Source: Squalus acanthias
Taxonomy: Eukaryota
Assembly: GCA_030390025.1 (NCBI GenBank)
Contig: CM059452.1
Coordinates: forward strand, 6,448,001-6,512,000
Direction of reading: 5' to 3'
Length of the DNA stretch: 64,000 bases
Below, one piece after another: positions 1-64,000 of the stretch. The notes beneath the pieces are model-generated. The model did not search any database. It was not told the origin of the DNA and was given only the letters and a program-made list of their open reading frames with translations. A program made the position numbers and the translations under genes. The stretch's first letter is position 1, and each line of letters opens with the position of its first letter.

Positions 1-716
1 ACAGTCGGTCGCTATTAAAGTTTGCTGCAATGATTTGGATGCCGGGGTTTGCTGATCGCGTTATCGGTTCTGATTCACCAGCTTCTCTTTTTCAAAAGTT
101 GATCTGAAGCGGGCGGGCCCCAAAATTCTTATGTTTCTCTGTCAGCTCACTCCTTATTTATCAGGCAAGCGGACCAATTTTACAGCTAATTTTCAAAGGA
201 CTGGGTCACAGACTCAGGGGCAGTTAGAGAAATGCAATCAGAGACATTTGTATAATGTGAGGGCTTTCTACTCATCTCCGGACCCAAATCGTGTAGCTAT
301 AGCCATCCACATTGTAAATAGAATCACATTACCCATCTCCCGCATTCAGTTACATAAATCAATAACAATTCATATTATAGGTCATACTGTACTGGTACAG
401 AGTGCGGGGATAGATAGCGAGAGATAGAGAAACACGTACTGGAGGTAATTTAGACCCCAATAATGTAATTTCATCTTAGAGATTCACATCCCCTCTGAAA
501 GAGTGTGGAAATAAAGGGATTTAATTTACAATCCACGATGTAATTAATTATTACTAAACACACTCTCGACAGCAATATCACCATTTAGTATCAAATAACA
601 TATTGCATTGTAACCATACAGACAAATAACTATCCCTGGATACAGATACAGGGTCCACCTTTAACAATAAACTAGTGTAAAGATATAAGTCCATTCTGTT
701 GGTGATGTGGAAGGTG

Positions 717-797
717 TGACGTGGATCCAGTAGCCGCCTCTATCAGGGAATCAATAGGCGGCGCCTGTAACCTCGCCCCCTTCTACCGGGTATTTAA
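717..797 (+). promoter_or_regulatory. Putative VH promoter: CRE-like TGACGT (717-722) and TATA-like TATTTAA (791-797); no octamer seen
   Basis: Motifs lie 90-170 bp upstream of the leader ATG at 890. Shark IgH promoters are known to lack the mammalian octamer. Confidence 0.45.
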
Positions 798-889
798 CTG
801 CCGGTCACTGGGACCGCAATACAACAGTCCGGGAGCGGGTTTGCTCAGTGAGTTCTTGTCAGAACCATTTCCCACACATTGCCAGGAGG

Positions 890-935
890 ATGAGGTCGGC
901 GATTTCTCTCAGTCTGTTGCTTGCTTTCTTATCCG
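890..935 (+). CDS. IGHV: IgM VH leader exon (MRSAISLSLLLAFLS/G)
   Basis: ATG at 890, hydrophobic signal peptide, phase-1 donor G|GTGAG at 935/936. Confidence 0.93.
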
Positions 936-1062
936 GTGAGTAGTTTTTATTGTCCAAGTCTCTCACTGTTACTGTCTCAGTGTTAGTCTCTCTCTGGAAT
1001 GTTACAGAGTCAGGAATCATTTCACCAGGATTAATCCTCGGGGTTTTTGATTGTTTTTACAG

Positions 1063-1367
1063 GTGTCCAGTCGGATGTGGTGTTGACTCAGCCAGAGGCA
1101 GAGACCAGGAGTCCCGGAGGCTCCCTGAGACTGACCTGTAAAACCAGCGGGTTCACTCTTAGTAGCACCTGGATGGGCTGGGTCCGACAGGTTCCCGGAC
1201 AGGGGCTGGAGTGGCTGGTTTACTATCTCAGTTCATCGAACGAGTATTACGCCCCAGGGATCCAGAGCCGATTTACTGCGTCCAAAGACAATTCAAACAG
1301 CATCTTCGCTTTGGACATGAAGAACCTGAGGACCGAAGACACCGCCATCTATTACTGTGCAAGAGAC
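1063..1367 (+). CDS. IGHV: Germline IgM VH exon, intact
   Basis: Acceptor TTTTACAG|; reads [14 protein letters not shown]...LTCKTSGF...[14 protein letters not shown]...RFTASKD...[11 protein letters not shown]. Both Cys and the conserved Trp are present. Confidence 0.96.
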
Positions 1368-1406
1368 CACAGCGAGAGGAACCAGGGCTGGACCCGTACA
1401 AGAACA
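1368..1406 (+). other. VH 23-RSS
   Basis: CACAGCG + 23 nt + ACAAGAACA. Confidence 0.92.
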
Positions 1407-1796
1407 GAACGAGGGGACATTCAACAACTTCCATCATAATCTGACGGTCAGTAATTGTATTAAACGCGATCTTAACAGCATTGTTCAGAACCAGACCACA
1501 CGCCGCTTCTTACTGAATTAACACACTGAAAATTCAATGGTAAAAATCTAGCACAGTAACCGATGTACTGAGGAGAGGTTTTGGCTGTGCTCATGTTTAC
1601 TGTTCACAGTGTCAGCAATGGCAGAGCTGGAGTTAATGCTCGTTTCAATATGATTGATACCTGGAGGGAGTTGGTTGGGACTGTGTTCACTTTCTATTAC
1701 GTTGTGTAAACTGTTGGATAAATTCTAAACTAGATCAGAAGTGAATGTCTATTTGAAGTGAATGTTGAGAGGCGGCACTGAACAGGGAGTGAGTGC

Positions 1797-1876
1797 AGTA
1801 TTTGTGCGGGTTCCTGTCACTGTGGTACAACAGTGGGTCACGGTGCTGTACAGAGCGAGCTCCTCATACAAAAACC
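1797..1876 (+). other. IgH D1 segment (GTACAACAGTGGGT, 1825-1838) with 5' 12-RSS and 3' 22(23-class)-RSS
   Basis: AGTATTTGT-12-CACTGTG | D | CACGGTG-22-ACAAAAACC, the canonical shark D1 arrangement. Confidence 0.92.
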
Positions 1877-2189
1877 CCAGACAGGGAGTTTGCTCACACC
1901 TGCGATCACTGCCACGGCAGGAGCGGCGGAGAAAATGAGGCTTAAATTAAAATAATGGGTAAAAGTAACATAGATTTATAACAATTTATAAAAGTGTTTT
2001 GCTTTATTAGTGTTGATTGTCGTGCTAAATCTGCACAGAGGCTTGAGAAGTTTTCCAATCCCTTTTATAAAGATAATGACCAGCACAAACTGAAATATCT
2101 CACTGATTCACTCTTAGGGGAGTCGGAATCAGGGTTTTGAGAGCGCTGTGGAATTTCATCTCTGTATTTTACAGTTAACAGTCCGCCGG

Positions 2190-2258
2190 AGTATTTGGCA
2201 CGGCGTGTCTCACTGTGGTACACTGGGTGGCACAGCAGTTACTGTCAATACAAAAACC
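2190..2258 (+). other. IgH D2 segment (GTACACTGGGTGG, 2218-2230) with 12/12 RSSs
   Basis: AGTATTTGG-12-CACTGTG | D | CACAGCA-12-ACAAAAACC. Confidence 0.92.
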
Positions 2259-2582
2259 CTCAGCACTAATTGAGTGAGTCTGGGTCAGTGTCGCTTTCAC
2301 AATCCAACTGTAGATGCAGTGAAGTCCTATTTGTGTCCAGCACTGTCCACTAGCACAGTTTAATATGGATAAACTGTGATAATTAATCATTGATCAGTTG
2401 ATGATTTCATTAACTGTTCAAGGGTTACTCTGTGAAATATAAAGGATCAGGGAATTTATAAAGAGTGAAAAGTATCCATTGACACATTTATCATTTTATG
2501 AAGATCCATCGTGACTTTACTTTTCCTCTGGGATGTGAATATTTAAACTAATGTTGGATTTCTGTCTGTTTTACACAGAGCC

Positions 2583-2621
2583 GGTTATTGTGTGACCCAG
2601 CCCGGGGAATGGAACACTGTG
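2583..2621 (+). other. JH 23-RSS
   Basis: GGTTATTGT-23-CACTGTG. Confidence 0.92.
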
Positions 2622-2669
2622 ACTACTTCGACTACTGGGGACAAGGCACCATGGTGACGGTGACTGCAG
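2622..2669 (+). CDS. IGHJ: JH segment (YFDYWGQGTMVTVTA)
   Basis: WGxG motif and phase-1 donor G|GTAAG at 2669/2670. Confidence 0.96.
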
Positions 2670-2724
2670 GTAAGAAACATTCACTCTTTCAGCAACTGTT
2701 GTATTTGTGCCTTTATTTTATATT

Positions 2725-4000
2725 TCTGTTTATTTCAATAATTCATTCATTCACTGAAACTTGGGTTCGGTGGATTCTGTATTGAGATTTTTTGCTCTGT
2801 TTCATTTGATTCTGCTGCAAAGGGATAATAGATTTAAACAGTTTCTTCAGAAAAAGTGTTGTTGAGGGATTGAGTCCCTGATTGATGTGATTTGGTGTTT
2901 ATCTGCTGATGAGACTGTGAGCCTGGGTTACTTTAAATACCCAACGGTTGTTGAACTGTTTGGAGTTTCTACAATGTTTATTCTCGGTGACATCTAATGG
3001 TTGTAGGTTTTCTGATCAAATGTAAACATTATGTGACTAAATGTGTTTGAAATAAGATTGCAGACAGAAAACAGAAAGCTTTAGCGGTCAAAAATAATCT
3101 TAAGATATTTTAATGTATTTTTATTTGTGATATTTACATTGTCAGCTTTTAATCTAATGTTCACCAACGGTCATATTCAATACGTGAAATGTTACTGTAA
3201 TTTATAACTACATAATCAACACATTTGTAGCCTGAATGAGATTTAAATTAATATAAATAAAGTTATCATATGTAGTAATATCACCCAATATTACAACAAT
3301 ATGCTATATCAATAGTAATTTATTAAACCTGATCCGTCTACTCTCAATTCCGCTGTCATTATTTTATATTTATGTTTATTTCAATAATTAATTCGTTCAG
3401 TGATAGATGGGTTCGCTGGATTCTGTATTGAGATTTTTTTGCAATGTTACATTTGATTCTGCTGAAAGGGTTTATAGAATGAAGCTGCTTCTCCACAAAA
3501 CGTTCTGTTGCGGGATTCAGCCCCTCAGTGATGTGATTTGCTGTTTATCTGCTGAGGAGAGTGTGTGCCTGGGTTACTTTGAATAAGTAAAGTTTGTGAA
3601 ACTGTTTGGAGTTTCTGCAATGTTTAATCTCGGTGACATCGAACTGCTGCAGGTTTTCTGATCTGTTTAAAACTGTTTGAAAGATGATTGTAGGCAGACA
3701 ACAAGTAGGTTTTATAAATCAAAAATCATTTAAAAATAATTTAATGCATGTTTTTATTTAAGTGAGAATTCCAGATTCAACTATTAATCTATGGTTTACG
3801 GTGCTCACATTTAATAGGTGAAATGTTACTGTAATTACGAATTATATAATTAACAATTTGCAGGTTGAAGGAGAGTTAAATTAATATAACTCAAACGATT
3901 AGAATGCGGTAATATTGCCCAATATCACTAAATATGTTGCAGTATTAATATTAATGTATTAAACATTATTCGCCTTCCACAATTCTGCTGTGCACTGGTC
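2725..4000. repeat. Diverged ~650-bp tandem duplication in the JH-Cmu1 intron (partial third copy ~5280-5830)
   Basis: Paired words such as TGGATTCTGTATTGAGATTTTTT (2771/3417), AACTGTTTGGAGTTTCT (2954/3600) and GTGAAATGTTACTGTAATT (3184/3818). Confidence 0.75.
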
Positions 4001-6159
4001 ACAATTAACCTGAGCGGAGAATTTTAGAGGCTGGAGACAATTTCTGATTTATGTCTGAAATTATTTTAATAACAGCAGACTGATTCCACCGCAGTGTTCA
4101 GTTTAATGAGGGTTTGAAATTAATTGTTATCTCCCTGTTTCACACAGATGAATGACAGATTGTATTTAATTATGCATTAAATGCGAGTATAAATTGCAGT
4201 TTGTAAATGTAATAAATCTGCCGGGTTATTAAATTCTTACTGTGCAGCGGAAACCATGTTATTCCTTCAATATTATTTGTTGTTTGATAGCGAGACAATA
4301 ATCACTAAACTAATCTTAAACAGTTTGTAAGATCATAGGCTGAGCGGTCGCTGGCAGTCAAAGAATTGTTCATATGATTCTATTTAAATTCACGGAAGGT
4401 GCAGACTGCGTAAGGCTGGAGACAGACAAATAACCCATTGACATTCAAGCAGATTAATTTAATTACAAAAGGTTAATATTAGTTTTGAATTTAATAACAA
4501 CATCCTGTCTCCCATAGCTGTGCTGTATACGGGATAGAATTATAGACAGTGAACAGATTACATCTGAGAGTTATGTTTAATTCTCATTAATGTTAAATTG
4601 ATCAACAAAATCTCTCCTCCATTTGCTCATTAAATTTCAGTGTCGCAGATGGTCTGATTGATTTGTTCTCCGCCAGTTTTACACTGATCATTCTGGAACT
4701 GATTTTCAATAAATAGCAGAATATATTTAATAATTAATTTACGGGCATTGTGTGAATTACGGGAGTAAAGTATAAAAAGATTGTCTGTGTTATTAAATAG
4801 CGGAGTCTCTGTTACTGACTGCAAACTGGCCGGTTGTCTTTTAATTCACGAAAATAGTATTTATAGTTAAGATTGAGGACAATGTTTAAACTCGAGAGCC
4901 CTGCTTTAGTAAACACACGGTGTTACAGTCCATCGGTAGTTAGTGAGATGTGACCACGGCCAGACTTTGAACTATTTAAAATAGTCCACTCCTAAATCCA
5001 TCATGTGAAATCCACTCTGAGAAAAGATGGAGTTTATGTTGTATCAGAGAGTTCAGAAACATGCAGAGTTTACAAGTGTGTAGATAGAGAGCGGGAATGT
5101 ATTAGAAGTTAGTGACCATTTTAAACTATTCAAATGTGATTTGATTTAAATAAAAATAATATATTTGTCTGAATGTCTTTATCTATTAATATGATTTTTA
5201 ATATTTTAATATTGATAAGTGTCATGTTAATTTAATTGAAACCCTATAAGTTCACAAGTTACCAGGCAGAAACAGGATTAAAATTAATATCAACTAATTT
5301 TAATATAATGCAGCTAACATCAATATTAACTTAGAATATAATATGAGTGCGAATTTATTAAACATAAATGACCTCCCACAATTGCGTTGTATACTGGACA
5401 GGATTACAGTTACTGCAAAATCTCAAGGATTGTAGAGAATTTTAAATGATGTCTAAAATTAATTTAGAAACAATACATGTCTTACTCAGCTGTACTCAGC
5501 TCGAGAAGGTGTCGCCGCAGATTTTAATGAATTAACTTCGTGTTTTGCCTCGATGATTTTACCGGTTATATTTAATTATGAAATTATATTTACCCAGTGG
5601 TTCCTAGTTCGTTAAATTCTTACTCTGTCACGGAGTCCCTGTTATATGCAGCAAATTACCCTGTAATGTGAATTATTTCAGTAAACTAGTTTTCAGGGAA
5701 ACTAAATCTTATTTGTTTGTAAGATTGTAGACAGGGAGGGAGAAATGGTTGGAAGTCGAAGAGAGTTTTTCAAATTAATATCAGTTTAATTTCAAAAAAC
5801 GTGCAGACTTGAGGTGGTCGGAAATTGACAAGAGATCAATCAGAAATCAGCTTCATTGAAATTGACAGATTGAAGAGATCTATCTGCTGAGAGCACGATT
5901 GTTGCACCGTTTGTGTCTGTTCTGTTTCTGTGCGCCTGCTCACTGTGTGAGAATCAGGAGTCCTCCTGACTGGCTGTAAACCTGCTGGTTTGTTCTCTTG
6001 TGTTTCATGGAGTACAATTCGAAACAGTTATTTCAGAAGCTTGTATCTGTGAGAAATGCGATAGTTTGACTTTAAGTTTGAGGAGGTGCCTCCGAGCTGG
6101 ATCAGTAACCCAGTTTGTGACATTCAGAAGCAGCATTTCAGAAACACGTCTGACAGACT

Positions 6160-7530
6160 GTAGAAGGAGCTTTAATCAGTTTCTAACCCGTGCCGTACCT
6201 GCCCTGGGAGTGTTTGATGGGACAGTGTAGAGGGAGCTTTACTCTGTATCTAACCCGTGCTGTACCTGCCCTGGGAGTGTTTGATGGGACAGTGTAGAGG
6301 GAGCTTTACTCTGTATCTAACCCGTGCTGTACCTGCCCTGGGAGTGTTTGATGGGACAGTGTAGAGGGAGCTTTACTCTGTATCTAACCCGTGCTGTACC
6401 TGCCCTGGGAGTATTTGATGGGACAGTGTAGCGGGAGCTTTACTCTGTATCTAACCCGTGCTGTACCTGCCCTGAGCGTGTTTGATGGGATAGTGTAAAG
6501 TGAGCTTTACTCTGTATCTAACCCGTGCAGCACCTGCCCTGGGAGTGTTTGATGGGACAGTGTAGAGGAAGCTTTACTCCATATCTAACCTGTACTGTAC
6601 CTGCCCTGGGCGTGTTTGATGGGACAGTGTAGAGGGAGATTTACTCTGTATCTAACCCGTACTGTACCTGCCCTGGGAGTGAATGATGGGACAGTGTAGA
6701 GGGAGCTTTACTCTGTATCTAACCCGTGCTGAACCTGTCCCTGGGAGTGTTTGATGGGACAATGTAGAGGGAGCTTTAATCTGTATCAACCCGTGCTATA
6801 CCTGCCCTGGGAGTGTTTGATGCGACAGTGTAGAAGGAGCTTTAATCAGTATCTAACCTGTGCTGTACCTGCCCTGGGAGTGTTTGATGGGACAGTGAAG
6901 AGGGAGCTTTACTTTGTATCAAACCCGTGCTGTACCTGTCCTGGGAGTATTTGATGGGACAGTGTAGCGGGGGCTTTACTCTGTATCTAACCCGTGCTGT
7001 ACCTACCCCGGGAGTGTTTGATGGGACAGTGTAGATGGAGCTTTACTCTGTATCTAACCCGTGCAGCACCTGCCCTGGGAGTGTTTGATGGGACAGTGTA
7101 GAGGGAGCTTTACACTGTATCGAACCCGTGCTGAACCTGCCCTGGGAGTGAATGATGGGACAGTGTAGACGGAGCTTTACTCTGTATCTAACCCGTGCTG
7201 TACCTGCCCTGGGATTGTTTGATGGGACAGTGTAGAGGGAGATTTACTCTGTATCTAACCCGTGCTGTTGTGTCCCGTGAATCTTTGATGTTTCAGTGTT
7301 GAGTGAGAATTTACTCTGTATCTAGTCGATGTTGTACCTGCCCTGGGAATGTTTGATTGTGCAATGTAGATGGGGCTTTACTCTGTATTTAACCAGTGCG
7401 GTGCCTTACCCGGAGTGTTTGACAGTGCTGTGCAGACTTGGCGTTGCTCGGAATCAATCCCTTCCTATACCTGACGGTACAGCAGATGGCAGGGCAGTGC
7501 AGAGGGAGCTTTACTCTGTATCTGTACTGT
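6160..7530 (+). repeat. 67-bp tandem satellite, ~17 good copies then degenerate copies
   Basis: Unit GTAGAGGGAGCTTTACTCTGTATCTAACCCGTGCTGTACCTGCCCTGGGAGTGTTTGATGGGACAGT with period 67 (e.g. 6221 to 6288). A solo inverted copy lies at ~20130-20183. Confidence 0.95.
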
Positions 7531-8282
7531 AACAGATCTGTGAGTGCTTTGTCCCGTGTTGTTCAAGGAAACTTAATGTGAATCCAACTAATAAAGTGTG
7601 AGTTCTCCAGCCAGATATATAAAAATAAAACTTTCCATTGCTCCGATGAAACAACCGCACATTAATTGAGTTTAACCTCATTGCAAATAAAACTGCCCAT
7701 TTTTTAATGAATTGATTAAACTTTACACATTTTGAGTATCAGATAATGATTGAATGAGATTGGCCTGATCCTGAGCTCACTTTCAGAACAAACAGTTTCA
7801 GGAAGTGACTGTAACGCTCCAGAAAGCAGCGCCTGTTCTGATCTGATGGGAGGCTGGAAGTTATTTTGAGAATTTAAATGGAGAATGTCGAGACTCCCGC
7901 TCCAAATAACCATCATGGGAACCTTATGTTTGAAAGCATTATTTCTTCAATTGTTTTTAAAAAGGTAACAGGCAGGGACAAACTCGGGTGAGGTGCAGCT
8001 ATTGGACTGGGTCACAGCACAAGGCTCACAGTCACTGAGCCGCACCTCTGTGAAACATTTAAAGAGAAACAGTCAGCCTGCGATGAGTCGTCATTCACAA
8101 TAAGCTTTAAGACTCTGTGACGGGATCCAATTGAATCATTTGAGTCAAATTCCTCAGTTCCCTTTATTTTAAATATCCTCTTGCATTATAACAAACAATA
8201 AAATAGATCTGATGGAGATGTTCAACATTATGAAACGTTTCCTTCCATTAAATCGGGAAGAACTAATTCCGCTGAGCCGTGT

Positions 8283-8950
8283 AGAATCACAAAATCTCAG
8301 AGCACAGAAGGGGCCATTCGGTCCGTCTTGCCTGTGCTGGCTCTGAAAGAGCTGTCCAATCAAATCCCAACTTTTCCTCGTAACCCTTCGCTGAGTCTCT
8401 TCAAGAACATGTCCAGTTGCCTCGTGCATTCCAGAAATTAACAACCCTCTGTTTGAAAAAATTAGCCTAATTTCCCCTCTAGATATTTTGCCAATTATTT
8501 TAATTCTGTGACCTTTGGTTACCGACATACTCGCCAGAAGAACCCTTTTCTCCCGACTTGCTCTGACAAAATCTCTCTCAATTTTGAACAGCTCTATTAG
8601 GTCTCCCCTTAACCTTCTCTGCTCCAAGGAACAATCCCAGCTTATCCAATCTCTCCGCATAACTGAAGTCTCTCATCCCTGGTATCCTCCTGGTCAACCT
8701 CCTCTGTACCCTCTCCAAGGCCTTGTCATCCTTCCTAAATTGTGTTGTCAGAATTGAATACACTACTCCATCTGATGCCTAACGAGTGATTTGTAAAGGT
8801 TTAGCAGGACTTCCTTGTTTTTCTATTCAATGCCCCTATTGCAGTGGCAAGTATCCCACACACTTCCGGAACCGCCTGATCAACTTGCCCTGCCACCTTC
8901 ACAGATTTGTGAATAAGCTCCCCAGGTCCCCCCTGCTCTTGCACCCCCGC
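8283..8950 (-). mobile_element. CR1 LINE 3' fragment
   Basis: Translated ALERVQRRLTRRIPGM and SLEQRRLRGDLIELFKI, typical of the CR1 ORF2 C-terminus; frameshifted. Confidence 0.85.
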
Positions 8951-10677
8951 ACAAACCAGAAGCCAGAGTTGCCCACATCAGCAGTCAGCACATTAGTTAT
9001 TGTTTGTCCTTCCTTGCATAGAACCCGCTGATAACCAATCGATTTTTAATGTTTAAGGATTGCCAATATTAGATATTTAGTGAAGAAACCTGTCCCGATG
9101 TTTAGATTATGTTCGGTACAAACAGCAACAAGAAGTGACTGTAACGACCCAGAAAGCAGCGCCTGTTCTCACTGGTGGGAGGTTGGAAAGTAATTTGGAA
9201 AATGAAATGGAGCATTTAAAGAGCATCGTTCCATATAACTGGCTTTGGGAATTGTATTTAATTCGTATTATTTAATTGAGTGATTAAGAGGAGGAAAGTC
9301 AGGAGACATCCATTCAGTAGAATGGGATAGAGCACAAGTCACACTGCATCGCTCTTCCTCCAATTCTGAGAAGGAAAGAGAGAGACTCGAATCAATCCCG
9401 ATTCATCTAAAGCTTGAATCTTAGAAACCAGGCTGTGCAAAAGTTCCCTATTCAAATCTGTGCGCTAAATTATTCCGCTCACATTTTATAGGAGACTTCA
9501 ACCATTTATTGTAAACGTCCTTTATTGTCATGGGAACAAAGAAGATTTAGAGGATGTCTGATAGAGGGGATTGGAATTATGAAGGGTTTTATGAAGGGAT
9601 TCGGGAAACATATTTCCCCGGGTCGGTGAGTTGGTGAGTAAATGGCACTGATTGAAAATCAGCAGCAACAGAATGAAGGGCGAGGGTATTATTCTACTTT
9701 TCTACACACGGGGGCTGTTGAACATGGGATGTCCTATCAGAAAGAGGGCTGCATGCAGAATCCACAATAGCTCGATAAAATTGCACAGTTGAGAAGATTG
9801 GGAATTGGAAGGTGCACGGGATTGGTGGAGAGATCTTTCAGAGGAGCGATTGGCCGAATCGCCTCCTTCTGTGCTGTAAAGTTGTATTATTTTATAATTC
9901 TGGTCATGCTTTATAAACATGCTGGGATTTGTTTTAAAGGTAATACAACTAGTAGATCTAGCTGTAGGAGTTGTGTGATTAGGAGCACTAATCCCACCGC
10001 TATTCAAACATGTCTATCCCTTGAAAACAACAACTTGCATTTATATAGCGCCTTTAACGTAGTAAAACGTCCCAAGACGATTCACAGGAGCGTCAGCAGA
10101 TACAATCTGACACCGAGCCACATAAGGAGATATCAATGTTTTCTTTAGTATGGTTGGTAGTTACTCTGACAGTTGACCAAAAGCTTGGTCAAAGAGGTAG
10201 GTTTTAAGGCAGCATCTTACAATGGAGAGATGACGACACTTTGATATCATGGAATGGCCTGATTCTGTGCTGATAATAAGAGGCTGACAGCAAAAGGATG
10301 TAGGGAGGAGCTCAGTGGACAGAATCTGAAAGAATCTAATGTGAAAGTGGTTGGGGAATGAGGGGAGTGTTCCATAACAGGGGATCAAGAGCTGGAGGAA
10401 GTCCACGATACAATATTCCGGCATTCACTCGGTATAAAGGGGCCTCAGGGACAGAATGCCCCTTTCAGACTCCTGACTTTTCTTATGTACAAGACTGGAG
10501 TCACATGAAGGCGATTCACGTCGGGTCTCACAACTCACAGAAACTCAAATGCTGATCTAGGTTTTGATCGGCAAATGATGGAATTAGTTCATTCTGTAGT
10601 CACATTTCGAGTTGTTTGGTTATGTTATAAGCACGGATTACAGAGTCTAACTTGTTCAATTGGCCATTCTTTCCCAG

Positions 10678-10977
10678 CGACACAGTCTCCTCCCACCCTC
10701 TACGCCCTGCTCTCCACCTGTGAACAACCCAACACCGGCGGCCCCGTCACGTACGGCTGTTTGGCGATGGACTACTTCCCGGAAATCACCAGCCTTTCCT
10801 GGAGTAAAGATAAAGAGCCGATCACCACTGGATTGAAGACCTACCCGTCAGTGTTCAACAAGAAGGGAACCTACACCCTGAGCAGCCAGTTAACCATCAC
10901 CGAGTCAGAGGTGGGGAGCAGCGCCATCTACTGCCAGGTTCGACGAAGTGGGTCAGACTGGAGCGTCAAAATGCCAG
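10678..10977 (+). CDS. IGHM: IgM Cmu1 exon
   Basis: Acceptor TTCCCAG|; [17 protein letters not shown]...[11 protein letters not shown]...W...YTLSSQLTI...IYCQV; 300 nt; donor G|GTTAG. Confidence 0.93.
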
Positions 10978-11009
10978 GTTAGTGTTGTGGGCTACAGGGG
11001 GAAACTGTG

Positions 11010-11790
11010 AAAAGCAGAGAAGTTATGTTCAACTTCAATACAACTTTGGTTAGACCAGACTTAGAGTACTGTGTACAGGTCTGGTCTCCATGTCACACTT
11101 AGAGTACTGTGTACAGGTCTGGTCTCCATATCACACTTAGAGCACTGTGCACAGGTCTGGTCTCCATATCACACTTGCAGCACTGTGCACAGGTCTGGTC
11201 TCCATATCACACTTAGAGTACTGTGCACAGGTCTGGTCTCCATATCACACTTAGTGTACTGTCTATAGTTCTGGTTTCCATATTATAAGAATGATACAGA
11301 GGCACTGGAGAAGTGCAAAAAAGATTTACAAGGACGATACCAGAAAGAAAAATTGTAACTGTCAAGAATGATTGAACGGGTTTGGGATCTTTTCTCTCGA
11401 AAAGAGAAGTCTGAGGGGTGACCGAATAGAGGTCTTTAAAATTCTGAAGGGGTTTGAAAGGTTAGATGTAGAGATAATATTTCTGCTTGAGGAGGAACCC
11501 GATACTAGGGATCATAAATATAAGATAATCACTAATAAATCCAATATGGAATTCAGGAGAAACTTCTTTACCCAGAGAGTGGGTAGAATGTGGAAACCGC
11601 CTCCACATGGAGTAGATGAGGCGAACAGCATAGATGTGTTTCAGGGGAATCTAGATAAGTACAGGAGGGAGAAAGGAATAGAAGGTTATGTTGATGAGGG
11701 AGATGAAGTAGGGAGAGAGGAGGCTCATGTGGAGAATAAACACCGACCTGTTGGGCCGAGTGGCCTGTTTCTGTGTTGTAGATTCTATGT
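11010..11790 (+). mobile_element. CR1 LINE 3' fragment containing an internal 38-bp tandem array (11060-11280)
   Basis: FSLEKRSLRGDRIEVFKILKG and RRNFFTQRV; the array unit matches the HLEYCVQ(F/V)WSPY-coding stretch. Confidence 0.85.
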
Positions 11791-11851
11791 AAAACACCGC
11801 TTTACAGTTCTTAATTGCAACATAATCCCAATAAAATGTATTTTCTTCAAG

Positions 11852-12163
11852 ATCGTGTGGTACATCATCCAACTGTGATCCTCACCCTGAGTTCCAGTGA
11901 AGAAATCATCAGCAGCAGGTCTGTAACCGCCGTGTGTTCAATCATCGATTTCCGTCCAAAGTCAATCACCGTGAATTGGCTGAAGAAAGGACAGCTCATG
12001 GATTCGGGCTTCGTCACCTCTCCCGTCTGTGAAGTGAACGGGAACTTCTCGGCGACCAGTCGGCTGACATTCCCCGCCGGGGAATGGTTCGCCGGCTGGG
12101 TCTATACCTGCCAGGTCACTCATCAAGGGGTCACCCAAAGCCGAAACATCTCCAGATCTCAGG
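11852..12163 (+). CDS. IGHM: IgM Cmu2 exon
   Basis: TTCTTCAAG|; [19 protein letters not shown]...[19 protein letters not shown]...YTCQVTHQG; 312 nt; G|GTAAG. Confidence 0.93.
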
Positions 12164-12429
12164 GTAAGAGACTCAACCCCGAGAAGTCCCAGATCATTCT
12201 GAGCGCTGATCATTATGAACCATTTCTAATTTCCAATCATACAGCTTGTGTTTCCTTCTGATGTCAGTGCTGACTCAGGGTTCCTCACGGTTCAGGATTC
12301 CATCACTTCGCCAAAGGTTTCCCTCAGCTGTGATGTCAGACAGTGAGTGAGGTGTCCTCAGTCTCAGGTTTACCCCGAGAAAGCTCTGTTTCTAATTTCC
12401 AATCAAGCTGTTTGTGTTTTCTTCCGATA

Positions 12430-12845
12430 TAAAATAAAAGAAAGAACTGCCTTTACATAGCGCCATTCCCGACCTCCGGACGCCCCAAAGCGCTTTACCG
12501 CCAAGGAAATACTTCCGGAAATGTGATCACTGTTGTAATGTAGAAATCGCGGCGGCCAATTTGCAGACAGTAAGGTCCCACAAACAGCAATGTAATAATG
12601 ATCAAATAATCTTATTATTTGGTGATGGATAGGTATTGACCAGGCCACCTGGGAGAACTGCCCCGCTCTTCCTCCAAATAGAGCCATGGGATCGTTTATG
12701 TCCAACTGAGAGAGCAGACGTCGGTTTAACGTCTGATCCAGAAGGCGACAATGCAGCGCTCCCTCAGTGCTGCACTGGGAGTGTCAGCTCACATTTTGTG
12801 TTTAAGTATCTGGAGTGCGACTTGAACCCACGATCTTCTGAATCA
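12430..12845 (-). mobile_element. tRNA-derived Deu-type SINE (SacSINE1-like), 5'-truncated
   Basis: Homologous to the fuller copy at 47760-48230 (CATTACAACAGTGA core, CTTT tail). Confidence 0.7.
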
Positions 12846-13029
12846 GGACTCCTCATGGCTCAGGATTCCATAACCTCGCCAAAGAAGGTTTCCCTCTGCT
12901 CTGATGTCAGAGAGTGCATGAGGTGTCCTTGGTCTCAGGTTTATCCTGAGTTGGCTGATCATATTCGGAGCGGCAGTAGGTGTCTGGAACCCTTTACTGG
13001 TAACTGTCTCGGGGCGCACTGCTAAAAAG

Positions 13030-13590
13030 GACATCTTCCCTATTTAGAGAACTGCGTTCAATTCTGGGCACCGCACATCAGGATGGATATACTGGCTTTA
13101 GAGGGATGCAACGCAAATTCACCCGAAACGTACCAGGGCTAAAATGGTTAAATGATGAGGGCAGGTTGCACAGAATTGGTTTATATTCCTTTGAGTATAG
13201 AAGATTAAGAGGTGATCTGACTGAGGTGTTTAAGTTGATAAATGGAATTGATAGGGGAGAGAGAGAGAAACTATTTCCTCTGGTGCGGGAGTCCAGAACA
13301 AGGGGCATAACCTTAAAATTAGAACCGAGCCGTTCAGGGGTGATGTCAGGAAGCACTTCTTCACACAAAGGACAGTGGAAATCTGGAACTCGCTCGCCGC
13401 AAAAGCTGTTGAGGCTGGGGGTCAACGGAAAATTTCAAAACTGATATTGATAGATTTTTGTAAGGCAAAGGTATCAAGGGTTACAGAAACAAGGCGGGTA
13501 GATGGTGTTGAGGTGTAGATCAGCCATGATCTCATTGAATGGCGGAACAGGCTGGATGGGCTGAATGGCCTACTCCTGTTCCTATGTTGC
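13030..13590 (+). mobile_element. CR1 LINE 3' fragment
   Basis: QRKFTRNVPGLK...YRRLRGDLTEVFKLING, followed by the CR1 3' UTR (GAATGGCCTACTCCTG). Confidence 0.85.
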
Positions 13591-14290
13591 TATTACTGCC
13601 CTGCGGTCATATTTCCTTCTGACTGTCTCTCACCAGACATGTTAAGTGCTCACTAATGACAGAGATGAAGAAACTACTTCACATCGGCATTACACATTAT
13701 TCTCCACCACAAAGACCCCTTGGAACTCCATTCTCCCGACCTTTCACTTCTCCTCTGACAGGGGCTGCAACTGGTTCCTGCACATTTTCATCGCCCCCAA
13801 AATCGCAACAAGACACCAGAAAATTAACGTTGTTTCCTGTTGCACCTAAAATCCTGGATTTCATTTGACACTCGTTTTGAACGAGTGTAATTTTCGTGTA
13901 GAGCTCTTGACCCTGGGGGCGGAGCCATTATAATGAGCGGGAATGCGTTCGGGCACAAGGATCTAGAGACGGGCGTAAAGGAGCAAGGGATTTCGGGAAG
14001 AGCGCTACTCAGTGCGTAACACAATTGCGCCCGAATTTATTCATTTTTTACGCCGGGTATTTGCTTCACAGCCCATTACAGGAGGCTCTGGGAGCAACTA
14101 CACCGGAAATGTTAAAGAGTCTCCCGGAATCGTTGTCAATTCGTTGTCTTTCCAATAACGATGGTGTTTAAGCAGCAACGAGAGGTTGATATCTCAAAGG
14201 TGATTTATTCTCACTGAGAGAGTGAAGGCTGAATACTGGTGTCCTGATTCTGAAGATGGAGCTTTGCTTGACTTTCATTTCTGTTCACAG

Positions 14291-14599
14291 ATGGTTCCTC
14301 ATGCAACGATCCAGAAATCACTCTTCCGCAACCGTCACTAGAACAGGTTTTACTGGAGGCGACGGTGACCTTAACCTGCGTCGTGTCTAATGCTCCTTAT
14401 GGAGTCAACGTGTCCTGGACCCGAGAAAAGGAGACTTTGAAATCAGAGATTGCCGTCCAACCCGGAGAGGCTCCCAACAGCGTGATCAGCAACTTAAACA
14501 TCTCGACACAAGCCTGGCTGAGTGGGGATGAGTTCTACTGCGTGGTGAGCCATCAGGATATGCCGACTCCTATAAGAGATTCCATCCACAAGGAAAAAG
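14291..14599 (+). CDS. IGHM: IgM Cmu3 exon
   Basis: TTCACAG|; [43 protein letters not shown]...[13 protein letters not shown]; 309 nt; G|GTGAG. Confidence 0.93.
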
Positions 14600-15114
14600 G
14601 TGAGCGGTGAGATTGTAGCAATAAGTGAGACTCTGTGACTATTTCCGGTGCTTGTGCACGGCCCAATTCGTTCTATTAAGTGTTTTAATGGACTGCTCTG
14701 ATAATTCAATGGGCAATTCCACTAACTAAACCCTCTGGGACCAGAGATGATGCATTTAAAGGGAAGCTGGATAAGTTAATGAGGGAAAAAGGAATAGAAG
14801 GATATGTTATTAGGGTTAGATGAAGTAAGGTGGGAGGAGTCTCGTGTGGAGCATAAACAGCGGCATTGACCAGTTGGGCCGAATGGTCTGTTTCTGTGAT
14901 GTGAATTCTATATAATTTTCCAGTCCAACTCTTCAAGCTCCCAGAGAGAAGGATTGTATCCTCCTCTGCTCCGGGCTGGAAAACCGGACAGGACACAGAG
15001 GGGAAAAGGGAATCCTTTAAATTCAGCGCAAAGCACATTTCTCACATCTAACCGCCGGTTTCATTGTCTCTGGAATTCTCCAGTTTATTGACCTTTATTG
15101 TAATTGTTCTGCAG

Positions 15115-15506
15115 CTAAAGATCCGCGGGAACCGTCCGTGTCTGTCCTCCTGCCCCCGGCAGAAGAAGTCTCCGCTCAGAGGTTCGTCAGCCTCACCTGC
15201 TTAGTGAGAGGTTTCTCCCCCCGAGAGATCTTCGTCAAGTGGACCGTCAATGACAAGCCGGTGAATTCCGGCAACTACAAGAACACCGAGGTGATGGCGG
15301 AGAACGGCAGCAGTTCCTTCTTCATGTACAGCCTGTTATCCATTGCAGCGGAGGAGTGGGCCAGCGGCGCTTCTTACTCCTGTGTGGTGGGACATGAAGC
15401 GATCCCCTTGAAGATCATCAACAGAACGGTTAATAAATCCAGCGGTAAACCCAGTTTTGTCAACATTTCCCTTGTTCTGATGGACACCGTTAATTCTTGT
15501 CAATGA
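15115..15506 (+). CDS. IGHM: IgM Cmu4 exon plus secretory tailpiece (internal donor for the membrane form after 15444)
   Basis: TTCTGCAG|; [15 protein letters not shown]...[17 protein letters not shown]...YSCVVGHE; tailpiece [20 protein letters not shown] with an NIS glycosylation site and penultimate Cys; G|GTAAAC donor. Confidence 0.95.
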
Positions 15507-15534
15507 GAATCACTCGATTGCATTTCAGTTCTTG

Positions 15535-15550
15535 AATAAAAACCAATAAA
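15535..15550 (+). terminator. Secretory-form polyadenylation signals (2x AATAAA)
   Basis: AATAAA at 15535-15540 and 15545-15550, just after the tailpiece stop codon. Confidence 0.75.
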
Positions 15551-15939
15551 GGCCTTTTCTTCCAATCGTCAGTTACACACACAGCCGCTCGATTAATTTT
15601 GTTTCCCATTTTTGCCAAGCGGAGGGCTGCTTATCTGAAGCAGGATATTTACCGGTCTCGGGCCCAAGGCTTGTACAGCCACCGCTCCCAGCTCAGATAC
15701 ACCACGGGTTAGAGACAGACTGAAGCTCTTTCATGGCAGGATTCCTCAAAGTAAATTCAGCAACTTTCCTCCCACTGGGGGGAATCAAAAAGTTCCCATT
15801 TCAGACAAACAAACGCAGCACATTTAGATCTCGGTGTCCCTGTTTCTCGTGTTGTCCAACCCTTCAGAATTGGGGCCAGTTTTATTTTGCAGCATCGCAC
15901 CCTCTGGGATCTGAAATAAGGCCACACACGAACACGAAC

Positions 15940-17255
15940 TGTACCCCCACTCCCCCACCAGAGAGAGGGGAAAGGGTAATTGTTAACCCACTGTACCCCC
16001 ACTCCCCCACCAGAGAGAGGGGAAAGAACATAAGAAATAGGAGCAGGAGTAGGCCAATCGGCCCCTCGAGCCTGCTCCGCCATTCAATAAGATCATGGCT
16101 GATCTGATCCTAACCGCCAATCTACTATCTACTATCACAGAACCATCTCCTGCATCTAACATAATTGCACACACGAAATAGGAGCAGAATCAGGCTACAC
16201 GGTCCCTGGGCCCGCTCCACTACCCACAGGGCCATGACCGATCCGAACCTAGACTCATGTCCAAATTCCTGCCCGCTCCCCGTAACCCTTAATGCCCTTT
16301 ACTTCTAGGAAACTGTCTATTTCTGTTTTAAATTTATTTAATGATGTAGCTTCTACAGCTTTTTGTGGCAGCATATTCCATGGACCTACCACCCTCTGAG
16401 TGAAGTAGTTCCTCCTCATCTCAGCAATTGTTAACCCACTGTACCCCCCTCTCCCCCACCAGAGAGAGGGGAGAGGGCAATTGTTAACCCACTGTACCCC
16501 CACTCCCCCACCAGCGAGAGGGGAAAGGGTAATTGTTAACCCACTGTACCCCCACTCCCCCACCAGAGAGAGGGGAAAGGGCAATTGTTAACCCACTGTA
16601 CCCCCACTCCACCACCAGAGAGAGGGGAAAGGGCAATTGTTAACCCACTGTACCCCCACTCCCCCACCAGAGAGAGGGGAGAGGGCAATTGTTAACCCAC
16701 TGTACCCCCACTCCCCCACCAGAGAGAGGGGAAAGGGCAATTGTTAACCCACTGTACCCCCCACTCCCCCACAAGAGAGAGGGGAAAGGGCAATTGTTAA
16801 CCCACTGTACCCCCACTCCCCCACCAGAGAGAGGGGAAAGGGCAATTGTTAACCCACTGTACCCCCACTCCCCCACCAGAGAGAGGGGAAAGGGCAATTG
16901 TTAACCCACTGTACCTCCCACTCCCCCACCAGAGAGAGGGGAAAGGGCAATTGTTAACCCACTGTACCCCCCACTCCCCCACCAGAGAGAGGGGAAAGGG
17001 CAATTGTTAACCCACTGTACCCCCCACTCCCCCACCAGAGAGAGGGGAAAGGGCAATTGTTAACCCACTGTACCCCCCACTCCCCCACCAGAGAGAGGGG
17101 AAAGGGCAACTGTTAACCCACTGTACCCCCACTCCCCCACCAGAGAGGGGAAAGGGTAATTGTTAACCCACTGTACCCCCACTCCCCCACCAGAGAGGGG
17201 AAAGGGTAATTGTGAAGCCACTGTACCCCCCACTCCCCCACCAGAGAGAGGGGAG
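15940..17255. repeat. 52-53-bp C-rich/G-rich minisatellite (~17 copies), interrupted by a CR1 3' fragment
   Basis: Unit AATTGTTAACCCACTGTACCCCCACTCCCCCACCAGAGAGAGGGGAAAGGGC. Confidence 0.92.
16026..16425 (-). mobile_element. CR1 LINE 3' end(s) inserted into the minisatellite
   Basis: EMRRNYFTQRVVGPWNMLPQKAVEA and a (TTCTTATG) tail. Confidence 0.8.
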
Positions 17256-17589
17256 GTGAACCAATCTCTATTATATGAACTCAGTTGCCATCAGTAAAAA
17301 GTCAGCTTTAACTCACAGTCTAAAAACGTTAAAGTTGCCGGATGAGAATCATATTGTAAAATAAATATTTATTCAACAACTTATCTTTAACTAGTGTTTG
17401 GGGTAAATCTGTCCCTGTTATTCATAAACTAACAGATTGAATTTTAATAGTCCAAATCTGAACTGGTGATTGAATCCTCTGCGGGTTTCTCACGGTTGTG
17501 TCCCTGAAGATTCTGAGGCCCATCGGCTGACGTCACATTGCGTCTCACACAGAACACATTTACACAGAGCGGGGAAGAATGCGTGTAAA

Positions 17590-18365
17590 GTGAGTGTGTG
17601 TGTTTATGTGTAAGTGCTTTTGCGATTTTGTGTGTGTGTGTGTTTTTTGTAAGTGCACACTTACACATAAACACACACAGACTTACACATAAACACACGC
17701 ATTAACACATTGACATAGAATATTACACATACCCAGAATATAATACACACCCTCATTGTCAGACCCAGTTATTGGTACTCGCTGAAACTTTGAACAGTAT
17801 CGGAAATACACACGCGCACACCCTTAAACAAAACACACACAAACACACGCATTAACACACACACACTTACACACCCATAAACTCACACATGAACACAAAC
17901 ACACACACACAAACACACACTTACAAACAAACACACAATTACACAGAAACACTCACACGCTTACACCTGAACATACACAAACACTTCCACATAACCATAA
18001 ACATAAACATAAACACACACATGGACGCACATACACAAAAAACAAACACACAATTAAACATAAACACATTTACAAATAAACTTACACACAAACACACACA
18101 CAATTACAAATAAACACACACACTTATACAAAGACTTACACATAAACATACACAAACTGACAAAAATACACGCACACTTACACATAATCACACACTTACA
18201 CATAAATACCCATATATAGAATTACACAAACACGCAAACTTACACATCAACACACACACACTTACACATCAACACACACACAATTACACATAAACACACA
18301 CATTAACACACAAACACAGACTAAAACAAAACAAGAGATTGTTATACACACATACGCAAATACGA
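17590..18365. repeat. Degenerate (CA)n/(TG)n low-complexity tract
   Basis: Seen directly in the sequence. Confidence 0.9.
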
Positions 18366-19007
18366 ATGCGCGAAAAAACCTCAGGTTATAGACGATTGTA
18401 GAATTAAAATGCACTTTTTGAACGAGCACAGTTTCCAACGATTGTTCTGAATGAATAATTCCTGATACCATAAAATCTCACATTTCTCTATTCTGGTCCT
18501 ACACATACACTGAATCAATGTTCTTGTTGGAAACTGATACAAGTTAATTATGTTCAGAGTATTGCAATAACAAATAAATAAACAAGATTATAAATCACAT
18601 CTGATCTCTTACCCAGCCCCCTTGGCAGTCTCCAAATAAGTAGCTATCTAAACCTATCGTTAAAATAATCGATATCAATCAGTAAACCTCCCTCGATATT
18701 TCATCATATTATTCCCGAATCATCGATTGTACGAAATTGATGCAAAATCAATTAGCGTGTGACATTGAAGAAAAAACTGTCGTTTTTTCCAACACGGACT
18801 ATAGGAGGATCATAAAGGAAGAGCGACTGTGGAGTTAGGAACAGAGATAGATTGCTGAGAGAGATTAACTTAACACAAGATATACATTGAAAATTCAATT
18901 AGAGAAAAAACTGATACCTTAAGGAAAAGAAGGGAATATATAATAATAATATGATATCTTGGATTAATAAACGATCTGAATATATTTCCGCCTCTACATC
19001 CCCGTAG

Positions 19008-19135
19008 ATTCCTCAGACCACATCTTGATTGAAGACTATGAGGAAGAGAGCGGCAACATCTGGACAACCGCTTCCACATTCATCATCCTGTTCTTCCTGA
19101 GCATGTCCTACAGCGCTGCCGTCACTCTAGTGAAG
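19008..19135 (+). CDS. IGHM: IgM transmembrane exon TM1
   Basis: CCCGTAG|; DSSDHILIEDYEEESGNIWTTASTFIILFFLSMSYSAAVTLVK with the antigen-receptor CART-type TM; |GTGAG. Not in the supplied ORF track. Confidence 0.93.
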
Positions 19136-19275
19136 GTGAGGAGATTTAATCCACTCACACTTCGATCTGACTGAAGCGGTTTGACAAATCTCTAAAAGTT
19201 TCATTGATAAAAACCCTGAGATAAATGCCCCAAAACTCTAAATCTCTGCTTCATTCTTTTATCCCTCTTTTACAG

Positions 19276-19284
19276 ATCAAGTGA
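19276..19284 (+). CDS. IGHM: IgM TM2 exon (IK*; cytoplasmic tail KIK)
   Basis: CTTTTACAG|ATC AAG TGA; AATAAA at 19348 and 19741. Confidence 0.85.
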   Translation: MK

Positions 19285-20187
19285 GCGGTTGAATTTCGGA
19301 CGCCGTGGATTTTCCTCATCTGTTTATTAACATCTCTGTGTCCTGAAAATAAAATATGTCCTCTTGGTGATTCTCAGAGTCAAATGTCTTCAGTTAATAG
19401 ATCCGAATCTGTAGCCGAGAAAATCAGAACCGGGATTTCCGTCTCTGTGTTTGAAATGTGTGAGATAATCGTAGCTATAATGTAAATGTATCTTAGATTT
19501 TCACGGTTGTTTGAATATTTCATGTGTAAATAAGTCACTTTTCTCATTCGTAATTGACAATTGTTCCCTTCCCTTTATGTAGAGCCCCTGTTTTCTCTCC
19601 CTGGTGTCTGTTACAGTTGTACAGATAACTGGCAGCTCAGACCGCCTGTGTTCAGGTCTCAATGTGACGCTCTGTTGTTATATTCACTTTGTGTTAACTT
19701 TTTAAAAACTTCTCTGTAAATTGTTCTCTGTGAAATTGTTAATAAATCTGGAAAGACAAATTGACTAATTTGGACTTTGCTGAATTCCTTACTCCAAGGC
19801 TGCTCCACACCGCTCCATTTTCCCTATCACACTTTGTTTTATTTCCCTGACAGGTATTTTTCACCCGTCCTGTCTGGGTTGTGTTTGAACACAAGTCCCT
19901 TCGGTTAAGGAGCCACTGCGCCACCTTGTGCTCTATCAGAGTAAAGACACCTTTACTCCTGACTTTTTATGTCAAGACCAATAGGCAGAATGACTGCATA
20001 GCGACCAACAGCGACCAGGCGCACCTCGCAGTCTCCTCTAATATTATGGTCTGTAACAGTCACATGCCAGGTTCTAATAAAGAGCAGGGCTCTGCTCCAT
20101 CACAGTTTGATACATTACAGTACATGGCAGAATAAATCTCCCTCGACACTGTTCCATCAAACACTCCCACGGCAGGTACACACTTAG

Positions 20188-21145
20188 CATAGAAGCATAG
20201 AAGATAGGAGCAGGAGTAGGGCATTCGGATCCTCGAGCCTGCTCCGACATTTAATGAGATCATGGCTGATCATCCAAATTCAGTACCCTGTCCCTGCTTT
20301 CTCCCCATATCCCTTGATCCCTTTAGCCTTAAGAAATATATCAATCTCCTTCTTGAATATATTTAATGAATTGGCCTCAACTGCCTTCTGTGGTGGATAA
20401 TTCCACAGGTTCACCACTCTCTGGTGAAGAAATTCCTCCTCATCTCAGTCCTAAATGGCTTACCCCTTATCGTTAGACTGTGACCTCTGGTTCTGGACTC
20501 CCCCGTCATCGGGAACATCCTTCCTGCATCTAGTCTGTCTAGTCCTGTTAGAATTTTATAAGTTTCAATGAGATCCCCTCTCATTCTTCGAAATTCTAGA
20601 GAATATAAGCCTAATCGACCCAATCTCTCTTCATACGTCATTCCTGCAATCCCAGGTATCAGTCTGGAAAATCTGCGCTGCACTCCCTCCATGGCAAGAA
20701 TATTCTTCCTCAGATAAGGCGACCAAAACTGCACACAATACTCAAGGTGTGATCTCACCAAGGCCTTGTACAACTGCAGCAAGACATCCTTGCTCCTGCA
20801 CGCGAATCCTCTCGCTATGAAGGCCAACATACCATTTGCCTTCTTAACCGACTGCTGCACCTAAATGCTTACCTTCAGCGACTGGTGCACAAGGACACCC
20901 AGATCTCGTTGCACTTCCCCTTTTCCCAATCTATTGCCGTTCAGATAATAATCTGTCTTCCTGTTTTTGCCACCAAAGTGGATAACCTCGCATTTATCCA
21001 CATTATACTGCATCTGCCATGCATCTGCCCAATCACCCAACCTGTCCAAATCATACTGGAGTTTCTCTGCATCCTCCTCACAGCACACACGCCCACCCAG
21101 CTTTGTGTCGTCTGCAAATTGGAGATATTACATCTAGTTCCCTCG
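20188..21145 (-). mobile_element. CR1 LINE 3' fragment
   Basis: WQMQYNVDKCEVIHFG, HLEYCVQFWSPYLRK and RRNFFT; very similar to the copy at 61465-62712. Confidence 0.9.
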
Positions 21146-22509
21146 GGGTCACAGCCCTGAGCCAGGGGTCACAGGCTGCACACACAGGGAATCTTTAGCG
21201 CTGAGCGGAGCCTGGAGTCTACCCGTGACCTCTGACCCTCAGTGAATGTGAAAAACAGCCAATTGCGGTGCTCTGACATGTGAAAAGCATTGTGGCGTCA
21301 TTCAGTGCAAGGCAAAGCGGTGACGGCCACGTTTGTGTGACGTACGGTGTGACGTGTGACTTCAATTCCCACAAAAGAAACGGTTTCCCTTTCTTAATAA
21401 AAGGGAGAAACTATGTGACAGAGATAAAGATACAGACAGCGATAATTGAAGCGGTTGGCGAGTTGCGCATGTGCGAAGAGTGCTCCCAGGGAGCAGCACG
21501 GCCCGTGGTCTACATTGGGCCTATTCTGGCCCGCTGTGCATTGTGGGAATCTCTGTCCTTCATGGCTGCTTAAATCACTGACAGGGTGTGAGCCAACTGA
21601 ACCACTAATGGCAATTTATTACAGCCACCCTCGGGGAAACTGCCACACAGTCAGAGTTCTCCTTACAGGACAATAACACTTGGTCAGATTTATTGCAGGT
21701 TAACTGACGCACTGAGGCAGCCAGTGAACGGAACAGCAAGAATAGCGAAAGAGTTCAGAAATCTCTCTATTTTCTCCACAGATCTCCCGCAACATTCAAC
21801 TAATTTTCTCTTTCATGTCCTCTCCCATTCGGTTGTGGGTTTCCAACACCTCTGTTTTCAAACTTGGAAAGTGGCATCTAAATATAGTGAAACTAAAGTA
21901 GAGTAATGGGTCGGAGGATTTCCCGAGCACCTCAATACATTAAGTACTTGGTTTTGAAGGAATACACGAGATGAAGTAACACACTCAGGCAGAATATGGG
22001 AACCAGATCCTGTCCCATTAACGGAGCGACCAGCAGGAGGTTCCTGGCGCTGTCAGCAACCTCTTTCTCGGAGCTGATCTTAACATTATTCACTGACCTG
22101 TCTGCAGTTCCTGTTTATGGGAAGCTGGGTTAGAGCGGTTCTGAATTAATATGCCATGCAGCAGTAAAGGTTTTATATCGTTAAACTAAAGACTGGAAGA
22201 AGAAAGTCGACACGATTAGTAAGAGTGGAGACAAGGGATGAAAAGAGACAGGCAGGCACGGAAATTGCATCAAAAGACAAAAGGTGAGTTGTGGAACCAC
22301 AGACATGATTGCTGAAGTTCATTTTTAGTATGGATGCGAGTTGAAATCACAAACTAATATAATTCGGCCAGGGGACCTCACCTGTTCTTGTTGAGTGCTG
22401 TGTTTTTTGTACTTTTAAGGAGGTCCGTGTGACTCTCACTGTGGAGGCTGAATTATTGCTTCTGGTTATCGGTGTGAGAGCGCCCTCTCAGTGTGCGTTT
22501 TGGTACACT

Positions 22510-24138
22510 AGGGACGTTGAATAGTTACAATTAATGCTCATTGAGGTTCCTTCCAGATATTGGGCTTCTGTTGGCCACTGCTTGAAAGAGTCTCCAGAAC
22601 TCAGTTCTGCAGAAAACATTCCTGGTTTCCCATGGAAACAGAATGAAAGTGAGAGTGAGTGCCCTTGATATCAAGGCAGCATTTGACCGAGTGTGGCCTC
22701 AAGGAGCCCTAGTAAAAGGGAAGTCAATGGGAATCAGGGGGAAAACTCTCCTCTGGCTGGAGTCATACCTAGCACAAAGGAAGATGGTTGTGGTGGTTGA
22801 AGGTCAATCATCACAGCCCCAGGACATCGCTGCAGGAGTTCCTCAGGGCAGTGTCCTAGGCCCAACCATCTTCAGCTGCTCCATCAATGACCTTCCCTCC
22901 AACATAAGGTCAGAAATGGGGATGGTCGCTGATGACTGCACAGTGCTCAGTGCCATTCGCAACTCTTCAGATAATGAAGGAGTCCATGCCCGCATGCAAC
23001 AAGACCAGGCAATGACTATCTCCAACAAGCGAGAGTCTAACCACCGCCCCTTGACATTCAACGGCAGTACCATCGCCGAATCCCCTACCATCCATATCCT
23101 GGGGTTGGGTGGTGGGGGGGGGGGGAGTTGTGGGGGGGGGGAGGGGGGTCACCATTGACCATATACTTAACTGGACCAGCCACATAAATACTGTGACAAC
23201 AAGAGCAGGTCAGAGGCTGGGTATTCTGCGGCGAGTGTCTCACCTCATGACTCCCCAAAGCCTTTCCTCCATCTACAAGGCACAAGTCAGGAGTGTAATG
23301 GAATACTCTCCACTTGCCTGGATGAGTGCAGCTCCAACAACACTCAAGAAGCTCGACACCATCCAAGACAAAGCAGCCCGCTTGATTGGCATCCTATCCA
23401 CCACCTTAGACATTCACTCCCTCCACCACCGGCGCACCGTGGCTGCAGTGTGTACCATTTACAAGATGCACTGCAGCAACTCGCCAAGGCTTCTTTGGCA
23501 GCACCTCCCAAACCTGCGACCTCTAACACCTAGAAGGACAAGGGCAGCAGGCGCATGGGAACACCAGCACCTCCAAGTTCCCCTCCAAGTCACACACCAT
23601 CCTGACTTAGAAGTATATCGCCGATCCTTCATCGTCGCTGTGTCAAAATCCTGGAACTTCATCCCAAGCAGCACTGTGGCAGTACCTTAACCACACGGAC
23701 TGCAGCGGTTCAAGGCGGCGGCTCACCATTACCTTCTCAAGGACAATTAGGGACGCCCACATCCCATGAACGAATAAAAAAATACGGATGACAGACAGAT
23801 AGACGGATGGACGGACAGAACGAAATGATAACACGTTTTTATTTTTTTACGATATTATTTTTCTATTCCTCGGTTTATACACAGGGAGACGAAGAGACAG
23901 GAAGAGAAAACAACAGATTAATGACTAGACATTAATATATAGACAGGTGGATATAGAGATACAGAAAGACAGATAGACAGACAGTCTGATAAATAATTGT
24001 GCAGGCAGAGACATCAATGAATGGAAGACAGTTGTGTAAATAGTGGAATGGACAGACAGACACAGATGTATAAATAAATAAACCAGCCAAATAACAACGT
24101 TGTTAGGCCCAAACAACTAAAAGCCCAAACTCCACCAT
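22510..24138 (-). pseudogene. TCR alpha/delta-type V pseudogene fragment (5' third of V exon 22510-22606; frameshifted leader ending at ATG 24138; LINE in intron)
   Basis: ELSSGDSFKQWPTEAQYLEGTSMSINCNYS, then truncated. Paralog of the 63-kb V, with flanks 24010-24310 matching 63700-63990. Confidence 0.75.
22645..23782 (+). mobile_element. Non-LTR retrotransposon (CR1/L2-clade) RT fragment with A-rich tail
   Basis: ALDIKAAFDRVW, GVPQGSVLGP, (F)ADD, YKAQVRSVMEYS; ends AATAAAAAAA. Confidence 0.85.
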
Positions 24139-24679
24139 GGCCGCAGTCTCCCCACACTGGGAGCCCGCACTTCACCCGGTGCCTCCTCTCAGTTGCAGCT
24201 TTCGGACTGAAGGGGAGAATTTGAAGTGTTTCTGTCAGCACACGGAGTCCCGTCATTTCCTGAATCAAACCAAGAGCCTGGTTTCAATGAGCTGCCAATG
24301 ATCATTGTCGCTGTCTGTGTTTATCATCACTGCCCGCGGCCCCGGCACACAGGCTCCCGGACATCTGATCATCCGATCCCGGGAATGGGTGCGGATTCTG
24401 TCTGACTGTTACCGGCCTCACCCACAATGTCATAGACAGATCCCGGAACAGAACCTAAGCAGAAATAAACCCTTCGATTGAAGGTTATTCTTCAAAAGGA
24501 TTCCCAGTTTAACTGTGTTTTGAAACCGATGCTCACGGTTAATGAGGAATCAATTTTAAGGTGTTCTTGCTGATAAAAAATAATCCATTTTATAGCAATG
24601 AAAATCTGACACGATATTGTCGCAATGTCACTACCTCAGAGTAATCCGTTAACGTCGGTTTACACTCGAACTATTTGCC

Positions 24680-26165
24680 TGTGTCTATGACTGTGTTTAT
24701 GTGTCTGTGTGTCTATGTGTGTGTTTATCTGTCTGTGTGTCTATGTATGTGTTTATCTCTCTGTGTGTCTATGTGTGTGTTTATCTGTCTATGTGTCTTT
24801 GTGTGTGTTTATCTGTCTGTGTGTCTATGACTGTGTTTATCGGTCTGTGTGACTCTGTGTGTGTTTATCTGTCTGTGTGTCTATGACTGTGTTTATCTGT
24901 CTGTGTGTCTATGTGTGTGTTTATCTGTCTGTGTGTCTATGACTGTGTTTATCTATCTGTGTGTCTATGACTGTGTTTATCTGTCTGTGTGTCTATGTGT
25001 GTGTTTATCTGTCTGTGTGTCTATGACTGTGTTTATCTGTCTGTGTGTCTATGTGTGTGTTTATCTGTCTGTGTGTCTATGACTGTGTTTATCTATCTGT
25101 GTGTCTATGACTGTGTTTATCTATCTGTGTGTCTATGTGTGTGTTTATCTGTCTGTGTGTCTATGTGTGTGCTTATCTGTCTGTGTGTCTATATGTGTGT
25201 TTATGTGTCTGTGTGTCTATGTATGTGTTTATCTCTCTGTGTGTCTATGTGTGTGTATATCGGTCTGTGTGTCTATGTGTGTGTTTATCTGTCTGTGTGT
25301 CTATGTGTGTGTTTATCTGTCTGTGTGTCTATGTGTGTGTTTATCTGTCTGTGTGTCTATGTGTGTGTTTGTCTGTCTGTGTGTCTATGTGTGTGTTTAT
25401 CTGTCTGTGTGTCTATGTGTGTGTTTATCTGTCTATGTGTCTATGTGTGTGTTTATCTGTCTGTGTGTCTATGTGTGTGTTTATCTGTCTGTGTGACTAT
25501 GTGTGTGTTTGTCTGTCTGTGTGTCTATGTGTGTGTTTATCTGTCTGTGTGTCTATGTGTGTGTTTATCTGTCTGTGTGTCTATGTGTGTGTTTATCTGT
25601 CTGTGTGTCTATGTGTGTGTTTATCTGTCTGTGTGTCTATGACTGTGTTTATCTGTCTGTGTGTCTATGTGTGTGTTTATCTGTCTGTGTGTCTATGTGT
25701 GTGTTTATCTGTCTGTGTGTCTATGTGTGTGTTTATCTGTCTGTGTGTCTATGTGTGTTTTTATCTGTCTGTGTGTCTATGTGTGCGTTTATCTGTCTGT
25801 GTGTCTATGTGTGTGTTTATCTGTCTGTGTGTATATATGTGTGCCTATCTGTCTGCGTGTCTATGTGTGTGTTAATCTGGCTGTGTGTCTATGTGTGTGT
25901 TTATCTGTCTGTGTGTCTATGTCTGTGTGTCGGTAAACTCCACAATACAAAAAACATTGTATGTTTCTGGGTTTATGTTGGCGTACTTATGGCTATATTT
26001 CTGCAAGTGTGTATATGTCTGTGAGTATATATACGTCTGTGTGTATGTATATGTTTCTCTGTGTGTATACGTATGTGTGCGTAAATATGTCTGCGTGTGT
26101 ATTTATGCGTGTGTATCTGTCAGTGTGTGTATATATTAGTGTGTCTATGTATGTGTCAGTGTACG
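24680..26165. repeat. 28-bp TG-rich minisatellite decaying into a (TG/TA) low-complexity tract
   Basis: Unit GTGTGTCTATGTGTGTGTTTATCTGTCT. Confidence 0.93.
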
Positions 26166-26177
26166 TGCGTGTTTCCA

Positions 26178-26587
26178 ACACGGTGGCATAGTGGTTAGCA
26201 CTGGTGCCTCACAGCGCCAGAGACCCGGGTTCGAATCTGACCTCGGGTGACTGTCTGTGTGGAGTTTGCACATTCTCCTCGTGTCTGCGTGGGTTTCCTC
26301 CGGGTGCTCCAGTTTCCTCCCACAGTCCAAAAATGTGCGGGTTAGGTTGATTTGGCTATGATAAATTGACCCTTAGTGTTAGGAGGGGGGGATAGGATGG
26401 GATATGTTAGGGGGAATTAAATACGTGGGGTTACGGGGCTAGGGTGGGATATGTGTACTGTGGGGATTAAAGCAGGGACAGGGTACTGGATTTGAATGAT
26501 CAGCCATGATCGTATTGAATGGTGGAGCAGGCTCGACGGGCCGAATGGCCTACTCCTGCTCCTAGATTCTATGTTTCTATGTTTCTA
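26178..26587 (+). mobile_element. tRNA-derived V-SINE (HE1-like) with CR1-derived tail
   Basis: A box TGGCATAGTGG, B box GGTTCGAATC, V-domain TGTGGAGTTTGCACATTCTC...GGGTTTCCTCCGGGTGCTCC, and a (TTCTATGT) tail. Confidence 0.85.
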
Positions 26588-26815
26588 ATGCACTACGTCA
26601 AGCTTGTACTGTCCGCAGGAGGGCGCTCTCTGATCACTTTACAAAGATCCTGATCCGCATCTACAGGAAGTGACTGTTTCGAGAGGTGCAAATGAGCGGG
26701 GAGAGGAAAGCCCAGCCAATCTGATGAGATCCCTGCGCTCTTCCAGTTTCTCCAATTCCAGGCCCGGTACAGGCAGTGATCACAGTCTCTTGTTTCTGGA
26801 GATCAGGCTGGAACC

Positions 26816-27287
26816 ATGGAGGTGAAACTCTGCCTAACTCTGGTTATTGTCCTGATCACAGGTCGGTGATATTGGAACCTTCCTATAACATTCTCCAATC
26901 CCCATCTCCATCTCCGGGTGATTATTCTCTTTCTGTTACTCTGTATAACCCGCTGTGTGCCCACTGTTTATTTTCAGAGATGTGTGACGGAGACTCGGTT
27001 TCCCAGTCAGAACAAGGTGTCGCATCAGAAGAGGGTTCAGATTCAGCAATAACCTGCAGTTACTCTGTATCGGGTTCAGCTACAAGCTATAACCTGTTTT
27101 GGTATCGCCAGTGTCCCCACAAAACCCCTCAGTATCTGCTCAGAGCCGATAGTTATGGGAATAACGAGACAGCTCCGGGCTTTGAACACTTCAGCGGGAA
27201 TCTCAACCTGACACAAGGCACTTTTCACTTATCCATGAAAGGCTTGAAGGTCACAGACAGCGCCGTGTATTACTGTGCCCTGAGACC
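26816..27287 (+). CDS. TCR alpha/delta-type V, intact (leader 26816-26861; V exon 26978-27287; 23-RSS 27288-27326)
   Basis: MEVKLCLTLVIVLIT/EMCDGDSVSQ...ITCSYS...LFWYRQ...PQYLL...TDSAVYYCALRP; CACAGTG-23-ACAACAACA. Confidence 0.88.
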
Positions 27288-27878
27288 CACAGTGAATAAG
27301 GGTCCCTCGGCCCTCATACAACAACAGGTCGGCATAGGGGAAGGAGGGTGAGATGGGATGGGTTGTCGTGCTGCACCTCAGGAAAATACCAGGGATTGAC
27401 TCCCCGAGGGGTTATACAGAAAATGAATGGGAAAATACAGCCTGATCCGATCGGGTTTCTCCAGTTATGTCAGTGCTGTCAGTGTTGGGATAAGAGAAAT
27501 TTCTCAACCATTTTAAGCCAGTGTGAAATTCAGACATTTCCACCACACTGTTAGCACAGATCTTCAGATCTCTGGGACGAATAACGGGTTAAATCTCTAC
27601 AAGCAGGTGTCCTGGGTGTGGTGAAGATCCGTCAGGCCCCATTTTTAAAAGCTATCTCACCGGTGCAGAGGGCTTTCCACTTGTCATGTCCCTCGTAGTC
27701 TTGGGGCTTCGACAAGTTAATGGAGCTCATTTGCTGTGGTGGGAAATAAGTGATACCGGGGATTGAATTGATTTATATTATTTTTCGCTTTTCACCTTAC
27801 TGAGAGAGAGAAGAAACGAGAGAGAAGGAATGAGAAAGTCACAGAGTTAAACAAAGTAAGTGACACCGAAACAAAGAC

Positions 27879-27909
<31 letters not shown>

Positions 27910-28299
27910 AAGGAGAGAAACATACACCGAGTTAAATAGAGTGAGCGACAGCGAGACACAAATATAGAGAGAGGCAGAGAGCGACAGAGAGAGAGAGAGA
28001 GAGACAGAGGGAGCGACAGATAGTGAGAGAGACAGAGGGACCGAGAGACTCACTCACAGAGCTAGGGAAGGAAGGGGTTTGTCGGGAGACATCAGTAATT
28101 GGTCCACAACTAAGACTGATTGGTGCACAGCTGGTGTCAGTTCTGAGAGATCAGCCAATCCTGTCCTTGGGAAACGCCCCTCAGTCTCCCAATAAGTGAA
28201 GACTGCCCCTGATCTGAGTTTATTCTTTAATTTCAGACTAGACGGGCCAACATATTTCAAACGATCTTTTGTTTTCTGTCTAATTCTAAAGCAGACACC

Positions 28300-28731
28300 A
28301 TGTGCTCCCCGTGCTCCTTACTGATAATAATGGTCGTGCTTTCCGGTGAGTACATGCCTAAATGATCAATGTGTGTTTCACGGATTTTCCTTACTCCCAG
28401 ACTTTTGACACATTCTGTGTTTTGTTACAGGAACGAATGGCAAAGACTTAGTGTCCCAGGATCCGCCTGAATTAACGGTTCAGGAAGGACAGACCATAAT
28501 ATTGAACTGCAGTTATTCGGAAGCTGGTTCAACTCTGTTCTGGTACATCCAGTATCCCGGGGAAGCTCCGAGATATTTACTGAGGATATATAGCTCGGGG
28601 ACGGTAGACCGGTCTCCTGATTTCCCAGGCCTGTTCTCTGCTGTTTTGCACAGAGACAGCAAAACGGTTCCTTTAAATATCACCGCGGTTCTCGTCTCCT
28701 ACAGCGCCGTGTATTTCTGTGCCATGAGCCC
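28300..28731 (+). CDS. TCR alpha/delta-type V, open frame (leader 28300-28345; exon 28431-28731; RSS 28732-28771 with 24-nt spacer)
   Basis: MCSPCSLLIIMVVLS/GTNGKDLVSQ...LNCSYS...LFWYIQYPGEAPRYLL...YSAVYFCAMSP (D>Y in the DSAVY motif); CACACTG-24-ACAAAAACC. Confidence 0.85.
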
Positions 28732-29029
28732 CACACTGCCGCAGAGATATAGCGGATCCCGTACAAAAACCCACACTGAAAGTTCCAGTTACTGCTCACC
28801 AGAGGGCGCTCTCACACCGATAACCAGCAGCGATAATTCAGCCTCCACAGCGAGAGTCACAGGGACCTTCTTAAAAGAGCGACAAGTGACAACACTCAGC
28901 AAGAACAGGTCAGGTCCACTGGGGGATTTTTTAGGTGATTTCAACTCGTATTTATAATAAAAATGAACGTCACAAATCATGTCTGTGGCGCCTTAACTCC
29001 CCTTTTGTCCTTTCTCTATTGTGTACATT

Positions 29030-30512
29030 TCTAGGCACCACACGTTCGGATGATGTCAATGCCCTGGAGAGGGAACAGAGGAGATTTACCAGGATGATAT
29101 CAGGGATGAGGGACTTCAGTTATGTGGAGAGATTGTAGAAGCCGGGATTGTTCTCCTTAGAGTAGAGAAGGTTAAGGGGAGACCTATTGAATTATTCAAA
29201 TTTATGAGGGGTTTTGACAGAGTAAATAGGGAGAAACTATTTCCTCTGGCAAGTGGGTTGATAACCAAAGGGAATAGATTTAAAGTAATTGACAAAAGAA
29301 CTGGAGGGGAAATGAGGAGACATTTCATCACAAAGAGGTTTGTTAAAATCTGAAAGGCAATGCCTGAAAGGGTGGTGGAATCAGATTTCATGGGAACTTT
29401 CAAAAGGCTATTGGACACGTACTTGAAGAGGACTAATTTGCAGGGTTATAGAGAAAAAACTGGGATATGGGACTAAACAGGCACGACGGGCCGAAGCTCC
29501 TTCTGTGCTGTAAGATTCTCTGAATCTATGATAGAAACATAGAAAATAGGAGCATGAATAGATCATTCGGCCCTTCGAGCCTGCTCCGCCATTCAATATG
29601 ATCATGGCTGATCCTCTATCTCAATACCATATTCTCGCTCTCTCCCCATGCCCCTTGATGTCTTTTGTGTCTAGAAATCTATCTATCTCCTTCTTAAATA
29701 TATTCAGTGACTTGGCCTCCACAGCCTTCTGTGGTAGAGAATTCCACAGGTTCACCACCCTCTGAGTGAAGAAATTTCCCCTCATCTCAGTCCTGAATGT
29801 CCTACCCCGTATCCTGAGACTGAGACCCCTCGTTCTAGACCGCCCCCCAGCCAAGGGAAACATCCTCCCTGCATCCAGTCTGTCTAGCCCTGTCAGAATT
29901 TTATACGTTTCAATGAGATCCCCACTCATTCTTCTAAACTCTAGTGAATACAGGCCTAGTCGACCCAATCTCTCCTCATACGACAGTCCTGCCATCCCAG
30001 GAATCAGTCTGGTGAACCTTCGCTGCACTCCCTCTATGGCAAGTATATCCTTTCTTAAGTAAGGTGACCAAAACTGCACACATTACTCCAGGTGTGGTCT
30101 AACCAAGACCCTGTATAACTATAGGAAGACATCCTTGCTCCTGTACTCAAATCCTCTTGCAATGAAGGCCAACATACCATTTGTCTTCCTAACTGCTTGC
30201 TGCACCTGCATGTTTGCTTTCAGTGACTGGTGTACAGGACACCCAGGTCCCTTTGTACATCAGCATTTCCCAATCTATCACCATTTAAATAATATTCTGT
30301 CTTTCTGTTTTTCCTACCAAAGTGGATAACTTCACATTTATCCACGTTATACTACCCCTGCCATGTATTTGCCCACTCACTGAACTTGTCGAAATCGCTT
30401 TGAAGCCTCTTTGCATCCTCCTCACAACTCACAGTCCCACCTAGTTTCGTGTCGTCAACAAATTTAGAAATATTACATTTGGTTCCCTCATCCAAATCAT
30501 TGATATATATTG
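29030..30512. mobile_element. Two CR1 3' fragments tail-to-tail (+ 29030-29530; - 29530-30512)
   Basis: ALEREQRRFTRMISGM (+); QFWSPYLRKDILAIEGVQRRFTRLIPG and IYINDLDEGTKCNISKFVDDTKLGG (-). Confidence 0.85.
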
Positions 30513-31059
30513 TGCCCCTTCCGTGTCTGCCTGCAATATTGTGCAGCCCTTTACACATCTCCCCTGTCAGAGTCCCGGACCCTTTGATCGCGGCCTGTAC
30601 ACAGGGTTTATTTGATCAGAGTATGTTGCTGGGTCAGAGACAGTTTATACACAAGATCAGATTTCACAAGGTAGTGACGGTGCTTTTAAAACAAGCCTCA
30701 AGCACAGAGTTCCCCCAATGTCCATTGTCCTTCAGAATGTCTCTTTAATGCCGGAATATTTTCTGTCACCATCTGCAATCCTGAGTTTCCGGGTTCCATT
30801 AACCAGACAAAGGTTTCGTTCCGAGCCCCAGCCTCTAAAAGCGGAACCATTCCCGTATAAGGACACTGACTGTAGCCCAGCTCGGGGTGTTTCCATTCAC
30901 TGGCAGCCAGCTCACCACCTACCGGTCTCACAGCACCACTGGGGACACAAGGAAGTGAGGTGAGAGCATCCTGAGACACGACAGCAGATTATTGAGGGCG
31001 GGGATTAGAACGGGTGTCTTCAAATATCCAACCCCCCTTTTACAGAGCGGACAGCGACA

Positions 31060-31534
31060 ATGCGGCTACTCAGCATCTGGGCTGTGTGGGGGGCATTTCT
31101 GACAGGTAATTGTGGACCAAACACATTTCATCTTTTCTCTCATTTCAAACATGGTTTGAATCTGAATTTTAAACACCCGCCGGTCTGATCTTTTCCTGTT
31201 TGAACATGTTTTTCAGATCTGAGTCTTGGAGATTCTGTCACTCAGCCGCTGTCCTCAGGAGTTTAGACAGAAGGAGAAGCGGTGACTTTAAGCTGTACCT
31301 ATGACACTAAATGGAGCACCTTTAATTATTTATATTGGTACCGGAACCACCCAGACACACAGCCCGAGTTTATACTGTGGAAGGATCATGATGGTGTTGA
31401 TGGTGTTGAGCATAAAGCAGATTTTGATAAAACCCGTTTCTCTGCAGAAATCCAGACCTCGACTAAATTCACCAGTTTAACCATCTCGGGGCTGCAGCTG
31501 ACCGACACTGCAGTTTATTACTGCGCCCTGAGAC
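31060..31534 (+). pseudogene. TCR alpha/delta-type V pseudogene (leader 31060-31105; exon 31217-31534; RSS 31535-31573)
   Basis: In-frame TAG at 31264-31266, where paralogs have AAG. Otherwise intact, with CACACTG-23-ACAGAAACT. Confidence 0.88.
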
Positions 31535-32324
31535 CACACTGATGGAAACCAGTTAAACCCTGGTACAGAAACTCCCGCCGCTTTGTAGATCAGAGGCTCC
31601 GCCTGCTGAAGCCGGATATAAGGCTCACTTTGTGCTGTTTGCGGTTCCGGCCATCCTGAGAACTGTTCCCAAAGTCTCTCATTTGTCGGTTGGGTTCAGT
31701 CTGTGCAGTTTCCGCGTTGTTTTCCCTGTTACTCACTGGGAACTGTCTCTCCTGAATCACTGCCACCTTCATCTTCAGACTATTGACTGTTGCTCTTTTG
31801 CCTGTTTTCTGGACAGTTTTCTCTGAGTTTGCGCACCAGCTGGGGAATGGGAGTCTCGCGGGGTTACGCTTCAGCCGAGACTTCTTTGTTCTGAAGGAAT
31901 TTTTGACTCCTCAATGGTTTATTACATCGTCACTGAATGTGGTCCCTCCGTTCAGTTCCTTTCCTGCCGACTGGAGCGCCAGGTCTGAGTGCGATTCTGA
32001 CACTGAACGAGAACTGGTTTATATTTGTTTCACTAAGTTTGAAAGTTGAGGTGCCCGTTACATGAAAAGTGTTTGGAAGCACCGTCCCATCGAATACCTT
32101 ATTATCAAATTAGCAACACGATTATTTTTATGAATAATAAACATGATGTTTCCTGTTCTGTACTGTTAGTTGGATAGCGATTGATTTGTCAGTTTTTACA
32201 CGGACACTGTCCTGAGAGAAGTACTGACAGTCCCCGTTTCTCCCCACACTGCCCGCTCCCCACTTATCCCTGTCACTTCCGGCAGTGTTTCTGTACGGGG
32301 CTCCCTCTGGTTCCTGTCACTGTG

Positions 32325-32855
32325 TCTCTCCGCCCGCAGTGATACACCGCGCTGTCAGAAAGCCGTAGACCGCGGATGGTGAAATTCCCCTCACTTTCTG
32401 AAATGTCGTGAAATGCGGAAATTCGAGCCCCCGTGCCATCTGCTTTGAAAACATCTCCCTAAGAAGGACTGTAGATCAGCAATGTGGGCTCTTTGTCCCG
32501 GTCCTGACCGTACAGTTGTAAGGAATGTGAAGGAGCAGTGGTCGAATAGCTGTAATTACTGGTCACCGAGTCTCCTTCAAACTGTATCGCTGCAAGCGGC
32601 CCCTGTGAGACCGAGTCCGCACAACTAACACCTACAGCAATATAGAAATACACAACTTTAAACTTTTCTTATCATTTTATTATAACTGATAGCATCAAGG
32701 TGACGGAATATACAGGAAATAGAGGGAAAATACAGTTAAAAGGAAGATTCTCTATGGCAGTGATACGTGCAAGAGGGAAGATTGTGTAACTTGTAAACTT
32801 TACCAGTTAAGAGAGCCGCAGCTGTGACGAATGAATAAAAAGTAACTCCTAACAT
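32325..32855 (-). pseudogene. TCR alpha/delta-type V pseudogene (leader 32855-32804; exon 32631-32325; RSS 32324-32286)
   Basis: First Cys>Tyr, Trp>Leu and an in-frame TAG near 32459; SDSAVYHCGRR; CACAGTG-23-ACAGAAACA. Confidence 0.85.
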
Positions 32856-33499
32856 GTTTGCAGAGAGTTGATAACAGACTTGAACAGAACGGGTTAAACC
32901 TGAAATATTTTAGTCAAGACTTGGGAAGGTGTTGATTGATATCCGGCGTCTCTGCCGATTGGTTGATCCCTGACAGAGTCAACAGGTGAGATCCAAGCAG
33001 CTCACAGCTCCTTTTTACTCCAATTCTTCCAATCAACTCACAGCTACTTTGTTCTCCAATTCATCCAATCAGCTCATAGCTCCTTTGTTCGTCACTTCAT
33101 GACGTCTGTGGTCAAAATGCTCTTGCTGACTGAACAAGCGACTGGGAAGAAATAGAGTGAGTGCGTAATTAAGGGATTATACCGCATCAGAAATAATGAG
33201 CGGCTTTAATCAGCTATAATCTTGATCTTTGAGAGCCAATAGCTGGCAATCGTGTTTTTATACATGACCAAAAACCTTAAATCTCCTCAATGACCTCATT
33301 CTAAGGCTTAGGTAATACAATGCGCCAGCAGAGGGCGCCAAACTCAAGAATGATAATTAGAAAGTCATGTGATGAAAACGCCAAGGCCAACAGCAATCGA
33401 AGCCTGAATGAGGTCACAATGGGGCCGCCCCCTGCAGTGTGTGGGTGGAACAATGAGCTGAACAGCCCGGGTTACCGCTCTCCTTCTCAATCTCTGCCT

Positions 33500-33883
33500 C
33501 ATTGAAGCATACAAAATTATTACAGGGCTTGATAGGGTGGATGCTGGGAGAATGTTTCCCTTGGCTGGGGAGTCTAGAACCACGGGCCACAGCCTCAGGA
33601 TAAAGGTTAGGCCATTCAGGACTGAGATGAGAAGAAATTTCTTCACACAGAGGGTGGTGAATCTTTGGAATTCTCTACCCCAGAGGGCTGTGGAGGCTCA
33701 GTCATTGGGTATATTCAAAACAGAAGTCGATAGATTTCTGACTAGTAAGGGCATCAAGGGATATGGCGATAGGGCCGGTGAATGGAATTGAGGCAGAAGA
33801 TCAGCCATGATCTCATTGAATGGCGGAGCAGGCTCGAAGGGCCGAATGGCCTACTCCTGCTCCTATTGCTTATGTTCTTATGT
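33500..33883 (+). mobile_element. CR1 LINE 3' fragment inserted just upstream of a V leader
   Basis: DAGRMFPLAGESRT...RRNFFTQRVVNLWNSLPQ and a TTCTTATGTT tail. Confidence 0.88.
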
Positions 33884-33899
33884 TCATTCAATTCCAAGT

Positions 33900-34437
33900 C
33901 ACTGTGAGAGATTCAGTCAGTTTCTAATAATACTGGCGGCTGTGTTGAACAGTAAGTATTGGATTATATTTAAAACACAGGTTAGCTGGTTGATGCAAAG
34001 AGCGTGTGCAGGGATTTAGTGCAATTACCGATCAGAAATATCCACATGATGGACAGCTGTGTAGATGGAGGGTTATCCACTCTCATACAGATAGACACAA
34101 GTTTCGATTTAATCTTCTGCTCTTCTGTTCCCCTATCTTCACAGGCGGGCTGTGTGCAGATCCAGTAACTCAGTCTCCGGTGACAATTGCCGTGTCAACA
34201 GGGGGTTCGGTGCAGTTAGATTGTGAATATAAAAGCCCGGATATTGACTACATGCAATGGTATCGGCAGAAACCGGCACAGCCACCAAGCTGGATAATTA
34301 GCAAAGTAGTAGCACTGAAGGGAGACGAAATCTCAGGACAATATCTGGCAGCTGCTAACACGTCTAGAAAGTACGGTTACCTCAATATAAGCAGCATGAG
34401 TGTGGAGGAGGGGGCGGTCTATTACTGTGCAGTGAGG
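33900..34437 (+). CDS. TCR V, open frame (leader-like exon ending at 33951 without its own ATG; V exon 34145-34437; 23-RSS 34438-34476)
   Basis: RFSQFLIILAAVLN|GTAAGT; GLCADPVTQSP...LDCEYK...MQWYRQKP...AVYYCAVR; CACAGCG-23-ACAAAAACC. Confidence 0.8.
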
Positions 34438-35366
34438 CACAGCGTCAGATAAAAGCAAAGGCCCCGTACAAAAACCTCAGCGAGAATTTACAGCTCCATT
34501 AAGTGTTCTTTTGTGCTGCTTTCTGTGGGGTTAATTTGATGCCAAACCCACGGAGACTAAAGACAGCCAGGTTTCTATTTCAACGAGTTGTATTTGTGTC
34601 TGTGTCTTTGCCCAAATCAGCGGAGAACCGGTCTGGGAAATCTGGAGACTTCACTCCCTGCCCCGAGCTGTATCTCCTCATTAAATAACTCGGATCTTCC
34701 CCGGGGATACTGGTTGTACCAGAAGAGGTAGGGAAATCTATCGGCTGTGGAGTAACTAGAGTTCAGTATTAAGATCTGTCCTTCCTGAACCGTTAATTCA
34801 GGTGGATCCTGGGAAAATGAGGCTTCGCCATTGTAACAAAATACTGAATCTGTCAGAAGTCTGGGAGTAAATATAACCCATGAAATACATACGATATTTT
34901 AAACATAGACTCACCGGGCAGCACGACCATTATTATCAGTAAGACACATGGTGTCTGGTTTAGATGGGAGTCTTCGGCTCTGATATCAGAACAACATTAA
35001 CTATTGGTCACTGGCCCCATCTCACAGACTGACGCTGCTAAAGGGCGAACATTGGCTTTAATCCTCGTCCAGTTCTGAGGAGAACAATTTCACTCCGTTC
35101 TCTGATCCCCGCTCTGACGTCATGAATTGGCAAACAAAGTAGCTGTGAGCTGATTGGTTGAATTGGAAAACAAAGGATCTGCAAACTGATTGGATGAATT
35201 GGAGAACAAAGGACCGAGAGCTGATTGAATGTGATCTGCTGACTCTGTCGGGAACGGACCAATCGGCAGAGACCGGATATTACTCAACATCTTCCCAATT
35301 CTTGACGACAAGACAATTTCAGCCTCAAACCGTTCTGTTCAAATCCACCACCAACTCTCTGCAAAC

Positions 35367-36057
35367 ATGTCGGCTGTTACTTTTTATTTATTCGTCGCAG
35401 CTGCAGCTCTCTTAACTGATAAGTTCACAAGTTACACAGCATTGTGTTTCACATCTGTATCATACATTATATTTAATCGGTCAGTTCCCTGAACACATGA
35501 ATATCAATAGGTTGATCCGAAATGAAGAAAACCATCAGGATCCACCTTGACTCAACACTGAGCACTGTTTCGGGAAACTCGACAAACTCCCTCAGTGAAT
35601 GAAAGCGGATGAGTTGAGGTGAGATTACAGGCGAATGGCAGACAGACAAGCCCGTCGGCGTCAATGACGGACATTGACAGACACACGAGTCTTAAACCCA
35701 CAGATCGTTTGGAGTTTTCCCTTCACATCACAAGAGGTGAAGGTGAGGAATTGATCCCGTTGGAAGGTGCTGAAGGTTCATTAAAGGATGTTTATTCAGT
35801 CGATCCCAGCGCCATCCCGTGAGCAGCCCCTGAGCTGTGGGGATATATATTTATGTTCAACTGCCCTGATTTGCTTCACAGGTAAGTGTTGGGGGTGACG
35901 GGCTGATTCTGGGCGGTAAACACAGTGAAGTGACATTGTTTAATTTAATATCGCTCTGGGCTCTTGCGGGACATGGGCGAGGAGACTCCGGTTCACAGAC
36001 ACCGGCTGCAACCACAGTAAATGAAAGAGACGATGTTCAGTTGTATTGTAATTATAC
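35367..36057 (+). pseudogene. Pseudogene paralog of the 46-kb V, running into the assembly gap
   Basis: Distal leader donor GT>AT, proximal leader ATG>ATA, acceptor AG>GG; GDSGSQTPAATTVNERDDVQLYCNY, then Ns. Confidence 0.78.
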
Positions 36058-36277
36058 NNNNNNNNNNNNNNNNNNNNNNNNNNNNNNNNNNNNNNNNNNN
36101 NNNNNNNNNNNNNNNNNNNNNNNNNNNNNNNNNNNNNNNNNNNNNNNNNNNNNNNNNNNNNNNNNNNNNNNNNNNNNNNNNNNNNNNNNNNNNNNNNNNN
36201 NNNNNNNNNNNNNNNNNNNNNNNNNNNNNNNNNNNNNNNNNNNNNNNNNNNNNNNNNNNNNNNNNNNNNNNNNNNNN
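36058..36277. other. Assembly gap (220 N)
   Basis: Run of N. Confidence 1.
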
Positions 36278-38704
36278 GTGAAAGGCTTTCATAGAGGTAA
36301 CCAGGCTGCTGACTGACAAACAGATGGACAGCGGCCTGTCTGGGCCTCGGTCGCTTGTTCTCCCTGAGCAGGGGACCAGTTTGTATTCGGGTTCCCACAG
36401 TGCGGAGACACAGAGAAAGGAATCACTGGACACCGGGAAATGCAGGAGGAAAAACATACTGACTGTCTGGAGCCTGTGCACAAAGGTCACGAGCATCTGG
36501 CGCCAGTAGAACTGAAAGGAAATGAAAGTCAGTTGTTGTGAATGTGGGTTGTGAGTTGTTGTTTATTTTTCAGATCAGAAAGGTTAAATCTGCGAGCGCA
36601 AGCTGTCAATTTCCGAGCTCGAATTCATCTGATTAATGTTTCTGTCGCTGTAAGTGTTGATGTCAAAGGCTCTATATTCGCCGTCAGCATCACCGCAACA
36701 CATCTCGCTATAAATGAGCACTGGAAACTGCCCATAGATGCACTGACTGTCTGTTTTCACCCAGGATCTCAAAAGTGTAAAAGTTCCCATTATATCCGCC
36801 AGAGGGCGCCGTGCTCATATGTTTCTCGCTGCTTCCTTCGCACTTAGTCCCATGTTATTCATGATATGTCGAAAACCATCAACATTTCAAACCTGTTTAT
36901 ATGTGTGTTGTGTTCCTGGTGTTCAGTAAAATACCTCCCCTCTCGCTTGTTCTGTCTTGCTTTCACCGTCACAATTTCTCTCCACCGCTCTTATGAATGA
37001 TTTCATTACACTGCAAATCTTAAAGCAACTGCAAAGTGACATTTTTGGTAGTTTTGTAAAGCTGCAGTTTGAAAAAAATCTCTTATATGCTAAAATACGT
37101 AATGGGCGACACACTCAGAGAGACAGGATTGTAACCCGAGTGAGGAGTTTCTCCCGTGTCACTAACCAGTGCTGGACAGCCTGGAGAGATGTATGTTGGA
37201 CATCTTGGGGAGTTACGAGTTAACAGTCGAACTTCTTTGTATCTTGGATTAACAAGCTTCCAGGCTTTCCCTGATATGAACAGAATGACTTTGAAGTGTC
37301 GTAAAAAGAATGCAGTGCTTTGTTTCTGAGATGTAAAGTGCTTGTGTAAGGGAATAAGTGATAGTAATGACGTCACCCATGAGTGGTTTAGTTTTAGGGT
37401 ACTAAACATGGTTAAAAAGGCAACATTAGCTACAGAAAGCAGTTGGTACAGTATTTACTTCAAAGATGCTGGCAAATGATCTGTCAGGAAGTCTTGTTTA
37501 AGGGACGTAGTTATGAATTAAACAAACAACAAACTGTTGAGATGAATATTCCGTTTTCAAAGGGTCTGGGAATAGAAAGGTCATACAGGCTTATCTATGA
37601 CATTTTCCTTTGATGTAGTCCAAATATGGTGTATAAAGGATTGTGGTTTTCAACAGTATCTCAGCGTGTACTGGAAAGATACTGAAACCGAAACAGTCAC
37701 TCTCTGTATACAGTTAAAGACCGATCACCTTCACTGTGCAGCAATAAGGTCTGTTCCGTGTATTCCACTACGGAGTCTCGTTCATTCCACTACGGAGTCT
37801 CGTGCTTACTCGAAACGTGTTGCTGTGAACCAGAGGAGAAAGGATGTTGACTGCGAACAACCACCATTTCCTCCCCGTGTGATTAATTTCAGCGCCTCCT
37901 GTTAGTTTCAGGCGGACTTTAATCTAACGGGTTCAGCAGATATTTAGGAAAGGGGCTCCTATTCCCCCCGAGCTATTGCCAACACAGTCGGATGATGGCG
38001 GTAAGATATGATCTCGAAATGACAATATATCGGTTTGAATGTAGAAGAAGATGTTCAGTTTATTTCACTCATTGTCAGTAATCAGACTGAGGTGGTTGAC
38101 GGGGGTCGGGTTTGATTAACCTTCTGATGGGGCCACACAAGGGGAAGATTTCCTCTGGTCTCTCTGTGGAATTCTCCTCTGAAATTGTTTTAACGAAATC
38201 GCAATCTCATTCTTTTAGAATGCGTTCATTATTTCGTTAGAAATAGCGACCAGAGGAAACCTCAAACACAGTGTGGACACCTCGGTGTAAACACGAATGT
38301 TCCGGAGAATGAAGTTAATGCTCTCGATGAGTCGTCACACACCAGCATAAAATAAACACTCAGTGTGACCGATTCGGCCCCGGTGAATATAATCCCACAA
38401 TTAAGCAATGCTGAAGTTTTCCTCAGACCAAGGAATGCCCTCACTGAGTGACGGCTCCACAGGCCGATACTTTATGCTGTGACTGTCAGTATCTCTGATC
38501 AAACCCGCTATCAACTGGAAATTATAGAGACAAACCTTGCGGTAACACTGCCTGCGGCAGCCCCGCCCACAGCTTCCGTTCGCTGCTCTCGCTCTGACCC
38601 GCCTTGCCTGCCCTGTGTTTTTGGAGTGTTTGCTGCTGCTGTTACGGGACTGTAAACAGGAGGGAGGTTTTTGTACAGTGACTGCCGCGTTTCCTCTCAG
38701 TGTG

Positions 38705-39135
38705 CGGGTCTATCGCACAGTAATACACCGCGGTATCCGCGCTCTCCGTGCTCTCAATGACCAATTGGCCGCGTTTGTCCGCAGTGGAAAGATCCAAATC
38801 AAATCGGTCCCTTCTCTCTTTGCCAGCCGATATTCGCTTTATTACCCACTCCAGTCCCTGACTGGGTCTTTGTTTGTACCAGTGCATGCCGTCAATGCTG
38901 GACATGTCATAGCTGCAGTTTATCTGCACCGAATCCCCGCTCCGGACTGTTATCGCAGCGGGAGACTGCAGCACTTGGTCCGAGAGACATCGACCTGTAA
39001 AAACATTCAGATAATAAAACACTGGAGCAACGTGAATAAAACAAACACTGCGGGTTATTGAGCACAGCTCCTGTACCTACATGGTAGCAGCACCAGAATA
39101 ACGAGTGATACATTCACTTGTACCGAGTAATACAT
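38705..39135 (-). CDS. TCR V, intact (leader 39135-39081; exon 38994-38705; 23-RSS 38704-38666)
   Basis: MYYSVQVNVSLVILVLLP/CRCLSDQVLQSP...INCSYD...MHWYKQRPSQGLEWVI...DTAVYYCAIDP; CACACTG-23-ACAAAAACC. Confidence 0.85.
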
Positions 39136-39635
39136 CCTTGTAATTACAATGTCAAGAGGAAAGCGGCAGACAGCTCGTATCAAAAGACCCCGAACCGAGT
39201 GACGACATTGAACAGGCGGCTGATTAAAGTCAGCGCCGCCCAGTTAAAGTCTCAGTCACGTGGGTTTACTGCTCTTGGATTGGCGGGAAATAGACATTGT
39301 TCACCCGCGGTTCACATCCGGACATGTCAGTGGTCTAATGACCAGCAAGTTTTCTCCTCCTTGTGGAGGAAGTGAGGTGAACCCCATCCCTTTGTGATAG
39401 TGACTCTCTAAAGGGACATTCCTGGCGGTGGGAGTTTGTAACCAAGTCAAACTCTATACAACCCTTTCCTTACAGAATGTATGGAGGCTCTGGCACTGTG
39501 CCCCACAAAGGAGTCAACATACCCAGGACAGTCTGATAAACCCTCTCCTTACAGAATGTATGGGAGCTCTGGAACTGTACCCCACAGCAGCAACAGCTGA
39601 TATCCAGCCTTTCTCTTACAGAGCGGACAGCAGCA

Positions 39636-39681
39636 ATGCAGCAACTCAGCATCTGGATTGTGTGTGAGGCATTTCTGACAG
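39636..39681 (+). pseudogene. Orphan V leader exon (31-kb/54-kb family) with a dead donor and no V exon
   Basis: MQQLSIWIVCEAFLT versus MRLLSIWAVWGAFLT; followed by CC instead of GT. Confidence 0.65.
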
Positions 39682-39805
39682 CCGAGCTGGGCTGCTGTCT
39701 GTGTCCTTATAGGAGAATGGTCCCACATTTAGAGTCCAGGCTGGGAATGAAACCCATGTCTATGTATTGTAACCGGGAAGCGCAGGATTATTAATGGGTT
39801 TGGTT

Positions 39806-40230
39806 AACATAAGAACATAAGAATTAGGAGCCGGAGTCGGCCATGCGGCCCCTCGAGCCTGCTCCACCATTCAATAAGATCATGGCTGATCTTCGACCTC
39901 AAATCCACTTTCCCGCCCGATCCCCATAACCCGTGATTCCCCAAGAGTCCAAAAATCTATCTATCTCAACCTTGAATATACTCAAAGACTCAACATTCAC
40001 AGCCCTCTGGGGCAGAGAATTCCAAAGATTCACAACCCTCTGAGTGAAGAAATTCCTCCTCATCTCAGTCTTAAATGGCCGACCTCCTATCCTGAGACTA
40101 TGCCCCCTAGTTCTAGATACTCCAGCCAGGGGAAACAACCTCTCAGCATCTACCCTGTCAATCCCCTTCACAATCTTATATGTTTCAATCAGATCACCTC
40201 TCGTTCTTCTAAACTTCAGAGAGTATAGAT
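39806..40230 (-). mobile_element. CR1 LINE 3' fragment
   Basis: KGIDRVDAERLFPLAG...RRNFFTQRVVNLWNSLPQ. Confidence 0.88.
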
Positions 40231-41663
40231 TTATTCCAGGGTCAATTCATTCTCTATAATTCCGTTAGTTCTACCGTCAGGACACTGTTAACTGTGACTC
40301 CAGTGAGCTTTCCCCTCACGGGTCAGTTCACTGGTGAAATAACATTGTTGTCGGAATGATTTATAGATCCCTGATATTAGAATGATGACGTCTGCTGTTA
40401 TTGAACAAACAACTGAACAGATTAAAGAATAAACTCTCCCTAAATTTAAACAGAGTTTCAAGAACTGTCCTCTTCTGTGGTTTGTATTAAAATGCTGTTT
40501 AAATTATATCCGGTAAGTTCTGACCTTCTTTCTGCCTGTAATGATTTATTTAAAGATGCATAATCGTCAGATGCTTGATTACCAATGAGAGAGAATGGAG
40601 GGAACAGCCGAGCGGTGCTTTTCAGGAATTTACCGCTCATCTGTATAAAGTTCCCGGGAGCAGAGCGCGGGGAGCGGGTTCGAAGCCCCCAGGGTGAGGT
40701 GCATGCTCTCGTTACCAAGAGTTCAACATCAGCAGGGCATGAAAAACTGTCCTTACAACGATCTCGCATATTAACAAATGATGAGGAGCAGAAAAAGAAA
40801 CACAATACAGGCAGTTTCGATTTGTTTTTCGCCCCTTTAACATCGATTTCCAGCATCAGTACAGTTAATGTCTTCAGAAATCAGATCTCAGGGTGTGTCT
40901 TTCATTCACATTTTAATATTGCTTTCCCCATCTTCCACATCCTTCCACTCTCTTGTCCTGCCCACTGGTTAGTATCAAAATTCAATCCTTCGATATGATG
41001 GATGTCTTTTTGTGATGATTATTGCCCGATGTACCGTCCCAGCCCATTGTGGATTTCAAACATTAATCTTCAGTTCATTCCAAAATGTACAACATTGTTG
41101 GCGAAACAGCATTTAACTCACTGCCCGGGGTCTGAGCCAAACAAAGGATATTGTGAGCTGACGCCCTCTGGTGGATATTCTGAGAAATGTTCAGATGTCG
41201 GTGGACAGGGTGTGAGGAATCCTGTGTGTATTCACTGAACTGTCTGCAATTCCTGGTTATGGGAAGCTGGGTTGGAGCGGTTCTGAATTAATATGCCGAG
41301 CAGCAGCAAACGTTTTACATCGTTCAACTACAGATTAGAAGAAGAAAGTTCATACGATTATAGGTAAAGAGTGGAGACAGGGGATGAGAAAGGACAGACA
41401 GGCACGGAAAGGAACTACAGATGGATTTGTGAATTTCAGTTTTAGCATTTTGAAATCACCAACTAATGTAATTCCGCCAGTGGACTTCACCTTTTCATGT
41501 GGAGTGTTGTGTTTTGTCGACATTTAGAAGGTCCCTGTGACTCTCACTGTGGAGGCTGAATTATCGCTTGTTTATCGGCGTTAGAGCGCCCTCTGGTGAG
41601 CACTAACTGCAACTCTCAGTGTGGGTTTTTGTACGGGTTCCGCTGCATCTCCGCAGCAGTGTG

Positions 41664-42139
41664 GGGCTCATGGCACAGAAATACACGGCGGTGTCGGAGA
41701 TCAGGGCATTGCTGATCGTTAGCTCGGTAATCTTGCTGCTTTTATTAAACGTAGAAGAGAATCGGTCTTTGAATTCAGGGTTCCTGTTTACTATCGCTCC
41801 ATAGAGATAAAACACGTACTGTGGAGGCTGCCCGGGGTGCTGACTGTACCAGTACACATGAGGGTTAGGAGCGGTTGTTTTCAAGGCGCAGTTTAGTGTG
41901 ACGTTACTTTCCTCTTCAACCGTTATTTCAGGAACCGGCTGTTCCACTGTGTCTTGCTGGCTCCATTCTAATATAAAATAATAGTAATAGTCATCTCCAT
42001 CACAATCATCATCAGGATCATTTAACCAATTATCATAGCTGGGTTACAGCCGTCAGGGGGAGAATGGATTTTAACTGGGGAGGAAATACTTACTGAGAAG
42101 TGATATAATGATGAGGAGCGGTGCGAGGCGGTTGTACAT
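41664..42139 (-). CDS. TCR alpha/delta-type V, intact (leader 42139-42094; exon 41967-41664; RSS 41663-41624 with 24-nt spacer)
   Basis: MYNRLAPLLIIISLL/KWSQQDTVEQ...LNCALK...VYWYSQHPGQPPQYVF...DTAVYFCAMSP; CACACTG-24-ACAAAAACC. Confidence 0.88.
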
Positions 42140-44125
42140 GACGCTCCCTGAGTCTGTAACTCTGCAGTCCTGGAAATCCTCTGTCGGAGCAGAAATACAG
42201 ATCCCCGCCGCACTGCACTGCTGATCGAACCAATGCCAAAGAAGTAACAGAGGCAGTAAGCTCTCCGATAACAGAAGGCGGGTCAGAGCGAGAGCAGCAG
42301 ACGGAAGCTGTGGGCGGGGCAGCCACGGGCAGTGTTACTGTAAGTTTTGTCTCCATCATTTTCAGTTGGTAACGGCGAGAAATATGTGACCACGGCGCCC
42401 TCTGGCGGTCACTCTGAGAACTTTACACTGTCAGGATAATAGTTTGAGCAAAGTGTGAGTTTATCTTTGGCGAACTTCCCAGCGTCCGTGTTTTGGGAGA
42501 GGCGGTTCAGACAATTTAACAATTTTTGAATCTCTTTCTTTATGGCTTTCTCGTACCTTTAAGATTTAAGTTTCTCACTCGCTATTTCTCACTTTCTTTA
42601 ATTTCTCTTTCCCTCCTTTCCTAAATTGCTGTCCACTACTATTACATTGATTTGTCTCTTTCTCTCATTCTTTCTTTAGTGCCTTCGCTTTGTGTTCCGC
42701 TGTCTGTGTTTCAAAATTTCTTCATTTCAGAATTTCTTTTACTCTCTCTCTTCTATATTTCCTCTTATTTTTCTGTGCTCAGTCCCCCTGCCCTCCGATC
42801 ATTATAACCGGGCCTCTCCCAATCCCGTTACTCCAAACACCCTGTCTTCTGGTGGCGAGTACTGCGAGGTGCAATTATTGACGCCAATTCCCGATAATTT
42901 GCAGTACACAAGATAGTTATAAGTGAGAACGGCTAATCGCTCCTTCAAGGGATGACTGCGTCACTCAGAGAGATCCCAGCTCTCGACTTCCATTGTAGCA
43001 TCCAACGATTCCAGTGCATTTCTCCTCCCCACTCTAACTGAAAGTTTATTCCACCCATTGATCACTCTCTGTGTGTGAAGCGGGATTTCCTGATACCAGT
43101 CCTGGAATTTTAACCCGTGTTCTTTCCCAGAAGGATGGAGTGGGAATTTTTTATGCTAATATTTACAACATAACAATAGTAATAATAACATTGATAAATC
43201 ATGATGAAAACTGATAATAAGCCATATAAACACTGATATTAATTTCAAAATAAAGCCTCTATTTCCGAATCTGCTTCTTTAATCCCTTCAATAAAGTTAC
43301 TGAACAATGTTCTCAGGCTGTAACTCGCCTCGATACTGAAACCAGCACAGTGAAAACATCCTCGCACTGCCCTCTGGTGGCGACTGCCTGTAACTACAAG
43401 GTACAAGTCCTGTCCTGTCCCAGTTCACAAGATCATTCTGAATGAGGGAAGCCATTCGGCCCGTATTGTCCCATCCATCCAGAGAGATACTATCTCCCGG
43501 CCCCACTGTGGCCTCAAACTTTTCCTTAAAAGTTTCCAGGATATGTTCCTCCACCACTGTATTCGGAAACTTATTCCATACATTCACCACTTTCCATGTG
43601 TGAAGAAGATATTGTCCTATATTTACATTTTATACTTTGAACCCGTGCTTCCCTCTTCTACTTCAAACAGTTCAATTTAATGTAATATTGTGGGATATGT
43701 TTTTAATACATCAACTGTGCGATACTTCTCTAGATGTCATTGCAGTCAGGCACTGGGATACGGTGCTGATCAAAACTCTCGCACATCCGCGAGCAGCAGG
43801 TCACAAGCGCTGGGTTTGTCTCCTTGGAATTGATTATTTCAAAGAAAGAAGGCAGGGATCATTGTGAGAGAAAGTGAGGACAGCGCGACAATTCCTCACA
43901 GGTGGATCCTACGTGTGACATCACTTCCCGCGGCAGCCCCGCCCACAGCTTCCGTTTGCTGCTCTCGCTCTGACCCGCCTTGCCTGCCCGGTGTTATTGG
44001 AGAGATTGCTGCCGCTGTTCCCTGTTTGGCATTGGTTGGATCAGCAGTGCAGTGGGGCGGGGATCTGTATTTCTGCTCCGACAGAGGATTTCCCGGACTG
44101 CAGAGTTACAGACTCAGGGAGCATC

Positions 44126-44676
44126 ATGCGGAACCGTCTCGCACCGCTCCTCATCATTATATCACTTCTCAGTAAGTATTTCCTTCCCAGTAAACATCCA
44201 TTCTCCCCCTCACTGCTGTAACCCAGGTGTTATTATTGGTGAAATGATGACAATGATGGTGAATTAGACACATTTCATCTTTACTCTCATTTCCATCATG
44301 GTTTTAATCTGAATTTTAAACACCCGCCGGTCTGATCTTTTCCTGTTTGAACATGTTTTTCAGATCTGAGTCTTGGAGATTCTGTCACTCAGCCGCTGTC
44401 CTCAGGAGTTAAGACAGAAGGAGAAGCGGTGACTTTAAACTGTACCTATGATACTACACGGAGCGGCGGAGGCTATAATTTGTACTGGTACCGGCAACAC
44501 CCAGACACACAGCCCGAGTTTATTCTGACGAAATACGCGAGCGGTTCTGAAGATAAAGCACATTTTGCCCAAACGCGTTTTTCAGCACAACTCGACAGCT
44601 CCACTAAATTCACCAGTTTAACCATCTCGGGGCTGCAGCTGACCGACACTGCAGTTTATTACTGTGCCCTGGGACT
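44126..44676 (+). CDS. TCR alpha/delta-type V, intact, chimeric leader (leader 44126-44171; exon 44364-44676; 23-RSS 44677-44715)
   Basis: MRNRLAPLLIIISLL/NLSLGDSVTQ...LNCTYD...LYWYRQHPDTQPEFIL...DTAVYYCALGL; CACAGTG-23-ACAGAAACT. Confidence 0.88.
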
Positions 44677-45479
44677 CACAGTGATGGAAACCAGTTAAAC
44701 CCTCGTACAGAAACTCCCTCCGCTTTGTAGATCAGAGGCTCCGCCTGCTGAAGCCGGATATAACGACGGGCAGATGTGAAGAGCGATACAAAATAATTAT
44801 TTAGCAAATCTGCCATTTCCTTATTTTCTATGACAGTATCACCCGAGTGTGTCTTTAAGCGGCCCGCATTACCCTGAGCCTCCCGCTTTCTCTTCTTACT
44901 TTGAAAACGTTTCCATATAATCGCCATCAGAGGGAAGTTCATTGTTGGGTTGAGTGTCGGGGCGAGTTACAGACTAAGAACATTGTTCATTTTATTTAAC
45001 TAAAGAATTAGAGAAACACATTTTTAAATGCAGGCATTAAGTTCAAAAGGAAGTCTGTGTTCCAAATGGTTAACTATTAAGTTATTGTGAATGTGGTTAT
45101 TGTTAACGTGAATACGTTGTAAATATTTGTAATGAGCAGCTCGCCCCAGAATCAGTAAAACTATCTGTTGTCTGCACCCTCCCATTCTGCTCAAACCTGT
45201 CAGTCACTCCCCATTTCATTCATATAAAAGGTCGCGTTTGTCTAATTTACCGCATCGTTGTTTTCATATCCTCAGGATCTACTGGCCGTCTCTACCTCCC
45301 TTTATATCGGCTGTGGGTAGTTCTAATGGTCAGTGAGCAGCTCTTTTAATGGGAGCCTCCGGCACTGCTGCCAGAACAATATTAACAAATTCCTTTCACT
45401 GGCCCCACCTCACAGACTGAAACTGTTAAAGGGCCAACATTGGGTTTAATCCCCGTCCAGTTCTCTGTTGTGAGGAGAA

Positions 45480-45720
45480 CACGTGAGCTGTGAGCTGATT
45501 GGATAAATTGGAGAACAAAGGACTAGTGAGCTGATTGGATATCTCCTGCTGACTCTGTCAGGAATGAACCAATCGGCAGAGAGGCCGGATATGAGTCAAC
45601 ATCTTCCCAGCTCTTGACTAAAACAAATTCATGTTCAACCCGTCATCCGCCATCAACTCGCTGCAAACATGTTGGCTGTTACATTTTATTTATTCGTCAC
45701 AGCTGCAGCTCTCCTAATTG
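45480..45720 (+). promoter_or_regulatory. CCAAT-box-rich V promoter plus distal leader exon (45669-45720, MLAVTFYLFVTAAALLI/G)
   Basis: Repeated GAGCTGATTGG units, also at 35110-35290 and (inverted) 32940-33110; intact G|GTAAG donor. Confidence 0.65.
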
Positions 45721-46163
45721 GTAAGTTCAAAAGTTACACAACACTGTATTTTACATTATATCATACATGTATCATATGTTATATTTATTCGATCAGTTTC
45801 CGGAACATAAGATTATCAATATGTTGATCCAAAGTGAAGAAAACCATCCGGATCCACATTGACTCAACACTGAACACTGTTTGGGGAAAATTGACAAAAT
45901 CCTCCAGTGAAGGAAAGCGGAAGAGTTGAGGTGAGATTACAGGCGAATGGCAGACAGACCCGCTCCACTCCGCCGGGGTCAATGACGGACTTTGACAGAT
46001 AGACGATTCTTAAACCTACAGACAGTTTGGAGTTTTCCCTTCACATCACAAGAGGTGAAGGTGAGGAACTGATCCCGTTGGAAGGTGCTGAATGTTCATT
46101 AAAGAAAGTTTTATTCAGTCGATCTCAGCATCATCCCGTGAGCAGCCCCTGAGCTGTGGGGAA

Positions 46164-46595
46164 ATGTATTTCTGTTTAACTGCCCTGATTTACTTCTCAG
46201 GTAAGTGTTGGGGGTGACGGGCTGATTCTGGGGGATAGACACAGTGAAGTGACATTGTTTAATTTAATATCGCTCTGGGCTCTTGCAGGACATTGTCGAG
46301 GAGACTCCGTTTCACAGACACCGGCTGCAACCACAGTCAGTGAAGGAGACGATGTTCAGTTGCACTGTAATTATACAGCTACAAGCACCAGCAATCTTAA
46401 CCTATTCTGGTACCGTCAGCATCCCAGCGGATCCATGGAGTTTCTGCTGCAGAGAAACAAATACAGCGAGAACGAAGGGAGATTTTCAGGGGACCGTTTT
46501 TCAGCGAAGCTCAATGATTCGAGCCGAACCGTCCCGCTGAATGTGTCTGAAACACAACTGACAGACTCCGCGGTGTATTACTGCGCACTGAGCCC
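46164..46595 (+). CDS. TCR alpha/delta-type V, intact (proximal leader 46164-46200; exon 46289-46595; 23-RSS 46596-46634)
   Basis: MYFCLTALIYFS/GHCRGDSVSQ...LHCNYT...LFWYRQHPSGSMEFLL...TDSAVYYCALSP; CACAGAG-23-ACAAAAACT. Confidence 0.88.
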
Positions 46596-47156
46596 CACAG
46601 AGACACGGAGCTGGGCTGGACCTGTACAAAAACTGTCAGAGCGTCGCTCAACATATCAGCGCGTCAGGGGAACATTGTGATCAGGGGCGAGTCTCAGCTG
46701 GTCCCTGTATTTGTGATTAGACATTGTGCTGTTAATTCTAATATATAGGTATCTTTATTCCTGCAATTTGTCTCTTTTTAAGTATTTATCCAATTCCCCT
46801 TTGAATGTTACTATTGAATCTGCTTCCACCGCCCTTTCAAGGCAGTGAATTCCAGATCACAACAACTCACTGAGTAAAAAATCAAATCTCCTCATCTCCT
46901 CTCTGGTTGTTTTGCCAAGTATCTTCAATGTGTTTGTCCTCTGGGTACCGACCCTCCTGCCAGTGGAAACAGTTTCTCATTATTTACTTCATCAAAACTC
47001 TTCATATATTTCTGTTTGGATACAGTCACTCTGAGAACTCCTATTCCGAAATGCTATCCCGCTTTTGTTGTGTGAGCGACAATCTCACCGCCTGTTGGGA
47101 TTTATTACTCACAGTTATTGGAACTTTATCTAAACGTTTCCCTCTCTGTCCTTTAG

Positions 47157-47461
47157 ACAGCGTCATTGGATGGATCGCTCATTGGCCAATGGAAGAGGTG
47201 ACCGCTCAGGAGGGAGAGATCGCGACAATAACCTGCTCCTATACAGAGGTGACGAGAGTTTGCCTGTCCTGGTACCGGGAGGGTCGGTCCGTGGGCCCGG
47301 AGAATATCCTCATCCGCTGCACCGACCGGTTCAGTGACGATGCGAACTTTGCAAGACGGCGCTTCACCTCATCTTTGGCCAAAACTTACAGAGCCGTCAG
47401 TTTAAGGGTTTCACAGCTGACAGCTGCGGATTCCAGGAAATACTTCTGGGTCATAACACCG
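47157..47461 (+). pseudogene. Divergent TCR V, probable pseudogene (second canonical Cys>Trp; degenerate RSS 47462-47500; ATG-less leader remnant ending ~47071)
   Basis: EGEIATITCSYT...CLSWYRE...RFTSSL...ADSRKYFWVI; CACGGTG-21-ACAATAAAC. Confidence 0.72.
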
Positions 47462-47759
47462 CACACGGTGCTGTATTTAGAGCAAGAGCCGACAATAAAC
47501 TACAGGTGCTCCGGCGCGGCAGACTGTGACAGTGAACTCTCTGGTTCATGTATCTCATGGTCCAATGTCACCGTGTAGTCCGACGGAGAAGGACAACAAT
47601 TCTTCCATCCAAAAAGTTTCGTCAACGTGTCATAAACAGACAGACCACAGATTGAAAATATCTGGAAAGTCCCTGGAATCCCAAATCCCTTTGATCCTCC
47701 ACAGGAATCTGAGTCAACAACACTATCCACAGAAAATTCCACATTCTCACCTCCCTTTG

Positions 47760-48230
47760 AACGAAAGAAAGATTTGTATTTCTATAGCGTCTTTCACGAC
47801 CACCGGACGTCCCAAACCGCTTTACAGCCAATGAAGTTCTTTTTGAAGTGTAGTCACTGTTGTAATGTAGGAAACGCGCAGCCAATTTGAGCACAGCAAG
47901 CTCCCACAAACAGCAATGTGAGAATGACCAGATAATCTGTTTTAGTGATGTGGATTGAGGGCTAAATATTGGGCAAGACACCGGGGAGAACTCCCCTGCT
48001 CTTCTTCAAAATAATGCCTGGGATCTTTTACGTCCACCTGAGGGAGCTGACGACGCCTGAGTTTAATGTCTCATCCGAAAGACGGCACCTCCGACAGTGC
48101 AGCACTCCTTCGGTACTGCACTGGAGTGTTAGCTTAGATGTTTGTGCTCGAGTCTCTGGAGTGGGACTTGAATCCACAACCTTCATGACTCAGAGGCGAG
48201 GGTGCTATCAACTGAGCCACGGCTGACACT
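47760..48230 (-). mobile_element. tRNA-derived Deu-type SINE (SacSINE1-like), near full length
   Basis: Minus-strand A box TGGCTCAGTTG, B box GATTCAAGTCC, conserved central core and CTTT tail. Confidence 0.78.
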
Positions 48231-51200
48231 ATCTGTCCAATTAACGTTTTCTAACCATAAAAATGTATATTTTGCCGAGTCATATTTCACCCTGAAGGTT
48301 AGATTTATTTGCCGCCTGTTTCCACAGGGACCAGTAGAGTTTATTCTCTCCTATTCTTTGGTTCAATTCCTCTTTCACCGATTGGGTTGATGAGCGGTCA
48401 CCACCTCCTGGATTTCCCGGATTCGATGTCCAATCTGCTCAGAGATTCTCTTCGCTCAACAGGACACCGCAGTCTATCCGGACCAATAACCGGGCTGGAA
48501 TGAGGTTGGGTGTAGATTCACTCAGTTAAGGACTCGGCCATGGAGGGCTGCGACTCCCACAATTCACAGCGGCAGAGAAAACCCCCCATCTGTGACAGGA
48601 GCCGCTCTGCACTCTGGGAGAGCTATTCACACATGCGCACCTCACAAACCGCTTCAACGACAACGTTTTTATTCTCACGGGCGCCAAACTTGCAGATTTA
48701 TTGATTAAGATCGAGCGCTTATTTTTGTGGAAACGGAAGTCACCTTTCCTTAAATAAACGGTAGACATGCGCAGCGTGTTACGTCACACACACATAGCCA
48801 ATTGTACGTCACACAAACTCACGTTTGCGCTGCCGTGGATGACGCTACAATCCATCCCGCGCGTCACAACGCCGTGATTGGCTGTTTCTCCCATTGATTC
48901 AGGATCGGAGAGTCACGGTCGTCTCCAGCCTCCGATCGGCATTGAAGAAGCTCAATTTGTGCAGCCTGTGACCCCTGACTCAGGGCTGTGGCCAAGGCGG
49001 GGCGGGGGGTGGGGTGTTCTCAGACCGGGCCACTTAAATGCGCTCTGCACCGCCCGAGTTGTTTCTGAATTTTATTACTTAGGTGGAGTCAGTAGGATTT
49101 TGAATAAGGATTGGAAGAAAATTAAATTAATGTATTCAGCAATGTTTTTAAACAGCAAGTGTTTATATTGACTAATAACTAAAGATAATTTCCTTCAAGC
49201 AATATTGTAAAATAGGATCAGTAATTTTAAAAGAGAACATATTATTTAATTAATTTTATTTGCTAATACAGACAATCTCGATCTCGTTTATTTCTGGATC
49301 CTAATTTAGTAAAGAAGTAGGAATATAGGAGTCGGCCATGCAACACTTGAAGCTTGTTCGGCCATTCAATTAGATCATGGCTGATCTGTATCTTAACTCC
49401 ATCTACCAGCCTTGGTTCCGTATTCCTTATTATCCTTTCCTAATAGGAAAACTTTCAATCAATCCCAACAACAACTTGTATTTATTCAGCGCCTTTAACG
49501 TAGAAAAACGTCCCAAGGTGCTTCATAGGAGCGTTATCAAACAAAATTTGTCACCGGGCTACACAAGGAGATATTAGGACAGATGTATAGGGAGGGAATT
49601 CGAGAGCGTGGGCCTAGGCAACTGAAGGCACGGCCGCCAATGGTGGGGCGATTAAAATAGTGAATGCACAAGAGGCCAGAATTGGAGGAGCAGAGAGATC
49701 TCGGCGGCCTGTCGGGACAACAATCTGAAGTTAATGCAACTGCATCTTAAACCTTTCCCTTTGTTATTAATTCTCGGGATGTGGACTTCACTGGCAAGGC
49801 CAGCATTTATTGCCCATCCCTTGGTTGCCCCTTGAGAGCTTGGTCTTCTTCCCGAACCACTGCAGTTCTGCTGCTTTCAAGGGTTTGATAAAACAGAGGG
49901 ATTGCAAGGCCACATCAAAAGTCAGTTAAACCACGTTGAGTATGGGACTGGAATCACATATAGGCCTGACGGGCTAAGGACGGCAAGTTTCCTTCCCTGA
50001 AGAGACATTAGTGAACCAGTTGATATTTTTAACCACAATCCCATAGTTTCATGGTCACTTTTACTGATACCAGCTTCTTATTTATTTAAAAAAAATCTGA
50101 ATTCAAATTCCAAAACTACACTGGTGTCATTTGAACTCGTGCAATCAAATTATTAGCCCAGGCCTCTGGATTACAAATCGAGTCACATAACGACAACACA
50201 TCTGCAACACTTATAAGGCGTAATGTTCTCTGCCTCAAACACTCCATGTGGCAAAGTACCCCATGCTCCAGCAACTCCCCCCACCCCAGCCCCGCGTCCA
50301 TACAGATATTTTTGCCAACTTATGTCACCCTCAATTATAATTTGATGACCTTTCGTTACTGACTCCTCAAGCAGAGGAATCAGTCTTTCCATCTCCCCTC
50401 CAGTGAAGCCACTTTACAATAAATAAATCGATTAGATCTCTTAGCCTTGTTTGCTTCAATGGAAATCTCAAGTCTCCCATCATAACTGTAGTTACCATTC
50501 CTAGGGTCGCCCCGGTCAACCTAAGCTGTTGAAGTTTCTATAATTGTAATGCTGTTCCTATAATGAGACGTGTTGCACTGCAGACATCACTCTTACAGTG
50601 GACCAACCAGCCCAGCGGTTAGAGAACTAGACCAGTGACTCGGAGTACGTAAGCTCTAATCACGTCATGGCGTGAAACTGAAGTCGAATACAGCTGATAA
50701 TATGTTAGCTGACATCAGGAAATGAGGATGAAAGCTGTCGGATTGTTGTTAAAAACCACAATTGGTTGAATAATGTCCTTCATTGTAGGGAATCTGCTCC
50801 AGACTTAACGTTGTTAAAAACCACAATTTGTTGATTAATGTCCTTCATTGTAAGGAATCAGCTCCACACTTATCGTGCTTGACTCCTAATACCATCAGGG
50901 CGCCTAGGAATTGGCAAATAAAACCCCCTAGAGATTTAGTTGTCCGAGTACAGAAATCACTAAAAGATAGTGGACAGGACAGGTACGCAATTTTGTTTTT
51001 ATTCCTACCTGGGATGTGGGCGTCGCTGGCAACGCCAGCATTTATTGACCATCCCTAGTTGTTCTTGAGAAGGTGGTGGTGAGTCGCCTTCTTGAACCGC
51101 TGCAGTCCATGTGGTGAAGGTACTCCACAGTGCTGTTAGGGAGAGAGTTCCAGGATTTTAACCCAGCGACGATGAAGGATCGGCGATATATTTCCAAGTC

Positions 51201-51569
51201 AGGATGGTGTGTGACTTGGAGGGAACTTGGAGGTAATTAATTAAAAGACTATTGGAATGTTGGTCTTTATCTCTAGGGGGCTGGAATAAAAAAGGGGTAG
51301 AAGTTATCTTACATTAATATACATCTCTGGTTAGACTCCGTTTAGAGGACTGCTTTTAGCACTAGGCACCGCTCCTCAGGAAGATACATTGACCTCGGAG
51401 GGGGTGCAGCGCTGATTCGCCAGGGTTAAATTATGAGGTCAGGGCGCATAGGCTGGGTTTGTATTCCCTTGAATATTGAAGATTACGGGGTGATAAAATT
51501 GAGGTGTTGAAAATGATTAACGGGATTGATAAGGTGGATACAGGGATAAACAGGCGATAAGGTGTGGTG

Positions 51570-52845
51570 CTGTTATCACTGAGGCATGGTCTCCTGTAAC
51601 GTAAACAGAGGCAGGATTTAAGTTAATATAAATAGAGACATTATCTAGTGCAGTATTAACTGAGAAAGGGCCTAGTGTAATATAAACAGTGACAAGGTAT
51701 AGTGCATTGATAGCTGATACGGGGCCTGGTCTTATATAAACAGAGAAAGTATCTAGTGCAGTAATAGCTGAGACAGGGCCGTGTGTAATATAAACAGAGA
51801 CATGGTCTAGTGCAGTAATAACTGAGACAGGGCCTAGTGAAATATAAATAGAGACAGGGTCTAGTGCAGTAATAATTGAGACAGGGCCTAGTGTAATATA
51901 AATAGAGACAGGGTCTAGTGCAGTCAGAAGTGAGACAGGGCCCAGTGTAATATAAACAGAGACAGTGTGTGGTGTTGTAATAACAAAGACATGGTCTAGC
52001 GTCAATTAAACTGCGACAGGGCCTAGTGTTATCTTTGTGGAATGCACTTGTTAAAATTAAGAATGAAGTGCACTGCACACACACGCAGACACACACACAA
52101 ACACACACACACATATATATAGCGCTTTGTTTGTGCTCGTTTCAGTGTTCCTGTTAACCAGATGATAGTTCTGCACTTGGTATCACTAGGAACCTGTGGC
52201 AGCCCATCAGGCGGTGCTGTGCGATCACGGTTCCAGGCTCTGTCTAGCACAATCAGTGGGTCATGCGAAAGCTAAAAAGAAAATACTATGTAATATAAAG
52301 AGAGACAGGGCCCAGTGTACTATAAAAAGAGGCATGGTATGGTGCAGTATTAAAAAAGACAGGTTCTAGTGTAATATAAGCAGAGACATGGTCTAGTGCA
52401 GTATTACTGAGACATGGTCTGGTGTAATATAAACAGAGGCATGGTCTAGTGCATTAATACCGGAGTCAGGGCCCAGTGTAATATAGACAGAGACATGGTC
52501 TAGAGTAGTAATAACTGAGACAGGGCCTTGTGTAATATAAATAGAGACATATCTAGCGTAGTAATAACTGAGACAGGGCCTTGAGTAATATAAACATAGA
52601 CAGGGCCTAGTGCAGTAATAACTGAGACAGGGCCGAGTGTAATATTAACACAGACATAGTTCAGCACTGTGTAACTGAGGCATGGTCTAGAGTAATATAA
52701 ACAGGGGCATGGTCTAGTGCAGTAATAAATAATATAGAGCCTAATGTAATATAAACAGAGGCATTTTCTATTGCAGTAATAAATGAGATGGGGCCTAGTG
52801 TAATATAAACAGAGACACGGTCTAGTGCAATAATAATTGAGACAT
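51570..52845. repeat. 54-bp (2x27) minisatellite in two blocks (51570-52030, 52285-52845)
   Basis: Unit GTCTAGTGCAGTAATAACTGAGACAGGGCCTAGTGTAATATAAACAGAGACATG. Confidence 0.88.
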
Positions 52846-53289
52846 TGCTCAGATCTTTAACCATTGAGTACAGACAGGCATTGAGCTGATTCATCGAGGG
52901 AAGCCTCACTCACCTGCACAAATACATTGCTCAGATCTTTAACATTTGAGACCAGACAGGCCTTGAGCTTCTCTACCGTATCGGTCCTCACTCACCTGCA
53001 CAGATACATTGCTCAGATCTTTAAGCATCCAGAGCAGACAGGGATAGGGCTGATACACCGTGGGGGCCTCACTCAGCTGCACAGGTACATTGCTGAGATC
53101 TTCCTTTCATTTAATCACTTCCATTGTTCTATTTCTTAATTTTAATCTGCTGTTTGTTTTTCTGTTCCTTGTCTGTTTTATGTCTCTATTTATCCCTACC
53201 TGTTCTGCTTTTCCTAATGCTCGGTTCTTCATATCTCCCCCATTCCTTGCAAAACACGCAGATACCCCCTTTCCCATGTACTCTGGTGA

Positions 53290-53480
53290 CACCGTGCAGT
53301 CTGTGTGACGTCATTCTGTGTAACGTGAGTATGCAGTCTGTGTGACGTCAGTCTGCTGTCTGTATGACGTCAGTCTGCATTCTATGTGTGTGACGTCTGT
53401 GTTTGTCGCCAGTCAGTGTGACGTCAATGTGCAGTCTGTGTGACGTCAGTCTGCACTCTGTGTGACGTCAGTCTGCATTC
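53290..53480. repeat. Short tandem array carrying six perfect TGACGTCA (CRE) palindromes
   Basis: TGACGTCA at 53306, 53343, 53365, 53419, 53441 and 53463. Confidence 0.85.
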
Positions 53481-54019
53481 TGTGTGTCCCGGAATTTCAA
53501 TTACCGTCAGCCTCTTTCGCTCTGTGTTTGAGTGACGTGGCGTGCGGCCACATTTGAGTGACGTACAGTCGGACTTGTTTGGGTGCCGCACAGACGGCCT
53601 TGTTTGAGTGAGCTATAGTCGGCCATGTTTGAGTGATGTGATGTCGGTGATATCGGCGATAGTTGGGTGACGTTTGAATGTCAGCAAACTCCTTCTCCGA
53701 GCTGTTCTGAATATCGATCCATGACTTGAAGGGAAAACAGCTGATCAGAAACAGAAAAGACGGTTCATTCTGTGATCGATCTTTCGGGCCGATTGGATTC
53801 TGCAGTTTGTTTTCTCGGCCGCTCCTGGAAGCAGTTGGGTGACAGTTTGATCCGAGGTTAATTTGGTTTCCTCTCGGTGTGTGTTTGAGCGCCTGACAGC
53901 GCGCTGCACATTGTGGCTGCATCTGCCCGCGATTCCACACAACCCCAACAGACAGGAGCTCCGCCCTACAGTCCAATGGCAGTTTTTGTACTGGGCTGAG
54001 ACTGATTTCCATCACTGTG

Positions 54020-54483
54020 AGTCTCAGGGCGCAGTAATACACGGCAGCGTCAGTCAGCTGCAGCCCGGAGATGGTTAAACTGGTGAATTTAGTCGAGGTC
54101 TGGAGCTCAGCAGAGAAACGGGTTTTAGCAAAATCTGCTTTATCTTCAGCACCGCTCGAGCGTTTCCTCAGTATAAACTCGGGCTGTGTGTCTGGGTGTT
54201 GCCGGTACCAGTATAAATAATAGCTGCTCAGTGTAGTATCATAGGTACAGCTTAAAGTCACCGCTTCTCCTTCTGTCTTAACTCCTGAGGACAGCGGCTG
54301 AGTGACAGAATCTCCAAGACTCAGATCTGAAAAACATGTTCAAACAGGAAAAGATCAGACCGGCGGGTGTTTAAAATTCAGATTCAAACCATGTTAGAAA
54401 TGAGAGAAAAGATGAAATGTGTTTGGTCCACAATTACCTGTCAGAAATGCCCCCCACACAGCCCAGATGCTGAGTAGCCGCAT
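54020..54483 (-). CDS. TCR alpha/delta-type V, intact (leader 54483-54438; exon 54326-54020; 23-RSS 54019-53981)
   Basis: MRLLSIWAVWGAFLT/DLSLGDSVTQ...LSCTYD...LYWYRQHPDTQPEFIL...DAAVYYCALRL; CACAGTG-23-ACAAAAACT. Confidence 0.9.
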
Positions 54484-55900
54484 TGTCGCTGTCCGCTCTG
54501 TAAAAGGGGGGTTGGATATTTGAAGACACCCGTTCTAATCCCCGCCCTCAATAATCTGCTGTCGTGTCTCAGGATGCTCTCACCTCACTTCCTTGTGTCC
54601 CCAGTGGTGCTGTGAGACCGGTAGGTGGTGAGCTGGCTGCCAGTGAATGGAAACACCCCGAGCTGGGCTACAGTCAGTGTCCTTATAGGGGAATGGTTCC
54701 GCTTTTCGAGACCGGGGTGGGAATGAAACACTTGTATGCTAATTGTAATTTGAAAGCAGTGGGTTATAAATGGGTTTGGTTCATTCCGGCGTCAATGCGA
54801 TCTCCAGAATTCGGTTCGCCTTACCATCAGGACACTGGTAACCGTGACTCCAGTGCGCTTTCCCTCACGGGTCAATGAACTCGATATTTCAGCTGAATGA
54901 TTTGTAGATCCATGATATTAGAGCGATGATATTTGCTGTTACTGAACAAACAATTGAACAGACTTAAAGAATAAACTCCTGCTGTAATTTAAACAGGGTT
55001 TCGAAAACCGCCCTTTCTGTGGTTTGCATTTAAAATTGGTTTAATTTCTATCTGTTGAGTTCTCCGCTTCTTTGTGCCAGTTCTTTAAATCTTTCATTCT
55101 TTAAAGATTCATTATCTTCAGATGTTGGATTTGCAATGAGAGAGAATGAAGGGAGCGGCGCATCTGCGCTTTTCAACAATTTCCCGCTCATCTGCTTAAA
55201 GTGCCCAGGAGCAGAGCGCGAGGAGTGGGTTCAAAGGGTGAGGTGTCGGGCGGGACCTCGTTAACAAGAGCTCAACACCAGCAGGGCGTGAAAAACTCCT
55301 TACAACTTTCACTCATAATAGAAAAGGATGAGGCTCAGAGAAATAAACACAATGCAGGCAGTTTCGGTTTGTGTTTCGCCCCTTTAACATCGATCTCCAG
55401 CATCGGTACAGTTAATGGCTTCAGAAATCAGATCTCAGGCTGTGTCTTTCATTCACATTTTAATATTTCTTGCCCCATCTTCCACACCCTTCCACTCACT
55501 GGTCCTGCCCACTGGTTAGTATCAGAAGTCAATGCTTCGCAATGAGCGATGTCTTTTTCTGACGATTATTGCCCGAAGTGCCGACCCAGCCAATTGTGGC
55601 AAATTAATTTCAAATATTAATCATCTTTTGATTCAGAAATTGACACAACTGTTAGAAAAACAGCATTTAACTCGCTGCCCGGGGTCTGCGTCGAAAATGG
55701 AATATTGTGACCTGACGCCCTCTTGTGGATATTCTGAGAACGGTTCAGATGTCGGTGGACAGGGTGAGAAATCCTGTGTTTTTTCTCTGCCCTGTCTGCA
55801 GTTCCTGTTTATGGGAAGCTGGGTTGGAGCGGTTCTGAATTAATATGCGGAGCAGCAGCAAAGGCCTTTCATCGTTAAACTAAAGACTGGACGAAGGAGG

Positions 55901-57310
55901 TTAGAGTCATAGAGTCATAGAGTTATACAGCACAGAAAGAGGCCCTTCGGCCCATCGTGTCCGCGCCGGCCATCAAGCCCTGTCTATTCTAATCCCATTT
56001 TCCAGCACTTGGTCCGTAGCCTTGTGTGCTATGGCGTTTCAAGTGTTAATCTAAATGCTTCTTGAATGTTCTGAGGGTTCCTGCCTCTACCACCCTTTCA
56101 GGCAGTGAGTTCCAGATTCCAACCACCTTCTGGGTGAAAAAGATTTTCCTCAAATCCCCTCTAAACCCCCTGCCCCTTAACTTGAAACTATGCCCCCTGG
56201 TTATTGACCCCTCTACTAAGGGGAAAAGTTCCTTCCTATCTACCCTATCTATGCCCCTCATAATTTTGTACACCTCAATCAGGTCCCCCCTCAGCCTTCT
56301 CTGCTCTACGGAAAACAACCCCAGCCTGTCCAGTCTCTCTTCATAGCTGAAGCGCTCCAGCCCAGGTAATATCCTGCTGAATCTCCTCTGCACCCTCTCC
56401 AATGCAATCACATCCTTCCTATAGTGTGGCGACCAGAACTGCACACAGTATTCCAGCTGTGGCCTAACTAGCGTTTTGTACAGCTCCATCATAACCTCCC
56501 TGCTCTTATATTTTATGCCTCGGCTAATAAAGGTAAGTATCCCATTTGCCTTTTTAACCACCTTATCTACCTGTCCTGCTGCCTTCAGGGATCTATGTAC
56601 ATGCACACCAAGGTCCCTCTGATCCTCTGTCCTTCCTAGGGTCCTACCATTCATTGTGTATTCCCTTGCCTTGTTAGTCCTCCCAAAATGCATCACCTCA
56701 CACTTTTCAGGGTTAAATTCCATTTGCCACTGTTCTGCCCATCTGACCAACCCATCTATATCGTCCTGTAACCTGAGGCTTCCCTCCTCGCTATTTACCA
56801 CTCCACCAATTCACAGGTTCATAGGATTATGGGTAAAGAGTGGAGACAGGGGATGAGAAGGGACAGGCAGGCACGGAAAGAGCATCGAAAGACAAAAGGT
56901 GAGTAAGGCACCACAGATACATTTGCGACATGTATTTTTATTATTAATACACAGGAACATAAGAACATAGGAACAGGAATAGGCCATACAGCACCTCGAG
57001 CCTGTTCCGCCATTCAATGAGATCATCGTTGATCTCTGACCTAACTTCATATACTCACCTTTGCCCCATATAACTGAATACCTTTGATTAACAAAAATCT
57101 CTCAATCTCAGATTTAAAATTAACAATTGACCCAGCATCAATTACCGTTTGCCGAAGTGAGTGCCAAACTTCCACCACCCTTTGTGTGTAGAAATGTTTC
57201 CTAACTTCACTTCTGAATATCTGTCTCTAATTTTTAGACACTGCAACCTAGTCCTACAATCCCCAAATAGCGGAAATAGTTTCTCTCTATCTACCCTATC
57301 TGTTCCCCAA
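55901..57310 (-). mobile_element. Two CR1 3' fragments (55901-56812; 56955-57310)
   Basis: WQMEFNPEKCEVMHFG...LEYCVQFWSPHYRKD...; tails (ATGACTCT)n and (TTCTTATG). Confidence 0.88.
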
Positions 57311-57467
57311 TATGAGCTGTAATCAACAACCAATATAATTCCGCAAATGGATCTCACCTGTTGTTGTTAAGTGTGGTGGTTTTTGCCATTTTAAGGAGGA
57401 CCCTGTGACTCTCACTGTGGAGGCTGAATTATCGCTTCCGTTTATCGTTGTGAGAGCGCCCTCTGGT

Positions 57468-58667
57468 GATAAAGGGGAACCAGTGGATGTAGTATATTTG
57501 GATTTCCAAAATGCATTCGATAAGGTACAACATAAAAGGTTATTACACAAGATTAGGGCTCATGGGATTGGGGTTAATATGGGTAGAGGATTGGTTAACG
57601 GACAGAAAACAGAGAGTAGGGATAAACGGATTTTTTTCAGTTTGGCAGACTGTAACTAGTGGGGTGCCGCAATGATCAGTGTTGGGGCCTCAGCTATTTA
57701 CAATCTATATTAATGACCTAGATGAAGGGACCGAGTGTAATCTTTCCAAATTTGCTGACGATACAAAGCTAGGTGGGACTGTAAGCTGTGAGGAGAACAC
57801 AAAGAGTCTGCAAAGGGATATAGATAGACTAAGCGAGTGGGCAGTAAGGTGGCAGATGGAGTATAATGTAGGGAAATGTGAGGTTATTCACTTTGGTAGG
57901 AAGAATAGAAAAACAGAATATTTTTAAATGGTGAGAAACTTTCAAATGTCGGTGTTCAGAGAGATTTGGGTGTCCTAGTGCAAGAAGCTAGCATGAAGGT
58001 ACAGCAAGAAATAAGGAAGGCAAATGGCTTGTTGGCTTTATTGCAAGGGGGTTGGAGTATAAGAGTAAGGAAGTCTTGCGACAATTGTACAGGGCATTGG
58101 TGAGACCACACCTGGAGTACTGTGCACAGTTTTGGTCTGCTTTCTAAGGATGGATGTACTTGCCTTGGAGGTGGTGCAACGAGGTTCACTAGATTCATTC
58201 CTGGAATGAGAGGGCTGTCCTATGATGAGAGATTGTATAGAATGGGCCTATATTCCCTGGAGTTTAGAAGAATGAGAGGTGATCTCATTGAAACATACAA
58301 TATTCTGAAGGGGATTGACAGGGTAGATGCTGAGAGGTTGTTTCCCCTGGCTGGAGTATCTAGAACTAGGGGGCATAGTCTCAGGATACGGGGTAGGCCA
58401 TTTAAGACCGAGATGAAAGGGAATTTCTTCACTCAGAGGGTTGTGAATCTTTGGAATTCTCTGCCCCAGAGGGCTGTGAATGCTGAATCTTTGAGTAAAT
58501 TCAAGGCTGAGATAGATAGATTTTTGGACTCTAGGGGAATCAAGGGATATGGAGATCGGGCGGGAAAGTAGAGCTGAGGTCGATGATCAGCCATGATCTT
58601 ATTGAATAGCGGAGCAGGCTCGAGGGGCCGTATGGCCTCCTCCTGCTCCTATTTCTTATGTTCTTAT
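57468..58667 (+). mobile_element. CR1 LINE fragment inserted between a V RSS and its CTCF-like motif
   Basis: VDVVYLDFQNAFDKV, FTIYINDLD, KFADDTKLGG. The flanks rejoin to the uninterrupted sequence CTCTGGTGAGCACTAAC seen at 41591-41607. Confidence 0.9.
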
Positions 58668-58733
58668 GAGCACTAACTGGAAGTCTCAGTGTAGGTTTTT
58701 GACCGGGATCCGCTATATCTGTGCAGCAGAGTG

Positions 58734-59997
58734 GGGCTCATGGCACAGAAATACACGGCGGTGTCGGAGATCAGGGTGTTGCTGATCGTTTGCTCGGTAA
58801 TCTTGATAGTTGTATTAAACGTAGAAGAGAATCGGTCACTGAAGTCGGGGTTCCGGTTTACTCTCAATACAATAACATAAAACACGTACTGTGGAGGCTG
58901 CCTGGGGTGCTGACTGCACCAGTACATATAAGGGTTAGGGCAGCTTGTTTTCAAGGTACAGGTTAGAGTGACATTACTTTCCTTTTCAACTGTCATTTCA
59001 GGAACCGGCTGTATTACTGTGTCTTGGTGGCTCCATTCTAAAATAAAATAATAGTAATAGTCATCATCTTATCACCATCATCTCAATAAACATAGGCCCA
59101 GAAATTCGTCCGAATACGGGAGAGTACGCACTGTGTACTCAGCCATATTCGGTCCCGAAGTGCCGGTTTCCTGCATGCACTGCGCATGCGCGGGAAACCG
59201 GCACTTCCGATATTGCGAACGGGGCGGTTCCTAAGTGAACCGCGTGCGCACTACAGGTTGCGCGCACGCAGCACACTTAGTTTTTTTTTCAGGTTTGAAC
59301 GCGCAGGTAAGTGTTGAAGATTTTACACATGAAGAAAGCAGGCGTAAGACCCCCTTTTAACAAGGTAAGTAGTTAATTAAGTATTATTTTAATTTTTTTT
59401 CAACAGGTTTATCTTTTTTAGAGACTTTAAAGAAAGGTAAGTATATATTTATAACTTTTAAAAAGAAATTAAATTTTTTCAAAAATTTTAATTTTTGTTT
59501 AAAGTGGTTAATTTATTTAACTATAGTTATTTTATTAATGTAATGGCTTTTTTAATTTAATTGAGGTTTAGCTGTTCTTTTGGGGGCCTGTTGTATTCAT
59601 AGTTTTGACAGCTCTTCCTGTCAAAACTATGAATGAAAGATGGTGTGCTGCCATTAACTCTAACTGGCCCACGTGATCCCAGAGGTCGCATCGAACTAAC
59701 TGCGCCTCAGGGACACGCACACACTGCGTGCCGGCACCAGGTACAGGCCCAGGACCAGAAGTTCGTGTGGGCCAAAACCATAAAGGCAGGCGCGGAGTGC
59801 GATATCGCGGGGGATCCTTACCCCCGCGGCAACCATCGAAGTCCAATTTCTGGGCCACTATCTTCATCATCATCATCATTTCATCAATAATAACATCTGG
59901 GTTACAGCAGTCAGAGGGAGAATGGATTTTTACTGTGGAGGAAATACTTACTGAGAAGTGATATAATGATGAGAAGCGGTGCGAGACGGTTCCACAT
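58734..59997 (-). CDS. TCR V paralog of the 41.6-kb V, open frame with lesions (leader 59997-59952; exon 59037-58734; RSS 58733-58694)
   Basis: MWNRLAPLLIIISLL/...LTCTLKTSCPNPYMYWCSQ...DTAVYFCAMSP; WY>WC; heptamer CACTCTG-24-TCAAAAACC. Confidence 0.78.
59095..59856. mobile_element. Non-autonomous DNA transposon/MITE-like insertion in the V intron
   Basis: 12-bp terminal inverted repeats GGCCCAGAAATT...AATTTCTGGGCC; absent from the paralogous intron at 41968-42093. Confidence 0.75.
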
Positions 59998-60417
59998 GAT
60001 GCTCCCTGATTCTGTAACTCTGTGGTCCGGGAAATCCTCTGTCGGAGCAGAAATACAGATCCCCTTCCCACTGCACTGCTGATCCAACCAGTGCCAAACA
60101 GGCAACAGCGGCAGCAATCTCTCCAATAACAAAGTGCAGACAAGGCGGGTCAGAGTGAGAGCAGCAAACGGAAACTGTGGGCGAGGCTGCCGCGGGCAGT
60201 GTTATCACACGGTAGGTCCACCTGTGAGGAACTGAACTCAATAATAATGTCTTCTCCGGAAATTATATAACTCTGCCTCTCTATGAGGGCTGTGTCCCTT
60301 TCACATTCGTTACAAATTCGGAGCAAACAGACTCGCGATAGGAATTGCAGATTATTATATTGTTCAATAGTTAACGAAGTCTTCAACAGTGAAGTGGGTG
60401 TACCGGGCACAATTTCA

Positions 60418-62712
60418 TAATTTGCAAATGACACAAAACTTGGAAGTATTGTAAACAGTGAGGAGGATTATGATAGACTTCAGTAAGGCATAGACAGACT
60501 GGTGAAATGGGCGGACACGTGGCAGATGAAATTTAATGCAGAAATTGCGAAGTGATATATTTTCGTAGGAAGTACGAGGAGAGGCAATATAAATAAAAGT
60601 ATACAATCCTAACGTGGGTGCATGAATAGAGAGACCTGGGGGTATTTATGCACAAATCATTGAAGGTGGCAGGGCAGGTTGAGAAAGCGGTTAAAAAAGC
60701 ATACGGGATCCTGGGCTTTATAAATAGAGGCATAGAGTCCAAAAGCAAGGAAGTTATGATGAACCTTTATATAAGACTGTTTCGGCCTCAACTGGAGCAT
60801 TGTGTCCGATTCTGGGCACCGCACATTAGAAATGATGGGAAAGGCCTTAGAGATGGTGCAGAAAAGATTTACGAGAATGATTCCAGGGATGAGGGACTTC
60901 AGTTACGTGGATAGACTGGAGAAGCTGGGGTTGTTCTCCTTAGAGCACAGAAGAGTGAGAGGAGATTTTATAGAGGCGTTCAAAATCATGAGGGGTCTCG
61001 AGAGAGTAGATAGAGAGAAACTGTTCCCATTGGTGGAAGGGTCGAGAACCAGAGGTCACAGATTTATGGTGTTTGGCAAAAGAACCAAAGGCGACATGAG
61101 GAAAAACTTTTTTACGTAGCGAGTAGTTAGGATCTGGAATGTACTGCCTGAAAGGGTGGTGGAGGCAGACTGAATCGTGGTTTTCAAAAGGGAATTGGAT
61201 AAGGAGCTGAAGGAAAGAATTGCAGGGCTACGGGGAAAGGGCAGGGAGTAGGACTAGCTGAATTGCTCTTGCAGAGAACCGGCACGGGCTCTACGGGCGG
61301 AATGACCTCCTTCTGTGCTGTAACCATTCCATGAATCTATGAACCGGAGGCTGAAACTAGCCTTGGGAATTAGAACAAAATGGCAACTGGTCCAAAGGTT
61401 CTGGAAAGGCACATCTCGTTTCCACTTAACTAAATTCCGAAATTATGAAACTGTAAATGAATGTCATAGAAACATAGAAACATAGAAATTAGGAGCAGGA
61501 GTAGGCCATTCGGCCCCTCGAGCCTACTAGGCCATTTAATGAGATCATGGCTGATCATCCAAATTCAGTACCCTGTCCCTGCTTTCTCCCCGTATCCCTT
61601 GATCCCTTTAGCCTTAAGATATATATGTAACTCCTTCTTGAATATATTTAATGCATTGGCCTCAACTGCCTTCTGTGGTAGAGAATCCCACAGGTTCACC
61701 ACTCTCTGGGTGAAGAAATTCCTCCCCATCTCAGTCCTAAATGGCTTACCCCTTATCCTTACACTGTGACCCCTGGTTCTGGACTCCCCCGCCATCGGGA
61801 ACATCCTTCCTGCATCTAGCCTGTCTAGTCCTGTTAGAATTTTATAAGTTTCAATGAGATCCCCTCTCATTCTTCTAAACTCGAGCGAATACAAGGCCAA
61901 TCGTCCCAATCTCTCTTCATACGTCATTCCTGCCATCCCAGGTGTCAGTCTGGTGAATCTTCGCTGCACTCCCTCCATGGCAAGAACATCCTTCCTCAGA
62001 TAAGGCGACCAAAACTGCACACAATACTCAAGGTGTGGTCTCACCAAGGCCCTGTTCAACTGCAGCAAGACATCCTTGCTCCTGTACGCGAATCCTCTCG
62101 CTATGAAGGCCAACATACCATTTGCCTTCTTAACCGCCTGCTGCACCTGCATGCTTACCTTCAACGACTGGTGCACAGGGGCTCCCAGGTCTCGTTGTAC
62201 TTCCCCTTTTCCCAATCTATTGCCGTTCAGATAATAATCTGCCTTCCTGTTTTTGCCACCAAAGTGGATAACCTCGCATTATACTGCATCTGCCACGCAT
62301 CTGCCCAATCACCCAACTTGTCCAAATCATACTGGAGTTTCTCTGCATCCTCCTCACAACACACGTGCCCACCCAGCTTTATTTCGTCTGCAAACTTGGA
62401 GATATTACATCTAGTTCCCTCGTCTAGATCATTGATATATATTGTGAATAACTGGGCTCCTAGCACCGATCCCTGCGGTACCCCACTAGTCACTGCCTGC
62501 CACTCGGAAAAAGACCCGTTTATTCCAACTCTTTGCTTCCTGCCTGCCAACCAGTTCTCTATCCAAGTCAGTACTTTACACCCAATCCCATGTGCTTTAA
62601 CTTTGCACGCCAATCTCTTATGCGGGACCTTATCGAAAGCCTTCTGAAAGTCCAAATACTCCACATCCACTGGTTCTCCCTTATCTATTCTACCAGTTAC
62701 ATCCTCAAAAAT
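60418..62712. mobile_element. Two CR1 fragments tail-to-tail (+ 60418-61342; - 61465-62712)
   Basis: VKKAYGILGFINRGIE (+); LDFQKAFDKVPH, SGVPQGSVLG and KFADE (-). Confidence 0.9.
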
Positions 62713-62930
62713 GTCAAACATTAATGAGCATAAATGTGAGATAAAAAGCAATTTCACGTTACTTTATGTTGAGAAAGTGTCAGTCAATATTGGTTGATGT
62801 AAGGTGACCGGCGGTGGGAATCCGCGCTCTGTCAGCGCCACCTAGTGGCTGGGTTTAAAGTATCTCCTTTGAGCTGATCTCACAGAACACGGTTTGTGTT
62901 CGAGGTGTCCAGAGGCCCCTTCTCACTGTG

Positions 62931-63809
62931 GGCCTCAGTGCACAGTAGTACACGGCGCTGTCAGCGAGTTGCATCTCAGTGAAGTTGAAAACAGCGATAT
63001 TTCTGGACTTTTCCAGAATGACAAAGAAACGACCGTTAATTTCGCCCTTTCCAAAGGAATGTGCCTGAATTACAAAAGTCGGAGCCTTTTTCTGGCTCTG
63101 ACGGTAAAGCTGCAGGGAATAGCTCACTTCTGAAATCTGAATAGTTACAATTAATTCTCATCGACGTTCCTTCCGGATATTGGGCTTCTGTTGGCCACTG
63201 ATCGACGTAGTCTCCAGAACTCATCCTGCAGAAAACATTCCTGGTTACCGATGGAAACAGAGAGGAACACAGATCACACGTTTATCATTCTTTAAGAATA
63301 TATCTGTCTAACTCTCTGTGTATACACAGGGAGACAAAGAGACAGGAAGCGATAGCATTAGAATAATGGATAGACAGTGATAGATACACAGGTTGATAAA
63401 GAGAGAGATAGACAGAGGCATAGAGACGGACAGAAAGACAGAAAGACAGGCAGAGTGACAGACATAGAGACAGAGGGACCAACAGTAAAGCAGGCAGATA
63501 GACAGACAGTCAGATAGACGGACAGAGACAGACAGACAGACAGACAGACAGATAGCGAGACAGACAGGCAGACAGACAGACAATTCGATAAACAGGTGGA
63601 TAGACCTAGAGATCGTTGAGAGAGAGGGAGACCGAGAGAGAGAGAGAGACGCAAAGAGACAGAGAGAGAGAACGAGGCAGACCTAGAGATCGATGAATTG
63701 AAGACAGTTGTGTCAATAGTGGAATGGACAGACAGATGCATCAATAAATAAACCAACCGAATAACAACGGAGGAAAGGACCAAATAGCGAAAAGCCCAAA
63801 CTCCCTAAT
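62931..63809 (-). pseudogene. TCR alpha/delta-type V pseudogene (leader with ATG>ATT near 63809; exon 63225-62931; RSS 62930-62891)
   Basis: Frameshift after INCNYS and Trp>Leu (LQLYRQ); ADSAVYYCALRP; CACAGTG-24-ACACAAACC. Confidence 0.82.
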
Positions 63810-64000
63810 GGCCGCAGTCTCCCCACACCGGGAGCCCGCACTTCACCCGGTGCCTCCTCTCAGCTGCAGCTTTCGAACTGAAGGGGAGAATTTGAAATGT
63901 TTCCGTCAGCAAACGGAGTCCCCGTCATTTCCTGAATCGAACCAAGAGCCTGGTTTCAATGAGCTGCCGGTGATCATTGTCCCTCTCTGTGTTCATTATC

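What the first reader, a model, noticed from the sequence alone, without database searches (positions are those of the whole stretch)
890..27326. A complete, apparently functional IgM heavy-chain cluster directly adjoining a TCR alpha/delta V array
Seen: every IgM exon (L, VH, D1, D2, JH, Cmu1-4, tailpiece, TM1/2) is open, in phase and has good splice sites and RSSs. The first TCR V remnant is ~3.2 kb and the first intact TCR V ~7.5 kb from the TM2 stop, with no gap between them. Established: nurse shark TCR delta chains use IgM/IgW VH segments, and Ig V material has been reported in the shark TCRAD region; as I recall, that material was largely orphan or defective. Inference: this may be a dual-use cluster that makes a normal antibody in B cells and donates VH (or VH-D1, through the 22/23-class RSS on D1) in cis to TCR delta D/J in T cells.
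Basis: partly seen in the sequence, partly recalled or inferred. Interest (0 to 1): 0.85.

Follow-up and report, generated by a model that had tools for sequence, protein, structure and literature searches.

The report
Shark IgM gene beside TCR V segments
This is an intact shark antibody (IgM heavy-chain) gene cluster followed within a few kilobases by T-cell-receptor-type V segments, a real arrangement that was already described for sharks and rays in 2025, so it is a clean example and not a discovery.

Summary
Window 890-19284 holds a complete elasmobranch IgM minicluster: split leader, VH, D1, D2, JH, Cmu1-4 with secretory tail, TM1 and TM2. All exons are open, all junctions before TM2 are phase 1, and the RSSs read 23 | 12-22 | 12-12 | 23. 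From 22.5 kb to 63.2 kb lie 16 TCR-type V elements, 8 on each strand. Seven are intact with leader, open exon and 23/24-spacer RSS. There is no N gap between Cmu and the first V.

cDNA-like public runs show leader-to-V splicing, many diverse V-to-JH joints and JH spliced to this Cmu1 sequence. This holds at VH-family level (95% likeness or more); this gene's own CDR2 carries about 1% of that depth.

The window holds no TCR D, J or C. No joint or loose end that was shown links the VH to anything but JH and Cmu.

The dual-use idea (the same VH donated to TCR delta) fits the 12/23 rule but stays untested. Flajnik et al. 2025 (PMC12227049) already report IgM/IgW/IgNAR clusters linked to TCR alpha/delta, with TCR-type V exons between IgH clusters, and already offer proximity as the reason for trans-rearrangement.

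Unchecked first-reader notes of this scan describe the same arrangement in many other windows of this genome.

The parts
716..837 (+). Promoter region of the VH: TGACGT at 716-721, TATA-like TATTTAA at 790-796, transcript 5' ends near 837. No ATGCAAAT octamer anywhere in the window.
   Evidence: In one search a sequencing adapter abuts position 836 in one X2 contig, and depth rises between the 769-837 and 838-906 bins.
890..935 (+). IgM leader exon (MRSAISLSLLLAFLS, phase 1, donor GTGAGT)
   Evidence: The splice 935->1063 (GT..AG) is seen in an X1 contig.
1063..1367 (+). VH exon, open, Cys/Trp/Cys framework, ends YYCARD
   Evidence: Pfam V-set E 1.3e-15. Best named relatives are Heterodontus francisci Ig heavy chain V region HV01 at 78% and a Chiloscyllium punctatum protein at 78%.
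1368..1406 (+). VH RSS: heptamer CACAGCG, 23-nt spacer, nonamer ACAAGAACA
1797..1876 (+). D1 (1825-1838) with 5' 12-spacer RSS (1797-1824) and 3' 22-spacer RSS (1839-1876, CACGGTG/ACAAAAACC)
2190..2258 (+). D2 (2218-2230) with 12-spacer RSSs on both sides
   Evidence: D2-like letters (ACTGGGTGG) occur between V and J in cDNA contigs (table 5c).
2583..2669 (+). JH (2622-2669, YFDYWGQGTMVTVTA) with 23-spacer RSS (2583-2621) and donor GTAAGA
   Evidence: Loose ends behind 2669 read the first bases of Cmu1 (table 7).
10678..10977 (+). Cmu1 exon
   Evidence: Pfam C1-set E 1.3e-13.
11852..12163 (+). Cmu2 exon
   Evidence: C1-set E 2.6e-17.
14291..14599 (+). Cmu3 exon
   Evidence: C1-set E 9e-10.
15115..15506 (+). 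Cmu4 exon with secretory tailpiece ([20 protein letters not shown]). Internal donor for the membrane form after 15444. AATAAA at 15536.
   Evidence: C1-set E 9.9e-23. Aligns to solved IgM mu chains through the tailpiece, e.g. 8gzn_A residues 329-452 of 453, E 5.8e-50.
19008..19135 (+). TM1 exon (acidic stretch plus hydrophobic span)
19276..19284 (+). TM2 exon (IK, stop)
22518..22580 (-). FR1 remnant of a TCR-type V (like the V at 62930). A flank at 22087-22488 resembles the flank of V41663.
26816..27326 (+). TCR-type V, intact: leader 26816-26861, exon 26978-27287, 23-RSS
   Evidence: Named relatives are TCR alpha V: 2 of 41 hits carry that name, and none is named as Ig.
28300..28771 (+). TCR-type V, intact: leader 28300-28345, exon 28431-28731, 24-spacer RSS
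31060..31573 (+). TCR-type V pseudogene (in-frame stop in FR1). Leader MRLLSIWAVWGAFLT.
32286..32631 (-). TCR-type V pseudogene (stop, first Cys lost) with 23-RSS
34145..34476 (+). TCR-type V, open exon and 23-RSS (CACAGCG/ACAAAAACC). No convincing leader found.
34595..34820 (-). TCR-type V remnant (frameshifted)
35984..36064 (+). Start of a TCR-type V cut by the N run 36058-36277. The N run was not filled.
38666..39135 (-). TCR-type V, intact (leader 39135-39081, exon 39021-38705, 23-RSS). FR2 reads QGLEWV but the V is only 36% identical to the VH.
41624..42139 (-). TCR-type V, intact (leader 42139-42094, exon 41967-41664, 24-spacer RSS)
44126..44715 (+). TCR-type V, intact (leader 44126-44171, exon 44364-44676, 23-RSS)
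46164..46634 (+). TCR-type V, intact (leader 46164-46200, exon 46289-46595, 23-RSS)
47186..47500 (+). TCR-type V pseudogene: second Cys replaced by Trp (YFW), degenerate RSS
53981..54483 (-). TCR-type V, intact (leader 54483-54438, exon 54326-54020, 23-RSS)
   Evidence: dN/dS 0.34 against V44677.
58694..59037 (-). TCR-type V, open exon, weak heptamer CACTCTG, no convincing leader
62891..63240 (-). TCR-type V pseudogene (in-frame stop) with 24-spacer RSS

Best explanation
This is one ordinary, functional-looking IgM heavy-chain minicluster of an elasmobranch. It lies in the large chromosomal region where IgH miniclusters and TCR alpha/delta-type V segments are interspersed, the 'antigen receptor complex' of Flajnik et al. 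2025.

How it most likely works in B-lineage cells:
- RAG joins VH, D1, D2 and JH within the cluster. The RSS spacers 23 | 12-22 | 12-12 | 23 allow each of the three joins.
- Transcription starts about 50 nt upstream of the ATG, from a TATA-containing promoter without an octamer.
- The VDJ exon is spliced to Cmu1-4.
- Either the tailpiece with its poly(A) site gives the secreted form, or the internal Cmu4 donor with TM1 and TM2 gives the membrane form.

The TCR-type V segments downstream are a locally duplicated and inverted set. About half are intact and under purifying selection. They fill the space between this IgM cluster and the next.

Shown here: the anatomy, the splice and RSS logic, and expression of this VH/JH/Cmu family as rearranged, spliced mRNA. 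Inferred: that this particular cluster is itself rearranged and expressed, and that the neighbouring Vs serve TCR alpha/delta chains.
For: Anatomy:
- All exons and RSSs were read directly.
- V-set and C1-set domains are found in every expected exon.
- Cmu4 plus tailpiece aligns end to end with solved IgM mu chains.
- The VH's best named relatives are shark Ig heavy-chain V regions.
- Segment spacings are 457, 379 and 391 nt. A review gives 250-500 bp within shark clusters and VH-D1-D2-JH-C as the unit (PMC5192425, passages).

Expression, in three cDNA-like runs:
- Depth over leader, V and J is 10^4 to 10^5; between D2 and JH it is 0 to 23.
- The 935->1063 splice is present.
- All 15 joints shown from the V end (of 54 listed) run from 1358-1368 to 2616-2634, with 12-40 non-templated or D-like letters between.
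- Loose ends after 2669 read the first 27 bases of Cmu1 at 10678.
- An X1 contig of 254 nt lies on the V-D1 spacer (1418-1671) with no differences.

Neighbours:
- 16 V elements were found.
- 23/24-spacer RSSs were found on 12 of the 16.
- Seven are intact.
- dN/dS is 0.34 between the intact paralogues V44677 and V54019.
- The named hits are TCR alpha V.
- Leader MRLLSIW and FR3 DAAVYY match the primer peptides MQLLSIW (delta V5) and DAAVYY (alpha V4) of nurse shark (PMC5931798, Table 7).

Against: - The expression evidence is at family level. Contigs counted from 95% likeness.
- At position 1079 most depth carries another base (X1: 39,645 of 42,747).
- At CDR2 position 1228 the summed depth in X1 is 4,881, against a bin mean of 566,447. 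X2's only contig there differs, and X4 has none.
- The runs are contigs of coded organisms, with 'RNA' only guessed by the tool.
- The VH heptamer departs from consensus (CACAGCG), and no octamer is present.
- The alpha/delta class of the neighbouring Vs is not firmly established. PDB searches were swamped by multi-domain antibody constructs. The Atlas put a TCR gamma V cluster first (0.96) and an alpha/delta cluster at 0.94.
- Contiguity of 19.3-26.8 kb was not checked with reads.
Confidence: 0.85

Rival explanations
1. Dual-use cluster. The same germline VH, or VH-D1, is used for IgM in B cells. In thymocytes it is joined by RAG in cis to TCR D-delta/J-delta, giving VH-TCR-delta chains.
For: - RSS compatibility: VH carries a 23-RSS and D1 a 22-spacer 3' RSS. 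Both could pair with a 12-RSS.
- IgM/IgW V to TCR delta D rearrangements are described as common in sharks, and the authors attribute them to proximity (PMC12227049; PMC5931798 discussion passage).
- The germline V-D1 spacer is present in a cDNA-like run at depth about 100-300. This would fit an accessible, unrearranged cluster.
Against: - No TCR D, J or C lies in the window.
- The location and orientation of D-delta/J-delta/C-delta relative to this cluster are unknown. An unchecked scan note places a TCR D/J cassette on another assembly piece.
- All 15 joints shown from the V end go to JH, and no shown loose end leaves the V 3' end (39 joints and 30 loose ends were not shown).
- The tissues of the runs are unknown.
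- The adjacency is shared by many IgM clusters, so it does not single out this one.
Confidence: 0.25
2. The neighbouring TCR-type Vs are orphons: decaying copies scattered among IgH clusters and never used in a receptor.
For: - 6 of 16 elements are pseudogenes or remnants, and 2 more lack a recognisable leader.
- They lie on both strands, 8 and 8.
- No J or C lies in the window.
Against: - Seven have leader, correct splice phases, an open exon and a good RSS.
- dN/dS is 0.34 at dS 0.25 between two intact paralogues. It is 0.39-0.67 in the three within-family pairs that include a broken or doubtful copy.
Confidence: 0.15
3. The juxtaposition is an assembly artefact: the IgM cluster and the V array were joined wrongly across repeats.
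For: The interval holds LINE fragments and a 1.25-kb array of 28-bp repeats at 24680-25928. Such repeats are classic places for false joins.
Against: - There is no N run in the interval.
- A V remnant with its flank already lies at 22.09-22.58 kb, before the repeat array.
- The same arrangement is published for four species, and unchecked scan notes report it in many other windows.
Confidence: 0.05
4. The 23-RSS TCR-type Vs can rearrange to the 12-RSS of an IgH D1, by inversion onto this cluster or by deletion onto the next one, giving TCR-V/IgM chains.
For: Only the 12/23 rule and the geometry. Other first-reader notes raise the same idea (unchecked).
Against: - The review states that all available data show rearrangement within, not between, clusters (PMC5192425).
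- No such joint is among those shown.
Confidence: 0.04

Closest known systems
Elasmobranch IgM heavy-chain minicluster (VH-D1-D2-JH-Cmu1-4-TM), as in horn shark and nurse shark
   Same: - One VH with split leader, two Ds, one JH, four C exons, a tailpiece and two TM exons.
- Segments 380-460 nt apart.
- RSS spacers 23 | 12-22 | 12-12 | 23.
- The layout and spacing are as given in PMC5192425. That the RSS pattern is the canonical one is recalled from the older shark literature, not from a call.
   Different: VH heptamer CACAGCG. No ATGCAAAT octamer in the 64 kb.
Antigen receptor complex of Flajnik et al. 2025 (PMC12227049): IgM/IgW/IgNAR clusters linked to TCR alpha/delta, with TCR alpha/delta-type V exons between IgH clusters
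   Same: A complete IgM cluster with TCR-type V exons directly beside it. Some Vs carry Ig-like motifs (V38704, QGLEWV).
   Different: - The paper works at gene-model and map level. Its coordinates are in a supplementary table that I could not open.
- Here the nucleotide-level state of each V, its strand and its RSS are given.
- The species of the window is unknown to me.
IgH V to TCR delta trans-rearrangement in nurse shark (Criscitiello et al. 2010, known to me only through citing passages)
   Same: A VH with a 23-RSS lying on the same chromosome region as TCR V segments.
   Different: No chimeric transcript or joint was seen here.
TAILV / VH-delta segments (Ig-like V segments resident in TCR delta loci; Deiss et al. 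2019, cited, not readable here)
   Same: An Ig-type V physically among TCR Vs.
   Different: The VH here has its own D, J and Cmu, so it is a bona fide Ig cluster V and not a V-only segment. V38704 is not VH-like overall: 36% identity to the VH, against 40-42% to TCR-type neighbours.

Membership tests
Elasmobranch IgM minicluster | Single VH with split leader and 23-spacer RSS | tested here: met
   The leader-V splice is seen in cDNA-like contigs.
Elasmobranch IgM minicluster | Two D segments flanked by RSSs that permit V-D1, D1-D2 and D2-J joins | tested here: met
   D1 has 12 and 22 spacers, D2 has 12 and 12.
Elasmobranch IgM minicluster | One JH with 23-RSS, WGxG motif and splice donor | tested here: met
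   It is the only J-like element in the 64 kb.
Elasmobranch IgM minicluster | Four C1-set exons, mu-type tailpiece, two TM exons reached from an internal Cmu4 donor | tested here: met
Elasmobranch IgM minicluster | Expressed as rearranged VDJ spliced to Cmu | tested here: inconclusive
   Met for the VH/JH/Cmu family at 95% likeness or more. This gene's own CDR2 holds about 1% of the family depth in X1, and is not seen unchanged in X2 or X4.
TCR alpha/delta V segment | V-set exon with split leader and 23-spacer RSS | tested here: met
   7 of 16 elements are complete. 23- or 24-spacer RSSs were found on 12 of the 16.
TCR alpha/delta V segment | Sequence closer to TCR alpha/delta V than to other V classes | tested here: inconclusive
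   - 2 of 41 hits are named TCR alpha V and none is named as Ig.
- Short peptide matches to nurse shark alpha V4 and delta V5 primers.
- The Atlas ranks a TCR gamma cluster first.
- PDB searches were uninformative.
TCR alpha/delta V segment | Joined to J-alpha or D/J-delta and spliced to C-alpha/C-delta in thymocytes | not tested
TCR alpha/delta V segment | Linked in cis to TCR D/J/C | not testable with these tools
   None in the window. The wider assembly cannot be read.
TAILV / VH-delta (Ig-like V dedicated to TCR delta) | Ig-like V segment without its own D-J-C, resident in the TCR V array | tested here: not met
   The VH has its own D1, D2, JH and Cmu. V38704 is not VH-like overall.
Dual-use VH (Ig and TCR delta) | The same germline VH found on both Cmu and C-delta transcripts | not tested
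   Only JH/Cmu partners appear among the joints and loose ends shown. The tissues are unknown.

The most novel reading that the evidence does not exclude
This intact IgM cluster is truly bifunctional. Its promoter opens the unrearranged cluster in thymocytes (the germline V-D1 spacer transcripts would be the trace). Its VH, or VH-D1, is then joined in cis across the flanking TCR V array to D-delta/J-delta. One germline V gene would thus feed both the antibody and the gamma/delta T-cell repertoires.
Probability: 0.2. Interest if true: 0.55.

Novelty: already known. Interest (0 to 1): 0.3.

Why it matters
The physical mixing of antibody heavy-chain clusters with TCR alpha/delta V segments bears on three questions:
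- how Ig and TCR loci diverged;
- why sharks make VH-TCR-delta chimeras;
- why AID mutates shark TCR genes.

That point was made in 2025 (PMC12227049). This window adds a base-level example:
- a fully intact cluster 3.2 kb from the first V remnant and 7.5 kb from the first intact TCR-type V;
- a V set that is half intact, on both strands, and built by local duplication and inversion;
- sequence markers (CDR2, positions 1079 and 1228) that would let a repertoire experiment ask whether one defined germline VH serves both receptors.

Tried and rejected
- Classifying the neighbouring Vs through solved structures failed. phmmer and a 9-sequence profile gave thousands of hits led by multi-V antibody constructs.
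- A plain homologue search with the 95-aa V exon found only bony-fish and turtle proteins at 42% identity or less, with no informative names. Repeating it with the natural 191-aa open frame and the 'region' option reached longer proteins and two TCR-alpha names.
- The ESM Atlas did not separate the TCR classes.
- The V-profile HMM found no V between 19.3 and 26.9 kb. The FR1 remnant at 22.5 kb was seen only in the six-frame print and placed.
- I considered V38704 as a TAILV-like Ig/TCR intermediate because of QGLEWV. I rejected this on overall identity.
- I looked for TCR J, D and C in the window and found none.
- Scan notes gave no location for TCR C-delta or C-alpha.
- The species could not be named. 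Runs and organisms are coded, and the best named VH relatives are only 78% identical.
- Deiss 2019, Criscitiello 2010 and Hsu 2016 are not held. What I say of them rests on citing passages or recall.
- Table S1 of PMC12227049, which may list this very locus, is a supplement and was not opened.
- A claim that no paper describes this particular cluster cannot be made.

Full report
WHAT IS THERE

- The leader exon runs 890-935 and ends in phase 1 at G|GTGAGT.
- The VH exon runs 1063-1367 and ends YYCARD. It is followed by heptamer CACAGCG, a 23-nt spacer and nonamer ACAAGAACA.
- D1 (1825-1838) has a 12-spacer RSS on its 5' side and a 22-spacer RSS (CACGGTG/ACAAAAACC) on its 3' side.
- D2 (2218-2230) has 12-spacer RSSs on both sides.
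- JH (2622-2669, YFDYWGQGTMVTVTA) has a 23-spacer RSS and a GTAAGA donor.
- After an 8-kb intron come Cmu1 (10678-10977), Cmu2 (11852-12163), Cmu3 (14291-14599) and Cmu4 (15115-15506).
- Cmu4 carries the tailpiece [20 protein letters not shown] and an AATAAA at 15536.
- An internal donor after 15444 leads to TM1 (19008-19135) and TM2 (19276-19284).
- Every junction up to TM1 is phase 1.

Pfam finds V-set in the VH and C1-set in each C exon. Cmu4 with its tail aligns to the last residue of solved IgM mu chains. The VH's best named relatives are shark Ig heavy-chain V regions: Heterodontus francisci HV01 at 78% and a Chiloscyllium punctatum protein at 78%. The exons were searched one by one; the joined model was not searched.

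THE NEIGHBOURS

A tblastn with the window's own Vs, a profile HMM of nine of them, an RSS scan and a leader/acceptor scan give 16 TCR-type V elements between 22.5 and 63.2 kb, eight on each strand.

- Seven are complete, with hydrophobic leader in phase 1, acceptor in phase 2, open exon and a 23- or 24-spacer RSS. Their heptamers lie at 27288+, 28732+, 38704-, 41663-, 44677+, 46596+ and 54019-.
- Two are open, but I found no convincing leader (34438+, 58733-).
- One is cut by the only N run of the window, 36058-36277.
- Six are pseudogenes or remnants:
  - 31535+ has a stop.
  - 32324- has a stop and has lost its first Cys.
  - 34595-34820- is frameshifted.
  - 47186+ has Cys replaced by Trp.
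  - 62930- has a stop.
  - 22518-22580- is an FR1 remnant.

The first intact V starts with its leader at 26816, 7.5 kb after the stop.

Self-comparison shows the set grew by local duplications of 0.4-1.1 kb at 81-93% identity, in both orientations. Between the intact paralogues V44677 and V54019, dN/dS is 0.34 at dS 0.25. The three within-family pairs that include a broken or doubtful copy give 0.39-0.67.

There is no other J-like element, no other RSS-flanked D and no other C1-set exon in the 64 kb.

ARE THEY ALPHA/DELTA VS?

The evidence is moderate.

For:
- A search through the natural open frame over V27288 gave 41 hits. Two carry a class name and both are TCR alpha V. None is named as Ig.
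- The leader MRLLSIW of V31535/V54019 and the FR3 words DAAVYY and LTISGL resemble the primer peptides MQLLSIW (delta V5), DAAVYY (alpha V4) and LTITGL (delta V7) of nurse shark (PMC5931798, Table 7, read).

Against a firm call:
- The Atlas put a TCR gamma V cluster first.
- The PDB searches were uninformative.

I therefore write 'TCR-type, most likely alpha/delta'.

EXPRESSION

The look-up of sequencing runs returned 17 coded runs, all held as contigs. None holds half of the words or more.

I laid X1, X2, X4 and X15 on 700-2750. X1, X2 and X4 behave as cDNA.
- In X1 the summed depth is 165,379 over the leader bin, 524,091-566,447 over the V bins and 108,269 over JH.
- It is 316 just after the RSS and 0 between D2 and JH.
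- The 935->1063 splice is present.
- All 15 joints shown (of 54) run from 1358-1368 to 2616-2634, with 12-40 letters between. Some of those letters are D2-like.
- Loose ends after 2669 read the start of Cmu1 as in this window.
- One X2 contig has a sequencing adapter abutting 836, which puts a transcript 5' end near 837. That is about 40 nt after TATTTAA (790-796).

This is family-level evidence.
- At 1079 most depth has another base.
- At CDR2 position 1228 only 4,881 of depth crosses in X1, of which 1,082 has another base.
- X2's single contig there differs, and X4 has none.
- So this gene, or a near-identical allele or paralogue, accounts for about 1% of the family signal. That is about what one cluster among many would give.

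A 254-nt X1 contig lies on the V-D1 spacer without a difference, and depth there is about 100-300. I read this as read-through or germline transcription of an unrearranged cluster (inference). Carried-over DNA is the alternative.

None of the loose ends shown (24 of 54) leaves the V 3' end for foreign sequence. There is thus no sign of a TCR partner, but the tissues are unknown.

WHAT IS KNOWN

Flajnik et al. [quoted passage not shown] - Other Vs are intermediate between Ig and TCR.

Whether this very locus is in their Table S1 I cannot say. Supplements are closed and the window's species is unknown to me.

The 2016 review (PMC5192425, passages) gives the VH-D1-D2-JH-C unit, 250-500 bp between segments and 120 to more than 200 kb between nurse shark IgM clusters. 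It also states that rearrangement is seen within, not between, clusters.

Unchecked first-reader notes of this scan place on the same assembly piece:
- further IgM clusters beside TCR V arrays, from 0.49 Mb before to 10.5 Mb beyond this window;
- the next complete IgM cluster, about 89 kb beyond its end;
- IgNAR clusters at +10.2 to +11.2 Mb.

A note on a TCR D/J cassette lies on another piece. I did not test these notes. They fit the paper's picture and suggest that the adjacency is the rule here, not a property of this cluster.

HOW IT MOST LIKELY WORKS

In B cells the cluster does what shark IgM clusters do: three RAG joins within the cluster, transcription from its own promoter, splicing to Cmu, and a secreted or membrane 3' end.

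The neighbouring Vs most likely belong to the dispersed TCR alpha/delta V pool. Their mixed orientation means that about half would have to join by inversion.

The dual-use reading is allowed by the RSS spacers and by the literature, but nothing here shows it for this VH. I give it about 0.2-0.25.

The rival readings are ranked in their own section: orphon Vs, a false assembly join, and TCR-type V joining to IgH D-J.

VERDICT

- The kind of arrangement is already known.
- Interest is modest. The window is a well-resolved example with usable sequence markers for the one experiment that would settle dual use.

Noticed in passing
window 1-64000 (promoter 716-837): No ATGCAAAT/ATTTGCAT octamer anywhere in the 64 kb. 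The VH promoter has TATTTAA (790-796) and a CRE-like TGACGT (716-721). A neighbouring first-reader note (s1-889812) calls this promoter octamer-less, with octamer modules further upstream, outside the window.
   Followed up: partly
window 6159-7422: A 67-bp unit repeated 18.9 times (87% matches) inside the JH-Cmu1 intron. The intron also has an internal duplication, 2713-3356 against 3359-3991 (77%).
   Followed up: no
window 16424-18400: Between Cmu4 and TM1 lies a 52-bp C-rich unit repeated 15.9 times (96% matches), followed by about 0.8 kb of CA-rich low-complexity sequence.
   Followed up: no
window 24680-25928: A 28-bp TG-rich unit repeated 44.6 times, between the IgM cluster and the first intact TCR-type V. 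This is the weakest point for assembly contiguity.
   Followed up: no
window 44126-44171 and 42139-42094: V44677 belongs to the same V family as V31535 and V54019. Its leader (MRNRLAPLLIIISLL), however, is nearly that of the unrelated V41663 (MYNRLAPLLIIISLL). DNA similarity to its own family starts only at 44268, inside the leader intron. This looks like leader/V-exon shuffling by recombination.
   Followed up: partly
window 38705-39021 (-): An intact TCR-type V with the VH-like FR2 motif QGLEWV and the ending YYCAIDP. It is 36% identical to the VH and 40-42% to TCR-type neighbours. It may be one of the 'intermediate' Vs mentioned in PMC12227049.
   Followed up: partly
window 47186-47500 (+): A V-like exon with extra cysteines (TRVCLSW, LIRCTD), the canonical second Cys changed to Trp, and a degenerate RSS (CACACGG, 23-nt spacer, ACAATAAAC).
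   Followed up: partly
window 1365/2630 in run X15: The DNA-like run X15 (even depth over spacers) has one contig, depth 7.3, that joins the V end to JH. This is either a germline-joined paralogue or lymphocyte DNA in the sample.
   Followed up: no
window 1390-1870 in run X1: The V-D1 spacer is present in a cDNA-like run at depth about 100-300, with one 254-nt contig identical to the window. Depth falls to 0 between D2 and JH. This may be a germline (sterile) transcript of the unrearranged cluster.
   Followed up: partly
window 20188-21145, 22643-23690, 29531-30514, 56046-56801, 61473-62757: Reverse-transcriptase-bearing LINE fragments, some 92% alike, lie scattered between the receptor segments. 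A short repeat found after the RSS of V28732 also interrupts the V remnant at 22.5 kb.
   Followed up: no

Follow-up and report, generated by a model that had tools for sequence, protein, structure and literature searches.

Gene content of the window

The window, a stretch of 64,000 nucleotides of Squalus acanthias DNA, is part of a 4.3-Mb TCR-alpha/delta V array of this shark, in which about 30 IgM clusters are interspersed. It carries one IgM cluster and TCR V exons in both orientations (Table 1). The V at 53981..54318 showed 67% identity to the V part of a sawshark protein in which a J and a TCR delta-type constant region follow. Homologue searches for full-length or read-through chains of the V families F04 and F09 returned little or nothing. 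For the V analyses, 311 first-round V matches were reduced to 226 by requiring a V 3' end and a credible RSS.

Table 1. Features of the window. Modules A and B are the RSS-adjacent motifs 24 and 42 bp past the nonamer, respectively.
Feature	Position	Strand	Remarks
IgM cluster	1065..19170	+	VH (23-RSS), D1 (12/22), D2 (12/12), JH (23), C-mu1 to C-mu4, TM exon
17.1-bit match in C-mu1 coding sequence	10919..10937	-	S-A-I-Y-C
Weak CTCF motif, 14.0 bits, family S07	26610..26628	+	~190 bp upstream of leader ATG of V at 27.0 kb; degenerate promoter-type copy
TCR alpha/delta-type V exon with RSS, family F11	26980..27326	+	
TCR V exon, 24-bp-spacer RSS, family F04	28433..28771	+	bears module A
RSS-adjacent CTCF motif, module A, 17.9 bits	28793..28811	+	core 24 bp past nonamer; partial upstream (ZF9-11 type) motif
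TCR V exon with RSS, family F00	31267..31573	+	
TCR V 3' fragment with RSS	32286..32458	-	
CTCF motif, 22.3 bits, exact core, family S01	33322..33340	+	upstream of V at 34.2 kb, repeat inserted between
TCR V exon with RSS, family F06	34156..34476	+	
Intergenic CTCF motif, 19.6 bits, family S05	36793..36811	+	
TCR V exon with RSS, family F10	38666..38995	-	
CTCF motif, 19.0 bits, family S06	41159..41177	-	449 bp past nonamer of V at 41.7 kb
RSS-adjacent CTCF motif, module A, 17.9 bits	41584..41602	-	24 bp past nonamer of family F02 V
TCR V exon, 24-bp-spacer RSS, family F02	41624..41962	-	bears module A
Promoter-type CTCF motif, 22.3 bits, family S02	42393..42411	-	~250 bp upstream of leader ATG of V at 41.7 kb
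CTCF motif, 23.5 bits, exact core, family S04	43365..43383	-	good upstream-motif match
TCR V exon with RSS, family F00	44372..44715	+	
TCR V exon with RSS, family F07	46297..46634	+	
Further moderate CTCF motif, 15.4 bits	48031..48049	+	absent from the initial annotation
TCR V exon with RSS, family F00	53981..54318	-	
CTCF motif, 16.7 bits, family S06	55713..55731	-	second copy of the family
Module A motif of V at 58.7 kb, 18.6 bits	57454..57472	-	moved 1.2 kb from RSS by intra-motif insertion
TCR V exon, 24-bp-spacer RSS, family F02	58694..59032	-	insertion disrupts adjoining motif
RSS-adjacent CTCF motif, module B, 23.9 bits, exact core	62833..62851	-	42 bp past nonamer; adjoins frameshifted F09 V
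Frameshifted TCR V, 24-bp-spacer RSS, family F09	62891..63157	-	bears module B

CTCF motifs in the window

Motifs were scored with a JASPAR-type CTCF matrix and mismatches were counted against the core CCASYAGRKGGCRS. At no more than one mismatch, 11 matches were found in the window versus 0.56 +/- 0.78 in shuffled window sequence, 11 being reached in 0 of 100 shuffles. Nine of these matches (28796, 33325, 36796, 41161, 41586, 42395, 43367, 57456 and 62835; three exact and six with one mismatch) had been listed in the initial annotation, with correct coordinates and strands, and the other two lie in the IgM cluster (7479 and 10921). The initial annotation had claimed at least 11 core matches, of which site 55715 has two mismatches and site 26613 more than two. 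Matrix scores of the 11 listed sites ranged from 16.7 to 23.9 bits for ten of them, 26613 being weak at 14.0 bits. Within 19-64 kb, nine sites of at least 17 bits were observed versus 0.12 expected from 60 local Markov resamples. Since the 11 listed sites represent eight flank-defined families, the excess outlasts the collapsing of duplicates. It had also been stated that no comparably strong site occurs in the IgM cluster; this is true for non-coding DNA only, because the 17.1-bit match falls within C-mu1 coding sequence, where it is probably incidental.

The three sites described as lying past V nonamers in the orientation of the V were all confirmed; those at 28.8 and 41.6 kb are 24 bp beyond the nonamer and the one at 62.8 kb is 42 bp beyond it. 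The RSS-adjacent origin of the motif at 57456 had been overlooked; a repeat-derived insertion of about 1.2 kb splits it from the V at 58.7 kb. The F04 V beside 28793..28811 carries a module A captured from family F02.

Enrichment and constraint across the V array

Sites of at least 17 bits occurred at 125-195 per Mb in three blocks of contig C29 and at 109 per Mb in the V array of contig C911, versus 0 in 13 control stretches (130 kb). The exact core was found at 20-50 per Mb in the V array versus 1.72 per Mb genome-wide (6395 in 3.71 Gb; reversed-pattern control 151). The 170 sites of some 1 Mb of V array fell into 31 flank families, with none in the controls. A genome-wide repeat as the source of the motifs was rejected for module A, of whose 115 exact copies at least 100 are inside the TCR V locus.

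Constraint was estimated in nine families whose copies were located by their flanks, by comparing parsimony changes with an expectation matched by family and base class; families S09 and S10 were excluded for their low copy number. The core columns showed 52 changes versus 102 expected (p<1e-4), or 43 versus 76 without module A, and changes within the motif were milder than random (-1.95 versus -3.31 bits). Family S01 was little constrained (0.93 versus 1.02 changes per column). The upstream ZF9-11-type motif, with a consensus taken from PMC12885311, was enriched at the expected gap in a test devised post hoc (p 0.0001-0.02 over three consensus forms). A horn shark gene model reads through the RSS and flank in the same register (C-S-A-E-G-A-L versus C-S-P-E-G-A-L), and contigs of four other organisms over the motif bin showed 0 core differences among the 40 listed of 214. 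The window motifs are real CTCF motifs and putative binding sites.

RSS-adjacent motifs

Co-oriented sites at +23-25 or +41-43 were found at 37 of 193 TCR Vs (1.8 expected; 0 reversed), and since this class derives from two origins (module A at +24 bp and module B at +42 bp) plus one capture, these are 37 copies and not 37 independent cases. When F02 Vs were chosen by coding sequence, all 30 had the motif at +23-25, with at least 16 bits in 29. The remaining 156 of the 193 Vs, including the largest family F00 (51), are without an RSS-adjacent site. The motif was present in 5 of 6 broken and 20 of 21 intact F02 Vs. The transfer from F02 to F04 was conversion-like, V end, RSS and motif having moved together. 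Module A is spread out over 6.47-10.28 Mb of C29, while the 15 most D-proximal TCR Vs have 0 RSS-adjacent sites.

Among intact Vs, RSS-adjacent sites and spacers other than 23 bp went together (26 of 30 versus 6 of 111). This link was set aside as evidence, because no more than one or two origins underlie it and because shifting the heptamer gives an alternative reading of the module A RSS, with a spacer of 22 bp. A further 200 kb outside these counts contains four more RSS-adjacent sites and, at 15 bits or more, 5+/8- sites.

Orientation of sites and Vs

A single switch of orientation, with convergence around 37-41 kb, had been reported and does describe the window, but is an effect of the window's limits. 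The strong sites of the three blocks (n=105) were balanced (58+/47-, p=0.33) with 41 strand switches, and orientation flips repeatedly in the next 200 kb and in two other blocks. Site strand was the same as that of the nearest V in 122 cases and opposite in 21, with 27 sites lacking a V within 2.5 kb. The Vs of C29 are 69+/65- and the sites of the C911 V array 27+/11-. A lattice converging on one point is unsupported, since site orientation goes with the individual V cassette and changes 41 times over the 105 sites, and the single point at 37-41 kb was rejected. Families S01, S02, S07 and S13 are upstream of V promoters and co-oriented with the V.

IgM clusters and the TCR D-J-C end

RSS-adjacent sites were found on 0 of 31 IgH VHs in the blocks, 0 of 30 IgM-cluster VHs had a site within 1.5 kb, and the motif scan revealed no IGCR1-like site near the IgM D-J (1.8-2.7 kb). 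Outward-facing sites flank two of the five IgM clusters examined; the pattern being absent from three, divergent sites as insulators of each IgM cluster were considered inconsistent.

The sole TCR D-J-C region found is on C911, with one C-delta accompanied by J-delta, J-alpha and C-alpha; a Pfam PF09291 search for C-alpha gave nothing useful. The IgM D-J proposed earlier as the target of the reverse sites is unsupported, because a productive join of a reverse V to that IgM cluster would require inversion and because the only TCR C-delta is on this other contig. Between 340 and 864 kb C911 has one site of at least 17 bits, C911:664074, which is single-copy, V-facing and 17 kb before the first J-alpha (23.2 bits, exact core). 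On weak evidence it is a candidate TEA-like site, and it may be due to chance, since one exact-core site per ~520 kb is the background rate (about 0.9 expected from the genome versus 1 seen; with interval and strand taken into account, the odds are roughly 1 in 10). No strong INT1/2-like or E-alpha-like site was found, C911 having no site of at least 15 bits at 340-660 kb and none of at least 14 bits at 775-864 kb. Neither D-delta nor J-alpha was found to be preceded by a multi-site element of the Cer/Sis type, and no inverted, Trdv5-like V was found between C-delta and J-alpha. Since C911 is not joined to C29, no window site can be called convergent with the C911 site.

Proposed mechanism and alternatives

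The V-coupled CTCF architecture, with putative binding, is likely to be genuine and directed at TCR J and D segments, not at IgM D-J. We favour, with a probability of about 0.6, that the conserved V-cassette motifs are putative loop-extrusion stops or anchors which would bring Vs near the TCR D-delta/J-alpha recombination centre. The motifs built into duplicated TCR-alpha/delta V cassettes, usually facing as their V faces, would be occupied by CTCF in thymocytes. Bound sites would halt and anchor cohesin loop extrusion across the multi-megabase array of mixed orientation, and the V array may loop to the V-facing site that precedes J-alpha. For the last step, capture of the RSS, diffusion over short distances would serve as it does in mouse Igk and Tcrb, inversion being required for half the Vs. 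An RSS-adjacent site might raise the use of its V, perhaps compensating for the 24-bp spacer.

The initial annotation had proposed CBE-assisted RAG scanning in cartilaginous-fish TCR loci. Enrichment after collapsing, constraint and the fixed-distance RSS-adjacent classes make a role of CTCF in shark TCR V choice plausible, but the form envisaged, VH81X-type linear scanning with reverse sites leading Vs to the IgM D-J at 1.8-2.7 kb, is highly improbable. The co-oriented RSS-adjacent sites do resemble, at about two and four helical turns, the VH sites of mouse (17-19 bp) and human (19 or 48 bp) (PMC6746451), and TCR V 23-RSSs are 12/23-compatible with IgM D 12-RSSs. Such scanning, however, uses only convergent RSSs (PMC11153149) and is unsupported, since C29 Vs face both ways and neither the 15 D-proximal Vs nor the shark VHs have sites. 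Also opposed to it are the balanced, repeatedly flipping site orientation (Igh bias >98%), the lack of an IGCR1-like site, and the geometry: a reverse V downstream of an IgM cluster is convergent only with the D2 3' RSS, giving a tail-to-tail join. Weak searches revealed no TCR-V/IgM-C protein among the matches inspected.

It is unlikely that the sites, though bound, act only locally, controlling promoters or insulating neighbouring V promoters, or V blocks from IgM clusters or repeats, without steering recombination. Several site families located 200-800 bp upstream of V leaders, the insulator activity linked to upstream-motif-bearing sites (PMC12885311) and the two flanked IgM clusters would agree with this, but the other three clusters do not, and insulation needs neither two unrelated modules at set distances from the nonamer (+24 and +42 bp) nor their constant co-orientation. 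Less credible still is that the motifs are neutral passengers, a few motifs of single origin in ancestral cassettes which duplication and gene conversion then amplified and made uniform. Most sites are indeed copies, module A foremost, conversion-like transfer across families is evident and the motif is retained beside broken Vs. This account is opposed by the 31 distinct families versus none in controls, by fewer changes specifically in the core columns with a bias to tolerated ones, by the upstream-motif enrichment and by the shared register in horn shark.

To our knowledge, the choice of V segments megabases away has been worked out in mouse and human only. Sharks have long-range TCR V arrays beside short-range IgM clusters. 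The presence of CTCF motifs on the former kind only suggests that selection of Vs through CTCF dates back to the beginnings of adaptive immunity in jawed vertebrates, and that it goes with distance and not with whether a locus is Ig or TCR. More speculatively, RSS-adjacent CBEs may have arisen repeatedly on long-range V classes (shark TCR Vs, mammal VHs) and be absent from short-range cluster genes, the shark 'V end + 24-bp-spacer RSS + CBE' module being portable, so that another V family could capture it to tune use independently of orientation. Family F04, with members that have or lack the captured RSS and CBE module, offers a natural paired comparison for an effect on V usage. [quoted passage not shown]

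Comparison with known systems

The V region of mouse Tcra/Tcrd, the same type of locus, has 144 bound CTCF sites in 1.8 Mb (PMC5859386; PMC7515734), a density similar to the 109-195 motifs per Mb in shark, and many sites of both are upstream of V promoters. In mouse 129 of the 144 sites point one way and binding was shown, whereas the shark C29 array is balanced and its sites are known from motif sequence; RSS-adjacent sites, a class that shark has, are not reported for mouse. Compared with mouse TEA (PMC5859386), the shark candidate is 17 kb from J-alpha, in a region without strong INT1/2- or E-alpha-like motifs.

The RSS-associated CBEs of mouse and human VHs such as VH81X are likewise co-oriented, follow the nonamer at a short, constant distance, are shared within V families by inheritance and fall into two distance classes (PMC6746451; bioRxiv 10.1101/2020.01.01.891473). 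The shark sites differ in being on TCR Vs and on 0/31 and 0/30 VHs, in being spread through the array in both genomic orientations and not D-proximal, and in their distances, 24/42 bp to the CCA of the core (~22/40 in that paper's convention) versus 17-19/48 bp (PMC6746451). Since flank sequences of the modules are also conserved, the shark modules are homologous copies.

Mouse Igk (Cer/Sis, bidirectional Vs) and Tcrb also have multi-megabase V arrays in which both Vs and CBEs face either way; inversional joining depends on diffusion there, and a V-downstream CBE (Tcrb Trbv1) can raise V use by anchoring loops (PMC11153149; PMC12820099; PMC10772921). With half the shark Vs inverted, loop-plus-diffusion of this kind fits better than VH81X-type scanning. 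Unlike Igk, shark has no Cer/Sis-like element in the regions searched. In Igk, CBE strand is independent of V strand and sites are mostly intergenic (PMC5859386), whereas shark site strand tracks the V. A CTCF orientation code has been described for the TADs of skate (PMC10115646).

CTCF motifs in the window and in the V arrays

Analysis of the eleven CTCF-core matches listed in the initial annotation of the window confirmed nine with zero or one mismatch, while the site at 55715 carried two and that at 26613 more. The window held 11 matches with at most one mismatch vs 0.56 in shuffled sequences. Scored with a JASPAR-type CTCF matrix, ten of the listed sites reached 16.7-23.9 bits and 26613 reached 14.0. 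The statement that the IgM cluster has no comparably strong site does not hold literally, as one strong match is present there, and survives in that this match sits in C-mu1 coding sequence. A minisatellite of 52-53 bp units between the C-mu4 and TM exons (15871-17251) carries a CTCF-core-like word with 2 mismatches in each unit (maximum 11.3 bits).

Scanning of four blocks (1.53 Mb) indicated that strong sites (at least 17 bits) occur at 109-195 per Mb in the V arrays vs 0 in the controls (130 kb), and exact cores at 20-50 per Mb in the scanned arrays and 1.72 per Mb genome-wide. Clustering based on flanks only placed 170 sites in 31 families and the eleven window sites in eight, and the enrichment persisted after duplicates were collapsed in this way. 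Families S02, S05, S06 and S18 may be distantly related to one another. An upstream ZF9-11-type motif, in consensus forms taken from PMC12885311, was enriched 5-6 bases ahead of the 19-mer (p 0.0001-0.02, post hoc).

For nine families, copies were gathered by flanks only, trees were constructed excluding the motif and changes were counted. Core columns showed 52 changes where 102 were expected (p<1e-4), and 43 where 76 were expected when the largest family was removed, counts that keep some bias because motif calling supplied the seeds and the motif was part of the alignments. Changes within the motif altered its score by -1.95 bits, vs -3.31 for random changes; in family S01 the core constraint is barely visible. 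Neutral copying of the motifs is, in our judgement, improbable as their explanation.

RSS-adjacent sites

The distances reported from V nonamers to sites in the window (24 bp at 28.8 and 41.6 kb; 42 bp at 62.8 kb) were correct, and a fourth RSS-adjacent site, that of the V at 58.7 kb, was recognised at 57456, moved off by an insertion within the motif. Among the 226 Vs retained, 193 were TCR Vs. In 37 of these, vs 1.8 expected, a site oriented like the V lay no more than 100 bp from the nonamer; reversed sites were absent at that distance. The motif at +23-25 (module A) was present in 25/27 Vs of family F02 and 6/13 of family F04, and that at +41-43 (module B) in 6/6 of family F09; all 30 F02 Vs chosen on coding sequence kept module A. 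The F04 carriers have a V body 81% like other F04 members, while their V end, RSS and flank are 84% like F02, and therefore module A was captured once. In horn shark, a gene model whose reading frame continues across the RSS preserves the register with Ala in place of Pro, which, as far as a protein hiding synonymous bases can tell, fits a change at a degenerate C/G position of the motif. No RSS-adjacent site was found on the 31 IgH VHs of the scanned blocks, most of them from the tandem VH array before D-delta, and no CTCF site within 1.5 kb of the 30 IgM cluster VHs.

The RSS spacer was 24 bp in all 27 F02 Vs examined (22 bp if the heptamer is read as shifted), with the same register in horn shark. 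In an orphan chimeric remnant at 22400-22620 of the window (minus strand), only the 3' half of module A is present, fused to an F09-like V 5' part; the RSS and part of the motif are gone.

Arrangement of the loci

Published work already places shark IgH clusters in linkage with TCR-alpha/delta, TCR Vs lying among the clusters (PMC12227049). The window corresponds to G000:C29:6448001-6512000. Kin of the window Vs were found throughout 5.98-10.32 Mb of the window's contig, C29, interspersed with about 30 IgM C-mu4 exons. The window V at 54 kb shares 67% identity with a sawshark protein in which the V is followed by a J and a TCR constant region; we read this constant region from the sequence as delta type, whereas the database label is TCR alpha-like. 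The single C-delta is located on the unplaced contig C911, where the VH array, whose segments share about 60% identity with the IgM VH of the window, adjoins the TCR D/J-delta on their upstream side and contains no C-mu and no CTCF motif of at least 15 bits.

Features of the window and of contig C911
Feature	Position	Strand	Remarks
IgM cluster VH-D1-D2-JH-C-mu1-4-TM	window 1-19 kb
Twelve TCR-type V exons/fragments	window 27-63 kb	either
24-bp-spacer RSSs	window 28732-28771, 41624-41663, 58694-58733
C911 Vs	C911 0-350 kb		strong sites 27+/11-
VH array, ~30 tandem IgH-type VHs	G000:C911:362510-519381 (L059-L074)	all forward	23-RSS, 4-kb period
J-delta, 13 or more segments	C911 558-576 kb
C-delta	C911 583 kb
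J-alpha, ~100 segments	G000:C911:681457-777126		many in recently duplicated runs
C-alpha	C911 782 kb

At 5.97-10.27 Mb of C29, the roughly 30 IgM clusters lie in either orientation within the TCR V array and belong to a unit of about 70-150 kb that recurs there. Several VH loci (L219, L222-L230, L233 and L234) have no RSS directly 3' of VH and seem germline-joined to D or D-J. Two IgM cluster VHs have reverse CTCF motifs on their upstream side, at a distance of 5-8 kb and pointing away from the cluster (G000:C29:6441273; window-block 146807 and 148263). On C911, two more-divergent V exons begin the VH array (362.5 and 373.7 kb), and a tandem duplication situated 25-38 kb 3' of C-alpha (G000:C911:808500-820500) contains repeated weak reverse CTCF-like matches (12-13.7 bits).

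Orientation and mechanism

The single orientation switch noted in the window does not extend beyond it: the 105 strong sites of three C29 blocks (58+/47-) switch strand 41 times, and at 37-41 kb two cassette groups of opposed orientation meet, a junction found again in copies of that unit. Module A strands genome-wide are 54+/61-, and 122 sites share the strand of their V, 21 oppose it and 27 have no near V.

Linear RAG scanning is described as restricted to convergent RSSs, while at Igk, with Vs in either orientation, loop extrusion to a CTCF platform is followed by diffusion (PMC11153149, PMC12820099). Since the C29 Vs are 69+/65-, loop extrusion to CTCF sites followed by diffusion fits best, and we give this reading a probability of about 0.6. 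The V-linked CTCF sites would anchor cohesin loops, and Vs of either strand would then be captured by diffusion, as at Igk. At Trbv1, a V-downstream CBE is reported to boost use via loop anchoring regardless of RSS orientation (PMC10772921). We infer CTCF occupancy, contacts and an effect on V usage at the shark sites. Local insulation by the sites is unlikely, though less so than neutral copying. RAG scanning towards IgM is the least credible reading; the proposal that the reverse sites are aimed at the IgM D-J region is not supported, as RSS geometry does not allow the window's reverse Vs a productive deletional join with the upstream IgM D-J.

Comparison with known systems

Between 340 and 864 kb of C911 one strong site was found, at 664074, which is single-copy and V-facing. 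The mouse TEA site has the same position before J-alpha and the same strand (PMC5859386); the likeness is only a hint because one site per such span is also background. A CTCF orientation code is described in skates (PMC10115646), and none of the papers retrieved in a literature search dealt with CTCF at shark receptor loci. The shark sites differ from the VH81X class in V type, orientation and position. They may work like the V-promoter CTCF sites described for mouse Tcra/d (PMC7515734) combined with the reported VH-type RSS-adjacent CBEs (PMC6746451; bioRxiv 10.1101/2020.01.01.891473).
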